From an uncultured Actinomycetes bacterium (lineage in GTDB: Bacteria; Actinomycetota; Thermoleophilia; Gaiellales; JAICJC01), in NCBI GenBank assembly GCA_963708365.1, contig CAVPSM010000013.1, forward strand, positions 123,345-187,344: a DNA stretch of 64,000 bases, in the 5' to 3' direction. Below the pieces are notes generated by a model. It was not told the DNA's origin. It saw only the letters and a program-made list of their open reading frames with translations, and did not search any database. The position numbers and the translations under genes are program-made. Positions 1-64,000 of the stretch are shown here, piece by piece (position 1 is the first letter of the stretch; each line of letters starts with the position of its first letter).

Positions 1-577
1 CGTACGCGGCGTCGACCATCATGCAGGCCGTGTCGAGCAGGGCGATCTCGTCTGCCGTCTTGACGACGCGGGCCGACTGCATCAGCTGCTGGCCGTCGAC
101 GACCTGGATCCCGCGTGCCTGGAGGGCGAACAGGACGGCCGGCTCGACGACGTCGACGCCCAGCGGCTCGCCGGCGAGGCCACGGGCCTCGAGCTCACGC
201 CACACCTTGTCGGCGACGTCCTCGGCCCGGCCGCTCTCGGGCGACATCGCGCCGCGCATCGTCGAGATGCCGGCGGGCGTGCGGCCCTCGAGCCACGGGC
301 AGTACAGCTCGTGATGGCGGGCCGCCGAGCCGAAATCCCACACGATCGGCTCGGCGCCACGCGGCAGGAGCGAGAAACGGGCCAGCTTGTCCATCGCCCA
401 CGTGCCGATATGGGTGGCCGTGACGTAGCGGATGTTGCCCATGTCGAAGCACAGGAGCGCCCCGAGGTCGGAGCGTTCGAGCACGCCCGAGATCCGCGCG
501 AGCCGCTCCCGCCGCAGCCGGTCGACGTCGATCCGCTGCTCCCAGTCCACCGCGTTCAGACCGAAGGTCTTCCCCAT
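1..577 (-). CDS. M24-family metallopeptidase (creatinase / Xaa-Pro aminopeptidase / ectoine-hydrolase-like), N-terminal part; C-terminus lies outside the window
   Basis: Absent from the ORF track because there is no stop in the window. My minus-strand translation from the ATG at 577-575 reads MGKTFGLNAVDWEQQRIDVDRLRRERLARISGVLERSDLGALLCFDMGNIRYVTATHIGTWAMDKLARF...KTADEIALLDTACMMVDAAY, which looks like a creatinase-N domain followed by the start of a pita-bread fold. ATGA overlap with the E1-beta stop. Confidence 0.7.
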   Translation of the reverse strand, partial: MGKTFGLNAVDWEQRIDVDRLRRERLARISGVLERSDLGALLCFDMGNIRYVTATHIGTWAMDKLARFSLLPRGAEPIVWDFGSAARHHELYCPWLEGRTPAGISTMRGAMSPESGRAEDVADKVWRELEARGLAGEPLGVDVVEPAVLFALQARGIQVVDGQQLMQSARVVKTADEIALLDTACMMVDAAY

Positions 578-1554
578 CAGACCGCCCCGCCGACGGAGAG
601 CCGCGCCAGCACGCTGCGGGCGATGGCGGCGGCATCCGGCAGGTAGGCGTCCTCGAGCACCGGGCTGTACGGGATCGGCGTGTCGGGCGTCGTCAGCGTC
701 CACACGTCGTCGAGCTCCCCCAGCGCGGCCTCGGCGACCGCCCCGACCAGGCCGCTCGCCCAGCCTCCGACCCGCGGCCCCTCCTCGACTGCGACCAGGC
801 GCGTCGTGCGCGATACCGACTCGACGACGGTCGCGACGTCGAGCGGGCGCAGGCTGCGCAGGTCGATCACCTCGGCCTCGACCCCGGAGGCCGCGAGCTC
901 GTCGGCCGCCTGAAGGGCGTCGTGGACTCCGCGCATCGCCGAGACGATCGTGACGTCGGCGCCCCGGCGCACGATCCGCGCCGAGCCGATCGCCACGGGC
1001 GCGTCGCCGACATCGCCGGTCACCGGGTAGAGCCGCTTGTGCTCGAGCACGACCACCGGGTTCTCGTCGCGCACTGCCGCCTCGATCAGGCCGCGGGCGT
1101 CATCCGGGAACGCGGGGGCCACGATCTTCAGGCCGGGAATGCCCTGCAGCCACGTCGCCGGCGTCTGCGAGTGGACCGCGCCGAAGCGGCCGCCGCCGCC
1201 AACCGCACACCGGATGACGAGCGGCGCCGACCCCTGCTCGTTCGACATGTACCAGTACTTGGCGGACTGGTTCACGAGGCTGTCCATCGCGAGCGCCATG
1301 AAGTCGCCGAACATGATCTCGACGACAGGGCGCAGGCCGGTCACGGCGCAGCCGAAGGCGGCACCGGCCAGGGCCAGCTCCGAGATCGGCGTGTCGAACA
1401 CCCGCTCGGGCCCGAACTCCTCGGCAAGGCCCGGCGTCGCCTTGAACACGCCGCCTGCGGCGGCGATGTCCTCGCCGAACAGGACGACACACTCGTCGCG
1501 CCGCATCTCGGCGGCGAGGGCGTCGCGAACGGCCGTGCGCAGGTCGGTGCTCAC
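577..1554 (-). CDS. 2-oxoacid (pyruvate/acetoin/branched-chain) dehydrogenase E1 component, beta subunit
   Basis: ORF 577..1728 trimmed to the GTG at 1554 (VSTDLRTAVRDALAAEM...). The upstream 58 codons are Arg/Gly junk. Transketolase-like motifs are present: FGEDIAAAGGVFKATPGL, DTPISE, VEIMFGDF, plus a C-terminal domain. GTGA overlap with the E1-alpha stop. Confidence 0.9.
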   Translation of the reverse strand: MSTDLRTAVRDALAAEMRRDECVVLFGEDIAAAGGVFKATPGLAEEFGPERVFDTPISELALAGAAFGCAVTGLRPVVEIMFGDFMALAMDSLVNQSAKYWYMSNEQGSAPLVIRCAVGGGGRFGAVHSQTPATWLQGIPGLKIVAPAFPDDARGLIEAAVRDENPVVVLEHKRLYPVTGDVGDAPVAIGSARIVRRGADVTIVSAMRGVHDALQAADELAASGVEAEVIDLRSLRPLDVATVVESVSRTTRLVAVEEGPRVGGWASGLVGAVAEAALGELDDVWTLTTPDTPIPYSPVLEDAYLPDAAAIARSVLARLSVGGAV

Positions 1555-2528
1555 GCGTACTCCGCCACGGGCACGGCCGGGTCGGGATAGGGATCCGACA
1601 CGGCTGCGGCCACCTCCGCCGCGACGTCGGCGCGAACGGCGGCGGCGCACTCGTCGATCTCGGCGGGAGCCACGCCGGCCTCCGCCAGCGCCGCCGCCCC
1701 GACGAGCAGCGGGTCGCGCTCGAGCCACGCCTCAAGCTCGCCCGGCGGCCGGTAGGTGCCCGGATCCGTCTTGGAGTGGCCGACGTGGCGATAGGTCAGG
1801 CACTCCATGAAGGCCGGCCCGTCGCCGCGGCGGGCGTGGTCGATCGCGCGCTCGGCGACCGCCCGGACGGTGGCAACGTCGTTGCCGTCGACCTTCTCGG
1901 CCGGCATCGCGTACCCGGCAGCGCGGGCGCGGATGTCGCCGCCGGCCGTCACGTCGGCCATCGGTGTGAACTCGCCGTAGAGGTTGTTCTCGCACACGAA
2001 CACCACGGGCAGGCGCTGGACGCTCGCGAAGTTGAGGCACTCGTGGAAGTAGCCGTGGTTGGCCGCCCCGTCGCCGAAGAACGCAACGGCGACGCCGCCG
2101 GCGCGCCGGAGCGCCAGGGCCGCGCCGGCCGCGGCCGCGATGCTCCCGCCGACGATCCCGAAGCAGCCGATCAGGCCGTGGGCGCGGTCGACGACGTTCA
2201 TCGATCCGGCCCGGCCGCCGCAGACGCCCGACGCCCGGCCCATCAGCTCCGCCGCCAGGGCTCGTGGCTCGGTGCCCATGGCGAGGGCGGCGCCGTGACC
2301 GCGGTAGGTGGCCGCGACCTGATCGCCCGGCACGAGCGCCGAGCACACACCGACCGAGCACGCCTCCTGGCCGGTGTACAGATGGACCGTGCCGTGCACC
2401 TCGCCGCGCAGGAACAGGCGCTGCATCTCGTCCTCGAACGCGCGGATGCGGACCATCGCCGCGTACAGGTCGAGCGCGCCGGCACGGCTGCCGCCGTCGG
2501 GAATCCGCGCTCCTTCGATCTTCGCCAT
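1551..2528 (-). CDS. 2-oxoacid dehydrogenase E1 component, alpha subunit (TPP-dependent)
   Basis: 325-aa ORF MAKIEGARIP... with the TPP-binding region FFGDGAANHGYFHECLNFA...VCENNLYG and the TYRHVGHSKTD motif. Forms an operon with the beta subunit and the M24 gene. Confidence 0.9.
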   Translation of the reverse strand: MAKIEGARIPDGGSRAGALDLYAAMVRIRAFEDEMQRLFLRGEVHGTVHLYTGQEACSVGVCSALVPGDQVAATYRGHGAALAMGTEPRALAAELMGRASGVCGGRAGSMNVVDRAHGLIGCFGIVGGSIAAAAGAALALRRAGGVAVAFFGDGAANHGYFHECLNFASVQRLPVVFVCENNLYGEFTPMADVTAGGDIRARAAGYAMPAEKVDGNDVATVRAVAERAIDHARRGDGPAFMECLTYRHVGHSKTDPGTYRPPGELEAWLERDPLLVGAAALAEAGVAPAEIDECAAAVRADVAAEVAAAVSDPYPDPAVPVAEYA

Positions 2529-2597
2529 CTCGATACTGCAAACGATTGCAAACCTCGTGCGTCATGTCAAGGACAGGCGCAGCCTCTAGATTGAGGC
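2529..2597. promoter_or_regulatory. Divergent promoter region with a direct repeat TGCAAAC-N3-TGCAAAC (2537-2553)
   Basis: The only AT-rich stretch between the divergent E1-alpha and HAL-like genes: ctcgatacTGCAAACgatTGCAAACctcgtgcgtcatgtcaagg. No -10/-35 assignment attempted. Confidence 0.3.
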
Positions 2598-2714
2598 ATC
2601 TCCGCCTCGCTCCCCCCGCTCGCCGTCTCCGGCCACGGCCTCACGCCCACCGACCTCGCGGACGTCGCCCGCCGCGGCCGCGCCGTCGAGATCGCCCCCG
2701 CGGCCCTGGAGCGC

Positions 2715-4136
2715 ATGGCTGCGGCGCGGGCGGCGCTCGACCGCGCCCTGGCCGAGAACCGGCCAGTCTACGGGCTCACGACCGGGCTCGGCGCCCGCGT
2801 TGGGGAGCCGATCGCGGCCGACCAGGCGGCCGAGCAGTCGGCCCGGATCGTCCGCGGCCGGGCCGCCGCCGTGGGCGAGCCGCTCCCGGCCGAGGCCGTT
2901 CGCGCGGCCATGCTCGCGCGCCTGAACGGCCTGTGCGCCGGCGGCAGCGGGGCGTCGCCTGCGGTCGCCGAGACGCTCGCCGGGATGCTGAACGCCGGCG
3001 TCCATCCGGTCGTCCCGCGCAGCGGCTCGATCGGCTCCGGCGACCTCTGCCTGCTGGCCCATGTCGGCCTGGTGGTGATGGGCGAGGGGGAGGCCGACCT
3101 CGGCGGCGAGCGGCTGCCCGGCGCCGACGCGCTGCGCCGGGCCGCGATCGAGCCGGCGCGGCTCGGCCCCGGCGACGGCCTGGCGCTCTGCAGCTCACCC
3201 GCCGTGGCCGCCGGCGTCGCCGCCCTGGCGCTGGAGCGGGCCGACGGCCTGCTCGAGGCGCTCGCCATCGCCGCGGCGCTCTCGATGGAAGGCTTCCGCG
3301 CATCGACCTCGCCGATCGACGCGAACGTCGCCGGCGCCCACCCGGCGCCCGGCCAGGAGTGGGAGGCGGCCGGCCTGCGCGAGCTCCTGCGCGGCGGCTC
3401 GCTCCTCGACGGCCCCGGCCGCCGCCTGCAGGACCCGCTCAGCTTCCGCTGCGCCAGCCACGTCCACGGCGCCCTGCGGTGGGCGCTCGACGTGCTCGCG
3501 ACCGCCGTCGCCGCCACGCTCAACGGCGCCGGCGAGAACCCGCTCGTGCTCCCCGGTGGCAAGATCGTCTCGACCGGTAACTTCCACACGCCGGCCCTCG
3601 CCCTCGCCCTCGACGCGTGCGCGATCGGTCTCGCCCAGGTCGCCGGCCCGGCATCGGAGCGCCCCGCCCGGCTCGCCAACGATCGCCTGAGCGGCCTGCC
3701 CGCCAACCTGACCGCGGGCGGCGACGGCCGCTCCGGTGTGGCGCCTCTCCTCAAGACGTCGCAGTCGCTCGCCGTCGACATCCGCCACCTGTCCGCGCCG
3801 CTCGCGGCTGACCCGCGCTTCGGCGCCGACGGCGTCGAGGACGACTCCACGAACGCCGCCGCGGCGGCGCTGCGCCTGGAGACGCAGCTCGGCCTGCTCG
3901 AGCGCGTCATCGCGGTCGAGCTCGTCTGCGCGGCGTTCGCGGTCGACCTGGCCGCCCCCGACCGGCTTGGCCGGGGCACGGCCGCCGCGCACGCGGCCGT
4001 GCGCGAGCTGGTCGCGCCGCTCGCGGACGACCGGCCGCTCGGCGGCGGCGTCGAGCGGGTCGCGCGCGAGCTGGTGGCGTCAGGACGGCTGCGGGAACGG
4101 GTGCGCGAGGCGGTGCGGTGGCAGGAATCGAGCTGA
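2715..4136 (+). CDS. Aromatic amino acid / histidine ammonia-lyase family protein (HAL/PAL-like); true start probably upstream, around 2598-2625
   Basis: 473-aa ORF with NRPVYGLTTGLG, the MIO-region SGSIGSGDLCLLAH, NGAGENPLV and STGNFH. In-frame upstream codons still read LAVSGHGLTPTDLADVARRGRAVEIAP, which is HAL N-terminal-like. Confidence 0.85.
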   Translation: MAAARAALDRALAENRPVYGLTTGLGARVGEPIAADQAAEQSARIVRGRAAAVGEPLPAEAVRAAMLARLNGLCAGGSGASPAVAETLAGMLNAGVHPVVPRSGSIGSGDLCLLAHVGLVVMGEGEADLGGERLPGADALRRAAIEPARLGPGDGLALCSSPAVAAGVAALALERADGLLEALAIAAALSMEGFRASTSPIDANVAGAHPAPGQEWEAAGLRELLRGGSLLDGPGRRLQDPLSFRCASHVHGALRWALDVLATAVAATLNGAGENPLVLPGGKIVSTGNFHTPALALALDACAIGLAQVAGPASERPARLANDRLSGLPANLTAGGDGRSGVAPLLKTSQSLAVDIRHLSAPLAADPRFGADGVEDDSTNAAAAALRLETQLGLLERVIAVELVCAAFAVDLAAPDRLGRGTAAAHAAVRELVAPLADDRPLGGGVERVARELVASGRLRERVREAVRWQESS

Positions 4137-5122
4137 CCTACCTGAGCGGCGGCGACGTCGACCGGCTGGAGCTCTCGGGCGACGCGATCATCGACCCCGT
4201 GGCGGACGTGCTGGCCGCCCAGGGCCGTGGCGACGTCGTGCTCGAGCCGCGCGTCCACCTGTTCCCCGGCGCGGGCGCGGACGGCCACTTCAACGTCCTG
4301 CGCGGGTCGCTGCCGCGCGACGGCGTCGCCGGCGTGAAGGTGGTGGGCGACTTCGTCGCCAACGACCGGCTCGGGCTCCCGTCCGAGCTCGCGCTGCTGC
4401 TGCTGCTCGACCCGACCACCGGCGTCCCCATCGCGATCGTCGATGCGACGGCGATCACCGCCATGCGCACCGGCGCCGTGACCGCCGTCGGCGGCCGCCA
4501 CCTGGCCCGGGCCGACAGCCGCGTCCTCGGGCACATCGGCAGCCGGGGGACGGCCGAGTGGAACGTGCGCCTGCTCTGCCACGTCCTGCCCGGGATCGAC
4601 GAGGTGCGCATCCACTCGCGCACCCACGAGAGCCGCACGGCGCTGGCCGAACGGCTGGACGCCGAGCTCGCCGCCGACGTGCGTGCGGTGGACACCTGGG
4701 AGGAGTGCGTCCGCGGCGCCGACATCGTCGTCGAGGCGTCACGGCTCCAGGCGCCGGAGCCGCTCCTGCGCACGGCCTGGATCGGGCCCGGGACGCTGGT
4801 CGTCCCGTACGGCACGGTCAGCGCCGTCGAGCTCGACCTGACCGAGGCGATGGACAAGATCGTCGTCGACGACTGGGGGCAGGCGGGCGCCGGGCCGCTG
4901 GGCGCGCTGCGCGTCCACGTCGACTCCGGCCGGCTGACGGCCGGGCGGCTGCACGCGGAGCTGGGCCAGATCGTCTGCGGCGACCGCCCCGGCCGGGAGC
5001 GCGGCGACGAGCGCATCCTGCTCTGGCACCGCGGCCTCTCGACCACCGACATCGCCCTCGGCCGGGCGATGCTCGAGCGTGCCCGGGCGATGGGCGTCGG
5101 GACGCGGCTGCCCTACCGCTGA
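4118..5122 (+). CDS. Ornithine cyclodeaminase / mu-crystallin family protein
   Basis: 334-aa ORF with TAMRTGAVTAVGGRHLA and the Rossmann segment LGHIGSRGTAEW. GTG start overlaps the HAL-like 3' end by 19 nt. Confidence 0.85.
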   Translation: MAGIELTYLSGGDVDRLELSGDAIIDPVADVLAAQGRGDVVLEPRVHLFPGAGADGHFNVLRGSLPRDGVAGVKVVGDFVANDRLGLPSELALLLLLDPTTGVPIAIVDATAITAMRTGAVTAVGGRHLARADSRVLGHIGSRGTAEWNVRLLCHVLPGIDEVRIHSRTHESRTALAERLDAELAADVRAVDTWEECVRGADIVVEASRLQAPEPLLRTAWIGPGTLVVPYGTVSAVELDLTEAMDKIVVDDWGQAGAGPLGALRVHVDSGRLTAGRLHAELGQIVCGDRPGRERGDERILLWHRGLSTTDIALGRAMLERARAMGVGTRLPYR

Positions 5123-5177
5123 AATGCGAACGCCGGCCGGGGAGCTGCCTCCCCGGCCGGCGTCTGCGCTGTTGCGA

Positions 5178-6701
5178 CTAGAAGGTCACGCGGGCCGAGG
5201 GAGACCAGCCCGACATGTTGCCGCCGTTGACGGTGCGCACCTGGAACTTGTACACACCGTGTGCGCTCGGGTTGTAGGTGAGCGTTGTGTTGCTGGTGCT
5301 GCCAGCGGACGCGAACGTGCTCGCCCCGGGAACCTCGACCTGCACGTCGCAGGTGACGCTGCCGGACATCGCGGAGTTGCCGACCGAGACGATGATGTTC
5401 CCGCTCGAGAGCACCGCGCTCGGGGTGACCTTGATCGTGCCGGTCATCGTGTCCGAGCCCACGGTCGAGTGGTAGGTGAACGTCCCGGCACTCCCGAACG
5501 TGGTGCTGAAGTTCGTGCCCGGCGCCTGCGTGCCCGAGCTGAACAGGCCGAGGCCCGTCGTGTCGACGACGCTGTGGCTCTTGCCCCCGCGGAACAGCCA
5601 CTCCACCTTGGTCGGCGTGTGGTTCTTGCCGGTCTGGAGCGCGATACCCTGCGACGACGGCGCGTAGCCGTGGTCGTTCACGGCCACGAAGCTCGTGTGG
5701 CCGGGGGCGTCGGCGAGGCGGCCGATCTTGTTGCCGGCGGTCTCGCTGAACCAGATGTTGCCGTCATCGCCGACGGTGATGCCGCTCGGGAGCGACTTCG
5801 CGGTCGGGACGGTGAACTTCTTGACCGTCCGCGGAGCCGCGATCGGGATGCGGGCGATGGCGTTGCCACCGGTGCCCGTCTGGAGCGTCGCCCACATGAA
5901 GTTGTCGGCGCCCGAGGTGATGCCGGTCGGCTTGCCGGCGATGCCGATCTGGCTGATCGTGCCGGAGGGCGTGACGACCGCGACCTTGTTGACGCCGGGC
6001 TCGGTCACCCACAGGTTGCCATCAGGGCCGGAGACGATCCGGGACGGCGCGGCCTTGGCCGGCAGGTTGAACTGGGTGACAGCGCCGCCGGGCGTGACCC
6101 GGGCGACCTGGTGGCTCGTGGTCTCGGTCACCCACAGGTTGCCGTCGGAGCCGGTCGTGATCCGCACCGGGCCTTTGCCTGCGCCGAGGCTGGCGATCTT
6201 GGTCACCGTGTGCGGCGTCCCGACGTTGATCCGGGCGACGTCGTTCGTGCTGAAGCCGACCACGTAGAGGTTGCCGTCGGGCCCTGCGGTGATCCCGCGC
6301 GGGCTCTTGACCGCGTTCGCGCCCGTGGTGGGCAGCACGATCTGGTTGATGGTCGACCCCGTCACCGTGCGGGCGACGCGGTTGACCGCCGTCTCGGTGA
6401 ACCAGACGGCGCCGTCGGACCCCGTCGTGATCCCGACCGGATGGCTCGCCTTGGTCGCCAGGAAGCCCGCGATGCCGCCGGACCTGGTGACCCGGGCGAC
6501 CTTGCTCGTGGCCTGGTCGACGAACCAGACGTTGCCGTCGTTTCCGATCGTCATATCACCCGGCTGGTTGTTCGGGCTCTTGATGGTGAACTGCGAAAAG
6601 TTGTGCGTTGCGGCCCCTGCGGGACCCGCGGAAGCAACCGCGGCCACCGCAAGCAACGCGATCCCCGCCAGCGCTCGGCCGGCGCGTCGACGATGCGACA
6701 T
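5178..6701 (-). CDS. Secreted Vgb (virginiamycin-B-lyase)-like beta-propeller repeat protein with a degenerate cupredoxin-like domain and a C-terminal Ig/FN3-like domain
   Basis: ORF 5178..6803 trimmed to the ATG at 6701, preceded by AAGGAGGG. Signal peptide MSHRRRAGRALAGIALLAVAAVASAGPAGA. Repeated blades of the form ITxGxDGNxWxTE. C-terminal part reads ...GTFTYHSTVGSDTMTGTIKV, plastocyanin-like but without the Cys ligand. Confidence 0.75.
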   Translation of the reverse strand: MSHRRRAGRALAGIALLAVAAVASAGPAGAATHNFSQFTIKSPNNQPGDMTIGNDGNVWFVDQATSKVARVTRSGGIAGFLATKASHPVGITTGSDGAVWFTETAVNRVARTVTGSTINQIVLPTTGANAVKSPRGITAGPDGNLYVVGFSTNDVARINVGTPHTVTKIASLGAGKGPVRITTGSDGNLWVTETTSHQVARVTPGGAVTQFNLPAKAAPSRIVSGPDGNLWVTEPGVNKVAVVTPSGTISQIGIAGKPTGITSGADNFMWATLQTGTGGNAIARIPIAAPRTVKKFTVPTAKSLPSGITVGDDGNIWFSETAGNKIGRLADAPGHTSFVAVNDHGYAPSSQGIALQTGKNHTPTKVEWLFRGGKSHSVVDTTGLGLFSSGTQAPGTNFSTTFGSAGTFTYHSTVGSDTMTGTIKVTPSAVLSSGNIIVSVGNSAMSGSVTCDVQVEVPGASTFASAGSTSNTTLTYNPSAHGVYKFQVRTVNGGNMSGWSPSARVTF

Positions 6702-6867
6702 GTGTGCCCTTCCCTCCTTGAGTTCTCGTCGAGCCCCGTAGACGTCCATGGGGCCTCCAGTCCAAGGGTACGGCTCCCGCCGCGCGCGGCAACCCCCCTG
6801 CAACGAACCTCCAACTCGGCCCGTCCACGGCCGAAGCCGCGATGCTAGCCTGACCGGGGGTGCGTTG

Positions 6868-7311
6868 ATGCCATTTCAGCTCGGGTTGCCCGAAATCATC
6901 CTGGTGCTCGTGATCGCGCTCGTGTTCCTCGGGCCGAAGCGTCTGCCCGAGGCCGGGAACGCGATCGGGCGCGGCATGCGCGAGTTTCGCGCGGGCATCA
7001 GCGGCCTCGACGACGACCGGCCGGCGCAGACGCTGCACGAGCCCCCGCCGGTCGCATACGTGCCACCGCCGTCCTACGTCCCGCCGGTCGACTCCACCGA
7101 GACGTACGCGCCGCCGGCGTCCTACCACCCGCCGGGCGCCGCTGCGGAGCCTACGAAGCCGCCCGCACGCAGCCGGCGCCGGTCACGGCCGGCGCCAGAC
7201 GCAGATCAGATAGCGCAGCTCGAGGCGACGCCCGTCGCCCCGGTCGACGACGCGGAAGACGTCGGGAGCGGGGACACAGTCGGCGAGCGCCCGGGCGATC
7301 AGGCCGGCTGA
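6868..7311 (+). CDS. tatA: Twin-arginine translocase TatA/TatE family protein with a long Pro-rich tail
   Basis: MPFQLGLPEIILVLVIALVFLGPKRLPEAGNAIGRGMREFRAGI is the canonical TatA TM plus amphipathic helix. The first in-frame stop is only at 7311, giving a 129-nt convergent overlap with the next gene. Confidence 0.8.
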   Translation: MPFQLGLPEIILVLVIALVFLGPKRLPEAGNAIGRGMREFRAGISGLDDDRPAQTLHEPPPVAYVPPPSYVPPVDSTETYAPPASYHPPGAAAEPTKPPARSRRRSRPAPDADQIAQLEATPVAPVDDAEDVGSGDTVGERPGDQAG

Positions 7312-7944
7312 GCCGGGCCCGCCGCTGCCGCGGCCGATCCACTCGTCGAAGTCGATCGAGATCGGCGTCTCCTCCTCGCGCTCCAGCGTGAGTCCGGCGT
7401 CCTCGCCGAGCGCATGCAGCCGCGCCGGCGTCAGGCAGGCCCAGTGCGACGGGTCGCGCAGGCGCTCGATCTCCTGGTGCCAGGCGGCCTCGTCAGCGTC
7501 GGCCGACGTCACGTGATCGGCGAGGACGACTGCGCCGCCGGGGCGCACGACCCGGGCCAGCTCGGCGACGACCCTGCCGGGAACCGGGATGTGGTGGAGG
7601 CTGAAGCGGGTGACGGCCCCGTCGAACGTCGCGTCTGCGAGCTCGAGCGCGGTGGCGTCTCCGACCGAGAACACGGCGTTTTGGATCCCCTCGCCGGCCG
7701 CCTCGCGGCGGGCGACGTCGACCATCGCCGGCGTCACGTCGACGCCGTCCACCCGGCCGACGCGCGGCGCCAGGCCGCGGGCAACCAGGCCGGGGCCGCA
7801 GGCCGCGTCGAGCCACCGCTCGCCCGGGGCCGCCGGGATCAGGTCGACCAGCCGCCCAAGCGTGTCGGCCGAGCGCATCACCGGCGCGACGTTGAACGAC
7901 TCCGACTGGTGGGTGAACTCGCGGACGACCTGGTCGGGCTCCAT
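7183..7944 (-). CDS. Class I SAM-dependent methyltransferase (UbiE/COQ5-like)
   Basis: 253-aa ORF with the SAM motif WLDAACGPGLVARGLA and a Methyltransf_11-like core DGAVTRFSLHHIP...VVRPGGAVVL. Confidence 0.85.
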   Translation of the reverse strand: MEPDQVVREFTHQSESFNVAPVMRSADTLGRLVDLIPAAPGERWLDAACGPGLVARGLAPRVGRVDGVDVTPAMVDVARREAAGEGIQNAVFSVGDATALELADATFDGAVTRFSLHHIPVPGRVVAELARVVRPGGAVVLADHVTSADADEAAWHQEIERLRDPSHWACLTPARLHALGEDAGLTLEREEETPISIDFDEWIGRGSGGPGSAGLIARALADCVPAPDVFRVVDRGDGRRLELRYLICVWRRP

Positions 7945-8002
7945 GGACGTGTTCTACCTGTTCCACGGGGAGCGGCACCCGTCGTCCCCTAAGATCGGCG
8001 GC

Positions 8003-8398
8003 ATGGAACCGACCCAGGCGCCTGCGCTGCGCGACGGCCCGGTCGGGCTCCCCGACGGCGACTTCGTGATGGTCGAGTGGGGCGATCCCGGCGGGGTCAC
8101 GGGCCCCGACCGGCCCATCGCCGCGCTTCACGTCCACCACGCCGACGACGAGGCCTGGTACGTGCTCGAGGGCACGCTCGGCTTCCGCGTCGGCGACGAG
8201 GTCGTCGAGGCCGGGCCCGGCGCCGCCGTCCTCGTCCCCCGTGGCACGCCGCACACGTTCTGGAACGCGCGGCCCGAGCCTGCCCGCTACGTCCTCGTGA
8301 TGACGCCGCGCATCCAGGGGTTGGTGCGGGAGCTGCACGCCCCGGGCGCGGGCGACTATGCCGCCATCTTCCGGGCGCACGAGTCCGAGCTGCTCTGA
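8003..8398 (+). CDS. Cupin domain protein
   Basis: C-terminal 131 codons of ORF 7589..8398, from the ATG at 8003: MEPTQAPALRDG...HVHHADDEAWYVLEGTLGFRVGDEVVEAGPGAAVLVPRGTPHTFWN. Confidence 0.75.
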   Translation: MEPTQAPALRDGPVGLPDGDFVMVEWGDPGGVTGPDRPIAALHVHHADDEAWYVLEGTLGFRVGDEVVEAGPGAAVLVPRGTPHTFWNARPEPARYVLVMTPRIQGLVRELHAPGAGDYAAIFRAHESELL

Positions 8399-8432
8399 CG
8401 CGGACGGCCCCGTGCGGGGATAGGCTGGCGGC

Positions 8433-9287
8433 ATGCTCGTCGTCACGGGATCCACAGGCCACGTGGGCCGCCTGGTGGCCGGCGAGATCTCGACGCGCGG
8501 CATGCGCCAGCGCCTGCTCGTGCGCGACCCCGAACGGGCGCCGGACATCGCCGGGGCCGAGATCGGGATGGCGGACTACGCCGACCCGGCGTCGGTGGCC
8601 GCGGCGCTCGAGCCGGACGACCGCGTCTTCATGGTCTCGCTGCACGAGGGGCCCGACCAGCGCGTGCCCCACCACCGCGCGTTCATCGAGGCTGCGGCCG
8701 GCGCCGGCGTCGCCCACATCGTCTACCTGTCGTTCGTCGCGGCCGGGCCGGACGCGATCTTCCTGCACGCCCGCTCGCACGGCGAGACGGAGCGGATGCT
8801 GGCGGAGTCCGGCGTCGCCTGGACGTCGGTCCGCAACTCGATGTACGCGGACGACATTCCCGGCTGGTTCGATTCCGACGGGCTGAACACGGTGCCCGCA
8901 GGCGAGGGCCGAATGAGCTTCTCGTACCGCCCGGAGCTGGCTCGCGCAATCGCGGTCACGCTCACCGAGCCCGGCCACGAGGGCAAGGTGTACGACATCG
9001 TCACACCCCAGTCCGTCAGCATGCGCGAGCTGGCCGAGATCGCGTGGGCGGTCACCGGCCAGAACTACCGCTATGCGGCGACCAGCGACGCGTGGTGGGA
9101 GGAGCGCTGGCGGGCGCGGGGCAAGGAGGCCTGGGAGATCGAGGCCGGGCTCACGTCCTACGCCGCCCTGCGCGCGGGCGAGTTCGACGTCGCGAGCGGC
9201 GACTACCGCACCCTCACCGGCGAGGATCCACTGTCGGTCTCCGACATCGCCGGCCTCCTGGCCGACCGCCTGCCGCTGCACGCGTGA
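8433..9287 (+). CDS. NmrA-like / atypical SDR NAD(P)-binding protein
   Basis: 284-aa ORF starting MLVVTGSTGHVGRLVAGEI (GxxGxxG), with NmrA-like length and layout. Confidence 0.85.
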   Translation: MLVVTGSTGHVGRLVAGEISTRGMRQRLLVRDPERAPDIAGAEIGMADYADPASVAAALEPDDRVFMVSLHEGPDQRVPHHRAFIEAAAGAGVAHIVYLSFVAAGPDAIFLHARSHGETERMLAESGVAWTSVRNSMYADDIPGWFDSDGLNTVPAGEGRMSFSYRPELARAIAVTLTEPGHEGKVYDIVTPQSVSMRELAEIAWAVTGQNYRYAATSDAWWEERWRARGKEAWEIEAGLTSYAALRAGEFDVASGDYRTLTGEDPLSVSDIAGLLADRLPLHA

Positions 9288-10484
9288 GCGTCGCGCAGGC
9301 GCTTGGGGTGAGCAGCTACCGGGAGCTGCTCTCGGCGGGCGAGGCGCGCCGCGTGGTCTCGTGGGGCCTGCTGGCGCGGATGCCGATGGGGATGAGCGCG
9401 CTTGCGCTCGTCCTGCTCGTCCGCAGCGAAGGTGGGTCCTACGCGACGGCCGGGATCGTTTCCGGCACATACGCCGTGGCCTCCGGCGCCGGCAGCGTCG
9501 TCGGCGGCCGGCTGGTCGACCGGCGCCCGCCCGCGCCGGTGGTGATCACCTACGCGCTCGCCTACGGCACCGCGCTTGCCGCCCTGCTCGCGCTCGCGCA
9601 CGCGCAGGTCGCCGAGCCGGTGCTGGTCGCGGCCACGCTGGTCGCCGGAGTGCTGGCGCCGCCGGTCGGCCCGACGATCCGGATGATGTGGCCGGCGATG
9701 CTGCCGCGGCCGGAGCTGCGCACGACGGCCTACGCGCTCGAGGCGACCATCCAGGAGGTCATCTTCGTCGTCGGGCCGCTGGTCGTGGGTGTGCTCGCCG
9801 CAACCATCCTCCGCCAGCGCCGGCATCGTCGCCGCCGGCGTGGCCTGCGTCGCCGGCTCGATCGGGTTCACGGCCACTCCGGCCGTCCGCGCCCGCCGGC
9901 CCGACCCGAGCCACGACCGTTCCGACCACCACGTGCTCCAGGCGCTCGTCCCGTGGGGGATCCGCCGCCTGCTCATGCTCGGCATCGCCTACGGCGTCGC
10001 GTTCGGCGCCGCCGAGGTGTCGATGCCGGCGTTCGCCGAGGGCCACGGCGGGCGGTCGCTGGGCGGCATCACGCTCGCCGCATTCTCGGGCGGCAGCCTG
10101 ATCGGCGGGGTGGTCGCCGGGGCCGCCGCCTCGAAGGGGCCGCTCAACCGCCGGCTCCGGGTGATCAGCGCCGTCTTCGTGCTCGTGATGATCCCGCCGC
10201 TGCTGGCCGGGTCGGTCGCCCAGATGGCGGTGGTCATGTTCATCGCCGGCCTCCCGATCGCGCCGAGCGTGGCGGTGGCCTACAACATGCTCGAGCGCGC
10301 TGCCGTGCCGGGCACGCAGGCGGAGATCTTCGGCTGGATGTCGACCGCCGTGACGATCGGGATCGCCATCGGCACCGCAGCCGGCGGCAGCCTGATCGCA
10401 CACACGGGCGTCCACGCCGCGCTTGTGCTCGGCATCGCCGGTGCCGCGGTCGCCTGCGCGATCACGTTCACCTCCGAGGAGTAA
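9284..10484 (+). pseudogene. MFS transporter with one frameshift (about 9805-9815)
   Basis: The N-terminal half lies in the frame of ORF 9044..10528, from the GTG at 9284 (GTGA overlap with the upstream stop): VSVAQALGVSSYRELL...VFVVGPLVVGVLAA. The C-terminal half lies in ORF 9789..10484: ...SAGIVAAGVACVAGSIGF...FTSEE. Confidence 0.75.
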
Positions 10485-10524
10485 CCGGTGCCCGGCACCA
10501 AACGGTGCCAGGCACCTCCTCTCC

Positions 10525-11355
10525 CTAGCTGATCGGGACCGGCGTCGCCGTCTTGGCGGAGTTCAGGAGCGGCACGCCGTACACGTTCTCGAGCCCAGCC
10601 AGCAGGCCGAAGTGCGTGTACGCGTGGGAGTCCTTCACGCCTGCCCCCGCCGAGCCGCCGATCGCGATCGTCGCGATGTGCTCGTTCGCCCGGTTGCCCT
10701 CGTCCCACGTGACGATGACGAGCGCACCGCCGGCCACCATCGCCGGGACGTGCGCCTTGAGCCACGCGTCGCCCGCCTTGATCTGGGCGGTCCGGCTCGA
10801 GCCGGTGTGCATGTTGTCGTTGTCGTTCGGGATGACGTAGGAGAACGACCGCAGATGGGCCGGGTCGAACGACGTGAAGGGCAGCATGTTCGCGCACGCG
10901 GCCGGCTTCGACGTGATGTCGCTGTAGAACGCGACCGGGTTGTGGTTCTTGTCGTACGGGAGCGGGCCGGACCTCGTGTAGCAGGCCGACGGCATCGACT
11001 CCTCGTACTCGCCCCAGCTCTGCCCCGTGCCCTGCAGCTGGTTGAACAGGTTGTCGGAGTTCTTCGCTGCCGACGTCGTGGCGACGCCGCTGGTCATCCG
11101 GAAGTAGTCAGGCAGGCTGCCGGGAGCCGCCTGGTAGTTCGTGTACAGCGTCCCGCCGGCGATCAGCGACTGGATATACGGCGCGTTCGAACTGCCGACG
11201 ATGCTGTCGTACGTCTTGTTCTCGAGCACGATCAGGACGACCGGCTCCCTCGGCGCCGCCTGGGCAGCGCCGACCATCCCGGCGCCCACCGGCGCCGCAA
11301 GCGTGCAGACGAACGCGGCCACCGCCGCGATCGCGCGAATCCATCCGTACTTCAC
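10525..11355 (-). CDS. Secreted phosphoesterase-family protein (phospholipase C / acid phosphatase family)
   Basis: C-terminal 276 codons of ORF 10525..13173, from the GTG at 11355 preceded by AGGGGAGG. Signal peptide VKYGWIRAIAAVAAFVCTLAAPVGA, then VVLIVLENKTYDSIVG...PNDNDNMHTG...VTWDEG. Confidence 0.8.
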   Translation of the reverse strand: MKYGWIRAIAAVAAFVCTLAAPVGAGMVGAAQAAPREPVVLIVLENKTYDSIVGSSNAPYIQSLIAGGTLYTNYQAAPGSLPDYFRMTSGVATTSAAKNSDNLFNQLQGTGQSWGEYEESMPSACYTRSGPLPYDKNHNPVAFYSDITSKPAACANMLPFTSFDPAHLRSFSYVIPNDNDNMHTGSSRTAQIKAGDAWLKAHVPAMVAGGALVIVTWDEGNRANEHIATIAIGGSAGAGVKDSHAYTHFGLLAGLENVYGVPLLNSAKTATPVPIS

Positions 11356-11423
11356 AGCACGACCTCCCCTGGCCCCACCTCGATTAAGGCAACGGTACAG
11401 GCAACAGGACGTGCTGCCTAGAT

Positions 11424-11897
11424 CTAGGGCTGGAGCTTGAAGATGAAGTCGAAGTTCCCGTCCTTGCGCGTGTGGAGCACCATTTGCCCGCGCACGTTGC
11501 GGTAGGCGCCGGTGCCGCCGGTCACGGCGAGAACGGTGGTCGGGAAGGCGTCGCGGAACGGCCCCTCGACGGTGATCTGGCCGTGGCGCAGGAACGTCGT
11601 CCACATGCACTCCCACCGGCCCTGCTTGGCGCTCGCGCGGACGCAGTTGCCCTCGTCGGAGCCGACCTGGTGCTTGTTGGCGGCGTCGAAGACCGGGTTC
11701 GCGAACGGCAGCTGGTCGCCGGGCGAGTCGCCGGGCGCGCCGATGTCGATGACCTGGTCGGTGATCGGGTGCTCGACGACGTGGATCCGGGTCGGCGAGA
11801 CGATCCCGCCGGAGCTCGAACCGATCGCCATCGCCCCCGCCGTGAGCGCCGAGGCGAGCACCGCCGCGGCCGTCGTCAGGATGAGCGTCCTTCGCAT
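11424..11897 (-). CDS. Secreted small beta-barrel protein (dirigent / allene-oxide-cyclase-barrel-like; tentative)
   Basis: 157-aa ORF with signal peptide MRRTLILTTAAAVLASALTAGAMA and a ...VTGGTGAYRNVRGQM... pattern. The family assignment comes from memory of similar bacterial proteins only. Confidence 0.6.
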   Translation of the reverse strand: MRRTLILTTAAAVLASALTAGAMAIGSSSGGIVSPTRIHVVEHPITDQVIDIGAPGDSPGDQLPFANPVFDAANKHQVGSDEGNCVRASAKQGRWECMWTTFLRHGQITVEGPFRDAFPTTVLAVTGGTGAYRNVRGQMVLHTRKDGNFDFIFKLQP

Positions 11898-11927
11898 TTC
11901 CGGCCTCCTTGTCGTGGGAGGCCGAGT

Positions 11928-12860
11928 CTACGACACCATGCGGGCCACGATCTCGGCCGCGGGCTCCACCTTGGTGATCCGGCCCACACCGCGGCCGGCG
12001 TAGAGGCACATCGCCTCGACCTCGCCGGTCGTCGAGCGGTGCGGCTCGTCGGCCGAGTAGCGGGCGATCGGCTCGCCGTCGGTCTCGGCCACGACCTCGC
12101 CCTCGTTCGGGCGCCGGCCGCTCGCAGGGCTGCCCGCCTCCTCCCACGCACGGTAGGTGCTGTTGCGCAGGACACGGTGGGCGGCGCCCGGCCAGCCGCC
12201 GTCGAAGAGGTGCGTGAGTACGGTGTCGTCGGGGCCGGCGGCGAGGAGGCGGTCGGCGTATTCCGCGTGGATGTCGGCCTCCGGCGTCGCCAGGAAGCGG
12301 GTCCCCATGACGACGCCCTCGGCGCCGGCGGCCAGGGCCTGGCGCAGCCCGTCGACGTCGGCGATCCCGCCGGCTGCCACGACGGGGACGCCTCCGCGCA
12401 GCGCCGCAACCAGGTCGAGCAACGGCGCATGGCCCTCGACGTGGCCCCCGGCCTCGACGCCCTGCGCGATCAGCGCGTCGGCGCCGGCCGCGACCGCCGC
12501 CCTGCCCGCGGCGACCGACCCGGCCTGCGCGACCACGACGCACCCGGCCGCCTGTGCCCGCTCGATCAGCCGCGCCTCGACCCCCCACGAGAACGAGACG
12601 ATCGGGACGCCCTCCTCGCAGACGAGCTCGAGCCGCTCCTCCTGGTCGAAGGCCAGCACCAGGTTGACGAAGAACGGCCGGTCGGTGAGCCGCCGGATCG
12701 CCCGGATCTGCTCGCGCAGGGCGGCCGGCTCCGTCCACGACGCACCCAGGCTGCCGAGCCCGCCGGCGGCCGAGACGGCGGCGCTCAGCTCCGGCGTCGC
12801 CGCCGGGCCGATCGGCGCTTGCATCACCGGCACCGTCCAGGGGAGCGTCGCGTCGGCCAT
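11928..12860 (-). CDS. Nitronate monooxygenase (NMO / 2-nitropropane dioxygenase family)
   Basis: C-terminal 310 codons of ORF 11928..13403, from the ATG at 12860: MADATLPWTVPVMQAPIGPAATPELSAAVSAAGGLGSLG...AQGVEAGGHVEG...VVAAGGIADVDG. Confidence 0.85.
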   Translation of the reverse strand: MADATLPWTVPVMQAPIGPAATPELSAAVSAAGGLGSLGASWTEPAALREQIRAIRRLTDRPFFVNLVLAFDQEERLELVCEEGVPIVSFSWGVEARLIERAQAAGCVVVAQAGSVAAGRAAVAAGADALIAQGVEAGGHVEGHAPLLDLVAALRGGVPVVAAGGIADVDGLRQALAAGAEGVVMGTRFLATPEADIHAEYADRLLAAGPDDTVLTHLFDGGWPGAAHRVLRNSTYRAWEEAGSPASGRRPNEGEVVAETDGEPIARYSADEPHRSTTGEVEAMCLYAGRGVGRITKVEPAAEIVARMVS

Positions 12861-12920
12861 CGCGGCGATCGTAGTGCAGCTGGTACCGAACCTGACCGGC
12901 GACGGTGGCACGATGCCGGG

Positions 12921-14429
12921 ATGCGACGGCGCCAGCTGCTCGAGCGGGCGGCCGCCCTGCCGCTGGCCGGGGCGCTGGCGGCCTGCGCAGGCACGGGCAG
13001 CTCGTCGTCCTCCACGCCGGGGACGGCGCGATCCGCCGGCGGGCAGATGACGCTCGCCGATCTGGCGGAGCAGATGCGAGGGCCGCTGCTCCGGCCGGGG
13101 ACGACGCATTACGCGAACGCGAGCGTGATCTCCAACGAGCGCTACGCCGGCGTGCACCCGCGGGCGATCGCACGGGCCGTCGTCGAGGAGGACGTCGCCG
13201 CGTGCGTGCGCTTCGCCGCCCGGTCGCCGCTGCCGTTCACGGTCCGCTGCGGTGGGCACAGCTATGCCGGCTACTCGACGAACACCGGGCTCGTCTGCGA
13301 CATGCGCCGCCTCGACGCGATCAGCCTCGCCGCCGACCGGCGGTCGGTGACCGTCGGCGCCGGCGTGCTCGCCATCGACCTGATCACCGCCCTGGCGGCC
13401 CACGGCCTGGCCGTGCCCACCGGCTCATGCCCGACGGTCGGCATCTCGGGCCTGGCGCTGGGCGGCGGCGTGGGGTTCGCCGCCCGCACCATGGGAGCCA
13501 CCTGCGACAACATCCTCGCCGTGCGGATCGTCACCGCCGACGGCCGCGTCCGGATCGCCGATCCGGCGACGAACCCCGACCTCCTGTGGGCGTGCCGCGG
13601 CGGCGGCGGAGGGAACTTCGGAGCCGTCACGGCCCTCACCCTGGCCACCCACCCCGTCTCGACGGCGGCCTATGCCTTCTGCGACTTCCCGTGGTCGCAG
13701 GCGGCCGCGGCGCTGGCCGCCTGGCAGCGGGTCGCGCCCGACGGGCCGGACGGCCTGTACCTGATCTGCGCCATCGAGACCGGTACCTCGGCGCCCCTGG
13801 TGCGCGTGTTCGGCCAGCTGCTCGGCGGCACCGAGGCGGCGCTGCGCGCGGCCATGGCGCCGATCGCGGCGGTCGCCGGCGCGTCGCTCACGACCGGGAC
13901 GGGGGCGTATCTTGCCGTGCAGCAGATATGGGCCGGGTGCGTGGGTGAGACGCCGGCCGCCTGCCGGACGATCCAGCCGTCCAGCTTCGCCGCCCGCTCC
14001 GCCTACGTCGCCAGGCCGCTCGATGCCGGCGGCGCCGCGGCGATCGTGCGGGCGATCGAGCAACGCCAGGCGGGCGGCGTCGGATCCGGCGCGGTGTTAC
14101 TCGACCCCTACGGCGGCGCGCTCAACCGGGTCGCTCCGGACGCGACCGCCTTCGTGCACCGCGACCAGCTCTACTCCGCCCAGATGCTCGCCTACTGGGG
14201 CTCGGCCGGCGAGGGTACGGCGGCGAACACCTGGCTGGACGGGCTCGCGGCCGGCCTCGGCCCGCACACGTCCGGGCAGGCGTACCAGAACTACATCGAC
14301 CCCGGCCTGCACGGCTGGGAGCAGGCCTACTACACGACGAACCTGCCCCGCCTGCGCGCGATCAAGCGCACGTGGGACCCGGACCGGGTGTTCCGCTTCC
14401 CCCAGGGCATCCCGCCCGCCGCCGCCTGA
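12921..14429 (+). CDS. FAD-linked oxidase with BBE (berberine-bridge-enzyme-like) C-terminus; Tat signal plus lipobox
   Basis: C-terminal 502 codons of ORF 11472..14429, from the ATG at 12921: MRRRQLLERAAALPLAGALAACAG (RR motif, LAAC). FAD_binding_4 segments RCGGHSYAGYS and GGGVGF. Ends with YQNYID...RLRAIKRTWDPDRVFRFPQGI. Confidence 0.85.
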   Translation: MRRRQLLERAAALPLAGALAACAGTGSSSSSTPGTARSAGGQMTLADLAEQMRGPLLRPGTTHYANASVISNERYAGVHPRAIARAVVEEDVAACVRFAARSPLPFTVRCGGHSYAGYSTNTGLVCDMRRLDAISLAADRRSVTVGAGVLAIDLITALAAHGLAVPTGSCPTVGISGLALGGGVGFAARTMGATCDNILAVRIVTADGRVRIADPATNPDLLWACRGGGGGNFGAVTALTLATHPVSTAAYAFCDFPWSQAAAALAAWQRVAPDGPDGLYLICAIETGTSAPLVRVFGQLLGGTEAALRAAMAPIAAVAGASLTTGTGAYLAVQQIWAGCVGETPAACRTIQPSSFAARSAYVARPLDAGGAAAIVRAIEQRQAGGVGSGAVLLDPYGGALNRVAPDATAFVHRDQLYSAQMLAYWGSAGEGTAANTWLDGLAAGLGPHTSGQAYQNYIDPGLHGWEQAYYTTNLPRLRAIKRTWDPDRVFRFPQGIPPAAA

Positions 14430-14445
14430 TGACTACGGTACTCGC

Positions 14446-14958
14446 GTGCACGAGACGGCGGCCGACCTGGAGGCGCTCCAGCGCCTGCTGGACACGAGCT
14501 ACGAGGCGTCCGGCGCCCACATGCGGCGGATCGTCACGCCCGAGCGGCGGATCGGTGCGGCTGCCCTGGCGGCGCGCCTGACGGGCGTGCGCCTGCTCGC
14601 GCTGGCGACGGCGACCGCGGACGGGCGGCCGATCGTCGGCGCGGTCGACGGCATCTTCTACCGGGGGGCGTTCTGGTTCGGCTCGGCGCCCGACTCGGTG
14701 CGCTTCCGCCACATCCGGGTGCGGCCGGACGTGAGCGCGACCCACATCGAGGGCGAGCCGTTCGCGGTCACCGTCCACGGCCGTGCGCACATCAACGACC
14801 TGCGCGATCCCGCGGCGGCCGGCTTCCGCGACGCGCTGGTCGAGGTGTACGCGCCCCGCTACGGCGAGGAGTGGATCGGGTGGGCCGAGCAGCACCCCTA
14901 CGCCCGCATCGACGCCCGCCGGATGTACACGTTCGTCTACGAGGAGGAGGGCGGGTGA
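14446..14958 (+). CDS. Pyridoxamine 5'-phosphate oxidase family (FMN-binding split-barrel) protein
   Basis: 170 codons from the GTG at 14446 within ORF 13912..14958: VHETAADLEALQRLLDTSYEASGAHMRRIVTPERR...ATADGRPIVGAVDGIFYRGAFWFGS. Confidence 0.7.
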   Translation: MHETAADLEALQRLLDTSYEASGAHMRRIVTPERRIGAAALAARLTGVRLLALATATADGRPIVGAVDGIFYRGAFWFGSAPDSVRFRHIRVRPDVSATHIEGEPFAVTVHGRAHINDLRDPAAAGFRDALVEVYAPRYGEEWIGWAEQHPYARIDARRMYTFVYEEEGG

Positions 14959-14966
14959 GGCACGCC

Positions 14967-14997
14967 CGCGCACCGGAAGGGGTCTGACCCCGCCTGG
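14967..14997. terminator. Imperfect hairpin containing the GGGGTCTGACCCC core
   Basis: gCACCGGAAGGGGTCTGACCCCGCCTGGTGc lies between the PNPOx-like gene and tdh. It has the same core as the 31-bp repeat family but lacks the AT-rich arms. Confidence 0.45.
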
Positions 14998-15027
14998 TGC
15001 GTTCGGGCATATCCTCCCTTCTCGAGA

Positions 15028-16059
15028 ATGCGCGCCCTTGTGAAGAGCCGCGCCGAGGCGGGCCTGTGGCTCGAGGACGTCCCGGACCCGGAGCACGGCA
15101 TCAACGACGTCCTGATCCGCGTCCGCCGCACCGGCATCTGCGGCACCGACGTCCACATCGAGCGGTGGGACGCCTGGGCGCAGCGCACCATCCCGGTGCC
15201 GCTCGTGATCGGGCACGAGTTCGTCGGCGAGGTGGTCGCCGTCGGCTCGAACGTGAGCGACTTCCACCCCGGCGACCTCGTCAGCGGCGAGGGCCACGTC
15301 GTCTGCGGCCGCTGCCGCAACTGCATGGCGGGGCGGCGCCACCTGTGCGCCCACTCGCAGGGCGTCGGCGTGACCCGGCCGGGCGCGTTCGCCGAGCTGA
15401 TCGCCCTGCCCATGACGAACATCTGGCACCACTGGCCCGGAGTCGACGAGGCGGTGGCGGCCATCTTCGACCCGTTCGGGAACGCCGTCCACACCGCCCT
15501 CGCCTTCCCGGTGCTGGGCGAGGACGTGCTCATCACGGGCGCCGGGCCGATCGGCTGCATGGCGGCGGCTGTCGTCCGCCACGCCGGCGCCCGGCACGTC
15601 GTCGTCAGCGACCCCAACCCGTACCGGCGCGCGCTGGCGGCGGGCATGGGCGCGAGCCTCACCGTCGACCCGGGCGAGCGCACGCTCACAGACGTGCAGC
15701 GCGAGCTGGGGATGACCGAGGGGTTCGACGTCGGCCTCGAGATGTCCGGCAACCCGGAGGCGCTGCACCAGCTGATCGCGAGCATGTCGCACGGTGGCCG
15801 CATCGCCCTGCTCGGCATCCCCACCGAGGAGATCGCGATCGACTGGACGCAGGTCGTCTTCAACATGCTCACGCTGCGCGGGATCTACGGCCGCGAGATG
15901 TACGAGACCTGGTATCAGATGACCGTGATGCTGCAGTCGGGGCTCGACATCTCCCCGGTCATCACGCACCGCCTGCCGTACGCCGAGTTCGCCGAGGGCT
16001 TCGCCATCGCGGGCTCGGGCCGCTCCGGCAAGGTCGTGCTCGACTGGACGGAGGGCTGA
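15028..16059 (+). CDS. tdh: L-threonine 3-dehydrogenase
   Basis: 343-aa zinc-ADH: [45 protein letters not shown]. Followed directly by kbl. Confidence 0.93.
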
Positions 16060-16061
16060 CC

Positions 16062-17243
<1,182 letters not shown>

Positions 17244-17246
17244 GGG

Positions 17247-17282
17247 GACTGTCTCCGGTTCGAACCGGGGACAGTCCCCTGT
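17247..17282. terminator. 36-nt near-perfect palindrome between the convergent kbl and beta-propeller genes
   Basis: GGGGACTGTCTCCGGTTCGAACCGGGGACAGTCCCC. It is self-complementary except for one T/G position and starts 3 nt after the kbl stop. Confidence 0.7.
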
Positions 17283-17288
17283 CGCGAC

Positions 17289-18467
17289 CTACTCCTTGAA
17301 CTGGGCGAAGTGCATCTGGGCCACTCCGCCGGCCTTCGTGAACTGGCCGCCGATCGTCACCGAGCTGTCACCCGCGGCCATGGCCTCCATGCCGAGGGTG
17401 GTGTTCACCGACGGGTGCCAGCTCTGCAGCGCCCCGGTGTTCTCGTCGACCGCGATCAGCTTGTCGCGGGCGGCCTGGACGGTGCAGAAGTTGTTCCCCG
17501 GGATCAGCCCGCAGTAGCCGGAGAAGTGGCCGCCGAAGTAGACGAACCCATCGAGCACCGCCATGTCGGTCACGTTGCCGTTGGTGCCCTCGATGTAGTT
17601 CAGCGTGCCGGTCTCGATGTCCCAGCTGATCATCGAGCCGCCGTTGCCGGTGGCCGCACCGAACAGGGTGTTCCCGTCCTGTGTGAACTTCAGGAGCTGG
17701 AAGGGCCGGAACGTCTGCAGATCGGCCGTGTGCCACGCCCACGGGACCGTTGCGCCCGTGTTCGTATCGACCGCGCCGACCCCGATGAAGGAGGCGCCGT
17801 TCAGGTTCCGGAAGAACCCGCCGAGCACGGCGCGCGTGCCGGCCGAGTCGATGGCGATCGCGTGCACCTCGGCGTCGACCACGGGAGCCCAGGTGGAGTT
17901 GAGGGCGCCCGTCGAGGCGTTCACCTCGGCAAGGAACGACTTGGTCGTGCCGCCCATCTTCGTGAACGCGCCACCGAGGAACAGGTTGCCGCCCGAGGGC
18001 GTGATGGCGTACACGGTCTTGTTCGGCGTGGGCGGCTTGAAGCCGGCCACGACCGCGCCCGTCGAGTTGTTCACTTCGACGATCTTCTTGTGGGTCGTGC
18101 CGCCGGCGACGGTCGAGAAGGCGCCGCCGAGGTAGAGGTTCGAGCCGGACGGCTTGATGGTGTAGACCGTGCCGCCGGTCACGTTGGGGTTCCAGGACAG
18201 GAGCGCCCCGGTGTCGAGATTCATGGCCGCCGCGCCGTTGCGCGTGACCGCGCCCGAGCCAGTCGAGCCGGCAGGAAGCATGGCGGTGAAACTGCCACCG
18301 AGATAGACGATGTTGCCGACGATTACTTCGGTCCGAACCGTGCCGTTCGCCTGCCACGTCAGGATCGGTTTCGAACCGACAATTGCGGCGTCAGCCACCG
18401 ACGCCATTGCCAGGGTGGCCATGCTCACACAGAGCAGGACCACGCCACGGACACCCGTTCTCCTCAC
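17289..18467 (-). CDS. Secreted beta-propeller repeat protein (delta-60 / DUF5122-like repeats; tentative)
   Basis: ORF 17289..18488 trimmed to the GTG at 18467, 5 nt after GAGGAGG. Signal peptide VRRTGVRGVVLLCVSMATLAMASVADA. At least 7 repeats of the form ...LYLGGAFTxxGGxx.... Confidence 0.7.
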   Translation of the reverse strand: MRRTGVRGVVLLCVSMATLAMASVADAAIVGSKPILTWQANGTVRTEVIVGNIVYLGGSFTAMLPAGSTGSGAVTRNGAAAMNLDTGALLSWNPNVTGGTVYTIKPSGSNLYLGGAFSTVAGGTTHKKIVEVNNSTGAVVAGFKPPTPNKTVYAITPSGGNLFLGGAFTKMGGTTKSFLAEVNASTGALNSTWAPVVDAEVHAIAIDSAGTRAVLGGFFRNLNGASFIGVGAVDTNTGATVPWAWHTADLQTFRPFQLLKFTQDGNTLFGAATGNGGSMISWDIETGTLNYIEGTNGNVTDMAVLDGFVYFGGHFSGYCGLIPGNNFCTVQAARDKLIAVDENTGALQSWHPSVNTTLGMEAMAAGDSSVTIGGQFTKAGGVAQMHFAQFKE

Positions 18468-18609
18468 ACCAGCCTCCTCTAGGTCCAATAAACGCGCCGC
18501 TTTCGGGCGTCATCCTACCCGCTGTTTGGAAACTGTCAATCTCTCGTGACGCAGATGTTTGCGACGAGTCGCTCAAGCCGATCCGACGAACCGCCGATGT
18601 GCAGGCGTT

Positions 18610-19722
18610 ATGGCCTCCATCGCGTCGGAACAGATCGTCGGCGCCGTCACGTTCACGGCTGCGCTCGACTGGCGCGAGCCGTCGGCGGCCGGATTACTCG
18701 GCGGCTACGCCGCGCAATTCGGCGCCCGAGACGGCGTGACGCTGGTAATCCACGGCGGCGCAGCGGCGGACGTCGTACCGGTCGCAGCGCAGCTCGGCGA
18801 CGGCTCGCCGGACATGGTGCTGGTCGAGCACGTCGAGGCCGCGGAGCTCGCGCCGCGCGTCGACGCCGTGCTCTCCGAGGGCCCTGCCGCCGGCGCCCTG
18901 GCCGACGTGCCCTGGCTGGACGCGGCCGGCCTGCGCGCGCTCTACGACCTGCGCGTGCCCGGAGCCCGGCGCACCCACCGCTTCACCTGCAATCTCTGCG
19001 GCGCCGCGTCGGCGGCCGAGACACGGGGCTGGCCGCGTGACACCGCGACATGCCCGCGGTGCGGGTCGGCGGCGCGTTTCCGCGGCCTCGCCGACCTGAT
19101 CGCGCGCGAGCTCTTCGAGAGCACGGAGCCGCTGTATACGCTCGCGGCCCGGCCGGAGCTCACGGGTGTCGGCATGAGCGACCCGCTGCAGCTGGCCGCC
19201 CTGCTCGGCCGGCGGATGAGCTACACCAACACCTTCTATCACTGCGAGCCACGCCTCGACGTGTGCGCGCCCGGCGCCCACGCCGGTCGCTACGACCTCG
19301 TCGTCTGCAGCGAGGTGCTCGAGCACGTCCCGCCGCCGATCGAGCCGGCATTCGCGGGCCTCCACGACCTGCTGCGGCCGGGCGGGCTGCTCGTCTTCAG
19401 CGTGCCGTATCGCGCGGACGGCGAGACGGTCGAGCACTACCCCGACCTGCACGACTACGACATCGTCACCCGCGCCGGCGAGCACGTGCTGCGCAACACG
19501 ACCCGCGCCGGACGCGTCGTCGAGCACCGCGACCTGGTCTTCCACGGCGGCCCCGGCGAGACCCTCGAGCTGCGCCACTTCGCGCTGCCCGACCTGCTCG
19601 CGCGGCTCGACGCCGCCGGGTTCTGCGACATCCGCGTCCGCCGCGAGCCGAACTTCGCCCACGGCGTCTGGTGGCCGGGCGCGGACGGCTGGCCCGTCAC
19701 CGCCCGCCGCCCGGCCGCCTAG
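18610..19722 (+). CDS. Class I SAM-dependent methyltransferase with an internal CxxC...CxxC zinc ribbon and an N-terminal domain of unknown function
   Basis: ATG at 18610 within ORF 18559..19722: MASIASEQ.... Also FTCNLCGAAS...TCPRCGS and DLVVCSEVLEHVPPP...LLRPGGLLVFSVP. Confidence 0.75.
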   Translation: MASIASEQIVGAVTFTAALDWREPSAAGLLGGYAAQFGARDGVTLVIHGGAAADVVPVAAQLGDGSPDMVLVEHVEAAELAPRVDAVLSEGPAAGALADVPWLDAAGLRALYDLRVPGARRTHRFTCNLCGAASAAETRGWPRDTATCPRCGSAARFRGLADLIARELFESTEPLYTLAARPELTGVGMSDPLQLAALLGRRMSYTNTFYHCEPRLDVCAPGAHAGRYDLVVCSEVLEHVPPPIEPAFAGLHDLLRPGGLLVFSVPYRADGETVEHYPDLHDYDIVTRAGEHVLRNTTRAGRVVEHRDLVFHGGPGETLELRHFALPDLLARLDAAGFCDIRVRREPNFAHGVWWPGADGWPVTARRPAA

Positions 19723-19744
19723 CTGCGCTCGGAGGACGCCGCGA

Positions 19745-20254
19745 TCAGGTCGTGGCCGCGGACGCGACCTCCGTCTCCGGCGCCGGGGCAGCCTCGCCCT
19801 CGAAGAGCTCGGCGACGCTCGAGTCGATCGCCTCGGTGACGATCTGGGTGGAGCCCAGCACCTTCAGGATCTGCTCGGCCTGCGGCACCGCGTCCTGCGA
19901 GATCTCGATGACGGACGCCGATGAACCGGGCTGCATCGACTTGCCGAGCCTCTCGAGCTGGCTGTTCTTGAACCCGGAGTCGCGCAGCTTCGCGGTCAGC
20001 CCGCCGATGGTGCCGCCGGCCAGGATGCCGATCGGGCCGCCGATGATGCCGATCGCGCCGCCGAGCAGCGCGCCCCGGCCGGCGCCCCAGTCCTTCGACT
20101 CGATGAACTTCACCTTGCCGTCTTCGCGTACGACGAGGACGGCGGTGTTTCCGACCCGGTCGGGGAACGCTCCGCCCACCGAGGCCGCACCGCGCGTGCC
20201 GCCGTCGAGGGTGGTGAAGCTCGCCGCCAGGATCATGCGGGTGGAGTCGGCCAT
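19745..20254 (-). CDS. DUF1269-like membrane protein
   Basis: 169-aa ORF with a Gly-rich TM region GALLGGAIGIIGGPIGILAGGTIGGLTAKLRDSGF and ...MQPGSSASVIEI. Confidence 0.7.
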   Translation of the reverse strand: MADSTRMILAASFTTLDGGTRGAASVGGAFPDRVGNTAVLVVREDGKVKFIESKDWGAGRGALLGGAIGIIGGPIGILAGGTIGGLTAKLRDSGFKNSQLERLGKSMQPGSSASVIEISQDAVPQAEQILKVLGSTQIVTEAIDSSVAELFEGEAAPAPETEVASAATT

Positions 20255-20329
20255 TTCGCCTCCGTATTCGTTGGGAGCTCACCACCCTACCCCTGCGGAT
20301 TGAAGACGGCATTAGGATCGGAGCCGGAC

Positions 20330-21319
20330 GTGAAGATCGACGCCTTCGCACACATCTCCCCCATCCGCTACCTGGAGCGGGTCGAGGCGATCCTGGCGGC
20401 CCCGGGCGCGAGCGCCGCGGTGCGCGAGCACGGCCCGTGGCTACGCGAGGATCCGGTGCTCTACGACCTCGATGCCAGGGCGCGCACCCTGGAGCCGTTC
20501 GACGACTATCGCCAGGTGCTCGTGCTGGGAGCGCCGCCGATCGAGGAGCTGGGCGAGCCGGCCGTCACCCGCGACCTGGCCCGCTTCGCGAACGACGAGA
20601 TGGCGGCGCTCGTGCGCGACCACGACCGCTTCGTCGGCTTTGGCGCGGCGCTGGCGTTGAACGACGTGGACGCGGGCCTCGAGGAGTTGCGCCGGGCGGT
20701 GCGCGACCTCGGCGCGCTCGGCTTCCAGGTCTACTCCAACGTCAACGGCCGGCCGCTCGACGACCCTCGCTACCGGCCGCTGTTCGCCCTGGCCGAGGAG
20801 CTCGACGTCGCGATCTGGCTGCACCCGACCCGTAGCCCGGCCTGGCCGGACTACCCGGTCGAGACGGCGTCGCACCACGGCATCTGGTGGTCGATCGGCT
20901 GGCCGTTCGAGACGGCGGCGGCGATGTGCCGGCTGGTGTACTCGGGAGTCATGGAGGACCACCCGCGGCTGCGGATCCTGACCCACCACGCCGGCGCGAT
21001 GATCCCGTACTTCTCGGGCCGGTTTCGCAAGATTCAGACCGAGGACCAGCGGCCGGCGCTCGAGCGGCTGCCGCGCGAACCGCTGGAGTACTTCCGCCGC
21101 TTCTACGCCGACACGGCCCTGTTCGGCGCGCCGCACGCACTGCGCTGCACGCTCGACTTCTTCGGCCCCGATCGCGTCCTCTTCGGCACCGACATGCCGT
21201 TGGGCGGCCCCAACGTGGTGGGCGAGACGATCGCCGACGTCGACTCGCTCGCGCTCGCATCCGCCGATCTGGAGCGGGTCTACTCCGGCAACGCCCGCGA
21301 GGTGCTGCGGTGTGAATAA
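20330..21319 (+). CDS. Amidohydrolase_2 (ACMSD-like) family metal-dependent hydrolase/decarboxylase
   Basis: ORF 20300..21319. The likely start is the GTG at 20330 (VKIDAFAHISP, metal-binding HxH-like N-terminus). Also IWLHP...LTHHAGAMIPY...VLFGTDMP. The TAA stop lies inside the 31-bp repeat. Confidence 0.85.
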   Translation: MKIDAFAHISPIRYLERVEAILAAPGASAAVREHGPWLREDPVLYDLDARARTLEPFDDYRQVLVLGAPPIEELGEPAVTRDLARFANDEMAALVRDHDRFVGFGAALALNDVDAGLEELRRAVRDLGALGFQVYSNVNGRPLDDPRYRPLFALAEELDVAIWLHPTRSPAWPDYPVETASHHGIWWSIGWPFETAAAMCRLVYSGVMEDHPRLRILTHHAGAMIPYFSGRFRKIQTEDQRPALERLPREPLEYFRRFYADTALFGAPHALRCTLDFFGPDRVLFGTDMPLGGPNVVGETIADVDSLALASADLERVYSGNAREVLRCE

Positions 21320-21343
21320 AAGGGGTCTGACCCCGTTTATTCA
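21313..21343. repeat. 31-bp palindromic AT-armed element, copy 1
   Basis: TGAATAAAAGGGGTCTGACCCCGTTTATTCA. Identical to copy 3 and the reverse complement of copy 2. Confidence 0.9.
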
Positions 21344-22760
21344 GGGCGCCGTCGTCTACCAGATCTACCCCCGCTCGTTCCAGGACTCGGACGGCGACGG
21401 GATCGGCGACATCAGGGGCATCGTGCGCCGGCTGGACGAGCTTCACGCGCTCGGCGTCGACGCGCTCTGGCTCTCGCCGATGTACCCCTCGCCGCTCGCG
21501 GACGGCGGCTACGACGTGGCCGACTTCACGGGCGTCGACCGCCGCTTGGGCAGCCTCGACGACATCGGCGGAGCTGATCGCCGAGGCCCACCGGCGGGGG
21601 ATCGCGGTCCTGCTCGACCTCGTGCCCAACCACACGTCGATCGAGCACCCGTGGTTCCGCGAGCGCCCGGGCTGGTACATCTGGGCGGATGCGCCCGCAG
21701 AACAACTGGCGGGCGGCGTTCGGCGGGTCGGCGTGGACGTGCGACGAGCCCAGCGGCCGCTGGTACCTGCACTCCTTCTACCCGGAGCAGCCCGACCTCG
21801 ACTGGCGCAACCCCGAGGTCGTCGCGGCGATGCAGGACGTCGTCCGCACCTGGCTCGGGCGCGGCGTGGACGGGTTCCGCCTCGACGCGCTCGACTGCCT
21901 CGGCAAGCACCCCGACCTGCTCGACGACCCGCCGGCGACCGCGCCGCCGCCGTTCCCCGAGCCGGAGGAGGTGGCCGCGCTCGAGCGGCTCCACTCGCGC
22001 AACTGGATCCCCGACGGTGCGCCCGGCACTCGCGGCCCTGCGCGAGGCGGCCGGCGACGCGTTCCTGGTGGGCGAGGTGTACCGGCCGACGGCCGAGCTC
22101 GGGCCGTACCTCGAGTCGCTCACGTGCGCGTTCGTGTTCGAGCTGCTCTTCTCGGACTGGCGGGCTGACGCGCCTCGGCAGGGTGCTCGAGCGGGCGGGC
22201 GGCGATGGGCGGGCCGGCGTGGATGCTGTCCAACCACGACTTCGGCCGGGTCGGCTCGCGCATCGGCGAGGCCAACCTGCGCGCCGCGGCGATGCTGCTG
22301 CACACGCTGCCCGGGCCGGTGTTCCTCTACCAGGGCGACGAGATCGGCCTGCTGGACGGGCCCGGCGCCGATCCGCCGCTCGACCGCTACAGCCGCGACG
22401 GCGCACCGCCACCCGATGCAGTGGGACGCCGGCCCGCAGGGCGGGTTCACGACGGCACGCCGTGGCTCCCGGCCGTCGACCCCGGCCGAGCGCAACGTCG
22501 CCGACCAGCGCGGCGACCCCGGGTCGCTGTGGTCGCTCCACCGCGATCTGATCGTCCTGCGCCGGCAGCTCGGCGGAGGGCTGAAGCTGGTCGCAGCGGA
22601 CGCGGACGGCCGGCTCGCCTACCGCCGCGGCGACGTGCTCGTCACGCTCAACCTGGGCCCGGGGACGCTCCCGCTGCCGGACGGCGAGGTGGTCCTGCGC
22701 ACCCACTCCGGGCCGCAGCTCGGGCCGGGCGAGGGCGCGGTCGTGCGGAACCCTGGGTAG
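21340..22760 (+). pseudogene. GH13 alpha-amylase-family glycosidase (alpha-glucosidase / oligo-1,6-glucosidase-like), heavily frameshifted and lacking a start codon
   Basis: Homologous segments alternate among all three + frames: GAVVYQIYPRSFQDSDGDGIGDIRGI...LWLSPMYPSP / ELIAEAHRRGIAVLLDLVPNHTSIEHPWF / NNWRAAFGGSAWTCDEPSGRWYLHSFYPEQPDLDWRNPEV...GVDGFRLDAL / AFLVGEVY / PAWMLSNHDFGRVGSR...VFLYQGDEIGL / HPMQWDAGPQGGFT / GDPGSLWSLHRDLIVLR. I count at least 8 frame switches. The conserved N-terminus abuts repeat copy 1 with no ATG/GTG/TTG. Confidence 0.85.
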
Positions 22761-22770
22761 GCTACGAGCC

Positions 22771-23630
22771 ATGCCGTGGGACACGGGCCTGCACCAGCTC
22801 GACGCGGAGACCGACTTCCAGCGGGCGCGGCGGCGGCAGGTGCTGGCCGCGCTCTCCGGACGGCTGCGCCGCGAGCCCGACGACATCAACCTGATCCTCC
22901 CGTTCGACGAGGTCGTCCAGGCCCTCGGCCGCAGGGGCGAGCGTGCGCTCGGGCTGGAGACGATCGCGCTCTCGAGCATCGTCGGGCACGCGTCGACCGC
23001 ACCCGTGACTTCGACCGCCGCTTCCGCCCCACCTCGAACCGGCTGCGGGAGCGGTGGCAGGGGATCGACATGGCGCTTCGGCGGGGGCGGGGGATGCCGC
23101 CGATCTCGGTCTACCGCATCGGCGACCTGCACTTCGTCCGCGACGGCCACCACCGCGTCTCGGTCGCGCTCGCGCTGCGCCACTCCGTGATCGAGGCCAA
23201 CGTCACCGAGATCGAGACCGAGATCCCGGCCGACGGGATCTCCAGCCGCGGCGACCTCGTCGTCCGGGACTACCAGCGTCTGTTCCGCCAGCGCGTGCCG
23301 CTGCCCGCCGACATGGCGGCGCGCATCCGGATGAGCGACCCGTGGGACTACGCCCAGCTGTCCGAGACCGTCGAGGCATGGGCGTTCCGGCTCGTCCAGA
23401 ACGAGCGCGCGTTCCTCGACCGGCGCAAGGCCGCCCGGCGCTGGTTCGAGGAGGAGTACCTGCCGGTCGTGGGCATGCTGCACGACGCCGGCCTCGTCGG
23501 CGACGGCACGGCCGCCGAGGCCTACCTGCGCGTCGCTTGCGACCGCTACCGGCTCATCCGCACCCACGAGTGGAGCGACGAGATCGTGGCCCGCCTGCGC
23601 CCGCGCCCCCGTCGCGGCAGGCGGGCATAG
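22771..23630 (+). pseudogene. ParB/Srx-fold N-terminal-domain protein (ParB-like nuclease domain), one frameshift near 22985
   Basis: ORF 22771..23190 (MPWDTGLHQLDAETDF...IALSSIVG) continues in ORF 22776..23630 (...VDRTRDFDRRFRPTS...PPISVYRIGDLHFVRDGHHRVSVALA...). Confidence 0.7.
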
Positions 23631-23645
23631 TCCGGGGGAATCCCG

Positions 23646-23676
23646 TGAATAAACGGGGTCAGACCCCTTTTATTCA
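23646..23676. repeat. 31-bp palindromic AT-armed element, copy 2 (inverted relative to copies 1 and 3)
   Basis: TGAATAAACGGGGTCAGACCCCTTTTATTCA. It contains the TAA stop of the minus-strand ABC ATPase gene. Confidence 0.9.
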
Positions 23677-24932
23677 GCCTTGGGCTCTGGCTCCGCCGGC
23701 ACCGTCTGCTGCACCGTCGTCTCGGCCTCGGAGCCGTTCGCCTTGGCGCCCGCACCCAGCGTCAGGTTCTCGCCGCTGTCCGGGTCGAATACGTGGATCT
23801 TCTCCAGGTCGAGCCAGATCTCGAGCTCCCTGTCCTCGGCCGCCTCGCTGGCCGCGTCAAGCCGTGCGGTGATCTGCACGCCCTCCGCGCCGGCGCCCAG
23901 GTCGCCCGTGCCGGCGTCGGCGGCGAGCTCCTGCAGGTGTTCCGCCGTGGCCCGCTCGCCCTGGACGGTGAAGTAGGCGAACTTGTCCGAACCGAGCGAC
24001 TCGAGCAGGTCGATCTTGGCCTTCACGGTCGCGCCGTGGCCGCGCTTCTCGTCGCCGATCAGCGATGCGTCCTCGAAGTGCTCGGGCCGGATCCCGATGA
24101 TGACGTCGCGCTCGTTGCCGTCGAGGCCGCGGGCGCGGCCGGCCGGCAGCTTCAGCTCACCGAGCGGCGTCTGCAGGACTCCGCCGCCCTTTGCCTTCGC
24201 AGCCAGGAAGTTCATCGACGGCGAGCCGATGAAGCCCGCCACGAAGAGGTTGATCGGGGTGTCGTAGAGCACCTCGGGCCGGTCGACCTGCTGGATCTCG
24301 CCTCCGCGCATGACGGCGACGCGGTCGCCCAGCGTCATCGCCTCGACCTGGTCGTGGGTGACGTAGACCGTCGTTGTGCCGAGCCGCTTCTGCAGCCGCG
24401 ACACCTCGGTGCGCATCTGCACGCGCAGCTTGGCGTCGAGGTTCGAGAGCGGCTCGTCCATCAGGAACGCGTTCGGCGTGCGCACGATCACGCGGCCCAT
24501 CGCCACGCGCTGGCGCTGGCCGCCGGAGAGCTGCGCCGGCTTGCGGTCGAGGTGCGGGGTCAGGTCGAGGATGTCGGCCGCCCAGTCGACCCGCTCCTTG
24601 ATCTTGGCCGAGTCCTCCTTCGCCAGCTTCAGCGAGAACGCCATGTTCTCGCGCACGGTCATGTGCGGGTAGAGGGCGTAGTTCTGGAACACCATGCCGA
24701 TGTCGCGGTCGCGCGGCGTCTTCTCGTTCGCGACCTCGCCGCCGATGCGCAGCTCGCCGTCGGAGATGTCCTCGAGCCCCGCGATCATGTTCAGCGTCGT
24801 CGACTTGCCGCAGCCCGACGGGCCGACCAGGATCACGAACTCGCCGTCGGCGATCGTGAGGTTGACGTCGTTGACGGCCAGGGCGCCGTCCGGGAATCGC
24901 TTGGTGACGTGGTCGAGGACGATCTCTGCCAT
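23670..24932 (-). CDS. Carbohydrate ABC transporter ATP-binding protein (MalK/UgpC/MsiK type), intact
   Basis: 420-aa ORF with Walker A GPSGCGKST, signature LSGGQRQRV, Walker B FLMDEPLSNLD and a MalK-type C-terminal regulatory domain. Confidence 0.95.
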   Translation of the reverse strand: MAEIVLDHVTKRFPDGALAVNDVNLTIADGEFVILVGPSGCGKSTTLNMIAGLEDISDGELRIGGEVANEKTPRDRDIGMVFQNYALYPHMTVRENMAFSLKLAKEDSAKIKERVDWAADILDLTPHLDRKPAQLSGGQRQRVAMGRVIVRTPNAFLMDEPLSNLDAKLRVQMRTEVSRLQKRLGTTTVYVTHDQVEAMTLGDRVAVMRGGEIQQVDRPEVLYDTPINLFVAGFIGSPSMNFLAAKAKGGGVLQTPLGELKLPAGRARGLDGNERDVIIGIRPEHFEDASLIGDEKRGHGATVKAKIDLLESLGSDKFAYFTVQGERATAEHLQELAADAGTGDLGAGAEGVQITARLDAASEAAEDRELEIWLDLEKIHVFDPDSGENLTLGAGAKANGSEAETTVQQTVPAEPEPKAE

Positions 24933-24953
24933 GTGGCCCCTACCCTCCTTCGA

Positions 24954-25786
24954 TTAGCCCTTCACCGCCCCGGCCGTGAGGCCGGCGACGATGCGGCGCT
25001 GGAACAGCAGCACGACGACCGCGACAGGGATGGTGATGACCACGGCCGCAGCCGCGATCGACCCGGTCGGCTGCTGGAACTGCGATGCGCCCGTGAAGAA
25101 GGCGATCGCCGCCGGCACGGTGCGTGCGTTGTTGGTGGACGTGAGCGAGATGGCGAACACGAAGTCGCTCCAGCAGTACAGGAACACCAGGATCGCCGTC
25201 GTGAAGATGCCCGGCGCCGCGAGCGGCACGATGACGCTCCGGAAGGCCTGCAGGGGCGTCGCGCCGTCGAGCGCCGCGGCCCGCTCGAGATCCCATGGGA
25301 TCTCGCGGAAGAAGGCCGACAGCGTGTAGATCGCGAGCGGCAGCGAGAACGTCATGTACGGGATGATCAGCCCCGGCCAGGTGTCGAACAGGCCGATCTG
25401 GCGCCACAGGTTGAACATCGGGTTCACGAGGGCGATCGGCGGGAACATGGCGATCAGAAGCGCCGAGGCGATCAGCAGCTGCTTGCCGCCGAACTCCAGG
25501 CGGGCGATGGCGTAGGCCGCCATCGCGCCGAACGCGACGCCGAGCACCGTGGCGATCACCGCGATCCCGATCGAGTTCACGAGCGCATGGGTGAACAGCG
25601 GCTGGTTGAAGATGCCCGCGGTAGTTCTCGGTCGTCCACTTGTGCGGGTAGAAGCTGCCGTCGGTGAGCGTGCTCGGGTCCTTGAACGAGAGCGAGACAG
25701 CCACAGCACCGGGAGGCGGCGACGATCAGGACGAGAGGATGTTGGCGACGCCCCAGCCGAGCTTCTGCTCGAGGCGTGGACCTCAT
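24954..25786 (-). pseudogene. Carbohydrate ABC transporter permease (second membrane component), multiple 5' frameshifts
   Basis: The C-terminal approx. 220 aa are intact in ORF 24954..25709 (EAA-type loop [22 protein letters not shown]). The 5' 150 nt switch frame at least 3-4 times: MRSTPRAE / [10 protein letters not shown] / LVLIVAA / PVLWL / [27 protein letters not shown]. The ATG at 25786 forms an ATGA overlap with the permease-1 stop. Confidence 0.8.
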
Positions 25787-26752
25787 CCCAGGTCCTGTCC
25801 GGGCGCAGCCGCGCCGAAGCCCTTGATGAAGGTGAACGCGATCAGCGCCACCGCGATGAAGATCAGCACCGACATCGCCGAGCCCACCCCCAGGTTGAGT
25901 GCCGTGAACAGCTGGTCGTAGTTCAGGATCGAGACGGAGCGGGTGTTCTGCGATCCCTGGGTCAGGATGTAGATGTTGTCGAAGATGCGGAACGCGTCGA
26001 GCGTGCGGAAGAGCAGCGCGACCAGGATCGCCGGCTTCATCACGGGCACGATCACGCTGGATGAAGCGCTGCCAGGCGGTGGCGCCGTCGACCTTGGCCG
26101 CCCGCAGGAGCTCGTCGGGGACGAGCGAGAGGCCGGCCAGCAGGAGCAGCGCCATGAACGGCGTCGTCTTCCAGACCTCGGCCAGGATGATGATCGCGAT
26201 CGCCTGCCACTGGTGGGTCAGCGGGCCGAGTGCTGTTCGCCGAACAGCTCGGCCAGGTAGCCCGTGCCGGGCGTCCATGCGTACTGCCAGCTGAACGCGG
26301 CGACGACCGTGACGATGCCGTACGGGATGAGGACGGCGGTGCGGACGAGCCCGCGGGTGAAGAGCGTGCGGTGCATGACGAAGGCGACCGCCATGCCGAG
26401 GACGAGCTCGATCGCCACCGAGACGACCGTGATCACGACCGTCACCCCGAACGCCTGCCACCACAGGCCGGTCGACGTCAGGATCGCCGTGTAGTTGGAG
26501 AAGCCGATGAAGCTGGCGTCGGTCGGGAAGCGCAGGTCGTAGCGCTGGAACGACAGGTAGATCGCGTAGACGATCGGGTAGACGGCGACGAGCGCCATGA
26601 TCGCCACGGCGGGCGCGCACAGCATCCAGGCCAGCTTGCGCTCGGCCCGCCGGCGCTCGGTGAGCGGTCCGCTTGCGCGGCCGGCCGACGGCGACGCTCC
26701 GCGCCTGCGTCGGCGACGGCGCCCATCCTCTCGGTCCCGAACGGAGCCTCAT
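25783..26752 (-). pseudogene. Carbohydrate ABC transporter permease (first membrane component), at least 3 frameshifts
   Basis: Segments are ERRRAERKLAWMLCAPAVAIMALVAVYPIVYAIYLSF...YLAELFG (ORF 26218..26625), then THQWQAIAIIILAEVWKTTPFMALLLLAGLSLVPDELLRAAKVDGATAWQRF (frame of 25577..27274), then IVPVMKPAILVALLFRTLDAFRIFDNIYILT... (ORF 25783..26055). Confidence 0.8.
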
Positions 26753-28017
26753 GGCACCAGCCCCTTCGAGTCGATGGCGTCCTTGATCGCGGATCTCAGC
26801 GTGCCGAGCTCGCTGGCGGATCGACGGACACGGCGGCGACAGCGTGTAGGAGATCTGCAGCGACACGCTCTGGTAGGCGGGCGTCTTCGGGCGCACGCTG
26901 GCGGTCTTCAGCGTGTCGAAGATCGCCTTCCACATCGGGTAGGCCTTCTGGAACGGCGTTTCCGAGTAGATCGACTCGAGCACCGGCGGCAGGCCGCCCA
27001 GGACGGCGTTGCGGATCTCGTTCTGCGGGTTGCGCAGGCACTGGATGGCGGCGAACGCCTGTGCCTTGTGCTTCGAGAACTTGCCGACCGCGAGGTCGAT
27101 GCCGCCGATGGTCACGTGCGCGGGCTCGCCCGGCTTCACCGTCGGGTACGTCGTCCAGCGCATGTTCTTGAAGATGTCGGGCACGTCGGCCTTGGCCGAC
27201 GGGTAGACGTACGGGTAGTTCAGCTCGAAGGGGGCCACGCCCGCCTCGAACTGGAGCCGGTTCTGGTCCTCCATCTGGTTGCCGAGCGACGGATCGGCGG
27301 CCTGGGAGTGGGCCAGCGCGTGGATCGTGTCGAGCGCCTGGATGGCCGGCTTGCCGAGGACGACCTTCTTGCCGTTCGGGCTCAGGATCTGGCCACCGGC
27401 GCGAGTTCACGAGCGTGTTGAACCAGACCGTGTAGCCCTCGTACTGGGCGCCCTGGATCTCGATGTAGTGCGGCTTGCTCTGCTTGGCGAGCGCCTTCGC
27501 CATCGCGATCATCTGCTTCCACGTCTTGGGCGGGTGCGGCACCAGGTCCTTGCGGTACCAGAGCAGCTGCGTGTTCGTGTTGAACGGCGCCGAGTAGAGC
27601 TTCCCGGTCCACGTCGCGGTGTTCGACCATCGACTTAGCGTGCCCTGCTCGACCTGGCGGGCGACGTTCGCGGGCCACGGCGTGATCCAGCCGGCCGCGG
27701 CGAACTCCGGCGTCCAGGTGACGTCGAGGCCGAGGATGTCCATCGACGGAGTCGTGCGGCCGCGAGCGGCGCACCATCTGCTGGCGCTGGCCGTCGGCCG
27801 CGTTGGGCAGCGTCTGGATCTTGATCTTGTAGGCGCCCCCGAGTGCGCGGAGCACTGCTGCGGCGCTCTTCACGAAGGCGCCCGAGAACTCGGGGAAGAT
27901 GTACCAGTTCAGGGTGACGGGGCCCTTGGTGTTCCCGCTGCTGCTGCCGCACGCGGCGGCCACAGCCAGGAGGCCCATGACCCCCACCACGACGCCCAAG
28001 ACTCGACGCGTTCTCAC
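26749..28017 (-). pseudogene. Carbohydrate ABC transporter substrate-binding lipoprotein, at least 3 frameshifts
   Basis: Starts MRTRRVLGVVVGVMGLLAVAAACGSSSG (lipobox) ...TLNWYIFPEF (ORF 27382..28017). Continues as DILGLDVTWTPEFAAAGWITPW...QLLWYRKDL (ORF 26796..27743) and as EDQNRLQFEAGVAPFELNYPYVYPS...ISYTLSP (frame of 25577..27274). The tail ...IKDAIDSKGLVP ends with the stop at 26749-26751. Confidence 0.8.
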
Positions 28018-28071
28018 GGTAGGCCAATGTTCCCCGGCCCATCACCGGCGAAACATGACCGCCCCGATACA

Positions 28072-28102
28072 GGGGCCAGGCCCCGATTCGGGGCCTGGCC
28101 CC
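28072..28102. terminator. Perfect 14-bp-stem hairpin downstream of the VOC gene
   Basis: GGGGCCAGGCCCCG-ATT-CGGGGCCTGGCCCC lies between the VOC 3' end and the start of the binding-protein gene. Confidence 0.6.
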
Positions 28103-28109
28103 GGGGTTG

Positions 28110-28567
28110 TCAGGCGGGCGCGGAGAGCTCGCCATCCGCATCTGGTTGCCGGACGGATCGCGGAAGCCGGCGTCGATGCCGTACGGCTGCTCGGTCGGCT
28201 CCTGCGAGAACTCGACGCCGCGCTTGACGAGCTCCTCGTAGGCGGCCTGGCAGTCGTCGACCGAGAAGAAGAGCCCGCCGGCGGCGCCCTTGGCGACGAG
28301 CGTCTCGAGCGCGGCCTGGGTCTCGGCGTCGAAGACGGGCGGCCCCGGCACGGTCATCAGCGCGAGCGCCACGTCGTCCTGGCCGGGCAGCCCGACCGTC
28401 AGCCAGCGGAACCCGCCCATCTCGGGCAGGGTGACGTCGGAACGCACCTCCATCCCCAGCTTGTCCGTGTAGAAGGCGAGCGCCTCCTCCTGGTCGTGCA
28501 CCCAGACGTTCACGTTGGTCAGCTTTTCAGCATGGTTTCCCTCCCGTGGGATCTCGATTGAGACCAC
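28110..28567 (-). CDS. VOC-family (glyoxalase/bleomycin-resistance fold) protein; probable frameshift near the 3' end (about 28135)
   Basis: ...KLTNVNVWVHDQEEALAFYTDKLGMEVRSDV...GGLFFSVDDCQAAYEELVKRGVEF...GFRDPSGNQMR. The listed frame (ORF 27635..28567) then reads through the terminator hairpin. An adjacent frame gives ...GELSAPA followed by the stop at 28110. The start is uncertain: GTG at 28567, or an RBS-preceded but out-of-frame ATG at 28534-28532. Confidence 0.6.
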
Positions 28568-28568
28568 G

Positions 28569-29003
28569 CTACCGAGCGGTCAGCGCGGTGTCTTCTCGAA
28601 ACGTGCTGGACGGCTTCCGCGCCCAGGCCAGGGCGAGGCAGCCGGGCACGGGAACCCGGTTTGCGGCGGGGGGATGGGCGGCGCGATAAGCCGTCGGCGA
28701 GAGCCCGTAGGCGCGGCCGAAGCTGGTCGTGAACGAGCCGACGCTGCGCAGGCCGACCGCCATGCAGATGTCGGCGACCGAGTGCTCGGTGTGCCGCAGG
28801 AGCGCGGCGGCCCGCTCCAGGCGACGGGTGAGCAGGTACTGGTGCGGCGCCTCGCCGAAGGCGCGCCGGAACTCGCGGCTGAAGTGGGCCGGCGAGAGGT
28901 GGGACGCCCGCGCGAGCGCCTCCACGTCGAGGCGCTCGCGGTAGCGGGCGTCGATCAGGTCCTTGGCACGCAGCAGGTGCCGGGCCGGAGGGACGGGCCT
29001 CAT
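28569..29003 (-). CDS. AraC-family HTH transcriptional regulator (short, 144 aa)
   Basis: ATG at 29003 (ATGA overlap with the upstream stop) within ORF 28569..29606: MRPVPPARHLLRAKDLIDARYRERLDVEALARASHLSPAHFSREFRRAFGEAPHQYLLTRRLERAAALL... Confidence 0.8.
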   Translation of the reverse strand: MRPVPPARHLLRAKDLIDARYRERLDVEALARASHLSPAHFSREFRRAFGEAPHQYLLTRRLERAAALLRHTEHSVADICMAVGLRSVGSFTTSFGRAYGLSPTAYRAAHPPAANRVPVPGCLALAWARKPSSTFREDTALTAR

Positions 29004-29590
29004 GCCGCGGCGGCACCTCCCTCGGCGAGCGGCCGCAGGGTCATTACGGCGACGGCGCCGGTCGGGCGCACGTCGACCGCCTGGTAGCCGGCAGGGCTCG
29101 CGCCGTCGCGGAACAGACGCTTGCCGCTGCCGAGCACCGTCGGGTAGATCATCAGCCGATATTCGTCGACGAGGCCTGCGTCGTGCAACGCGTGGACGAG
29201 CGACGTGCTGCCGGCCACCAGGATGTTGCCGGCGAGCCTGCGCCGCAGGTCGGTCGCCCCGGCGACGGGGTCGCCGGGCAGGATCGTCGAGTTCTGCCAC
29301 TCGGCCTTCTCGAGCGTCGTTGAGACGACGTACTTGGGCATGCCGTTCATCTTCGCAGCAAAGCCCTGGTCGTCCTCGACCGACGGCCATGCCGCCGCGA
29401 AGCCCTCGTAGGTGACGCGGCCGAGCAGCATCGCCTCGGCGTCCTGGAGCTCCTCGAGCTTGTACGTGTCGCCGGCGGCGCCGCGCTCGAACCGGAACGC
29501 CCAGCCGCCCGCCGGCGAGCCCTCGGACCCGCCCGGGTCCTCCATGACGCCGTCCAGCGAGACGAACTCCGAAACCACGATCCTTCCCAT
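29000..29590 (-). CDS. Dihydrofolate-reductase-like (RibD C-terminal domain) family protein
   Basis: 196-aa ORF: MGRIVVSEFVSLDGVMEDPGG...LLGRVTYEGFAAAWP...ILVAGSTSLVHALHDAGLVDEYRLMIYPTVLGSGKRLF. Confidence 0.85.
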   Translation of the reverse strand: MGRIVVSEFVSLDGVMEDPGGSEGSPAGGWAFRFERGAAGDTYKLEELQDAEAMLLGRVTYEGFAAAWPSVEDDQGFAAKMNGMPKYVVSTTLEKAEWQNSTILPGDPVAGATDLRRRLAGNILVAGSTSLVHALHDAGLVDEYRLMIYPTVLGSGKRLFRDGASPAGYQAVDVRPTGAVAVMTLRPLAEGGAAAA

Positions 29591-29691
29591 TGGAATCCCT
29601 CCTCAAAGAGTGTGCTGGTGGACTGACCGGAAGGTCCGGCGAAACTCATCTACGCTTGCCGTACATGAAGGGATGATGAACGCAAAGTGTT

Positions 29692-29708
29692 AAGGGGACT
29701 GTCCCCTT
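29692..29708. promoter_or_regulatory. 17-bp perfect palindrome AAGGGGACTGTCCCCTT in the divergent promoter region
   Basis: Lies 20 nt upstream of the response-regulator RBS (GGAAGGAG). It shares the GGGGAC(T/A)GTCCCC arms with the kbl terminator palindrome. Confidence 0.35.
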
Positions 29709-29728
29709 ACCACTTGGAAGGAGCGAGC

Positions 29729-30406
29729 GTGCGCGTGCTGGTGGTCGAGGACGAGCCGCATATGGCGGCCCTGATCCGCAAGGGCCTCTCCCGCGACGGC
29801 TTCGCGGTCGACGTCGCCCCAGACGGCGAGGAGTGCATGGCGATGGCGACGGCGACGACCTACGACGCCATCGTGCTCGACATCATGCTTCCCGGGATCA
29901 GCGGCTTCGAGGCCTGCCGCCGGCTGCGCGACGACGCCGTGTGGACGCCGGTGCTGATGCTGACGGCGCGCGGCTCGGTCGACGACCGCGTGACCGGGCT
30001 CGACGCCGGCGCCGACGACTATCTGGTGAAGCCGTTCGCCTGGCCGGAGCTGCTCGCCCGCCTGCGGGCGCTGATCCGCCGCGGCGCCCGCGAGCGGCCG
30101 ACGGTGCTCGAGGTCGACGACCTGCGGCTCGACCCGGCCACCCGCGCCGTCCACCGCGGCGAGGAGCCGATCGACCTCTCCGCCAAGGAATTCGCGCTGC
30201 TCGAGACCTTCATGCGCCGGCCGGGCGACGTGCTGCCGCGATCGCACCTGCTCGAGCGGGCGTGGGACGTGGGCTACCAGGGCCGCTCGAACGTCGTCGA
30301 CGTCTACGTCGGCCACCTGCGGGCGAAGATCGACGTGCCCTTCGGCCGGCGGACGCTCGAAACGGTGCGCGGCAGCGGCTACCGGCTGCGTTGCGGCGAC
30401 CGATGA
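29729..30406 (+). CDS. OmpR/PhoB-family response regulator
   Basis: GTG at 29729 after GGAAGGAG: VRVLVVEDEPHMAALIRKGL...DAIVLDIMLPGISG...ADDYLVKPF.... The winged helix reads LSAKEFALLETFMRRPGDVL...VDVYVGHLRAKID...TVRGSGYRL. Confidence 0.9.
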   Translation: MRVLVVEDEPHMAALIRKGLSRDGFAVDVAPDGEECMAMATATTYDAIVLDIMLPGISGFEACRRLRDDAVWTPVLMLTARGSVDDRVTGLDAGADDYLVKPFAWPELLARLRALIRRGARERPTVLEVDDLRLDPATRAVHRGEEPIDLSAKEFALLETFMRRPGDVLPRSHLLERAWDVGYQGRSNVVDVYVGHLRAKIDVPFGRRTLETVRGSGYRLRCGDR

Positions 30407-30565
30407 TGCGGCGGGCGCCGATCCGGATGTCCTGCTCGCGACCGGGTTGCTGCTCTACGTCCGCATCGGCGGGGAGCTTCAGACCGCGCTCGACCGCGAG
30501 CTCGAGCTGCGGGCCGTCGACATGACCACCATCGTCCACGACCCGGACATGTCGCTGGCGTCTCG
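30403..30565 (+). pseudogene. Sensor histidine kinase remnant (5' stub only)
   Basis: ATGATG overlaps the regulator stop and reads MMRRAPIR. After a frame change it reads ...VLLATGLLLYVRIGGELQTALDRELELRAVDMTTIVHDPD (ORF 30447..30683). No HAMP/HisKA/HATPase domain follows; the sequence runs straight into RND homology. Confidence 0.6.
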
Positions 30566-32232
30566 GGCGCGTTCTTCAAGCCGCTCGTGCTCTCCTACGG
30601 GCTGGCGGTGCTGGCGTCGATGGTCGTGGCGCTCACCGTCACACCCGCGCTCGCACTGCTGCTGCTGGCACGGGCGCCGCTGAAGGAGCAGCAGCCGCCG
30701 CTCGTGCGCCTGCTCCAGCGCGGCTACACCGCGCCCCTGCGCCGGGTGATCCGGCGGCCGTCCGTGGTGATCGTGGCGACTGCCGGGACGCTCGTCGCCG
30801 GCCTGGCGGTGCTGCCGTACACGGGCGAGTCGCTCTTCCCGACGTTCAAGGAGCGTGACTTCCTCGCCCTGTGGGTGACGCGGCCGAGCACAGGTCACCA
30901 GGAGATCGTGCGCATCACCAAGCGGGCCAGCCACGATTTCCGCGCCATCCCGGGCGTGCGCGGCTTCGGCGCCAACATCGGCCGGGCGGTGCAGGGCGAG
31001 GAGATCAACGGCATCAACTTCGCCGAGGACTGGCTCAGCCTCGATCCCCACGCCGACTACACCAAGACCCTCGAGCGGATCCGGGCCACGGTCGACGCCT
31101 ATCCCGGCCTCTTCCGCGCGCGGACGACGTATCTGAATGAGCGCATCGACGAGGTGCTGGCCGGCTCGAGCGAGGCGATCACGGTGCGTATCTTTGGCCC
31201 CAACCTGGACACGCTCCGCGACGAGGCGGCGGCGGTGCACCGAGCGCTGCACGGGATCAAGGGCGTGGTCGACCTGCGCACCGAACTCCAGGTGGACGTG
31301 CCCTATATCAGTGTCGTGCCCAACCTGCGCAAGTCGGCGCACTACCGCCTGAAGCCCGGCGACATCCGCCGCCAGGCTGCCACCATCGTGGCCAGCGAGG
31401 AGGTCTCCGACCTGCACGTGAACAGCAAGGTGTACGACGTGATGGCGTGGAGCGTGCCGAGCGCGCGCAAGGACGTGCAGAGCATCCGCGACCTGCCCCT
31501 CGACACGCCGGGCGGCGGCCACGTGCTGCTGTCCGACGTCGCCAAGGTCTACATCGGCTCGACCCCGAACCAGATCTCGCGCGAGGACAACTCCCGCCGC
31601 ATCGACGTCGGTATGAACGTGAAGGGCCGCGACCTCGGCTCGGTCGTCGCCGACGTGCGCGATCGGCTGGCCGAGGTGAAGATGCCGCACGAATACCACT
31701 CCGAGGTGCTGGGCGAGTTCGCCGAGCGCGAGGCCCAGGGGCGCCTGCTCGCCTTCGGACTCGCGGCGGCGATCGGGATCTTCCTGCTCCTGCAGACGTG
31801 CATCGGCAGCTGGCGGGTGGCGACCTTCTCGTTCCTGACCCTGCCGCTCGCGCTCGTCGGAGGATTGCTGGCGGCGTTCGCGGCCGGTGGCGTGATCTCG
31901 CTCGGCTCGTTGGTCGGGTTCCTGACCGTGTTCGGCATCGCGGCCCGAAACGGCATCCTGCTCATCAACCACTACCAGCACCTCGAGCGCGAGGAGGGCC
32001 AGAAGTTCGGGCCGAGCTCGTGCTGCGCGGCTCCCGCGAGCGGCTGGCGCCGATCCTGATGACGGCGCTCGCCACCGGGTCGGCGCTCGTGCCGCTCGTG
32101 ATCTCGGGCGAGATCCCGGGCGCCGAGATCGAGTACCCGATGGCGCTCGTCATCCTCGGCGGGCTGGCGACGTCGACGCTCCTGAACCTGTTCCTGGTGC
32201 CGACGCTCTACCTGCGCACGCGCAAGACCTGA
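30566..32232 (+). pseudogene. RND heavy-metal-efflux-type (CusA/CzcA-like) transporter, C-terminal half only, plus a frameshift near 32000
   Basis: ...GAFFKPLVLSYGLAVLASMVVALTVTPALALLLLA... through ...[24 protein letters not shown] (ORF 30587..32059), continuing as [67 protein letters not shown] (end of ORF 31447..32232). About 480 N-terminal residues expected for this family are absent. Confidence 0.8.
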
Positions 32233-32297
32233 TGTAAGCGGCGCGCGGCCGCGTGCGACCTCTTGCGTATGTGGCTTAAGATTTCGCGCCGGTGGGG

Positions 32298-32880
32298 ATG
32301 GAACGACCGACCTCGTTCGATGCGCTCCGCGTCATGTCAGACGCGGACCTGGTCGCGCACGCCCGCGAGTGCCATGCCCAGGGCGAGCCCGGACTGGAGA
32401 CGGCCAAGCGGTGCGTCGCGCTCGTGTTCGAGCGGCATCGTCCGCTCATCCGCGCAATTGTCGTTTCCAAAACGCCAATTGACATGGTCGACGATCTCGA
32501 GTCGGCGGTCTACGAGCGATTCGTGCGGGTCGTCTATCTGCGCTCGAAGCCGATCGACCGGCCGGCGGGGCTGCTCGTCGTCATGGCCCAGAAGGTCGTC
32601 GCGACGTACTACGGGCGGCGCAAGCCCGACGGCGTCCCGCTCGACGACGCCGCCGATCATGGGGTACGACGAGGACGGCTACGACGCGTTCGCCGCCGAG
32701 GAGATCGCCGAGCGGCTTCTATCCGTCCTCAGCGACCGGCAGCGCGACGTCGTGTGGGGGCGGGTGTGGGAAGGGCTGACGAGCGCCGAGATCGCCGAGC
32801 GGCTGGACACGACGCCCGGCAACGTCGATGTGATCTTCTTCCGTGCCATGAGACGGCTGCGCGAGGAGCTCGACCGGTGA
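32298..32880 (+). pseudogene. Sigma-70 family (ECF-like) sigma factor, one frameshift near 32650
   Basis: ORF 32292..33158 supplies MERPTSFDALRVMSDADLVAHARE...DLESAVYERFVRVVYL...PLDDAAD. ORF 32263..32880 supplies MGYDEDGYDAFAAEEIAERLLSVLSDRQRDVVWGRVWEGLTSAEIAERLDTTPGNVDVIFFRAMRRLREEL (region 4). Confidence 0.7.
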
Positions 32881-33465
32881 GCGCCGAGCACGCCTTCGAC
32901 GACGTTCGTCGCCGCCGTGGGAGCGGGGCGAGCAACCCGACCCGGCGGCCGCGATCGCCGCCGCCGGGGAGGCCGACCGCGAGGCGCTCGGCGGCAATGC
33001 TCGCCGCCTATCTGGCCGCGAACCCCGCGCACGGACGTCACCGAGGCCGAGGTGGCGGCCCGGGCAGCCGACCCGCGCAGCGAGCCGCCGCGGGCGTGGC
33101 CGGAGCTGCTCCCGGCGCTGCGGGCCCGGACGGGCACGACGCCGAGGCGCGCTCGTGACGCGGCTGGCCGCGGCGCTCGGCCACCCCGAGGCGAAGGCAC
33201 AGGTGGAGGAGCACGTGCACGAGCTCGAGACGGGCCAGCTGGCGGCGGCCCGGGTGCGCCCGCCGTCGTGACGGCGCTGGCGAAGATTCTCGATGTGCCC
33301 GAGTCGCTGCTCGAGCTCGGGCGGCGGATCGTGCCGCCGCCCGCGGGAGCGACCGCCGCGTCGCTGTTCCTGCGCGAGGCGCCGGCCGGCGCGCCGCCTC
33401 CGATGACGGAGATGAGCGCCGCCCCGCGCGTTGCCGAGATCGACGACCTCTTCACCGGTGGATGA
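32880..33465 (+). pseudogene. HTH-like protein (XRE/anti-sigma-like) fragmented over at least 2 frames
   Basis: Readable pieces are TEAEVAARAADPRSEPPRAWPELLPALRARTG and, in another frame by my translation, ...LAAALGHPEAKAQVEEHVHELETGQLAAA..., then VVTALAKILDVPESLLELGRR...VAEIDDLFTGG. Function is inferred only from position, between a sigma factor and an ImmA-like peptidase. Confidence 0.4.
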
Positions 33466-34018
33466 GCTCGTCGCGGCGCGCGACGCGCTGCACCGCTTCT
33501 GCGACGTGTACGCGGCGCACGGTCCCGCCGGTCGACGTGGAGGAGCTCGCCGCCAGCCTGTGCCGCCTTCGCGTGCGGGCGGCGGACGACCTCTGCCCGA
33601 TCGCCGGCGCGGTGCCGACAACGCAGCTCTCGGGGGTGCTGCTGCCGTCCCGCTGGGAGATCTGGGTGCGCCGCGACGAGCCGGCGCCGCGGCGCCGGTT
33701 CACCGTCGCCCACGAGATCGGCCACCATTTGCTCCACTCCGACGGCGCGGCGGTGCTGTGCCGTCCGCCGACGTCGAGACCGCCCAGGGCAACGAGCGGG
33801 CGCGGGAGCGCGAGGCCAACCGCTTCGCCGCCGAGCTCCTGATGCCTGAGGCGATGGTGCGCTCGGCTGCCGACCGCGACGGCCCCGACCCGATCGTGCT
33901 TGCCCCTCGGTTCGGCGTCTCCGACGTGGCGATGGGCTTCCGCCTCGTCACACTCGGCTATCTGCAGGCGCTCCCGGTCGACCTCCAGGCGGAGGTCGAC
34001 CGGTGGCGAGGCGCCTGA
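33458..34018 (+). pseudogene. ImmA/IrrE-family metallo-endopeptidase, 2 frameshifts
   Basis: VDELVAARDALHRFCDVYAAHG (frame of 33431), then PPVDVEELAASLCRLRV...FTVAHEIGHHLLH (HExxH, ORF 33462..33842), then ETAQGNERAREREANRFAAELLMPEAMV...FGVSDVAMGFRL (back to the frame of 33431). Confidence 0.75.
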
Positions 34019-34026
34019 CGGCTGTA

Positions 34027-34628
34027 TCAGCCGCCGATGACCGCAGTCACGTTCGCGACCCCGACGAGCAGGCCGCGGGTGAACAGGTGCGTGCCGAGCG
34101 ACGCGTCGAGCGCCGCGGCCGCGCCGCGGGTGAGCCGGGCGCGCACGCCGTTCACATGGACGGTGTGGCCGTGGGTGACGACGCTCACGCGGGAGAGATC
34201 GAGCTTGAAGAGCGTCACCCGGGTCGAGCTGTCCAGGTTCACGGCCCCGGTCAGGTAGGCCTGGCCGAAGTTCGCGATCCGGAACAGGCCGACCGAGAGC
34301 GACGCCGAGCCGTGGCTGAACATGAGCCCGCCGGTGTGGTCGATCGTGCCCCGCAGCGTCGTGGCATCGAGGCGGCCGCGGCTGATCGGGAACTTGAAGA
34401 CGGCGGTCGGCTTGCCGCCCCACGTGCGAGGCGCCGCCGTCGCCGGGGCGATCGGCGCCACGCCGACGCCGGCGTCCCCCAGGGCGGCCAGGATGGCCGG
34501 GTTGATGATGAGAGCCGTGCGGCCGCCGGTGACGTGCACCTTCGCGGCGGTCGCCTGGCCGTGGCCGCCGTGGCCGCGATCGCGAGCGCCGCGGCGGCGA
34601 TGACGAGCGGGAGAAGTCGGTGTCTCAC
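34027..34628 (-). pseudogene. Secreted protein (HtaA-domain-like; tentative), one frameshift near 34555
   Basis: The signal peptide MRHRLLPLVIAAAALAIAATAATA (ORF 34251..34628) joins ...QATAAKVHVTGGRTALI...GTIDHTGGLMFSHGSASLSVGLFRI...VRARLTRGAAAALDASLG (ORF 34027..34674). Confidence 0.55.
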
Positions 34629-34704
34629 GTGATGTACCCCCTGTGCGGCGTGTGTTGACCTCGGGGGTACGCACGGGGCCGCCGCCGCCGGTTGACGACT
34701 TCGC

Positions 34705-35274
34705 TCAGACGCGGGTGCGGCCGCGCAGCACGGACTCGTCCGAGTGCGCCGAGGAGCCGTGCAGCGGCTGCACCGACACGTCGAGGTAGCGGTACCGGCG
34801 CGGGTCGAGCGGGACCGGCACCGGGACGTGGGTCGCGCCGCCCTTCCCGACCTGGAACGTCCCCAGCGAGACCAGGTCGCTGGTCGACGTCATCGGCCAG
34901 AGCTCGTAGACGTGCCCGCGCCCGGCCGGCTGCAGGCCGCGCACCGTGAGGGTGGCGGTGCGGCCGTCGCCGGCCAGGGCGGCGAAGTGGGCGCTCGCGC
35001 CCGGGTCGGCCGTCCCGATCGGCGCCAGGCTGGCGGAGTATGCGCCGGCCGAGGAGCCGCCGGAGCGCTCGTAGGCCGCGCCGCCGAGGGCGCCGGCGAC
35101 GACCAGCACGATCGCGGCGAGCGCCGCCACGACGGGCGAGAGGGTGAGCCGGCGCCTGCGCGGCGCGCGCTTCGCGGGCGCGTCGATGTCCGGTGGGGCG
35201 GGCGGCTCCGGCGGCGTTCACGCCTCTTCGGGCAGGGATTCGAGCCGGGCCACGAGGTCGCGGTCGTCGCTCAT
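34705..35274 (-). pseudogene. Anti-sigma-K (RskA-like) factor interrupted by an in-frame TGA (35218-35220)
   Basis: The ATG at 35274 (ATGA overlap with the sigma stop) gives MSDDRDLVARLESLPEEA, then TGA. The same frame continues TPPEPPAPPDIDAPAKRAPRRRRLTLSPVVAALAAIVLVVAGALGG (TM), followed by the RskA C-terminal domain ...HVYELWPMTSTSDLVSLGTFQV.... Confidence 0.65.
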
Positions 35275-35843
35275 CCCGCTCCCTCCGTCTCGAGCAGGCG
35301 GCGCAGGCCGGAGACGCCCGACACCATCCGTGACTTCACCGTGCCGAGCGGCAGGTCGAGCCGCTCGGCGATCTCGGCCTGCGAGAGGCCGGCGTGGAAC
35401 CGCAGCCGGAGCAGCCCCGCCTCCTGCGCCGGGATGCGCGTCAGCGTGTGCGCGAGCGTCCAGCGCTCGACCAGCTCCTCCGCGGCGTCGGGCTCGGCCA
35501 GCTCCTCCAGGTGGCTGTCGACGTCGGCCGCGGCACGAGGGCGGCGGCGGACGTGGTCGACCAGGCGGCTGCGCGAGATCAGCAGCACCCACGCCAGGAA
35601 CGGCGCGCGTTCGGGGCGGTAGGAGCGGGCGGTGCGCCAGGCGTCGAGCCAGGCCTGCTGGTGGACGGCCTCGGCCGCCGGTCGCTCGCGCAGGTGCGAG
35701 ACCAGCATCGCGAACGTCGTGCCGCCGTAGCGGGCATAAAGCTCGTCGAACGCCCACCGCTCGCCGCGGCAGAACGCCGCCTCGGCCGGCTCCGGCCGGC
35801 GCGGCGCCGCCGGCGTGCGCACGTCCCGTCCCGACCGCAACAT
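35271..35843 (-). CDS. ECF sigma factor (SigK-like)
   Basis: ORF 35271..35906. The ATG at 35843 is preferred, because a GTG start at 35906 would leave only 17 nt to the divergent gene. Region 2 reads WAFDELYARYGGTTFAMLVSHL...; region 4 reads LRFHAGLSQAEIAERLDLPLGTVKSRM. Confidence 0.8.
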   Translation of the reverse strand: MLRSGRDVRTPAAPRRPEPAEAAFCRGERWAFDELYARYGGTTFAMLVSHLRERPAAEAVHQQAWLDAWRTARSYRPERAPFLAWVLLISRSRLVDHVRRRPRAAADVDSHLEELAEPDAAEELVERWTLAHTLTRIPAQEAGLLRLRFHAGLSQAEIAERLDLPLGTVKSRMVSGVSGLRRLLETEGAG

Positions 35844-35923
35844 CCGGCCAGGATAGCCGTGTAAGGATCGCGCCGGCCCGGCGGACGTCTCCTCGGCAAA
35901 CGCCACGAGGAGGCCCCGCCCAG

Positions 35924-36808
35924 ATGCCGATCACCCTGCCCGCCCAGCTCGACGAGCCGACCGTCCACCGCGGGATCACGGTCGTGCCGCTTTACCCGCG
36001 CCGCGACCCCGAGGCCGCGTACGCGACGCTCACCGACGGCCTGCGCCGCGGCGTGCGGATCACCGAGGCTGGGCCGGACGGGACGGTGCCCGAGCTCGTC
36101 GTCGAAAACCCGCTCGACGAGCGTGTGCTGCTCTACGACGGCGAGGAGCTGATCGGCGCCAAGCAGAACCGTATTCTCAACCTGACCGTGCTGATCGCGC
36201 CGAAGTCGGTGACCCCGATCCCGGTGAGCTGCGTCGAGGCGGGGCGGTGGCGGATGCGCTCAGCCGCGTTCGCAGCGGCGGCGCACACCGCCGGCCCGGA
36301 GCTGCGCCTGCGCAAGGCGCGTGTGCTCGCGACCGATCCGCTCGTGCGCGGGGCCGCCCAGGGCGAGGTGTGGAACGCGATCGACGAGCAGTCCCATCGC
36401 CGCGGCGTCTCCTCGCCGACCGCCGCGCACGCTGACCTCTTCACCCACCACCGCGCCGCGCTGCGCGAGCTGCGGGAGGCGTTCCCGGGCCGGCCCGGGC
36501 AGTGCGGGGTCATCCTCGTCCTGCCGGACGGGCACACGTGCGTCGACTACCTGTCGCGGCCCGACGCGTATGCCGAGCATCACACCAAGCTGCTCGAGGG
36601 GTACCTGATGGACGCCCTCGACCAGCTCGACCGGCCCGCCGCCGGGATCGAGCCCGTGAACCGGCTGTTGCACCGGCTCTCGCTCGTGCCCCTCTCCCGG
36701 CGCGGGTCGGCGGGACTCGGCACCGACCTGCGATCGGCGACGAAGCAGGTCGCGGCGACCGGACTCGAGCTCCACGACGAGCTGCTGCAGCTGTCGGCGT
36801 ACGCATGA
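35924..36808 (+). CDS. ARPP-1 / DUF6569 family protein
   Basis: 294 codons from the ATG at 35924 within ORF 35144..36808: ITVVPLYP...YATLTDGLRRGVRITEAGPDGTVPELVVENPLDERVLLYDGEELIGAKQNRILNLTVLIAPKSVTPIPVSCVEAGRW. Family recalled from memory. Confidence 0.7.
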   Translation: MPITLPAQLDEPTVHRGITVVPLYPRRDPEAAYATLTDGLRRGVRITEAGPDGTVPELVVENPLDERVLLYDGEELIGAKQNRILNLTVLIAPKSVTPIPVSCVEAGRWRMRSAAFAAAAHTAGPELRLRKARVLATDPLVRGAAQGEVWNAIDEQSHRRGVSSPTAAHADLFTHHRAALRELREAFPGRPGQCGVILVLPDGHTCVDYLSRPDAYAEHHTKLLEGYLMDALDQLDRPAAGIEPVNRLLHRLSLVPLSRRGSAGLGTDLRSATKQVAATGLELHDELLQLSAYA

Positions 36809-36888
36809 GCGGCGCGCCGTGGGGTCCGTAAATAGCGGGATAAACCGTCACTCTGCCAAGAACCGGCTGGTAGAGTCTGGGACTTCTC

Positions 36889-37620
36889 ATGGGAGGCCGA
36901 TTCGAAGACCTGAAGGGTCGCCTGCTGGACGCCATGGACGGGCTCCGCGACCGGGCAGGGGGCGTTAGGACGTGGGCCGGCGGGCTGCGCGGCCGGCGCC
37001 CGAACCTGGACGGCGTGCGCGACCGGCTTCAGGACAGCAGCCGCGGCTGGCAGGGGCGAAAGCCGCATCTGCCCGCGATCTCGCCGGCGCTCGACGACGC
37101 CCGGGAGCGATGGCGCGAGGCGGGCTGGCTGGTCGCCATGCGCGAACGGATTCGGCCGTGGTTCGCCGTACCTGCCATCGTCGCGTCACTGGCGCTGATC
37201 GTGGGCGGGTTCTGGCTGGGCGGCGCGATCGGCGGTCACGCGAACGCCGCCGTGCTTGTGAGCACGGTCAAGCTGAAGGGCAAGGTCGTGACGATCGACG
37301 GGAGCCGCTTCATCTCCACGCCGGCCGTCACCGTGAAGGTGAAGGGCAAGACTGTGCACATCCCCGCCCGCACGGTGAAACTCCCGGCGAGCACGGTCGT
37401 GAAGGGCAAGACTGTCCCCGTCAAGGTCGACGTGAACCGCACCGTCAAGGTGCCTGTGACGGTCTCGACCACGGACACGAACACCACCACGGTCAACCAC
37501 ACGACGACGACGGTGACAACGGTCATCCGGAGTGTGACCGGGCCGACGACGACGGTACTCGGCCCGCCGGTCACGATCACGCTGCCGGGATCGACGGTGA
37601 CCGTGACGGTGACGACGTAG
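36889..37620 (+). CDS. Single-pass membrane protein with a Thr/Val/Lys-rich repetitive C-terminal region
   Basis: 243-aa ORF with TM segment WFAVPAIVASLALIVGGFWLGGAIGG, followed by VKLKGKVVTIDG...VKVKGKTVHIPARTVKLPASTVVKGKTVPVKVDVNRTVKVPVTVSTTDTNTTTV...TVTVTVTT. Confidence 0.6.
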   Translation: MGGRFEDLKGRLLDAMDGLRDRAGGVRTWAGGLRGRRPNLDGVRDRLQDSSRGWQGRKPHLPAISPALDDARERWREAGWLVAMRERIRPWFAVPAIVASLALIVGGFWLGGAIGGHANAAVLVSTVKLKGKVVTIDGSRFISTPAVTVKVKGKTVHIPARTVKLPASTVVKGKTVPVKVDVNRTVKVPVTVSTTDTNTTTVNHTTTTVTTVIRSVTGPTTTVLGPPVTITLPGSTVTVTVTT

Positions 37621-37811
37621 GCTGGCGCCCTCGCCCCGCCGGCCACGGCGTATAACAATCCGGAGCGGCATGGAGCAGGTTGACGGTGAGCTCATGTCCC
37701 GGTCATTCGATCTCACCCGGTACCGGCGCCGGCTCATTCTTCAAGTCGTGGCTCGCGGGCGGGGCCAATGACGAACATCCGGGGCGTCCCCGGCCAACGG
37801 ACGACTTCGCC

Positions 37812-37831
37812 CTGCCGGTTTTGAAGACCGA
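37812..37831. repeat. 20-nt direct repeat, left copy (CCTGCCGGTTTTGAAGACCG)
   Basis: Identical to 45365-45384. It corresponds to the anticodon stem-loop of the selC-like remnant read on the minus strand (CGGTCTTCAAAACCGGCAGG). Confidence 0.85.
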
Positions 37832-38191
37832 CCGGGTTGGGCTCAACGAAGCGGTTGGGGCGGGGGTCTGCGCCCCCGATCGCGCCCCCGGCGTGCCGGC
37901 AGGCGCCGGGAGGCGGGGGCGAGTGCCAGGGCGGCGCCGACCGGGACGCCTGCTGCTGGGTTGTTTTTAGGTTCTCCTGCCGCCTGGTTGAACGGGAGAT
38001 TGTCGCCTTCTGGGTTCTTACGTGCCGGCTGCTGGGCTGCTTACGTGGCACCCACCGGTTTCGGCTTAACCACGCGGGCTCAGCTAGGCGTGCCTCGAGG
38101 GCGGCACGCCGTGGATGCCTCACGCGAGTACACGCCCGGCGGTGCTTGGCAACCCCGAAACGCGAGAGCCCGGCAGTTCACAGAGTCAGGT

Positions 38192-39253
38192 TCAAGGCTC
38201 CGAAGGCCCCAACCCCCAGAGGACGACCGATGACTGTCGTCCGCGCACGGCGACCTCCCCGATGTGCTGGAGGTCAGGCGGCGGACGAAGAAGGGCGGTT
38301 CGGGTCGACTCGGCCAGCAGAATCGGAGTGCCGATCGTCTTGGTCAGCCCCTCGATCCGCGACGCCGTGTTGACGGTATCTCCGTGCACCGTGTACTCGA
38401 GCCGCCGCAGTGAACCGACGTTGCCGGACATGAACTTGCCGCTGTTCAGTCCCACTCCCATCCGCACCTCCTGCCCCAGCCCATTCGTGCGCAGCCAAGC
38501 GTTGAAGCGCGGGAGGCGTGCTTCTACCATCTCGCGAGCCGTGGCTAGTGCCCGATCGGCGTGGTCCTCCACCTCGATAGGAGCGCCGAACACGGCGAGG
38601 AAACCGTCGCCACGGTAGGCAACGAGCGTCCCGCCGTTCTCGAGGATGGCGTCGCTCGTCTCGTCGAAGTAGTGGTTGAGTGCCTCGATCACGAGCTGCG
38701 GCGATCGGTTCTCCGAGAATGCGGTGAACCCGCGTAGATCGGTGAACATGACGGTGCCGATCGTGCTCACGCCACCCAGGCGAAGGTCGCCGGCCGCCCT
38801 CTCGAGGACGTCATCGACCACATGCTCGGGGAGAAACCGGCTGAACGTGTCATGCACCCGCGCGCGCTCCAGATCGTGCAGCCGCTTCTTGGTCAGGCCG
38901 GCATTGATCCTGGCACGCAGGATCACCGGATTGAACGGCTTTGGTAGGTAGTCCTCCGCCCCGATCTCGATGCAACGGACAACGCTCGCGGTTTCGTCCA
39001 CCGCCGAGATCATGATCACCGGTACATCCTGCGCACCCGGCGTCGCCTTGAGCCGCTCCAGCACCGACACGCCGTCAAGCTCGGGCATGAGGATGTCCAG
39101 CAGAACCACGTCGCTCGCCTCCTCGGCGAACAAGTCGAGTGCTTCGGCGCCGTTCGCAGCCGCTCGCACGACATGGCCATCCCGCTCAAGCAGGCGGCGG
39201 AGAAGCTTGCGGCTGACGCCGTCGTCGTCGGCGATGAGAATTGTGGCGCACAA
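38192..39253 (-). CDS. Response-regulator receiver fused to a class III adenylate/guanylate cyclase
   Basis: 353-aa ORF. REC: ILIADDDGVSRKLL...VLLDILMPELDG...DYLPKPF. Cyclase: TVMFTDLRGFTAFSE...AYRGDGFLAVFGAP...GLNSGKFMSGNVGS...YTVHGDTVNTASRIE. Confidence 0.9.
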   Translation of the reverse strand: MCATILIADDDGVSRKLLRRLLERDGHVVRAAANGAEALDLFAEEASDVVLLDILMPELDGVSVLERLKATPGAQDVPVIMISAVDETASVVRCIEIGAEDYLPKPFNPVILRARINAGLTKKRLHDLERARVHDTFSRFLPEHVVDDVLERAAGDLRLGGVSTIGTVMFTDLRGFTAFSENRSPQLVIEALNHYFDETSDAILENGGTLVAYRGDGFLAVFGAPIEVEDHADRALATAREMVEARLPRFNAWLRTNGLGQEVRMGVGLNSGKFMSGNVGSLRRLEYTVHGDTVNTASRIEGLTKTIGTPILLAESTRTALLRPPPDLQHIGEVAVRGRQSSVVLWGLGPSEP

Positions 39254-39368
39254 GACAAGGGGGGATTCTCGCTCTCGCAGTGAGCCGGGTCAAACGCGAC
39301 GGCCACACGGTTGGAAAGGCCCCGGAAACCGTATAGGCTCGCCGTGCCCCAAGACGATCAGGGATGAC

Positions 39369-39731
39369 ATGGAACCGTCCGCAGTCGACATGACGACGAT
39401 CCGCGAACTGCGTGAGAACACTGGGGGAGATCCCGAGTTCCTCGCAGAGCTGATCGACGAGTTCATCGACGATGCTCCAGTCCAGCTGGAGGCGATGCGC
39501 GCTGCTCTCGGATCGGGAGATGCGACCGGCGCGAGGCGCGCCGCGCATACGCTCAAAGGCAATAGCCGGACGTTCGGAGCCACGAGCCTTGCGACGCTCT
39601 GCCAGGACGCCGAGCACGCGGCGGCGGCGGGCGATCTGGACGCGGTGCGCGACCGTCTGGCTGGGATCGATCAAGGGTGGGCACGGGTGCGGGCCGAGCT
39701 TCTGGTTCTTCGCGACGGCCGGGCCTTCTGA
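39369..39731 (+). CDS. Hpt (histidine phosphotransfer) domain protein
   Basis: 120 codons from the ATG at 39369 within ORF 38970..39731: ...FLAELIDEFIDDAPVQLEAMRAAL...ARRAAHTLKGNSRTFGA. Confidence 0.85.
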   Translation: MEPSAVDMTTIRELRENTGGDPEFLAELIDEFIDDAPVQLEAMRAALGSGDATGARRAAHTLKGNSRTFGATSLATLCQDAEHAAAAGDLDAVRDRLAGIDQGWARVRAELLVLRDGRAF

Positions 39732-39759
39732 TGAGGCCTGTGACGACCGTCGAGCGCCG

Positions 39760-42700
39760 ATGACCGAAACCAGCCCTGCCGCCGAGCTGGAGCAGCGCAA
39801 CGCCGAGCTTGCGCTAATCCGCGGCGTCCAGGAAGCGCTCGCGCAGGAGTTGGAACCGCAGGTGATCTATGACCTCGTGGGCGACCGGCTACAGGAAGTC
39901 TTCGATGCGCAGGTTGTCGACATTGCGGTCTATGACGAAACCGCCGGCCTCTTGCGTTTTCCGTATGCGATCGAGCGGGGTGTGCGCTTTCCGGACGAGC
40001 CCGTGGAGCTTATGGGGTATCGAAAGCACGCTATGGAAGTTGGGCGGCCGCTACTCATCAACGAGGACTCGGCGGCGGCCTCGGGTCGGTACGGCAATCC
40101 GGAGGTCCTGGCCGGCGAACCCGCCAAGTCCTTCCTCTTCGTACCGCTCCTTGTGGGCGGCCGGGCGATCGGAGTCATCTCGCTTCAGAACCTCGACCGC
40201 GAGCATGCCTTCTCCGACTCTGACGTAAGTCTCCTGACAACGCTCTGCGGCAGCCTCAGCGCCGCGCTCCAGAATGCACGCCTTCTGCACGAGACGCGCC
40301 AGCGCGCTGCCGAACTGGCGTTGATCAACAGCGTGCAGGAATAAATTGCCGGAGAGTTGGATCAGCAAGCGATCTACGACATCGTGGGGGAGCAGTTAGA
40401 GAAAGTGTTCAGCGCCCAGGTAGTGGACATCGCCGTCTATGACGAGGACGACGAGCTGCTGCGGTTTGTGTATCAGGTCGAGCGGGGCGTGCACTATCCG
40501 AATGTGACAATGCCGCTGATCGGATTCCGCAAGCACGTTATGGAGACGCGTCAGCCGCTTGCGATCCACGAGAACATCTCGGCTGCGATCGTTGAATATG
40601 GGAACCCCGAGGTGGTCACAGGGGAGGTCTCGAATGGCTCCGCTATCTTCCAGCCGCTGGTGGTCGGCGGGCGGGCGCGGGGAGTCATTTCGATTCAGAA
40701 CCTCGATATCGAGCACGCCTTCAGCGCATCAGACCATCAGCTGCTCGCAACCATCGCCGGCAGCCTCGGCGTGGCGCTCGAAAATGCGCGCCTGATCGAG
40801 GAGACACGTCAGCGGATAAACGAACTCGGGACGGTGAACAGCGTGGGACAGGCCCTCGCCGCACACCTCGAGCTCGGCGCGCTGATCGAACTGGTCGGCG
40901 AGCGCGTGCGGGAGACGTTCGAGGCGGATATCGCCTACGTCGCGCTGCTCGATAGGGCACTCAATCAAGTGGACTTCGCGTACTACTACGAGTCGGGAGA
41001 CCGATCGCCTCAGCCGCCGCTGGAGTACGGAGAAGGGCTGACGTCGCACATCATCAAGTCTCGCGAGCCACTCCTGTTGAACCGCTCCGAGCACTTCGAA
41101 CGGCTCACGTCCGTGGGGACACCATCGCGGTCATTCCTAGGCGTTCCGATCCTCGTTGGAGACGCGTCAATCGGCGCCATAAGCGTCCAGAGCATTGAGA
41201 AGGAGGGGCGATTCGGCGAGGCCGAGGCGCGTCTTCTGGCCACGATCGCCGCCAACGTCGGTGTGGCGATCCAGAACGCGCGCCTGTTCGCCGAGGTGGA
41301 GCGGCAGCGTCAGTACTTCGAGTCGCTGGTCGACGTCAGTCCAGTAGCCGTGATCGTCATGGATTCGGATCAGCGGGTGATCGATTGGAACCCGGCGGCC
41401 ACTGTACTCTTCGGCTACACCGCGGAAGAGGCGCGTGGACAGCTGATCGATGACCTCGTTTTCGGAGACAGCAGTCGCGAAGAGGGCGCGGAGATCACGC
41501 ACGAGGCCGTGTCCGGTGGCCGCGCCCACCGGATCACGCGTCGGCGGCGGAAGGACGGGTCCACTGTCGATGTCGAGCTGATGCTCGTCAGGCTGGCAGC
41601 ACCGGGGTCAGAGGTCGGCTTGCTCGGCATCTACCACGACATCACCGAGCTGCAGCGCGCACGAGAAGAAGCCGAGGCCGCGACCCAGGCAAAGAGCGCA
41701 TTCCTGGCAACGATGAGTCACGAGATCAGGACACCGATGAACGCAGTCATCGGCATGACGGATCTCCTGCTCGGCACTCAGCTGACGCAGGAGCAGCGCG
41801 AGTTCGCCGAGGTTGTTCACTCCAGCGGTGACGCTCTGCTCCACGTGATCGATGACATCCTCGACTACTCGAAGATCGAGGCCGGGATGCTCGAGCTCGA
41901 GGACCAGCCGTTTAATCTCCGCGAGTGCATCGAAGGCGCGCTCGAGATCGTGGCCCCGCGGGCGTGGGAGAAGGCGATCGAGGTGGGCTGCCTGATCGAC
42001 GAGCAGACGCCAGCCGGGATCAGAGGCGATGCTGCGCGGCTCCGACAGGTGCTCCTGAACCTGCTCTCAAACGCGGTCAAGTTCACGGACAGTGGCGAAG
42101 TTGTGGTGCTTGCCGACGGTGAGCCAACCGGCTCGGGCGCCTACCGGGTGAATCTCGACCGTCAGAGACACCGGAATCGGGATTCCGCCGGACCGGATGA
42201 ACCGGCTGTTTGCATCGTTCAGCCAGGTCGATGCATCGACAACCCGCCGCTACGGCGGAACTGGGCTGGGCCTTGCGATCTCGAAGCGCATCGTCGAGTT
42301 GATGGGAGGCTCGATCTCCGTCGAAAGCGTGGAGGGGCAGGGATCGACCTTCCGCATCACGCTCATCGCTGAGCCCGTCGAAGCACCTGCAAGCGCTGAA
42401 ACGCTGCCCGCGCTGCGTGGTAGGCGGATTCTGATCGTGGACGACAATACGACGAACCTCGAGATCGTCAGCAGGCATGCTCGATCATGGGGGATGGAGC
42501 CGGTCGCGGCCGAGCTGCCTGGAGCGGCCCTCGAACTCGTGCCTCGGGCGAGCGGTTCGATGTCGGCGTACTGGACATGATGATGCCGGAGATGGACGGT
42601 CTGCGCGCTCGCACGGGAGATCCGTCGGTACAGCGATCGGCGTAGTCTCCGCTGGTACTTCTGACCTCGCTCGGTCGGCTCGCCGACGCCGAGCCTCACC

Positions 42701-43215
42701 GAGGAGTTTTCCGCGCCAGTGTCGAAGCCGTTCAGGGCGTCGCAGATATACAACACCCTGGTCCGATCGATCGGCGCCGACGTCGCCGTGGAGGTACCGA
42801 CAGGACTGGAGACCGCAGATGCGGCAAGCCGGCCGCTCCACTGCGGATCCTGCTCGCCGAGGACAACCGCGTCAATCAGAAGGTCGCCCTCAGCCTCCTG
42901 AGCGGCTTGGCTACGGCGCCGACGTGGCATCGAACGGCCTCGAGGCGCTCGACGGCGCTGGAGCGCCAGCCGTACGACGTTGTGCTGATGGACGTCCAGA
43001 TGCCCGAGCTGGACGGACTGAACGCCTCCCGGCAGATCAACGAGCGGTGGCCGGCCGACACACGCCCGCGCATCATCGCGATGACTGCGAATGCAATGCA
43101 GGAGGATCGGGAGGCGTGCCTGGCGGCGGGTATGGACGACTACGTGGCGAAGCCGATCCGCCCCGAAGAGCTCGCGGCGGCGTTGAGGCGCGTTCGCCCA
43201 GTGAGCGTGGAGTAG
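39760..43215 (+). pseudogene. Hybrid sensor histidine kinase (3x GAF - PAS - HisKA - HATPase - 2x REC) with an in-frame TAA (40342-40344) and at least 6 frameshifts
   Basis: GAF1 is in 39760..40344 and ends INSVQE-TAA. GAF2/GAF3/PAS/HisKA follow in the same frame in ORF 40357..42372 (SHEIRTPMNAV). A 1-nt insertion near 42150 breaks ...RVNL/RDTGIGIPPDRMNRLFASFSQVD...GGTGLGLAISK (ORF 42197..42580). REC1 (RILIVDDNTTNLEIV...DVGVLDMMMPEMDG...SKPF) is spread over at least 3 frames. REC2 lies in ORF 42907..43215 (VVLMDVQMPELDG...DDYVAKPI). Confidence 0.85.
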
Positions 43216-43322
43216 CTCAGAGCCGGGCCAGCACGCCCACTCAGGGCGGATCGGGCAGTCGTCCGCCCAGTGGGTGTCTCAAACGCCAGCACGGTCGGCC
43301 CACCGCCGTATACGCTTGCGAC

Positions 43323-45000
43323 TTGGATCGGCTTCGAGCATCGGCGGGCGTGTTCGCCGCCGCAGCGCGGAACCGGACGCTGCTCCGTGTGGGCGTTGCC
43401 TTTACGGCATTCGTCGGCGCGCTCACGGGTGTTTGGGTCGCGCTGCTTGTCTACGCGTATGGCGACGGTGGGGGGGCCACCGCGGCGAGCGTGATGGCGC
43501 TCGTGCAGCTTGTTCCGGGTGCGCTGTTTGCCACTCATCTCGGCTCGCTGGCGGATCGTCATCGGCCTGGCCGTGTCTTGTTTTGGGCGTATGCGGTGCT
43601 GGCGCTGTCGCTGGCGGCGGTGGCGGTGTTGATAGAGGTGGGGGCGCCACGGTGGTCGGTGTTCGCGCTCGCGCCGGTTGTCAATCTGGCCGTCTGCGTC
43701 CCGCGCCCGGCGCAGGCCGTGCTCCTGCCGTCGGTGGTGACGTCCCCCCATGAGCTCGCGGCCGCGAACGCTGGTGAGGGATGGCTGGAGAGTGCCGGCA
43801 CGCTGGCCGCGCCGATCGGTGTCGCCGTGCTGCTGACCGTGGGCGGTGCGGGCGCGGCGGTGAGCGGCATGGTCATTCTCGCCGTCGTTGCGATGCTCTG
43901 TGTTGCGACGATCCCGGGTCCGGCGCCCTACTCCCCGGGCTCGGACAGTCGACTCGACGCGCCAGAAGAGTCGGGTGGCCTACGACTGTTGGTGGGGAAC
44001 TCGGCGGCTCTCACGCTAATGGCGGTGCTGGGTGGCCAGAACATCCTGGTGGGCGCGCTGGATCTGATCTTTGTCGTGCTTGCCTTCGGTGAGCTCGGGA
44101 TGGGGCAGGGCGGGGCTGGCTATCTGACTGCCGCATTCGGCGCCGGCGGACTCCTCGCGATTACGATCACCGGCCTCATGGTCGGCGGGCGCCGGCAAGC
44201 GCACGCCCTGATCGCCGCAGGGCTCGCAGGACCCGTTGCGCTCCTCCTGCTCGCCGGGTACACGTCGGTTGCGAGTGCCATGATCCTGTTCACCCTGGCG
44301 GGCCTGGGCAGGGGCGTGTGCGACGTGACCGGCCGCACCCTGCTGCAGCGAACCGCGCCACCACAGATACTCGCGCAAGTCTTCGGGATGCTGGAGGCAC
44401 TCGCGTGCGCCGGACTCGCCATCGGCGCCATCATCGTCCCGCTCCTCGTCGGCCTGGGGGGCGCCACGGGCGCGCTGGTGGGAACTGCGCTCGTGGTCAT
44501 CGCCATCATCGCCCTACTCACCCCCCGCCTGCGCGCCGTCGATGCATCAGCGAACGTGCCTATTGTCGAGTTGCGCCTACTGCGATCTATTCCTCTGTTC
44601 GCAGCGCTGCCGGCGCCATCGCTGAAACGCTTGCGGCGTCGCTCACTCCGGAGCACGTACCCGCCGGAACGGTGGTCATTCGCGAGGGTGATACCGCCGA
44701 TCGCTACTACGCCATCGCACGCGGCGAACTCGACGTCCTCAAGCACGACACCGTCGTGGTGACCCGCAGCCGCGCCGAGGGAGTTGGCGAGATCGCGCTC
44801 ATCCGCAACAGCCCACGCACCTCAACCGTCATCGCCCGAACCGACGCCGACCTCTACGCCCTCGAACGCGAACCATTCCTGTTCGCCCTCACCGGTCACA
44901 CCACCACGCGCACCACCGCCGACACCATCGTCGACCAACGACTCGACGAACTCCAACCGCCAGCGACCAACCCGTCACGGCGCTCCCCGGGCCGGACGAA
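43323..45000 (+). pseudogene. MFS transporter fused to a C-terminal cyclic-nucleotide-binding domain, frameshift near 44620; 3' end uncertain
   Basis: The MFS body lies in the frame of ORF 42477..44762 (...LLRVGVAFTAFVGALTGVWVALLVYAYG...). The cNMP domain continues in ORF 44318..45223 (VPAGTVVIREGDTADRYYAIARGELDVL...GVGEIALIRNSPRTSTVIARTDADLYALEREPF). That frame formally stays open to 45223. Confidence 0.7.
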
Positions 45001-45056
45001 GCCACCGGCACATAGGCAACACGGGCTCCCCCCACGAGCCCCCACATCGGGAACGA

Positions 45057-45160
45057 TGCGCCCGGCACGATTCGAACGTGCGTACGGACTTGCGGTCTGG
45101 ACCCCGGTCGGGACTGCCCGGGTACATGACTCGGTTGGGTGTTCCGACGGTACGGGTCGC
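45057..45160 (-). other. tRNA-like remnant: tRNA-Arg-like 5' end and perfect T-arm/acceptor, but an aberrant 68-nt interior
   Basis: The minus strand reads GCG(A)CCCGTA...[68 nt]...GCACG-TTCGAAT-CGTGC-CGGGCGC-A. The acceptor halves pair perfectly if the bracketed A is removed. I could not fold a convincing D or anticodon arm. Confidence 0.35.
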
Positions 45161-45319
45161 GCTGGGCGAACCAGAACGGTTGTGCTCCGGTCGGGCGGCC
45201 GTCGAGATCAAGCGGGTTGCTGAGAACGGCGGATTCCAGCGGACGGGAGCGGATCACGGCGATCACTTGCGGCGTGGCCGAATGAGGAAAACGGGTCAAC
45301 CATCGGTGTTTCGGCCTAA

Positions 45320-45396
45320 CGGAGCGGCGCAGGATCGAACCTACCAACCGTTGGGTTACAACGGCCTGCCGGTTTTGAAGACCGGACGGTCGCTCC
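45320..45396 (-). tRNA. selC-like (tRNA-Sec, anticodon UCA) remnant lacking a D arm; probable pseudogene
   Basis: The minus strand reads GGAGCGAC-CGT-CCGGT-CTTCAAA-ACCGG-CAG-GCCGTTG-TAACC-CAACGGT-TG-GTAGG-TTCGAT-CCTGC-GCCGCTCC-G. This gives an 8-bp acceptor (7/8 paired), a CUUCAAA anticodon loop, a long variable arm, a 5-bp T stem, a 6-nt T loop (one nt short) and discriminator G. About 17 nt of D arm are missing. Confidence 0.5.
45365..45384. repeat. 20-nt direct repeat, right copy (CCTGCCGGTTTTGAAGACCG)
   Basis: Identical to 37812-37831. It lies inside the selC-like remnant. Confidence 0.85.
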
Positions 45397-45520
45397 ACGC
45401 CTTGACCACGACCCAGCCCCTCGGTGCGTATCGGCACCTGCCCACGCCACCCCATGTCTGCGCGCGCCGGACGCGGCCCGAGCGCTACATTTGACCCCAC
45501 CCCACCCACGGGAGGCCACA

Positions 45521-46209
45521 ATGGATGTCGACCCCGCAAAGACCGCCGTCGTCCTGATCGAGTACCAGAACGACTTCACGACCGATGGAGGCGCCCTGCA
45601 CGACGCCGTCAAGGGCGTCATGGACGACTCCGGCATGCTCGCCAACTCGCGCCGCATGGCCGACGAGGCGCGCAAGGCCGGCGCCACCGTCATCCACGCG
45701 CCGATCACCTTCGCGCCCGGCTACGGCGAGCTCGGGAACCACGAGAAGGTCTACGGGATCCTCAAGGGCGTGATCGACTCGACCGCGTTCGTCAAGGGCA
45801 CCTGGGGCGCCGAGATCTGCGACGAGATGGCGCCGGCAGGGCGGACATCGTCGTCGAGGGCAAGCGCGGGCTCGACACATTCGCGACCACGAACCTCGAC
45901 TTCATCCTGCGCAGCCGGGAGATCGAGACCGTCATGCTCGGCGGCTTCCTCACCAACTGCTGCGTCGAGTCGACCATGCGCTCGGCCTACGAGAAGGGCT
46001 ACGACGTCATCACGCTCACCGACTGCACCGCCGCCACGAGCGCGGAGGAGCAGCAGTCGGCCACATCGCAGGACTACCCGATGTTCTCGCAGCCGATGAC
46101 GAGCGCCGAGGCCATCGGCATGCTGCAGGGCGCGGGCGAGGTCGTCGACTCGAGCAAGGCCTACAACGACATGGCCGACACCGGCTCGACCGCCTCATGG
46201 ACCGCCTGA
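45521..46209 (+). pseudogene. Isochorismatase-family cysteine hydrolase, one frameshift near 45840
   Basis: ATG at 45521 after GGGAGG: MDVDPAKTAVVLIEYQNDF...ATVIHAPITFAPGY...GTWGAEICDEMAP (ORF 45491..46099), continuing as ADIVVEGKRGLDTFATTNLDFILRSREIETVMLGGFLTNCCVESTMR (ORF 45424..46209). Confidence 0.8.
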
Positions 46210-46355
46210 CCTCACGCCACACGAAGATCGTCGGCGCCGGCCATCCCCCCGGAGACACGGAGCCGGAGACCGGCTCGGACGAACTGTCCGAGGAGCTCGA
46301 GGCCGACAACGGAGCAGATTCTCCGGCGGCGGAGCCACCGCCCGCGAACGACTAG
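46197..46355 (+). CDS. Small acidic protein (52 aa), paralogue 1
   Basis: My translation is MDRLTSRHTKIVGAGHPPGDTEPETGSDELSEELEADNGADSPAAEPPPAND. It is not in the ORF track, presumably because it is below the length cutoff. It overlaps the isochorismatase 3' end by 13 nt. It is clearly homologous to 47828..48019. Confidence 0.5.
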   Translation: MDRLTSRHTKIVGAGHPPGDTEPETGSDELSEELEADNGADSPAAEPPPAND

Positions 46356-47744
46356 CAGCTCCGTACGAGGTCGCCGGCATCGGCGTGGCACACATCGAGA
46401 CCGACGCCGCCATATACGATGTCGCCCGGCATGCCGTCGTGTCCGTCGACCGTATCGTCGCCAGGGCCGCCGTAGAGGTGATCGCGTCCTGGCCCGCCGA
46501 TCACAAAGTCAGCGCCCGCCATGCCGCGGAGGATGTTCGGGACGTCCCCGCCGTGGATCGTGTCGTCCTCCCAGCGCGAGCCGATGACATCCTCGATCCC
46601 GGAGAGAAACTCGGTGCCTCGAGCGAAGGCACGGAACGCGACACGAACGCGAAGCCCCGGCCGCGGCAGCCACTGGTACGACACCGTGTCGTGCCCGCCA
46701 CGCCCACCCGAGATGACGTCCTGGCCGCCCCGCCCGGCGATCGTGTCGCCGCCGCCGAGCCCGCAGATCACGTCGTTGCCGGGCGTGCCGACGAGCCGGT
46801 CGGAGCCGCTCGTGCCGGTGATCGTGCATGCGACCGGCTTCCACGCCGGCTCACGGGTATGCCGGCAACGAGGATCGGTCGCGCCCGTCGGGCCGCATCG
46901 ATCATCGTGTCGATCTCGTGTGGAAGCCCGCGTGAGAAGGCGATCTCGCCGCCGTCGGGCGACCAGGCCGGATCGGACGCGGACAGCGCCAGCGGGGTGA
47001 CGAAGTGCTTCCCCGACCCGTCGCTGTTCATGACGATGATCCGGTCGATTGTCAGCCGCAGCGTGGCGTCGTAGAAGCGGTCGAACGCGATCCGGGTGCT
47101 GTCCGGCGACCACGTCGGGCTGAAGTCCTGCGTCCCGCCCATGTTCTGGCGACGGCAGGACGTCAGCGCCCGCCGGGCCGGTGCCGTTGGGATGCACGAC
47201 CCAGATCCGGTTGCAGAGTCCTCCGTGGAGGATCGCCCGGTATGCGATCAGGTGCCCGTCCGGTGACCAGGCCGGATCGGTCTCGAGAGCGCCGCCAGCT
47301 GTTCGTGATCGGGTGCTGGTTCGCGCCGGCGCTCGTCATCACCCAGATGTGGCAGTCCGTCGATCCGCAGCGGGTGAAGGCGATCCGCGTTTCCGTCCGG
47401 CGACCAGGCCGGCTGGCTGTCCTCGGCGGAATCCGTCGTCAGCCGCACGACGCCCGACCCGTCGGCGTTCATGACGTAGATGTCGCCGCCGCCGGTGCGG
47501 GTGCTGTCGAAGGCGATCTTGGCGCCGTCGGGCGAGAAGGCGCGGGTCGAGATCCTTGCCCGGGCCGTGGCTCACCTGCACGCGATGCGAGCCGTCCGGG
47601 AGCGCTCTGACGATGCGGGCGTTCGGCGCGACGAACGCGAACCCGCCGTTGGCGGCGGGCGTCGCCGCCTGCGCCGAGCTCACGCCCGGCGCCGCTCACA
47701 AGCGCCGCCAACGCAAGCGCTCGGCCCCACCGCCATCGGGCCAT
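46352..47744 (-). pseudogene. Secreted PD40/TolB-like beta-propeller plus RTX (hemolysin-type Ca-binding repeat) protein, at least 6 frameshifts
   Basis: Signal peptide MARWRWGRALALAALVSGAG (ORF 47469..47810). PD40 pieces include [24 protein letters not shown] and [14 protein letters not shown], spread across ORFs 47339.., 47248.. and 46768... The C-terminal part reads GTSGSDRLVGTPGNDVICGLGGGDTIAGRGGQDVISGG...GGPGRDHLYGGPGDDTVDG (ORF 46352..47197). Confidence 0.8.
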
Positions 47745-47827
47745 CGTCCACCCTCCCCGTCGACCCTTTGTGCGAACTGTCACTCTCCCACAACACGTGG
47801 CGGCGTGCAACCACTACACTCCCCGCC

Positions 47828-48019
47828 ATGAACTGGCTCGACGGACTCATGGATCGGCTCACCAAGAAGGGCACGAAGGTGGTGGCGGCCGGCCATGGGC
47901 CCGGCGACACCGAGCCGGAGACGGGATCGGGCGAGCTGTCCGAGGAGCTGCAGGCGGACTACGGCGCCGACTCGGCCGCCGCGGAGCCGCCGCAAGCGGC
48001 CGACACGACCGAGGGCTGA
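47828..48019 (+). CDS. Small acidic protein (63 aa), paralogue 2
   Basis: End of ORF 47480..48019, from the ATG at 47828: MNWLDGLMDRLTKKGTKVVAAGHGPGDTEPETGSGELSEELQADYGADSAAAEPPQAADTTEG. Confidence 0.55.
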   Translation: MNWLDGLMDRLTKKGTKVVAAGHGPGDTEPETGSGELSEELQADYGADSAAAEPPQAADTTEG

Positions 48020-48080
48020 CGCCGCCACATCATCCCAATCGGACGATCGCCAGCCTGCAGGGAGGACGAAGCTGGTCGCC

Positions 48081-48401
48081 ATGGGAATACGTGAGTGGTT
48101 TGCCAACCGGAGCAAGCACGCCGACGAAGACGCCATCAAGCGTGCCGAAGACAAGATGCGAGGCGGTTCCGTCGAGGAGCGCGAAACGATCTCGGGCGAC
48201 ATGGAAGGCCTGGCCGCCGACAACCGGGCCGAGGAGCGCGGGGTCATGTGGACGGGGAAGGCGTCGACCCCCGCAGCGGCTTCTAGGCGAGGCCGTCGCC
48301 CTCAAGCGCGGCAAGCATCGTCTGCAGCTTCGGGCCGGAGCTCGTCGGCCCGGTGGCAGAGTTGTACAACGGCCCGTGCACCGGCCGTGACCAGCCGGTA
48401 G
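48081..48401 (+). CDS. Small hypothetical protein; 3' end uncertain
   Basis: ATG at 48081 within ORF 47895..48401: MGIREWFANRSKHADEDAIKRAEDKMRGGSVEERETISGDMEGLAADNRAEERG.... The Arg/Ser-rich tail after about 48250 looks like read-through. Confidence 0.4.
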   Translation: MGIREWFANRSKHADEDAIKRAEDKMRGGSVEERETISGDMEGLAADNRAEERGVMWTGKASTPAAASRRGRRPQARQASSAASGRSSSARWQSCTTARAPAVTSR

Positions 48402-48900
48402 GCCAGGGCGACTCCGCGCGGAGCGACGGGCCGTGTGCGGTCGTCCAGCCGGTCGCCGACGGCCAGAGCGCGGGCGCCTGCGGGCGCAGGATGCGCCGGT
48501 TGTAGCCGCGCCGGTGTGACGGACCGGCCGAAGCTGTGCGCCTCGCTCGCGATCCGCCGGAACGAGCGCGCGAGCGCATCGCGCAACCGCGGGCTCGCGA
48601 GCTCGTCGATCCGGGCGAGCAGGACGCGTCGTCGGGCTGCGCGCCCGCAGCGCATGCTGATCCAGCCGTCGGCCTTTTCCCGACGCCTCGATGCGCTGTG
48701 CTCGACGCCGTGCGCACAAACGCGCAGAGCACCGCCGACGCGGCGACCGCGGCGAAGACGCGCGTCGACTCGAAGCCGGCCGCGACGCCGCGACGCCGCC
48801 CCGAACGGGACGTGGTAGGGCAGAGAGGCGAGGGTCGCCGGGCTGCACGAGCCCGCGCGCTCCTCGACGCCGAGCGTTCGTAAGTGCCTTGCTGCAGCAT
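48283..48900 (-). pseudogene. Degraded ORF(s) of unknown function
   Basis: Protein-like stretches are split between ORF 48302..48988 (LLARIDELASPRLRDALARSFRRIASEA...GVALAYRLVT) and ORF 48283..48900 (...GPLYNSATGP...KLQTMLAALEGDGLA). No family recognised. Confidence 0.3.
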
Positions 48901-48917
48901 CGGTGCTCAGCGAGCCG

Positions 48918-49388
48918 TCACGCGGCGACGGGCTCCTGCCGCGGACGGCATGGAACGTCTCGCGCGTCGTCGACGGGGTGATCACCATGACGGGGCACGG
49001 GCGCGTCGTGCAGCAGCCGCTGCGTCACGCTCGACGCGAGCACGCCGACGACCGGCTTGTGGCCACGGGTGGCGATGACGATGGCGCCTGCGCCGTGCTC
49101 CTTCGCCTGGCGGGCGATGACGGTCGCCGGATGGGCGAGCGACGTCGAGGCGAGCTCGAGATCGGCCTCGAAGCCCTCCGCACGCAGCTTGGCAACGATC
49201 TCGTGCAGCCGGGCGATGCGCTCATCCTCGTCGACGTGCACCGCGAAGCGGCCGCCGCGGGCGCCGGCCATGAGCTGGTTGACGTGCAGCACGACGATGC
49301 GCGACATGAACTGGGTCGCGAGCTCCTGGGCGGCCGGGAGGGCCCGCTCCGATTCTGTCCCGTCGAGTGCGACGATGATGGTTTCCAT
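48918..49388 (-). CDS. Universal stress protein (UspA family); probable frameshift at the C-terminal strand (about 48990)
   Basis: ATG at 49388 within ORF 48918..49466: METIIVALDGTESERALPAAQELA...IVVLHV...GAIVIATRGHKPVVGVLASSVTQRLLHDAPVP. The expected ...VMVI strand is in the adjacent frame (start of ORF 48302..48988). Confidence 0.75.
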   Translation of the reverse strand: METIIVALDGTESERALPAAQELATQFMSRIVVLHVNQLMAGARGGRFAVHVDEDERIARLHEIVAKLRAEGFEADLELASTSLAHPATVIARQAKEHGAGAIVIATRGHKPVVGVLASSVTQRLLHDAPVPRHGDHPVDDARDVPCRPRQEPVAA

Positions 49389-49442
49389 GATGGAATCGCT
49401 CCTCTTCCGGTACTGGTTGGGGCAGGCTAGAGCGATCGTCAT

Positions 49443-49458
49443 GAGAATCCATATTCTC
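49443..49458. promoter_or_regulatory. Inverted repeat GAGAAT-N4-ATTCTC in the AT-rich divergent intergenic region
   Basis: tcatGAGAATccatATTCTCgaca lies between the usp-like gene and the XRE-cupin regulator gene. It is a candidate operator only. Confidence 0.3.
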
Positions 49459-49483
49459 GACAGCAACGCTTCATAGCGACTCG

Positions 49484-50639
49484 ATGGCGGACGACGACGG
49501 CCCCCACTATCCCGTCGCCAGCACCGGTGTCGCTGACCTGGACAGCGCCCTGCACGGCCTCTACTGGGGCGACAACGTCGTCTTCGAGCCCGACAGCACC
49601 GATACTGCCGTCCCGTTCTTCGCCGCCATCGCCGAGCACAGCGAGCCCTACGACCAGGCCGCCTACGTCACGCTCACGCTCGACCCGGAGCCGATCAACC
49701 GCGACTACCCCAGCCTCGGCGTCGTCGACGCGCGCCCGCACACGCCGCTCGCCGAGGCCGGCGCGCTCCTGAACGAGGTCCGCCGCCGCTCCAAGCCGCA
49801 GGCGCGGACGCTGCTCCTGTTCGACCCGCTCGACGACATGGCCGCGCGCTGGGGCACCGACATGGCCCGGCGGTTCTTCACCCGCTGCTGCCCGCTGCTG
49901 CTCGAGGTCGGCGCAATCGCGTACTGGACGCTCTCGCAGGGCGAGCGGTTCGAGGCGCTGCGGCGCGACGTCGAGGACGTGACCCAGTGCGTGCTCGTCG
50001 TCCGCGACGGCCGGCTGCGGATCGCGAAGGCCGAGGGCCGGCCCGTGGGCGTGCAGGGCAGCGTCTACCACTACCGGCTCGCCGACGGGAAGCCGGAGCT
50101 GACCCAGGCGCCGGCCGCGGCCCGGCTGGGCGGGGCGCTTCGGGCAGTGCGCATGCAGCGCCAGCTGAGCCAGGCCCAGCTCGCCCAGCTCGCCGGCGTC
50201 TCGGCGAGCGCGATCTCACAGGCCGAGCGAGGCCAGCGCGGCCTCTCGCTCGAGACGCTGCTCACGCTGACCGCGAACCTGAACATCACCGTCGATGAGC
50301 TCCTGCGCGGCCACGTCTCGCCCGGCTACCGGCTGGGCCGCCGCGACGACCCGGCGGCCGCCCCGACGGGCAATCCCGATCCCGCTGCTCGACGACCCCG
50401 AGGCCGGCCTGCGGGCCTACCTCGTCCGGCTCGCCCCGGGCGCGACCGCGACGCCGAACATCGACCACAAGGGGAGCGAGCTCGTCGCCGTCATCGGCGG
50501 GCTCGTCCAGGTGCAGCTGACGAGCGGACGGCCGGTACTGCGCCAGGGTGAAGCGCTGCTCGCGGACCGGTCGAGCATCCGTGGCTGGCGCAACATCGCC
50601 CAGCGTCCGGCCGCGCTCTTCTGGGTGATCAGGGACTAG
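49484..50639 (+). pseudogene. Three-domain regulator: degenerate KaiC/RecA-like N-domain - XRE HTH - cupin; one frameshift near 50385
   Basis: ORF 49484..50551 reads MADDDGPHYPVASTGVADLDSALHGLYWGDNVVFEP... (no Walker A) ...LRAVRMQRQLSQAQLAQLAGVSASAISQAERGQRGLSLETLLTLTANLNITVDELL. ORF 50295..50639 reads IPLLDDPEAGLRAYLVRLAPGATATPNIDHKGSELVAVIGGLVQVQL... (cupin). Confidence 0.7.
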
Positions 50640-50974
50640 CTGAGCGTGATCGGCACGTTCCAGGGATACATGTACGGGCCGTCCGATTCTGCGATCGACG
50701 CCCACGCCTGCACGTCGGCGGGGCCGGCCGCAAAGGCCGGGCCGGACACATGCGTGACATCGGCGGTCCAGCGGAACGAGCGTCCGCTCGCCGGCCGGTG
50801 AAGCAAACGGGATTCCCCGATGCCGACTGCCGTCGAGCCGTTTGCGCCCTGCTTGATCACGAACGTGACCACCGCCGCCTGCTCGGCGTTCTTCCAGGCG
50901 CCGGTCGGACCGTTGATGACGAAGTTCCCGTTCGCGTTTTGGAGCTTCTGCTGCTTGTTGACCTTGGGGCTCAT
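50636..50974 (-). CDS. Small protein of unknown family, paralogue C (112 aa)
   Basis: ATG at 50974 after GGAGGGAG, within ORF 50636..51001: MSPKVNKQQKLQNANGNFVINGPTGAWKNAEQAAVVTFVIKQG...VQAWASIAESDGPYMYPWNVPITLS. Confidence 0.65.
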   Translation of the reverse strand: MSPKVNKQQKLQNANGNFVINGPTGAWKNAEQAAVVTFVIKQGANGSTAVGIGESRLLHRPASGRSFRWTADVTHVSGPAFAAGPADVQAWASIAESDGPYMYPWNVPITLS

Positions 50975-51057
50975 GGTGCGCTCCCTCCGTGGAGTGTTCA
51001 CCCACGAGACGCGGCTGACAGGTGTTTCCTTCCGCAGTCGGCGGAGTCTGCGGGATG

Positions 51058-51345
51058 TCAGAGGTCGACCGAGATGTCGACGTCGCAGTCGTACGTCCCG
51101 AGGCCGCCGCCTTCTGCGATCGCGGCCCAGGCGTGGACAGCCGCCGCGCCGGTCTCGAACGGCGGACCCCGACCGGACGGTTGTACACCGTCGTCTCCCC
51201 CAGGCCGGCGCTCACGGAACCGGTCTCGACTGCGTGACCACGAAGAACATCACTGGCTCCGATTCGTCGCTATCCCCAGTCGCCGGTCGGCCCCTTCATG
51301 ACGAACCTGTCGAACCGCTCCCTTCTCGTCTCGACTGCCCTTCAC
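51058..51345 (-). pseudogene. Small protein of the same family, paralogue B, at least 3 frameshifts
   Basis: My translation gives a GTG at 51345 (GTGA overlap with the paralogue A stop). The pieces are ...RFVMKGPTGDWG / DSDESEPVMFFVVTQS / VETGSVSAGLGETTVYNRPVG / PPFETGAAAVHAWAAIAEGGGLGTYDCDVDISVDL, then a stop. Confidence 0.6.
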
Positions 51346-51746
51346 CTGGGCGGCATGGGCCTGGCCAGCCGCACCGGCAGTCTCCACTCATACACCCAGG
51401 ATCCGCCGTCGGTATCCGCGTAGAGCGCCCACGCCGCGGCCGTCGCGCCGCCTGGCTCAAGCGCAGCGCCTCCAACAACGTGCGCGGTGAGCTCCCACTT
51501 CGGCTCGGATGGCGTCGGGTCTGTCGGCTGCTCATACCTGCTTGACCAGCCGATCGATGTGACGATCGTCGGCTCGTCCCCATCGCCGACATCCTGCGAG
51601 ACCACGGCCGTGTAGACGGCGGCGCTGGTCGCCGGATCCCAGGTGCCCGCGGGTCCCGCCACCGCGACAGATTTCCCGTCAGGAGCCAGGTAGAGCACGT
51701 TGTCGATCTTCGGGCTCATCAGCGGTTTGAATGCCGGGGGTGGCAT
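51342..51746 (-). CDS. Small protein of the same family, paralogue A (134 aa)
   Basis: The ATG at 51746 sits 5 nt after AAAGGAG and 14 nt after the stop of the upstream cyclase-AAA-TPR gene: MPPPAFKPLMSPKIDNVLYLAPDGKSVAVAGPAGTWDPATSAAVYTAVVSQD...AAAWALYADTDGGSWVYEWRLPVRL. Confidence 0.7.
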   Translation of the reverse strand: MPPPAFKPLMSPKIDNVLYLAPDGKSVAVAGPAGTWDPATSAAVYTAVVSQDVGDGDEPTIVTSIGWSSRYEQPTDPTPSEPKWELTAHVVGGAALEPGGATAAAWALYADTDGGSWVYEWRLPVRLARPMPPR

Positions 51747-51760
51747 GGGAGCTCCTTTCG

Positions 51761-54700
51761 CTAGGAGGCGACGCCTGCGATCGCCTGTTCCAACCTGACG
51801 CTGCTGACAGCATTTCCCTTCCGCCGGTAGACGTCCAGGGCGCTCTCGCGGGCATGTAGCGCTTCCTGTGAATCGCCGGCCGCCTCGCGCACGACGGCCA
51901 GGTCTTCGAGGGCACCGGCGTGGTCGTTCAGGTAGTCGGTCCGCTCGGCAAGCGCGACCGCGTCGCGTGCCAGCCGCTCGGCCTCGCGCAGCCGTCCCTG
52001 CCCGGCCAGCGCACCGCCCGCACCCGCCGCCACATCACCTGTGCCGCCAGATCGCCGTCGGTGGTGAGCCTTGCGGAGCGGCGCGCGAGCCGATCGGCCT
52101 CCTCCACCCGGTCCTGGGCGAGCACGGCCATCCCCAGCATCGCCTCGGTCGAGGCGAGCACGGCCTTCTCGCCCATCGCCTCCAATTGGCGCCGACCGGA
52201 ACGCAGGTGGCGCTCGGCTCGCGCCGGCTCGCCTGCAAGCATCGACACGAGCACCTCGGGGTGCGAGACCGCCGCGTCGACCGTCGGAGAGAAGCCCGCC
52301 AGCGCCTCGTTCGCGTCATCCAGCAGCGCGAACGCGCGATCGAACTCACCGCGCATCGCGTGGAGGCCCGCGACCTGATGCTGGACGAGCGCCGCTGCCC
52401 ACGGGTTCGTGGTCAGGCGCCCAAGGATCTCCGTACAGCGGGCGAATGCCTCCTCCACCGGTGTCGGACCTTGTGTCGCCGCGGACGCCTCCCAACCGAG
52501 CGCGTCCGCCAGGGTGCGGTCGTCCGTGGCCAACGACGCATGCTCAGCGGCCCACCGCCAGCACTCCGACGCATCGCCCGCGCGAGCCTGGATCCACGAC
52601 AGCAGTCCCCGCAGATGCCACAGCCGCGCCAGTCCGGCGTGGTCCTCGGCCTCGGTCAGCGTCGCCGACAGCCGTGCGCCCCGGCGCGAGGCCTGACGGG
52701 CCACTCCCTCGGGATCGACCTGCAGCTGCGCCAGCATCCGCTCCACCTGAGCGCGCGCGACAAGCGCCGAGTCGTCGCAGACCTTCGCGATCCGCGTCGC
52801 CTGGGCAAGGGCGGTGTTGGCCTCGTCGAAGCGACCCTCCTCCCCCAGCACGCCGCCGAGGTCGATCAGCAGGGCAGCCCGCTCCGGATCCTCTGCCGGC
52901 CGCAGCGCAACCGCGCGGCGGAGCAGACTGGCGGCCGCGGCCCGGTCGCCGGCCCGCAGCACCCGCCGCCCGGCGGCGCTCAGGTACCCCGAGGCGTCCG
53001 CAGCCAGAGCGCGGTGCGGCAGCGCATCGACCCGGCCCAGCTCGCGCCGGTACGCGTAGGCCCGCTCGAGGTGGTAGCCGATGATCTCGTCGAGCTCACG
53101 CTCCTCGGCGGCCGGCCCGCGCAGCCAGTCCGCGAACCCGATGTGGAGCTCGGCCCGGCGCCGCTTCGGGATCAGCTCATACGCCGCATCGCGGACGAGG
53201 AGGTGGGTGAAGCGGTAGGCATCGTCGGCCGCGACGTCGCGCCGCGCGGGACGTACCAGCTCGCGCCTCTCGAGCTCCGCGAGGCCGGCGTCGACGTGCA
53301 CATCGGGGTGGTCGGCGAGAAGCGCCGCGATGACGACGCGCCGGAACTCGCGCCCCTCGACTGCCCCCGCCTCAATCACCCTGCGGGCGTGGTGCGGCAA
53401 CCCGTCGACGCGGGCGGCAAGCAGCGCCTGGATGCTCGGCGGCACGGCCTTGGAGGGGTCATCCGAGCGCATGGCCACGAGGTGCTCGAGGAAGAGCGGG
53501 TTCCCCTCCGCCGCCGCCAGGATCTCGAACCGGCGTAGCTGCGCGCCCTGACGGCCGGCAAGGCCGCGGAGGAGCTTCGAAGAGTTGGTGTCCGAGAGCG
53601 GCCGCAGCCGAAGCGTCGCCCCGCGCCCGAACGCGGTCGCCCACGACGGCCGCCGCTCGAGCAGGTCGTCCCGGGCGAGACACACGATGCCGACCGGTGC
53701 GCTCGTCACATAGCCGGCCAGGTACTCGATCAGGTCGAGCAGAGGTGGCTCCGCCCACTGGATGTCGTCGAACGCGACGAGCAACGGCTGCGGCCGCGCG
53801 ATCGACTCGAGCAGGCGGCGCACCGCCCACTGCACGTCCTGCGCGGTCGCGGTCGACTGCGACCGGCCGATCGCGCCGGAGACCATCGCCGCGGCCAGCG
53901 TGTCCTGATCGTCACCCGGCATGAGCCGCTCGAGCGCGTCGACCCCACCCAGGTCGTCGACGATCTCCTTCAGCGGCCAGTACGTGATGCCCTCGCCGTA
54001 GGGGAGGCAGCGGCCGACCACGATGCGCGCCTCCGGCTCGACCTCGGAGACGAGCTGGCGGACGAGCCGCGACTTGCCGATCCCCGCTGGACCGAGGACG
54101 GTCGTGACGACGCAGCGGCGCGACTGGGTGGAGACCGCGAAGCGGCGGCGGAGCGCTCCCAGCTCTCGCTGCCTCCCCACCATCGCCGCGCCCGAGCCGC
54201 GGCGCAGGCGGATGCGATCGGGCGCGAGGCCCTCGACCCGCCACGTGCGCATCCGCCCGGTCTTGCCGCGCAGCTCGAGGTCGTCATGGCGGCGGACCCG
54301 CACGGCGGCGGCCACGAGCCGGTGCGTCTCGGGGCCGATCAGCACCTCGCCGGTCGGCGCCGACGCCTGCAGGCGCGCGGCGGCGTTCACCGCGTCACCG
54401 GCGATCAGCCCCTGGTCGAGGGCGCGCTCGTCGGTGATCACCTCGCCCGTGTGCACGCCGATCCGTACGCCAAGCTCGACGCCGTACTCGCGGTCGAGCT
54501 CGCGGTTCAGGTCGGCCAGGCCGTCCCGCATCTCGAGGGCCGCCCGGACGGCTCGGAGCGCGTCGTCCTCGTGCAGCACCGGCACCCCGAACACGGCCAT
54601 CACCGCGTCGCCGATGAACTTCTCGACCCGGCCGCCGTGGCGCTCGAGCACCTGCCGCATCTCACCGCCGTAGCGGGTCATTACATGCTGGAACGACTCC

Positions 54701-54816
54701 GGATCGAGCCGCTCGCCGAGGCCCGTCGACCCGACCACGTCGGAGAAGACGATCGTGACCGTCTTACGAACCCGCGCACCCACCGCAGACTCGCGACTCA
54801 CGTTACGAGCCTCCAC
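51761..54816 (-). CDS. Class III adenylate/guanylate cyclase - AAA/STAND ATPase - TPR protein; one frameshift near 52013 close to the C-terminus
   Basis: ORF 51928..54816 (962 aa) reads VTIVFSDVVGSTGLGERL...EKFIGDAVMAVFG...GVHTGEV...GDAVNAAARLQ, with P-loop VLGPAGIGKSRL and TPR-like repeats. The last approx. 85 aa continue in ORF 51761..52033 (...ALAGQGRLREAERLARDAVALAERTDYL...), consistent with a GGG-to-GG deletion. Confidence 0.85.
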
Positions 54817-54898
54817 ACGCGCGATCTTACGGGACGGGCCGAGACGGCGGGCGTTACGGTACGAAAGGTTTCCGCGGCGTCCGCGGACGCCTCACTCG

Positions 54899-57800
54899 AT
54901 GCGCCGGTTCGACGGACAGCCGCTCCTCTCCCCCTCCGACCTGAACAACCTGCTCGAGTGCCGCCACCTGATGGCGCTCGAACTCGCCCGGTTCAGCGGC
55001 AACGGGGTCGCAACGGTCGGGCCGCGGCGCGCACGTCGACATCCTCGCCCGCTACGGCGAGCAGCACGAGGCCGCGATCCTGGAGGCGTACGAAGCGAGT
55101 GGGCGAACCGTCGAGCGCGGGTCGGGGCCGGCGCGAGGATGAGTTCCGCGCCGCGCATCGAGCAGACGCTCGAGGCGATGCGCGCGCGGCGTCGACGTGA
55201 TCCACCAGGCGACGCTCGAGGGCGACGGGTTCGGTGGATATGCCGACTTCCTGGAGCGCGTCGCGCTGCCCTCCGCCCTGGGCGACTGGAGCTACGAGGT
55301 GGCCGACGCGAAGCTGGCGCGCGCGACGAAGGGCTACTTCCTGGTGCAGCTGTCGGTCTACGCCGCGCTGCTCGAGAGCCTCCAGGAGCTCGAGCCCGAG
55401 AGCTCGGGTGCTGCTCGGCGACGGCCGCCGGGACTCCTACCGCACCGACGACTTCGCCGCCTACGTGCGGAGGACCGGGCGTGCGCGGAGCGAGACCATC
55501 GCGGCCGGGCTCGGCAAGACCTATCCCCTGCCCTGCGGCCACTGCCCGCATCTGCGTCTACCGTCAGCACTGCGACCAACGACGGCGGGCAGACGACCAC
55601 CTCTCTCTCGTGGCGGGCATCCGCCGCGACCAGGTGGCCCGGCTGGAGCTGGACGGGATCGCGACGCTCGCGGCCCTGGCGGGGCTCGATCCCGAGCGGC
55701 CCGTCCAGCAGTTTCCCAGCGACTCGCTCGCGAAGCTGCGTCGCCAGGCGGCGCTCCAGCTACCCGAGCGCGAGACCGGGGAGCAGTGCTACGAGCTGCT
55801 CGATTACGGGCCGGGCCACGGCTTCGGCCTGCTGCCCGAGCCCGCGCCAGGCGACCTCTTCTTCGACATCGAGGGCGACCCCTACATCGGCGACCGCGGC
55901 CTCGTGTATCTGTTCGGCTCGGCTGGCTGGAGGTGCCGAGGAGCACTACGAGGTGTTCTGGGCGCACATCGCGAAGCAGGAGAAGGCGGCGTTCGAGCGT
56001 GCTGGTCGACTTCATCATGGGCTGGCGCGCAGCGGCACCCGGGCTGCCACATCTACCACTACGGCGCCGATCGAGGAGACGGTGCTGAAGGCAGCTCGCG
56101 ATGTACCACGCCACCCGCGAGCCCGAGGTGGACACGCTGCTTCGCGCCGGCGCCCTGGTCGACCTCTACGGCGTCGTCCGGCAGGGCGTGCGCATCTCCA
56201 AGGAGAGCTACTCGCTGAAGAAGGTCGAGGACTTCTACTGGGGCGAGCGCGCGAGGCAGGTGAAGGAGGCGGGCGGCTCGATCGTCGCGTACGAGAGCTG
56301 GCTGGGCACGGCGACCAGGCCCAGCTCGACGCGATCGCGCTCTACAACCGCGAGGACGTGCCAGTCGACGCGCGGCTTGCGCGACTGGCTGCTGCGGCTG
56401 CGCGAGGAGCTCGTCGCGACCGGCGCGGCGGTCGAATGGCGGCCCGACCGGCCGAGGGAGCCGAGGAGGCGGCCGAGGAGATCGATGCCGAGACGGCGGC
56501 GCTGCGGGACACGCTGCTCGCAACCGGCGAGCCCGACGACCGGCTGCTGGGCGAGCTGCTGATGTACCACCGGCGCGAGGCCAAGCCCTCGTAGTGGTGG
56601 TACTTCGAGCGAGTCGAGAAGACCGAGGAGGAGCTGCGCGACGACGACGACGAGGCGATCGGCGGCCTGAGCCCGCCGGCCCGGAGATCCAGCTGGCGCA
56701 GTCGCGCGGCGTGCCGATGCGGTTCCCGCTCCAGTCGATGAAGCTCGATGCGGGCGGCGTCGGTCGACCCGGCCAGCGAGCGCGGCGCGGAGATCGTGGA
56801 GATCGACCCGGTCGCGGGCACGCTGACGCTGAAGCTCGGGCCGAAGAACTGGGGCAGGATCCGGTGCCACGGTCGCTGATCCCGGGTGAGCCGCTGCCCG
56901 ACACGAGGTGCAGCGCGCAGCGCTGCGCCGCCTGGCGGCGTGGCGTGCTCGGCGGCGGCACGGCGGCTATCCGGCGGCGCGCGCGCTGCTTCGCCGCGAC
57001 GGCCCGCGGATCGCCGGCAGTCCGCCCGGGAGCCCGCTCCTGGCCGGCGGCTACACGGTGGAGCAGGCCGTCGACCTGGCGCTCCGGCTCGATGCAGCGA
57101 TGCTCCGATCCAGGGCCCCCGGGGACGGGCAAGACCTACGCGGGTGCGCAGATCGCCGTCGCGCTGATGGCGCGGGACGACGGGTCGGCGTCACCGCGCC
57201 CAGCCACAAGGCGATCCACAACCTGCTCGAGGAGATCGAGCGGATCGCGCGCGCCGCGGGCGTGGCGTTCCGCGGGCTACAAGCGAGCGGCGACAGCGAC
57301 AACGCGTACGACTCGCCGCTCGGCGACGGGGGCTCGATCGAGAACGTCGCCAACGACGCGATCGAGGCGGCGTCCGGCGACGTCCTGCTCGTCGCCGGCA
57401 CGGCGTGGCTGTTCGCGCGGGAAGGGATGGCGGACGCGATCGACACGCTGATCGTCGACGAGGCGGGCCAGGTCGTCCCTGGCTGACACGCTCGCCGTCG
57501 GCACGAGCGCCGCAACGTCATCCTGCTCGGCGATCCGCAGCAGCTCGCCCAGGTCGCCCAGGGCGGGCACCCGGAGGGACGGCGGTGTCCGCGCTCGCAC
57601 ACGTGCTCGGCGGGGATGCCGGACGATCGCGCCCGAGCGCGGCCTCTTCATCGACGTCAGCCGGCGCATGCACCCCGACGTGTGCGCGTTCGTCAGCGAG
57701 ATCAGCTACCCGGCGAGCTCCACAGCCGGCCGGAGTGCGCCACCCAGCGGGTGGACTCCGCCGGCCTGTCCGGGACGGGCCTGCGCTGGTTCCCGGTCGC

Positions 57801-58248
57801 GCACGGCGGGAACCGCCGCGAGTCGCCCGAAGAGGGCGACCTCATCGCCAACCAGGTCGCGCTGCTCGAGGGGGGAATCGTGACCCGGTTCGACGGCAGC
57901 ACGGTCCCGATCGATGGGGCCGGCGTGATGGTGGTGACCCCCTACAACGCCCAGGTGCGGCTGCTGCGGGACCGGCTCCCGGCCTGGGTCGAGGTCGGCA
58001 CGGTCGACAAGTTCCAGGGCCGCGAGGCAGCGGTCGTGTTCTTCTCGATGGCCACGTCGAGCGGCGAGGACGTGCCTCGCAACGCCGAGTTCCTCTACTC
58101 CCGGAACCGGCTCAACGTCGCGGTATCGCGGGCGAAGTGCCTCGCCGTGCTCGTCGCGAGCCCGGACCTCCTCACGGTGCGGTGCAAGACCGTCGAACAG
58201 ATGCGGCTCGTGAACGCCCTGTGCCGCTTCGTCGAGCTGGCCTCCTAG
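54899..58248 (+). pseudogene. RecB-like (TM0106-type, PD-(D/E)xK) nuclease fused to a superfamily-1 DNA2/Upf1-like helicase, at least 12 frameshifts
   Basis: Starts MRRFDGQPLLSPSDLNNLLECRHLMALELA. Further pieces are HQATLEGDGFGGYADFLERV...WSYEVADAKLA, DLFFDIEGDPYIGDRGLVYLFG, HIYHYGA, LVDLYGVVRQGVRISKESYSLKKVE and LYNREDV. The helicase part reads GPPGTGKTY (Walker A), TLIVDEAGQV, ILLGDPQQL, VVTPYNAQV, VGTVDKFQGREAAVVFFS and RLNVAVSRAK. These are spread over ORFs 54755, 55197, 55234, 56101, 56594, 56908, 57405 and 57616. Confidence 0.85.
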
Positions 58249-58278
58249 CACCGCGGCCGCGGTGGTAGGCTCGCGGCC

Positions 58279-59793
58279 GTGCGAGGGGGACGCGCGATGC
58301 TGGTGGCGGCCGTTGCCGCCGGGACGATCTTCGGCGGGGGAGGTGTGCCGGCTGTCGCGCACACGCCAATTGGCGTCGCGCACACGCCAATTGCGACGGT
58401 GCGCGTCGCCCAGTTCAACTGCGACATCTCCGACGAGTTCCCGATCATCAAGGCCTCGCTCGTCGCCCGCGCCATCCGGGCCAGCGGCGCCGACGTGGTC
58501 GGGATCGAGGAGGGCGGCGGCGAGATCCCCCAGATCGCGCACGCGCTCGGCTGGCGCTACTACGACATCCGCATGCAGATCGTCTCGCGGCTGCCGCTGG
58601 TCGACCCGCCCGACGGGCACGGCCTCTACACCTACGTCGAGGTCTCCCCCGGCCGTGTCGTCGCGATGGAGAACGTCCACCTGCCGTCGGCGCCGTACGG
58701 CCCCGTGTGGGTGAAGCACGGCAAGACCCCGGCGCAGGTGATCGCGATGGAGAAGCGCGTGCGCCTTCCGGCGATCGAGCCCGACCTGACCGCCGCCCGG
58801 ACGCTCCACACCCGTGGAATCCCGACGTTCCTCACCGGCGACTTCAACTCGCCGTCGTTCCGCGACTGGACGAAGGCGACGGTCGGCACGGAGCCCTGGC
58901 GCGACTACCCGTTGCGCTGGCCGGTCTCGGCCGCGGTCGAGGCAGCCGGGTTCACCGACTCGTTCCGGGCCGTCCACCCGAACCCGGTGAAGACGCCCGG
59001 GCTGACCTGGCCGGCGCACCGCACGATCCCGGGGGTCGACCTTTTCCTCGGCGAGCCGACGGACCGGATCGACTTCGTCTTCGCCCGCGGGGCGCGTCCG
59101 GTCGCGAGCACGATCGTCGGCGAGCCTGGCGCGCCCGGCACATCGGCGACGGTGGCGCCGTGGCCGTCCGACCACCGCCTGGTCGTCTCGACGTTCCGCG
59201 TCCGCGGGGCAACGCCCCCGGCGCTCGTCACCGTGCCGCACCGACTGGTGCGCATCGGCGACACGGTGCCGGTCTCATTCCACGCGGGCGGGCCGGTGAC
59301 CGCGGTTGCCGTCGAGCACCTTCGCGGCGGGACGGCGAACACGGTGGCCACCCGAAACGTCGCCGGCGCGCACGGGATCGGGACGGTCGCCTTCTCGAGC
59401 GGCGACTGGGCGGCGGGCGCGTACGCGGCCGTCCTGCTCGGCCCGGGCGGGCACGCCCTGTCGCAGTTCCCGTTCTGGGTGGCCGCGCCCGGCGCGCCGC
59501 CGGTCATCCACGCCACTAAACCGGTCTTCGCAGTCGGCGCGCCAGTTGGCGTGACCGTCAAGAACGCGCCCGGCGATCGCTGGGACTGGCTCGGCATCTA
59601 CCGCCGCGGCGCAAACCCGCTCGTCGCGTCGTACCTACTCTGGGGCTACACGCACTCCGCCATCGACGGCATGTTCATGTTGCGCCCGAGCGGCATCTTC
59701 GCCGTCCCGCTCACGCCCGGCCGCTACACGGTCTACCTGCTGCGCGACGATCTGTACGTGAAGATCGCCGGCGCGAACTTCGTCGTGCGCTGA
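58279..59793 (+). CDS. Secreted endonuclease/exonuclease/phosphatase (EEP) family protein with a C-terminal beta-sandwich region
   Basis: 504-aa intact ORF with a signal-like N-terminus. EEP pieces are VAQFNC...VGIEEGG, FLTGDFNSP, TDRIDFVF and WPSDHRLV. Confidence 0.8.
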   Translation: MRGGRAMLVAAVAAGTIFGGGGVPAVAHTPIGVAHTPIATVRVAQFNCDISDEFPIIKASLVARAIRASGADVVGIEEGGGEIPQIAHALGWRYYDIRMQIVSRLPLVDPPDGHGLYTYVEVSPGRVVAMENVHLPSAPYGPVWVKHGKTPAQVIAMEKRVRLPAIEPDLTAARTLHTRGIPTFLTGDFNSPSFRDWTKATVGTEPWRDYPLRWPVSAAVEAAGFTDSFRAVHPNPVKTPGLTWPAHRTIPGVDLFLGEPTDRIDFVFARGARPVASTIVGEPGAPGTSATVAPWPSDHRLVVSTFRVRGATPPALVTVPHRLVRIGDTVPVSFHAGGPVTAVAVEHLRGGTANTVATRNVAGAHGIGTVAFSSGDWAAGAYAAVLLGPGGHALSQFPFWVAAPGAPPVIHATKPVFAVGAPVGVTVKNAPGDRWDWLGIYRRGANPLVASYLLWGYTHSAIDGMFMLRPSGIFAVPLTPGRYTVYLLRDDLYVKIAGANFVVR

Positions 59794-59798
59794 CCGCG

Positions 59799-59829
59799 TG
59801 AATAAAAGGGGTCTGACCCCGTTTATTCA
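59799..59829. repeat. 31-bp palindromic AT-armed element, copy 3
   Basis: TGAATAAAAGGGGTCTGACCCCGTTTATTCA lies between the convergent EEP and MarR genes. The MarR TGA stop lies in its right arm. Confidence 0.9.
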
Positions 59830-60255
59830 GTCGCCCGCCAATCGCGCCAGGAGCCCCGTCGCCTCGGCGAGCACCTTGCGCTCGCGGGTGTTCAGGTCGG
59901 TGCGGATCGCGTCAGCCAGCCAGCCGACTCGCTGAGCGCGGTCGGCGGCCAGCACGTCGCGGCCGGCCGCCGTGAGGTCGATCGCGACACGGCGGCGATC
60001 CTGAGCGTCCGGTGAGCGCGCCACCAGGCCGGCGTCCTCGAGCGCTTCCACGGTCGCGGCCATCGACTGCGGGCGGACGTGCTCCGCAGCGGCCAGCGCA
60101 CTGATCCCTGAGGGCCCGCCGCGGTCGAGCCGGCCGAGCACGATCACCTGTGCCAGCGGGATCCCGTGGCGCTGGACGCGCTCGGCGCGCAGCCGGCGGA
60201 CGATCCGTCCGAGGACGACGCGCAGCTCGGCGGCAACCATCTCGGGCTCGACCAT
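59827..60255 (-). CDS. MarR-family transcriptional regulator
   Basis: 142-aa ORF: ...LAQVIVLGRLDRGGPSGISALAAAEHVRPQSMAATVEALEDAGLVARSPDAQDRRRVAIDLTAAGR.... Confidence 0.85.
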   Translation of the reverse strand: MVEPEMVAAELRVVLGRIVRRLRAERVQRHGIPLAQVIVLGRLDRGGPSGISALAAAEHVRPQSMAATVEALEDAGLVARSPDAQDRRRVAIDLTAAGRDVLAADRAQRVGWLADAIRTDLNTRERKVLAEATGLLARLAGD

Positions 60256-60296
60256 GTATGCAGCATACCTGAACAGTTTGCCTGTAGAATTGGTGA

Positions 60297-62001
60297 GTGG
60301 CCGCCGACCGATACAAGTGGATCGCGCTCTCGAACGTGACGCTCGGCGTCCTCCTCGCGACGCTCGACGCCTCGATCACGCTGATCGCGATGCCCGACAT
60401 CTTCCGCGGCATCAAGCTCGACCCGCTCGTCCCGTCGAACAGCTTCTATCTGCTCTGGATGATCCTGGGCTACCTGGTCGTCTCGAGCGTGCTGATCGTG
60501 AGCCTCGGCCGGCTCGGCGACATGTACGGCCGGGTGCGGATCTACAACCTCGGGTTCGTCATCTACACGGTGGCCTCGCTGTTCCTGACGGTCACCTGGA
60601 TGACCGGGCGCGCGGGCGCGACGTACCTGATCGTCTTCCGGATCGTCCAGGGCCTCGGCGGCGCCTGTCTGCTGGCCAACGCCGCCGCGATCATCACCGA
60701 CGCGTTCCCGTCCAACCAGCGCGGCATGGCGCTCGGTATCAACAACATCGTGGGCGTGAGCGGCATGTTCGTCGGCCTCGTGCTGGGCGGGCTGCTGGCC
60801 CCGATCAGCTGGCGGCTCGTGTTCCTCATCTCGGTCCCGGTCGGCGTCGCGGGCACGATCTGGGCGTACATGAAGCTCGAGGAGCGCGGGCTGCGCAAGC
60901 GGGCGCCGGTCGACTGGTGGGGGAACATCACCTTCGCCCTCGGACTCGTGCTCCTGATGGTGGCGGTCACCTACGGCATCCGGCCGGCGAACGGCCACGC
61001 CACCGGCTGGACGAGCGCTGCGGGTCCTCGCCCTGGTCACCGGCTCTGTCGTCAGCCTGGTCGCCTTCGCCATCATCGAGCGGCGCGTCGAGAACCCGAT
61101 GTTCCGGCTGCCGCTCTTCCGCATCCGCGCATTCACCTTCGGGACGCTCTCGACGTTCCTCTCGGCGGTCGCCCGCGGCGGGCTCATGTTCATGCTGATC
61201 ATCTGGCTGCAGGGGATCTGGCTGCCCCAGCACGGCTACGACTTCAAGGACACGCCGCTCTGGGCAGGCATCTACATGCTGCCGCTGACCCTGGGGATGC
61301 TGGTCGCCGGGCCGACGTCGGGCTACCTCTCCGACCGCTTCGGCTCGCGCCTGTTCGCGACGGCCGGGATGATCGGCGCCGCCTGCAGCTTCGGCCTCCT
61401 GCTCCTGCTCCCGATCGACTTCTCCTACCCCGTCTTCGCCGCCGTACTGGCGCTGAACGGGATCTCGATGGGCCTCTTCGCCTCGCCCAACCGGGCCGGG
61501 GTGATGAACAGCCTGCCGGCTGCCGACCGCGGCGCCGGCGGCGGGATGAACCAGACCTTCCAGAACTCGGCCCAGGTGCTCTCGATCGGGATCTTCTTCA
61601 CGCTCATGATCCTCGGCCTGGCCGCGACGCTCCCGGATGCGATCCACACCGGCCTCGTCGGCCACGGCGTCCCCGCAGCGACGGCCGCGCACGTCTCGCA
61701 CCTGCCGCCCGTCTCGATCCTCTTCGCCGCCTTCCTCGGCTACAACCCGATCGGCCACCTGCTCGGGCCGGGGGTGCTGCACGCCCTCTCCGTCCACCAG
61801 CAGGCCGTGCTCACCGGACGCTCGTTCTTCCCCGATCTGATCGCGACGCCGTTCGAGAACGGCCTGCACGCCGCCTTCGGCTTCGCGATCGTCGCCTGCC
61901 TGGTCGCCGCAGGAGCCTCGCTCATGCGCGGCGGTCGCACCGCCGCCCAGATCGAGCAGGCGCCGCCGCTCCGGCGGGCCGAGGCCGAACGCGCCGCCTG
62001 A
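60297..62001 (+). pseudogene. MFS drug:H+ antiporter (DHA2/EmrB-QacA-like, 14-TMS type), one frameshift near 61015
   Basis: The GTG at 60297 opens ORF 60297..62177 (MAADRYKWIALSNVTLGVLLATLDASITLIAMP...GRLGDMYGR...GWTS). It continues as RVLALVTGSVVSLVAFAIIERRVENPMFRLPLFRIRAF... in ORF 61099..62001. Divergent from marR. Confidence 0.8.
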
Positions 62002-62077
62002 GCTCGGGCAGCGCCCTCACGCGGCTCTCAGGGTCCGGGGGTACCGTGCATGAGGACTCACCGGAAGGAAGCGTGCC

Positions 62078-63244
62078 ATGGGCATCATCAAGCGTTCGTC
62101 CGCCACCAGCCTCGTCGGCTGGCTCATCCTCGCGGTCGCCCTACTCTCCGCGGTCTCCGTCACCGCATATGCGATGACCCGAAGCGGCGCAGCCAAGCCG
62201 CCCAAGCGCTCGCTCGCGAGCGCCGTCCACCGCATCTTCACCGCGAAGCCGGTAACAGGCGTCTCGGCCCAGTTCCGGGTCGACCAGCACCTCCTCGCCG
62301 GCACATCGACCACGCTCTCGTCCAACCCGCTCCTGGCCGGCGCGACCGGAAGCGTCTGGGTCGGCGGCGGCCACGCGCGGCTCGTCGTGAAGTCGCAACT
62401 CGGCACCACCTCCGTCGCCTTCGACGGTCATCAGGTGACGCTCTACGACCCCAAGCAGCACGTCGCGTACGTCCTCCCGGTGAAGCACCACCAGAAGTCC
62501 GGCTCGGCCTCCGAGCACAGCATCCCGACCATGGCGTCGATCACCCACGCGCTGGCCGAGGCCTCGAAGTTCGCCGTCATCTCGGGCGCGATTCCGAGCA
62601 ACGTCGCCGGCCGCGAGGCCTACACGGTGCACGTCTCTCCGCGCCAAAACGGCGGCCTCTTCGGCGAGTTCGACCTGGCCTGGGACGCCGCCCACGCGGT
62701 GCCGCTGCGCTTCGCGATCTTCCCGCGCGGGTCGAGCACGGCGGCGATCTCGATCTCCGTCACGCACATTCGCTTCGGCGCGATCCCGGCGCAGGCGCTC
62801 AGCACGACGCCGCCGGCCGGGACGAAGATCGTGCATGTGCACATGCCGAGCCGGCATGAGCACTCCACGAACCAGGCGCACGTCGCCCCGGCCGTCGGCG
62901 CGGCCGCCGTCTCCAAGGCGGTCGGGTTCACGGTCGCGGCGCCGAAGACGCTCGCCGGCCTGTCGCAGAACAAGGTGCGCGCGGTCTCCATCGGCTCGCA
63001 CCACGCCGCGCTGGCCACCTACGGCCACGGCCTCGGCACGGTGTTCCTGCTCGAGCAGCGCACGAGCGGCGCGAATACGGCGCTCTCCTCGCTGCCGTCG
63101 GTCACGGTCGCCGGGATCAAGGCGCACGAGCTCGACACGACGCTCGGTTCGGTGATCCAGTGGAGCCACGGCGGCGTGACATACACGATCGCCGGGTCGC
63201 AGTCGGCGACGCGGATCATGTCCGCGGCAGAATCTCTGGCGTGA
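62078..63244 (+). CDS. Membrane-anchored LolA-like / DUF4367-like protein
   Basis: 388-aa intact ORF with N-terminal TM LVGWLILAVALLSAVSVTAYA. The C-terminal part reads ...VGFTVAAPKTLAGL...GTVFLLEQ...VIQWSHGGVTYTIAGS. GTGA coupling to the downstream ABC ATPase. Confidence 0.6.
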   Translation: MGIIKRSSATSLVGWLILAVALLSAVSVTAYAMTRSGAAKPPKRSLASAVHRIFTAKPVTGVSAQFRVDQHLLAGTSTTLSSNPLLAGATGSVWVGGGHARLVVKSQLGTTSVAFDGHQVTLYDPKQHVAYVLPVKHHQKSGSASEHSIPTMASITHALAEASKFAVISGAIPSNVAGREAYTVHVSPRQNGGLFGEFDLAWDAAHAVPLRFAIFPRGSSTAAISISVTHIRFGAIPAQALSTTPPAGTKIVHVHMPSRHEHSTNQAHVAPAVGAAAVSKAVGFTVAAPKTLAGLSQNKVRAVSIGSHHAALATYGHGLGTVFLLEQRTSGANTALSSLPSVTVAGIKAHELDTTLGSVIQWSHGGVTYTIAGSQSATRIMSAAESLA

Positions 63245-64000
63245 GCCAGAACGGCGGCGCTGAGCCGCTCGTCGAGATCGAGGGCGTCACCAAGCGCTAC
63301 GGCGGCATCGTCGCGCTGGACGGCGTATCCGCCACGGTGCGCGAGCGCGCCGTCGGCCTGCTGGGCGCGAACGGCGCAGGCAAGTCGACGCTGATGCGGG
63401 TCATGCTCGGCCTCATCCGGGCGGACTCGGGCTCGGCCAGGGTGCTCGGCATCGACGCGTCGAAGCCGGCGTGGGAAGTGCGGCGGCTGCTGGGCTACAT
63501 GCCCGAGCACAGCTGCCTGCCCCTGGGCATGACCGCGCGCGACCTGGTCGTGCACATGGGCGAACTGCGCGGCCTGCCCCGCCGTGTGGCCGTGTTGCGC
63601 GCGTCCGAGGTGCTGTTCCAGGTCGGTCTCGAGGAGGAGCGCTCGCGGCTCATCCGCACCTTCTCGGTCGGCATGAAGCAGCGCACGAACCTGGCCCAGG
63701 CGATCGTGCACTCGCCCGGCCTCGTGATCCTCGACGAGCCCACGAACGGCCTCGACCCGGCCGGGCGCGAGGAGATGCTCTCGCTCGTCCGCCGGCTCTC
63801 GACCGAGCTCGGCATCGCCGTCATCATGTCGTCGCACGTGCTGGAGGACGTCGCCCGGACGTGCGACTCCGTCATCGTCCTGCGCGAGGGCAAGGTGGCC
63901 GCGACCCGGACGATCGACCACTCTGCTGCCGCCGTGCGCGGCGACGTGCGGGTGCGGATCGCCGGCGACGCGGACGGGTTCGCCCGCGCGGCCCAGGAGC
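63241..64000 (+). CDS. ABC transporter ATP-binding protein (ABC-2/DrrA-like), 3' end outside the window
   Basis: Not in the ORF track because there is no stop in the window. My translation from the GTG at 63241 is VSQNGGAEPLVEIEGVTKRYGGIVALDGVSATVRERAVGLLGANGAGKSTLMRVM...FSVGMKQRTNLAQAIVHSPGLVILDEPTNGLDP. Confidence 0.85.
   Translation, partial: MSQNGGAEPLVEIEGVTKRYGGIVALDGVSATVRERAVGLLGANGAGKSTLMRVMLGLIRADSGSARVLGIDASKPAWEVRRLLGYMPEHSCLPLGMTARDLVVHMGELRGLPRRVAVLRASEVLFQVGLEEERSRLIRTFSVGMKQRTNLAQAIVHSPGLVILDEPTNGLDPAGREEMLSLVRRLSTELGIAVIMSSHVLEDVARTCDSVIVLREGKVAATRTIDHSAAAVRGDVRVRIAGDADGFARAAQE

Follow-up and report, generated by a model that had tools for sequence, protein, structure and literature searches.

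In the 64,000-nt stretch of DNA analysed here (the window), from an uncultured Actinomycetes bacterium, intact genes stand next to genes whose reading frames are repeatedly broken, and the question is whether the broken genes at 21-58 kb are pseudogenes or intact genes read through a locally poor consensus. An earlier note on this DNA had preferred relaxed selection with pseudogene accumulation, had offered poor consensus as the alternative, and had held that the choice decides every functional inference for 21-58 kb. We agree with the last point; the preference itself is contradicted wherever it could be tested, as described below.

Distribution of frame breaks along the window

Frame breaks were counted by frameshift-aware protein-to-DNA alignment against intact orthologues and traced over six frames with a codon-usage Viterbi model. 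Over 1-21.3 kb the trace changed frame on the same strand only once, at 9818/9819 within the MFS gene that had been noted as broken near 9810; over 21.3-58.3 kb it did so dozens of times, and Pfam matches stayed continuous in translations stitched across the switches. Alignment found 5 to 34 frameshifts per broken gene and none in most intact neighbours. Altogether we estimate that the window holds ~100 events at the protein level and over 110 indels, about twice the 50-60 frame switches reckoned by eye; that total was too low since frame reading misses indels that lie close together and compensate each other. Indel density was 12.8 per kb within patches versus 0.17 per kb elsewhere, a contrast somewhat favoured by patch limits that were set after inspection of the data; the bin-based dispersion test, which is independent of those limits, gave an index of 4.4 (500-nt bins, p = 5e-16). 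The clustering of breaks is far beyond chance, and uniform sequencing error cannot yield such a mosaic, as had been argued before.

The neighbours described as intact proved to be so. No frameshifts were found in seven genes at 14.2-21.3 kb, in the Amidohydro_2 gene upstream of the GH13 alpha-glucosidase gene, or in the genes for the 420-aa ABC ATPase and the 504-aa EEP protein, and the ORF of the 353-aa REC-cyclase was unbroken. The cyclase-AAA-TPR gene had no frameshift in its N-terminal 540 codons and carried the one break ascribed to it, near 52.05 kb on the minus strand, which removes the last ~56 codons; three-frame translation recovered a TPR-like continuation in another frame.

Table 1. 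Frame-broken patches, isolated breaks and the junction located in the window.
Feature	Position	Strand	Basis
All patches	~21.57-22.99, 25.6-27.9, 32.0-33.8, 42.16-42.95, ~44.5-49.0, 50.4-52.1, 55.0-57.7 kb		
Isolated frame switch, MFS transporter gene	9684..9900	+	Viterbi switch 9818/9819
Patch A, GH13 alpha-glucosidase	21566..22991	+	blastn against L083, L084, L089; frameshift-aware alignment
Patch B, sugar ABC-transporter permeases and binding protein	25615..27947	-	blastn against L084 (91%), L089 (86%)
Isolated 1-nt deletion, AAAA run, codon 3 of glyoxalase gene	28526..28530	-	Direct sequence reading, gaps against L089
Junction, sensor kinase (~55 codons) to second half of RND (ACR_tran) pump	30551..30560	+	
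Patch D, RND pump C-terminus and sigma-70 region 4/Peptidase_M78 region	32008..33757	+	Viterbi, stop-codon bounds
Patch E, HATPase-REC end of hybrid histidine kinase	42157..42954	+	Frameshift-aware alignment
Probable break between MFS and cNMP-binding parts (44540-44667), with switches at 45827 and 46184	44540..46184	+	Viterbi, stop-codon bounds
Eight frameshifts, PD40/RTX gene (46354-47744)	46863..47696	-	Frameshift-aware alignment
Three frame switches 3' of Usp domain, putative coding sequence	48516..48994	-	Viterbi only
Scattered breaks	50371..52060	.	Viterbi
Patch C, in TM0106/RecB-like nuclease-helicase gene (54899-58246)	55009..57711	+	blastn against L081
Isolated 1-nt insertion, G-run of intergenic palindromic repeat	59811..59811	.	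blastn against L081
Isolated 1-nt G insertion splitting 567-aa MFS gene (60297-61999)	61020..61020	+	blastn against L081

Comparison with close relatives

The nuclease-helicase gene is intact, encoding 1113 aa (P0001), on the JGI contig L081, which is 97.0% identical to the window over 10 kb with conserved gene order (blastn), and on the Logan contig L082, an independent assembly 99.97% identical to L081. Of 47 indels between the window and L081, 45 fall within patch C (24 insertions and 21 deletions under default scoring; 40 are 1 nt long and 5 are 2 nt long), and blastn placed none in the 990 nt before it or the 2.1 kb after it. The first 110 nt and last 535 nt of the gene are clean. At the protein level the 45 nucleotide-level indels appear as 34 events, far above the at least 12 breaks in 3.3 kb noted earlier; with the indels removed, 1113 codons read through at 94% identity to P0001. 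One of the two in-frame stops claimed for the window was confirmed here directly (56592-56594, TAG versus TAC), and the second was not confirmed by direct reading. The Viterbi trace shows no in-frame stops because it switches frame instead of reading through.

The GH13 gene of patch A carries eight 1-nt indels (7 insertions, 1 deletion) at 21567-22490, in line with the at least eight breaks reported, and the next gene, for a 285-aa protein, has three insertions at its start and inside. The positions agree across blastn comparisons with L083 (96.9% identity), L084 and L089, and frameshift-aware alignment returned eight GH13 frameshifts with the L083 protein and likewise with that of L089. On L083 the GH13 gene is intact (P0241, 482 aa).

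For patch B, the permeases and binding protein are intact in relatives at 86-91% identity. The patch contains some 27 indels, each 1-2 nt long (26 under default penalties). They are spread over 170 nt at the 5' end of permease 1, the whole of permease 2, the spacer between genes and the gene for the sugar-binding protein, amounting to 5, 5 and 6-8 frameshifts in the three genes. All five frameshifts of permease 1 lie in its 5' 170 of 831 nt (25617-25768), where three to four had been counted and the 5' clustering correctly seen; its 3' 660 nt and the adjoining ABC ATPase gene have none.

In the more distant relatives L084, L087, L088 and L089 the genes are likewise intact and the window indels are placed at the same sites, and for every indel compared the window is the outlier. 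L087 and L081, although 14% apart, differ by just 30 gap openings in 12.7 kb. After frame correction, per-residue scores against the relatives were 4.1-4.9 for broken genes and 3.8-5.2 for intact neighbours. The errors are thereby shown to sit in the window and not in its relatives, with a signature that is technical and not mutational.

Character of the lesions and their likely origin

Pooled over patches A to C, 82 indels were scored, 75 of them 1 nt and 7 of them 2 nt long, with none of 3 nt or longer; insertions number 49 and deletions 33. They avoid homopolymers: 76% have no adjacent identical base versus 49% expected for random placement. The patches carry roughly 1-1.7% random 1-2-nt indels plus extra substitutions, with a ~70-fold lower indel rate outside, and they disregard gene borders: patch B takes in three genes and a spacer, and patch A reaches into the gene that follows GH13. 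The patches are also where surplus non-synonymous and stop-creating mismatches lie, whereas clean parts of the same genes differ mostly synonymously. In patch C, the 99 mismatches to the sister (single-base scoring) divide into 48 synonymous, treated as background, 49 non-synonymous and 2 stop-creating, versus 5 synonymous and 2 non-synonymous in the clean ends of the gene. For permease 1 the synonymous to non-synonymous ratio is 34:9 in the clean part versus 8:13 in the broken part.

We consider it very probable that the window is an otherwise accurate assembly with kilobase-scale patches of low-quality consensus, a reading favoured by the sister assemblies, the patch borders and the indel spectrum; beneath the sequence errors, the genes are most likely intact. 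Most likely, the patches would be segments built from few, unpolished long reads, for instance where a hybrid assembly was gap-filled or bridged with long reads, or where polishing with short reads did not extend; gene callers and frame readers take the patches for shredded genes. Frameshifts from long-read errors that falsely pseudogenise genes are documented, and the Kastor tool addresses them (PMC12007338). As in such long-read or hybrid assemblies, 1-2-nt indels with accompanying substitutions disrupt ORFs that close references carry intact, indels and substitution errors occur at similar frequency, the genes become readable once the indels are removed, and the indels are absent from independent near-identical assemblies (L081, L082, L083). 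Unlike in them, the errors here occupy sharply bounded patches of 0.8-2.8 kb with clean sequence in between and avoid homopolymers, which together suggest that individual segments were left unpolished or at low depth, and not that the platform erred uniformly. The homopolymer depletion counts specifically against the nanopore homopolymer mode, the commonest nanopore error; this misfit is at most partly explained, and random-indel error is compatible with it. An excess of insertions without homopolymer preference is closer to PacBio-CLR-type error than to nanopore homopolymer error.

Spurious indels could also arise from collapsed reads of co-existing strains, in place of low depth or missing polishing. 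Metagenomes do contain related strains that differ by 1-4% (L081 and L083 versus the window), the affected region is accessory-like, and the kilobase scale of the patches resembles recombination or variable tracts. We nevertheless regard such a mixture as unlikely: patch C shows no more synonymous divergence from the sister (48 in 2.7 kb) than falls in the range of its clean flanks, and the tract that diverges most, at 58.75-59.75 kb in the EEP gene with up to 29 mismatches per 250 nt, contains no indel.

That the genes are true pseudogenes, decaying under relaxed selection on accessory functions while their neighbours remain selected, is very unlikely, and is already largely refuted by the sister strain for patches A and C and by the more distant relatives for patch B. 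The broken genes are indeed mostly of accessory types (sugar uptake, signalling, an RTX protein, a nuclease-helicase), their ORFs are disrupted relative to intact orthologues, as sequence error would equally cause, non-synonymous changes are numerous among the mismatches of the broken stretches, and the absence of ~3.5 kb at 30556 is a possibly real structural loss. However, because the gene is the unit of relaxed selection, lesions should be gene-wide and gene-confined, and here the breaks gather in parts of genes and also run over gene borders (five of five in the 5' 170 nt of permease 1, eight of eight in the last quarter of the hybrid kinase). Nor does purifying selection fade over whole genes (dN/dS approaching 1): only patch interiors are enriched in non-synonymous changes, and the clean part of permease 1 keeps the pattern of purifying selection. 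Spontaneous mutation yields no fewer deletions than insertions and concentrates its indels in repeats or homopolymers, a spectrum that the 49 insertions versus 33 deletions and the homopolymer depletion (76% versus 49%) do not follow. Spontaneous indel rates lie several-fold below substitution rates by regression, so several-fold more substitutions than indels would be expected in pseudogenes (PMC4978911), whereas the helicase has 45 indels beside ~50 non-synonymous or stop-creating substitutions, and just one in-frame stop, with an intact sister ~3% diverged.

The same differences set the window apart from reductive evolution of the Mycobacterium leprae type, in which pseudogenes accumulate under relaxed selection. 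Several frameshifts per gene and intact genes beside disrupted ones are common to both, but the window shows intragenic clustering across borders, an indel-to-substitution ratio near 1, more insertions than deletions, no long deletions within patches, almost no in-frame stops, and a ~97%-identical strain with intact GH13 and helicase genes.

Localised hypermutation, in which kilobase tracts of error-prone repair synthesis recently struck many loci of the living lineage, would fit the sharp bounds of the patches and their mixture of indels and substitutions, but it is extremely unlikely, since the ~97% sister lacks the indels of patches A and C and the 86-91% relatives those of patch B, many genes would have been lost simultaneously, and we know of no bacterial process that gives ~1.5% random 1-nt indels outside repeats over several kb at many loci at once. 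Programmed ribosomal frameshifting and phase-variable simple-sequence contingency loci likewise make a functional gene seem to change frame, but each such gene has one or two sites, in a slippery heptamer or a repeat tract, in contrast to the 5-45 sites per gene seen here, of both signs and in non-repetitive contexts.

With locally poor consensus as the preferred explanation, genes at 21-58 kb, among them the alpha-glucosidase and sugar ABC-transporter operon, hybrid kinase, PD40/RTX protein and RecB-like nuclease-helicase, are best annotated as intact but mis-sequenced, and genome decay, accessory-gene loss or a high pseudogene load inferred for the organism would be an artefact. The result is mainly one of quality control, and it offers a recipe that needs no reads: a near-identical metagenome contig, respect of gene borders, indel-to-substitution and insertion-to-deletion ratios, and homopolymer seating.

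The 30.5-53 kb region and isolated breaks

A search for near-identical sister sequence covering 30.5-53 kb found none, and the verdict of consensus error may be extended to patches D to G by analogy and from intragenic clustering. All eight frameshifts of the hybrid kinase, where at least six had been seen, lie in the last ~1.05 of 3.4 kb (patch E), the first 2.37 kb (39784-42156) being clean; alignment with ten orthologues sharing 60-70% amino-acid identity gave these eight events each time, and the tblastn frames agree. The PD40/RTX gene, likewise credited with at least six breaks, gave the same eight events at two penalty settings against a 462-aa orthologue (P0374, 61% identity), with its 3' 500 nt clean. 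Patch D holds at least seven frame switches, counted by Viterbi as net switches only, with Pfam matches extending across the frame junctions. The probable break and the two switches at 44540-46184 carry lower confidence; MFS_1 and cNMP_binding Pfam matches flank the first, and the two later Viterbi switches fall in one unannotated gene. Beyond them, the Usp Pfam match stops at the 48994 switch, and the trace gave one break at 50371 in an HTH-cupin regulator gene (plus strand) and, on the minus strand, a further two to three in a pair of small paralogous genes at 50.98-51.55 kb.

At the 30556 junction, ~3.5 kb found in the relative L089 is absent from the window. L089 has the order RR, HK (467 aa), BTAD (241 aa), ACR_tran (1046 aa), and it ceases to be collinear with the window at 30560; the Pfam ACR_tran match in the window starts at profile position 453 of 1021, and CzcA-like proteins match the pump only from residue ~491-497. 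A real deletion is possible, as is a mis-join or residual error; if real, it would mean some true gene loss in the region.

The single-base breaks at 9.8, 28.5, 52.05 and 61.02 kb could be residual errors or real lesions. In the MFS gene at 9.8 kb the old frame stays open until 10526 and the new frame opens past 9684 (stop-codon bounds). The glyoxalase gene start now reads ATG CTG AAA AGC TGA and frameshift-aware alignment begins at residue 4; a gap against L089 marks another 1-nt deletion near the 3' end, at 28129. The insertion at 61020 is the only frameshift that alignment found in the 567-aa MFS gene, and the intergenic insertion at 59811 may be real variation.

Frame breaks in the window and their clustering

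Reading frames in the 64-kb window (71% G+C, zero Ns) were traced by a seven-state Viterbi path (six frames plus non-coding) with a codon-usage model trained on its long GC3-rich ORFs. Between 1 and 21.3 kb, same-strand frame changes coincided with stop codons and are ordinary gene borders; the sole exception in the Viterbi trace was the switch at 9818/9819 in the MFS gene, the single break that the earlier note had placed in this segment. Between 21.3 and 58.3 kb, the trace contained dozens of frame changes at which the old frame remained open. Pfam matches on the stitched translations were continuous across the frame changes: the Alpha-amylase match (profile positions 1-254) spanned three junctions, the hybrid kinase yielded its HisKA, HATPase, and REC domains, and the PD40 and RTX repeats and the RNase_H_2 and AAA_12 domains of the nuclease-helicase were likewise obtained. 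The breaks are thus genuine sequence features that interrupt real genes. A scan for in-frame stops inside Viterbi segments yielded zero, because the model changes frame instead.

The per-gene frameshift counts (see the table) were obtained with a purpose-written protein-to-DNA aligner that permits frameshifts. For the helicase, the aligner gave fewer events than the 45 indels of the nucleotide alignment, because close compensating pairs merge. Sixteen genes had 0 frameshifts in the protein-to-DNA alignment: PNPOx, ADH, aminotransferase, the 391-aa protein, methyltransferase, DUF1269, Amidohydro_2, ABC ATPase, AraC, RibD_C, response regulator, EEP, MarR, the 388-aa protein, ABC2 ATPase, and cyclase-AAA-TPR (counted for its N-terminal 540 codons). 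The ABC ATPase and EEP genes had been described as intact neighbors in the earlier note, and its breaks at 21-58 kb are borne out by the Viterbi trace and the frameshift-aware alignment but were undercounted. The window totals, which include Viterbi-only switches for intervals without a reference sequence, are ~100 protein-level events and >110 indels. Indel density was 12.8/kb in the patches versus 0.17/kb outside, with a dispersion index of 4.4 over 500-nt bins (p = 5e-16).

Frameshifts per gene, and coordinates of indel-rich patches and other features (window positions)
Feature	Frameshifts	Position	Remark
GH13 (alpha-glucosidase)	8	21567-22490	
285-aa protein	1 (+2)	22987	
Permease 1	5	25617-25768	all within this interval
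Permease 2	5	26056-26746	
Sugar-binding protein	6-8	26822-27861	
Glyoxalase	1	28129	plus 1-nt deletion at codon 3 (28526)
Hybrid kinase	8	42157-42954	gene 39784-43200; all within this interval; 39784-42156 clean; ten orthologues agree
PD40/RTX	8	46863-47696	
Cyclase-AAA-TPR		near 52.05 kb	one break; last ~56 codons lost
Nuclease-helicase	34	55010-57710	
MFS (567 aa)	1	61020	
Patch A		21566-22991	
Patch B		25615-27947	
Patch C		55009-57711	
Patch D		32008-33757	
Patch E		42157-42954	
EEP tract		58750-59750	
Repeat GAATAAAAGGGGTCTGACCCCGTTTATTC		21314-21342, 23647-23675, 59800-59828	three copies
ARPP-1 protein and repetitive protein genes		35916-37617	
REC-cyclase ORF		38192-39253 (-)	intact
Hpt-domain ORF		39349-39653	
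Paralogous small ORFs		50637-51722 (-)	

Relatives available for comparison

Among the GTDB species representatives, the ABC ATPase query returned 80 loci with a best match of only 54% identity, and hence there is no sister genome in that set. Exact-protein look-ups of the ABC ATPase, the AraC regulator, and the response regulator gave no match, and a four-gene chimeric protein query returned only proteins of >1000 aa, mostly eukaryotic maltases. The window was compared with a JGI contig (L081; 97.0% to the window, spanning 54019-64000) that carries P0001, an intact TM0106/RecB-like nuclease-helicase of 1113 aa, and shares with the window the gene order helicase, EEP, MarR, MFS, 388-aa protein, and ABC component. 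A Logan contig (L082) is 99.97% identical to L081 and about 96% to the window in the helicase region. The contig L083 (96.9%, 20036-22769) carries the 482-aa alpha-glucosidase P0241; the others are the metagenome contigs L084 (88-91%, 19.3-28.3 kb) and L087 (85%, 53.2-64 kb) and the NCBI MAG contig L089 (86%, 14.2-30.56 kb). The names of these relatives point to soil actinobacteria of Gaiellales or Thermoleophilia.

A metagenome scan with the kinase yielded ten orthologues at 60-70% amino-acid identity with synteny limited to the kinase gene, which are suited to frame mapping and unsuited to nucleotide comparison. The representative search with PD40/RTX gave one useful orthologue, P0374 (462 aa), amid giant repeat proteins. 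Synteny with the window was absent from the 50-kb contig of the helicase homologue P0010, and a search for a near-identical sister for 30.5-53 kb found none. At L084 4376-5788, an extra FAD_binding_3 monooxygenase gene lies between the 285-aa protein and the ABC ATPase; the window (~23630-23690) and L089 both lack it, which is ordinary gene-content variation.

Gene decay and locally poor consensus

The window and L081 differ by 244 mismatches and 47 gaps over 10 kb. Forty-five of the gaps fall inside patch C, with zero in 54019-55008 and 57712-59810, and both ends of the helicase gene are clean; of the remaining two, one alters a G-run within an intergenic repeat (59811) and the other inserts 1 nt at 61020, splitting the MFS gene. 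After indels were stripped with L081 as a guide, the helicase comprised 1113 readable codons with one internal stop (TAG in place of TAC at 56592) and was 94% identical to P0001 overall, 93% within the patch and 99% outside. Substitutions in patch C were 48 synonymous, 49 non-synonymous, and 2 stop-creating, whereas those in the flanks were mostly synonymous. Comparison of GH13 with L083 revealed eight 1-nt indels at 21566-22480, and none in the upstream Amidohydro_2 gene. The same GH13 sites were found against L084 and L089, along with three further insertions in the gene that follows (22768-22991). Against L084, 27 indels of 1-2 nt occur across patch B, and the single length difference in the ABC ATPase is one in-frame 3-nt indel. 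Synonymous and non-synonymous changes in permease 1 numbered 34 and 9 in the clean part versus 8 and 13 in the dirty part.

The earlier note preferred pseudogene formation, in which relaxed selection produced the breaks, and offered locally poor consensus as its alternative. Gene decay is not supported. In permease 1 a patch is confined to the 5' fifth and in the kinase to the final quarter, one extends over three genes and a spacer, and another runs from GH13 into its neighbor; this disregard of gene borders is contrary to relaxed selection, which acts on whole genes. The substitution pattern also differs between clean and dirty parts of the same gene, as in permease 1 and the helicase. The 82 patch indels (49 insertions and 33 deletions; 75 of 1 nt, 7 of 2 nt, and none longer) have a size, sign, and context spectrum that is wrong for mutation, and their bases are ~76% G+C, genome-like. 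They are about equal in frequency to patch-specific substitutions; in spontaneous mutation, by regression, indels arise at rates several-fold below those of substitutions (PMC4978911). Two relatives 14% apart, L087 and L081, show only 30 gap openings in 12.7 kb. Finally, the frame-corrected broken genes retain conservation, scoring 4.1-4.9 per residue against relatives compared with 3.8-5.2 for intact neighbors. Based on these results, we concluded that locally poor consensus very probably accounts for the breaks. The kinase and PD40/RTX breaks would also be consensus error, judging from intragenic clustering against more distant orthologues, and by analogy so may the patches at 32.0-33.8, 44.5-49.0, and 50.4-52.1 kb. 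As biology the frame breaks are not real, and the result is a warning for annotation of the window.

The patches bear a technical signature, from which we infer the cause. An accurate backbone is interrupted by 0.8- to 2.8-kb stretches carrying ~1-1.7% random indels, introduced most likely by a gap fill or bridge made from a few long reads, or by a long-read draft only partly reached by short-read polishing. Such a pattern is expected in assembly practice from long-read gap fills, bridges, or partial polishing. Homopolymer slippage is rejected: the indels do not favor the homopolymers that the earlier note had suggested inspecting, as 76% have no adjacent identical base versus 49% under random placement. 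GC-dependent coverage loss is not indicated, since patch G+C (0.65-0.75) lies within the range of clean stretches and matches the flanks. Fragmentation of genes into false pseudogenes by long-read errors is documented (PMC12007338).

Isolated lesions and other features

The single breaks at 9.8, 28.5, 52.05, and 61.02 kb may represent either leftover errors or true lesions. At 30389-30560, the response regulator is followed by only ~55 codons of its sensor kinase, fused directly to the second half of an RND (ACR_tran) pump from approximately position 453. The corresponding locus of L089 has HK (467 aa), BTAD (241 aa), and a full pump of 1046 aa, and thus ~3.5 kb is missing from the window at 30556, either truly deleted or lost to a mis-join in the assembly.

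The EEP (Exo_endo_phos) tract has up to 29 mismatches per 250 nt and zero indels against the 97%-identical sister contig, with 58 synonymous and 30 non-synonymous changes over the whole gene. The tract appears to reflect genuine divergence or recombination and forms an internal contrast to the error patches, having many mismatches without indels.

The 29-nt AT-rich palindromic repeat, for which no copies are expected by chance, lies immediately 3' of stop codons in every copy and between convergent genes in two of three; at the 21311 site it is absent from L089. It resembles a REP-like element or a hairpin that terminates transcription in both directions. The Hpt-domain ORF is upstream of the hybrid kinase, and in the ten orthologues this domain is at the C-terminus of the kinase itself. 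Both paralogous small ORFs start with MSPK and have a common motif like NGPTGAWK.../AGPAGTWD...; of the two, the upstream one is disrupted. A complete ARPP-1 domain protein (PF20208) is followed by a gene whose repetitive product is rich in Thr, Val, and Lys (TVKVKGKTV... TTTVTTV) and then by ~620 nt that are non-coding per the codon model. Judging from its sequence, the REC-cyclase appears to be a fusion of a receiver and a class III adenylate/guanylate-cyclase-type domain with an FTDLRGFT motif.
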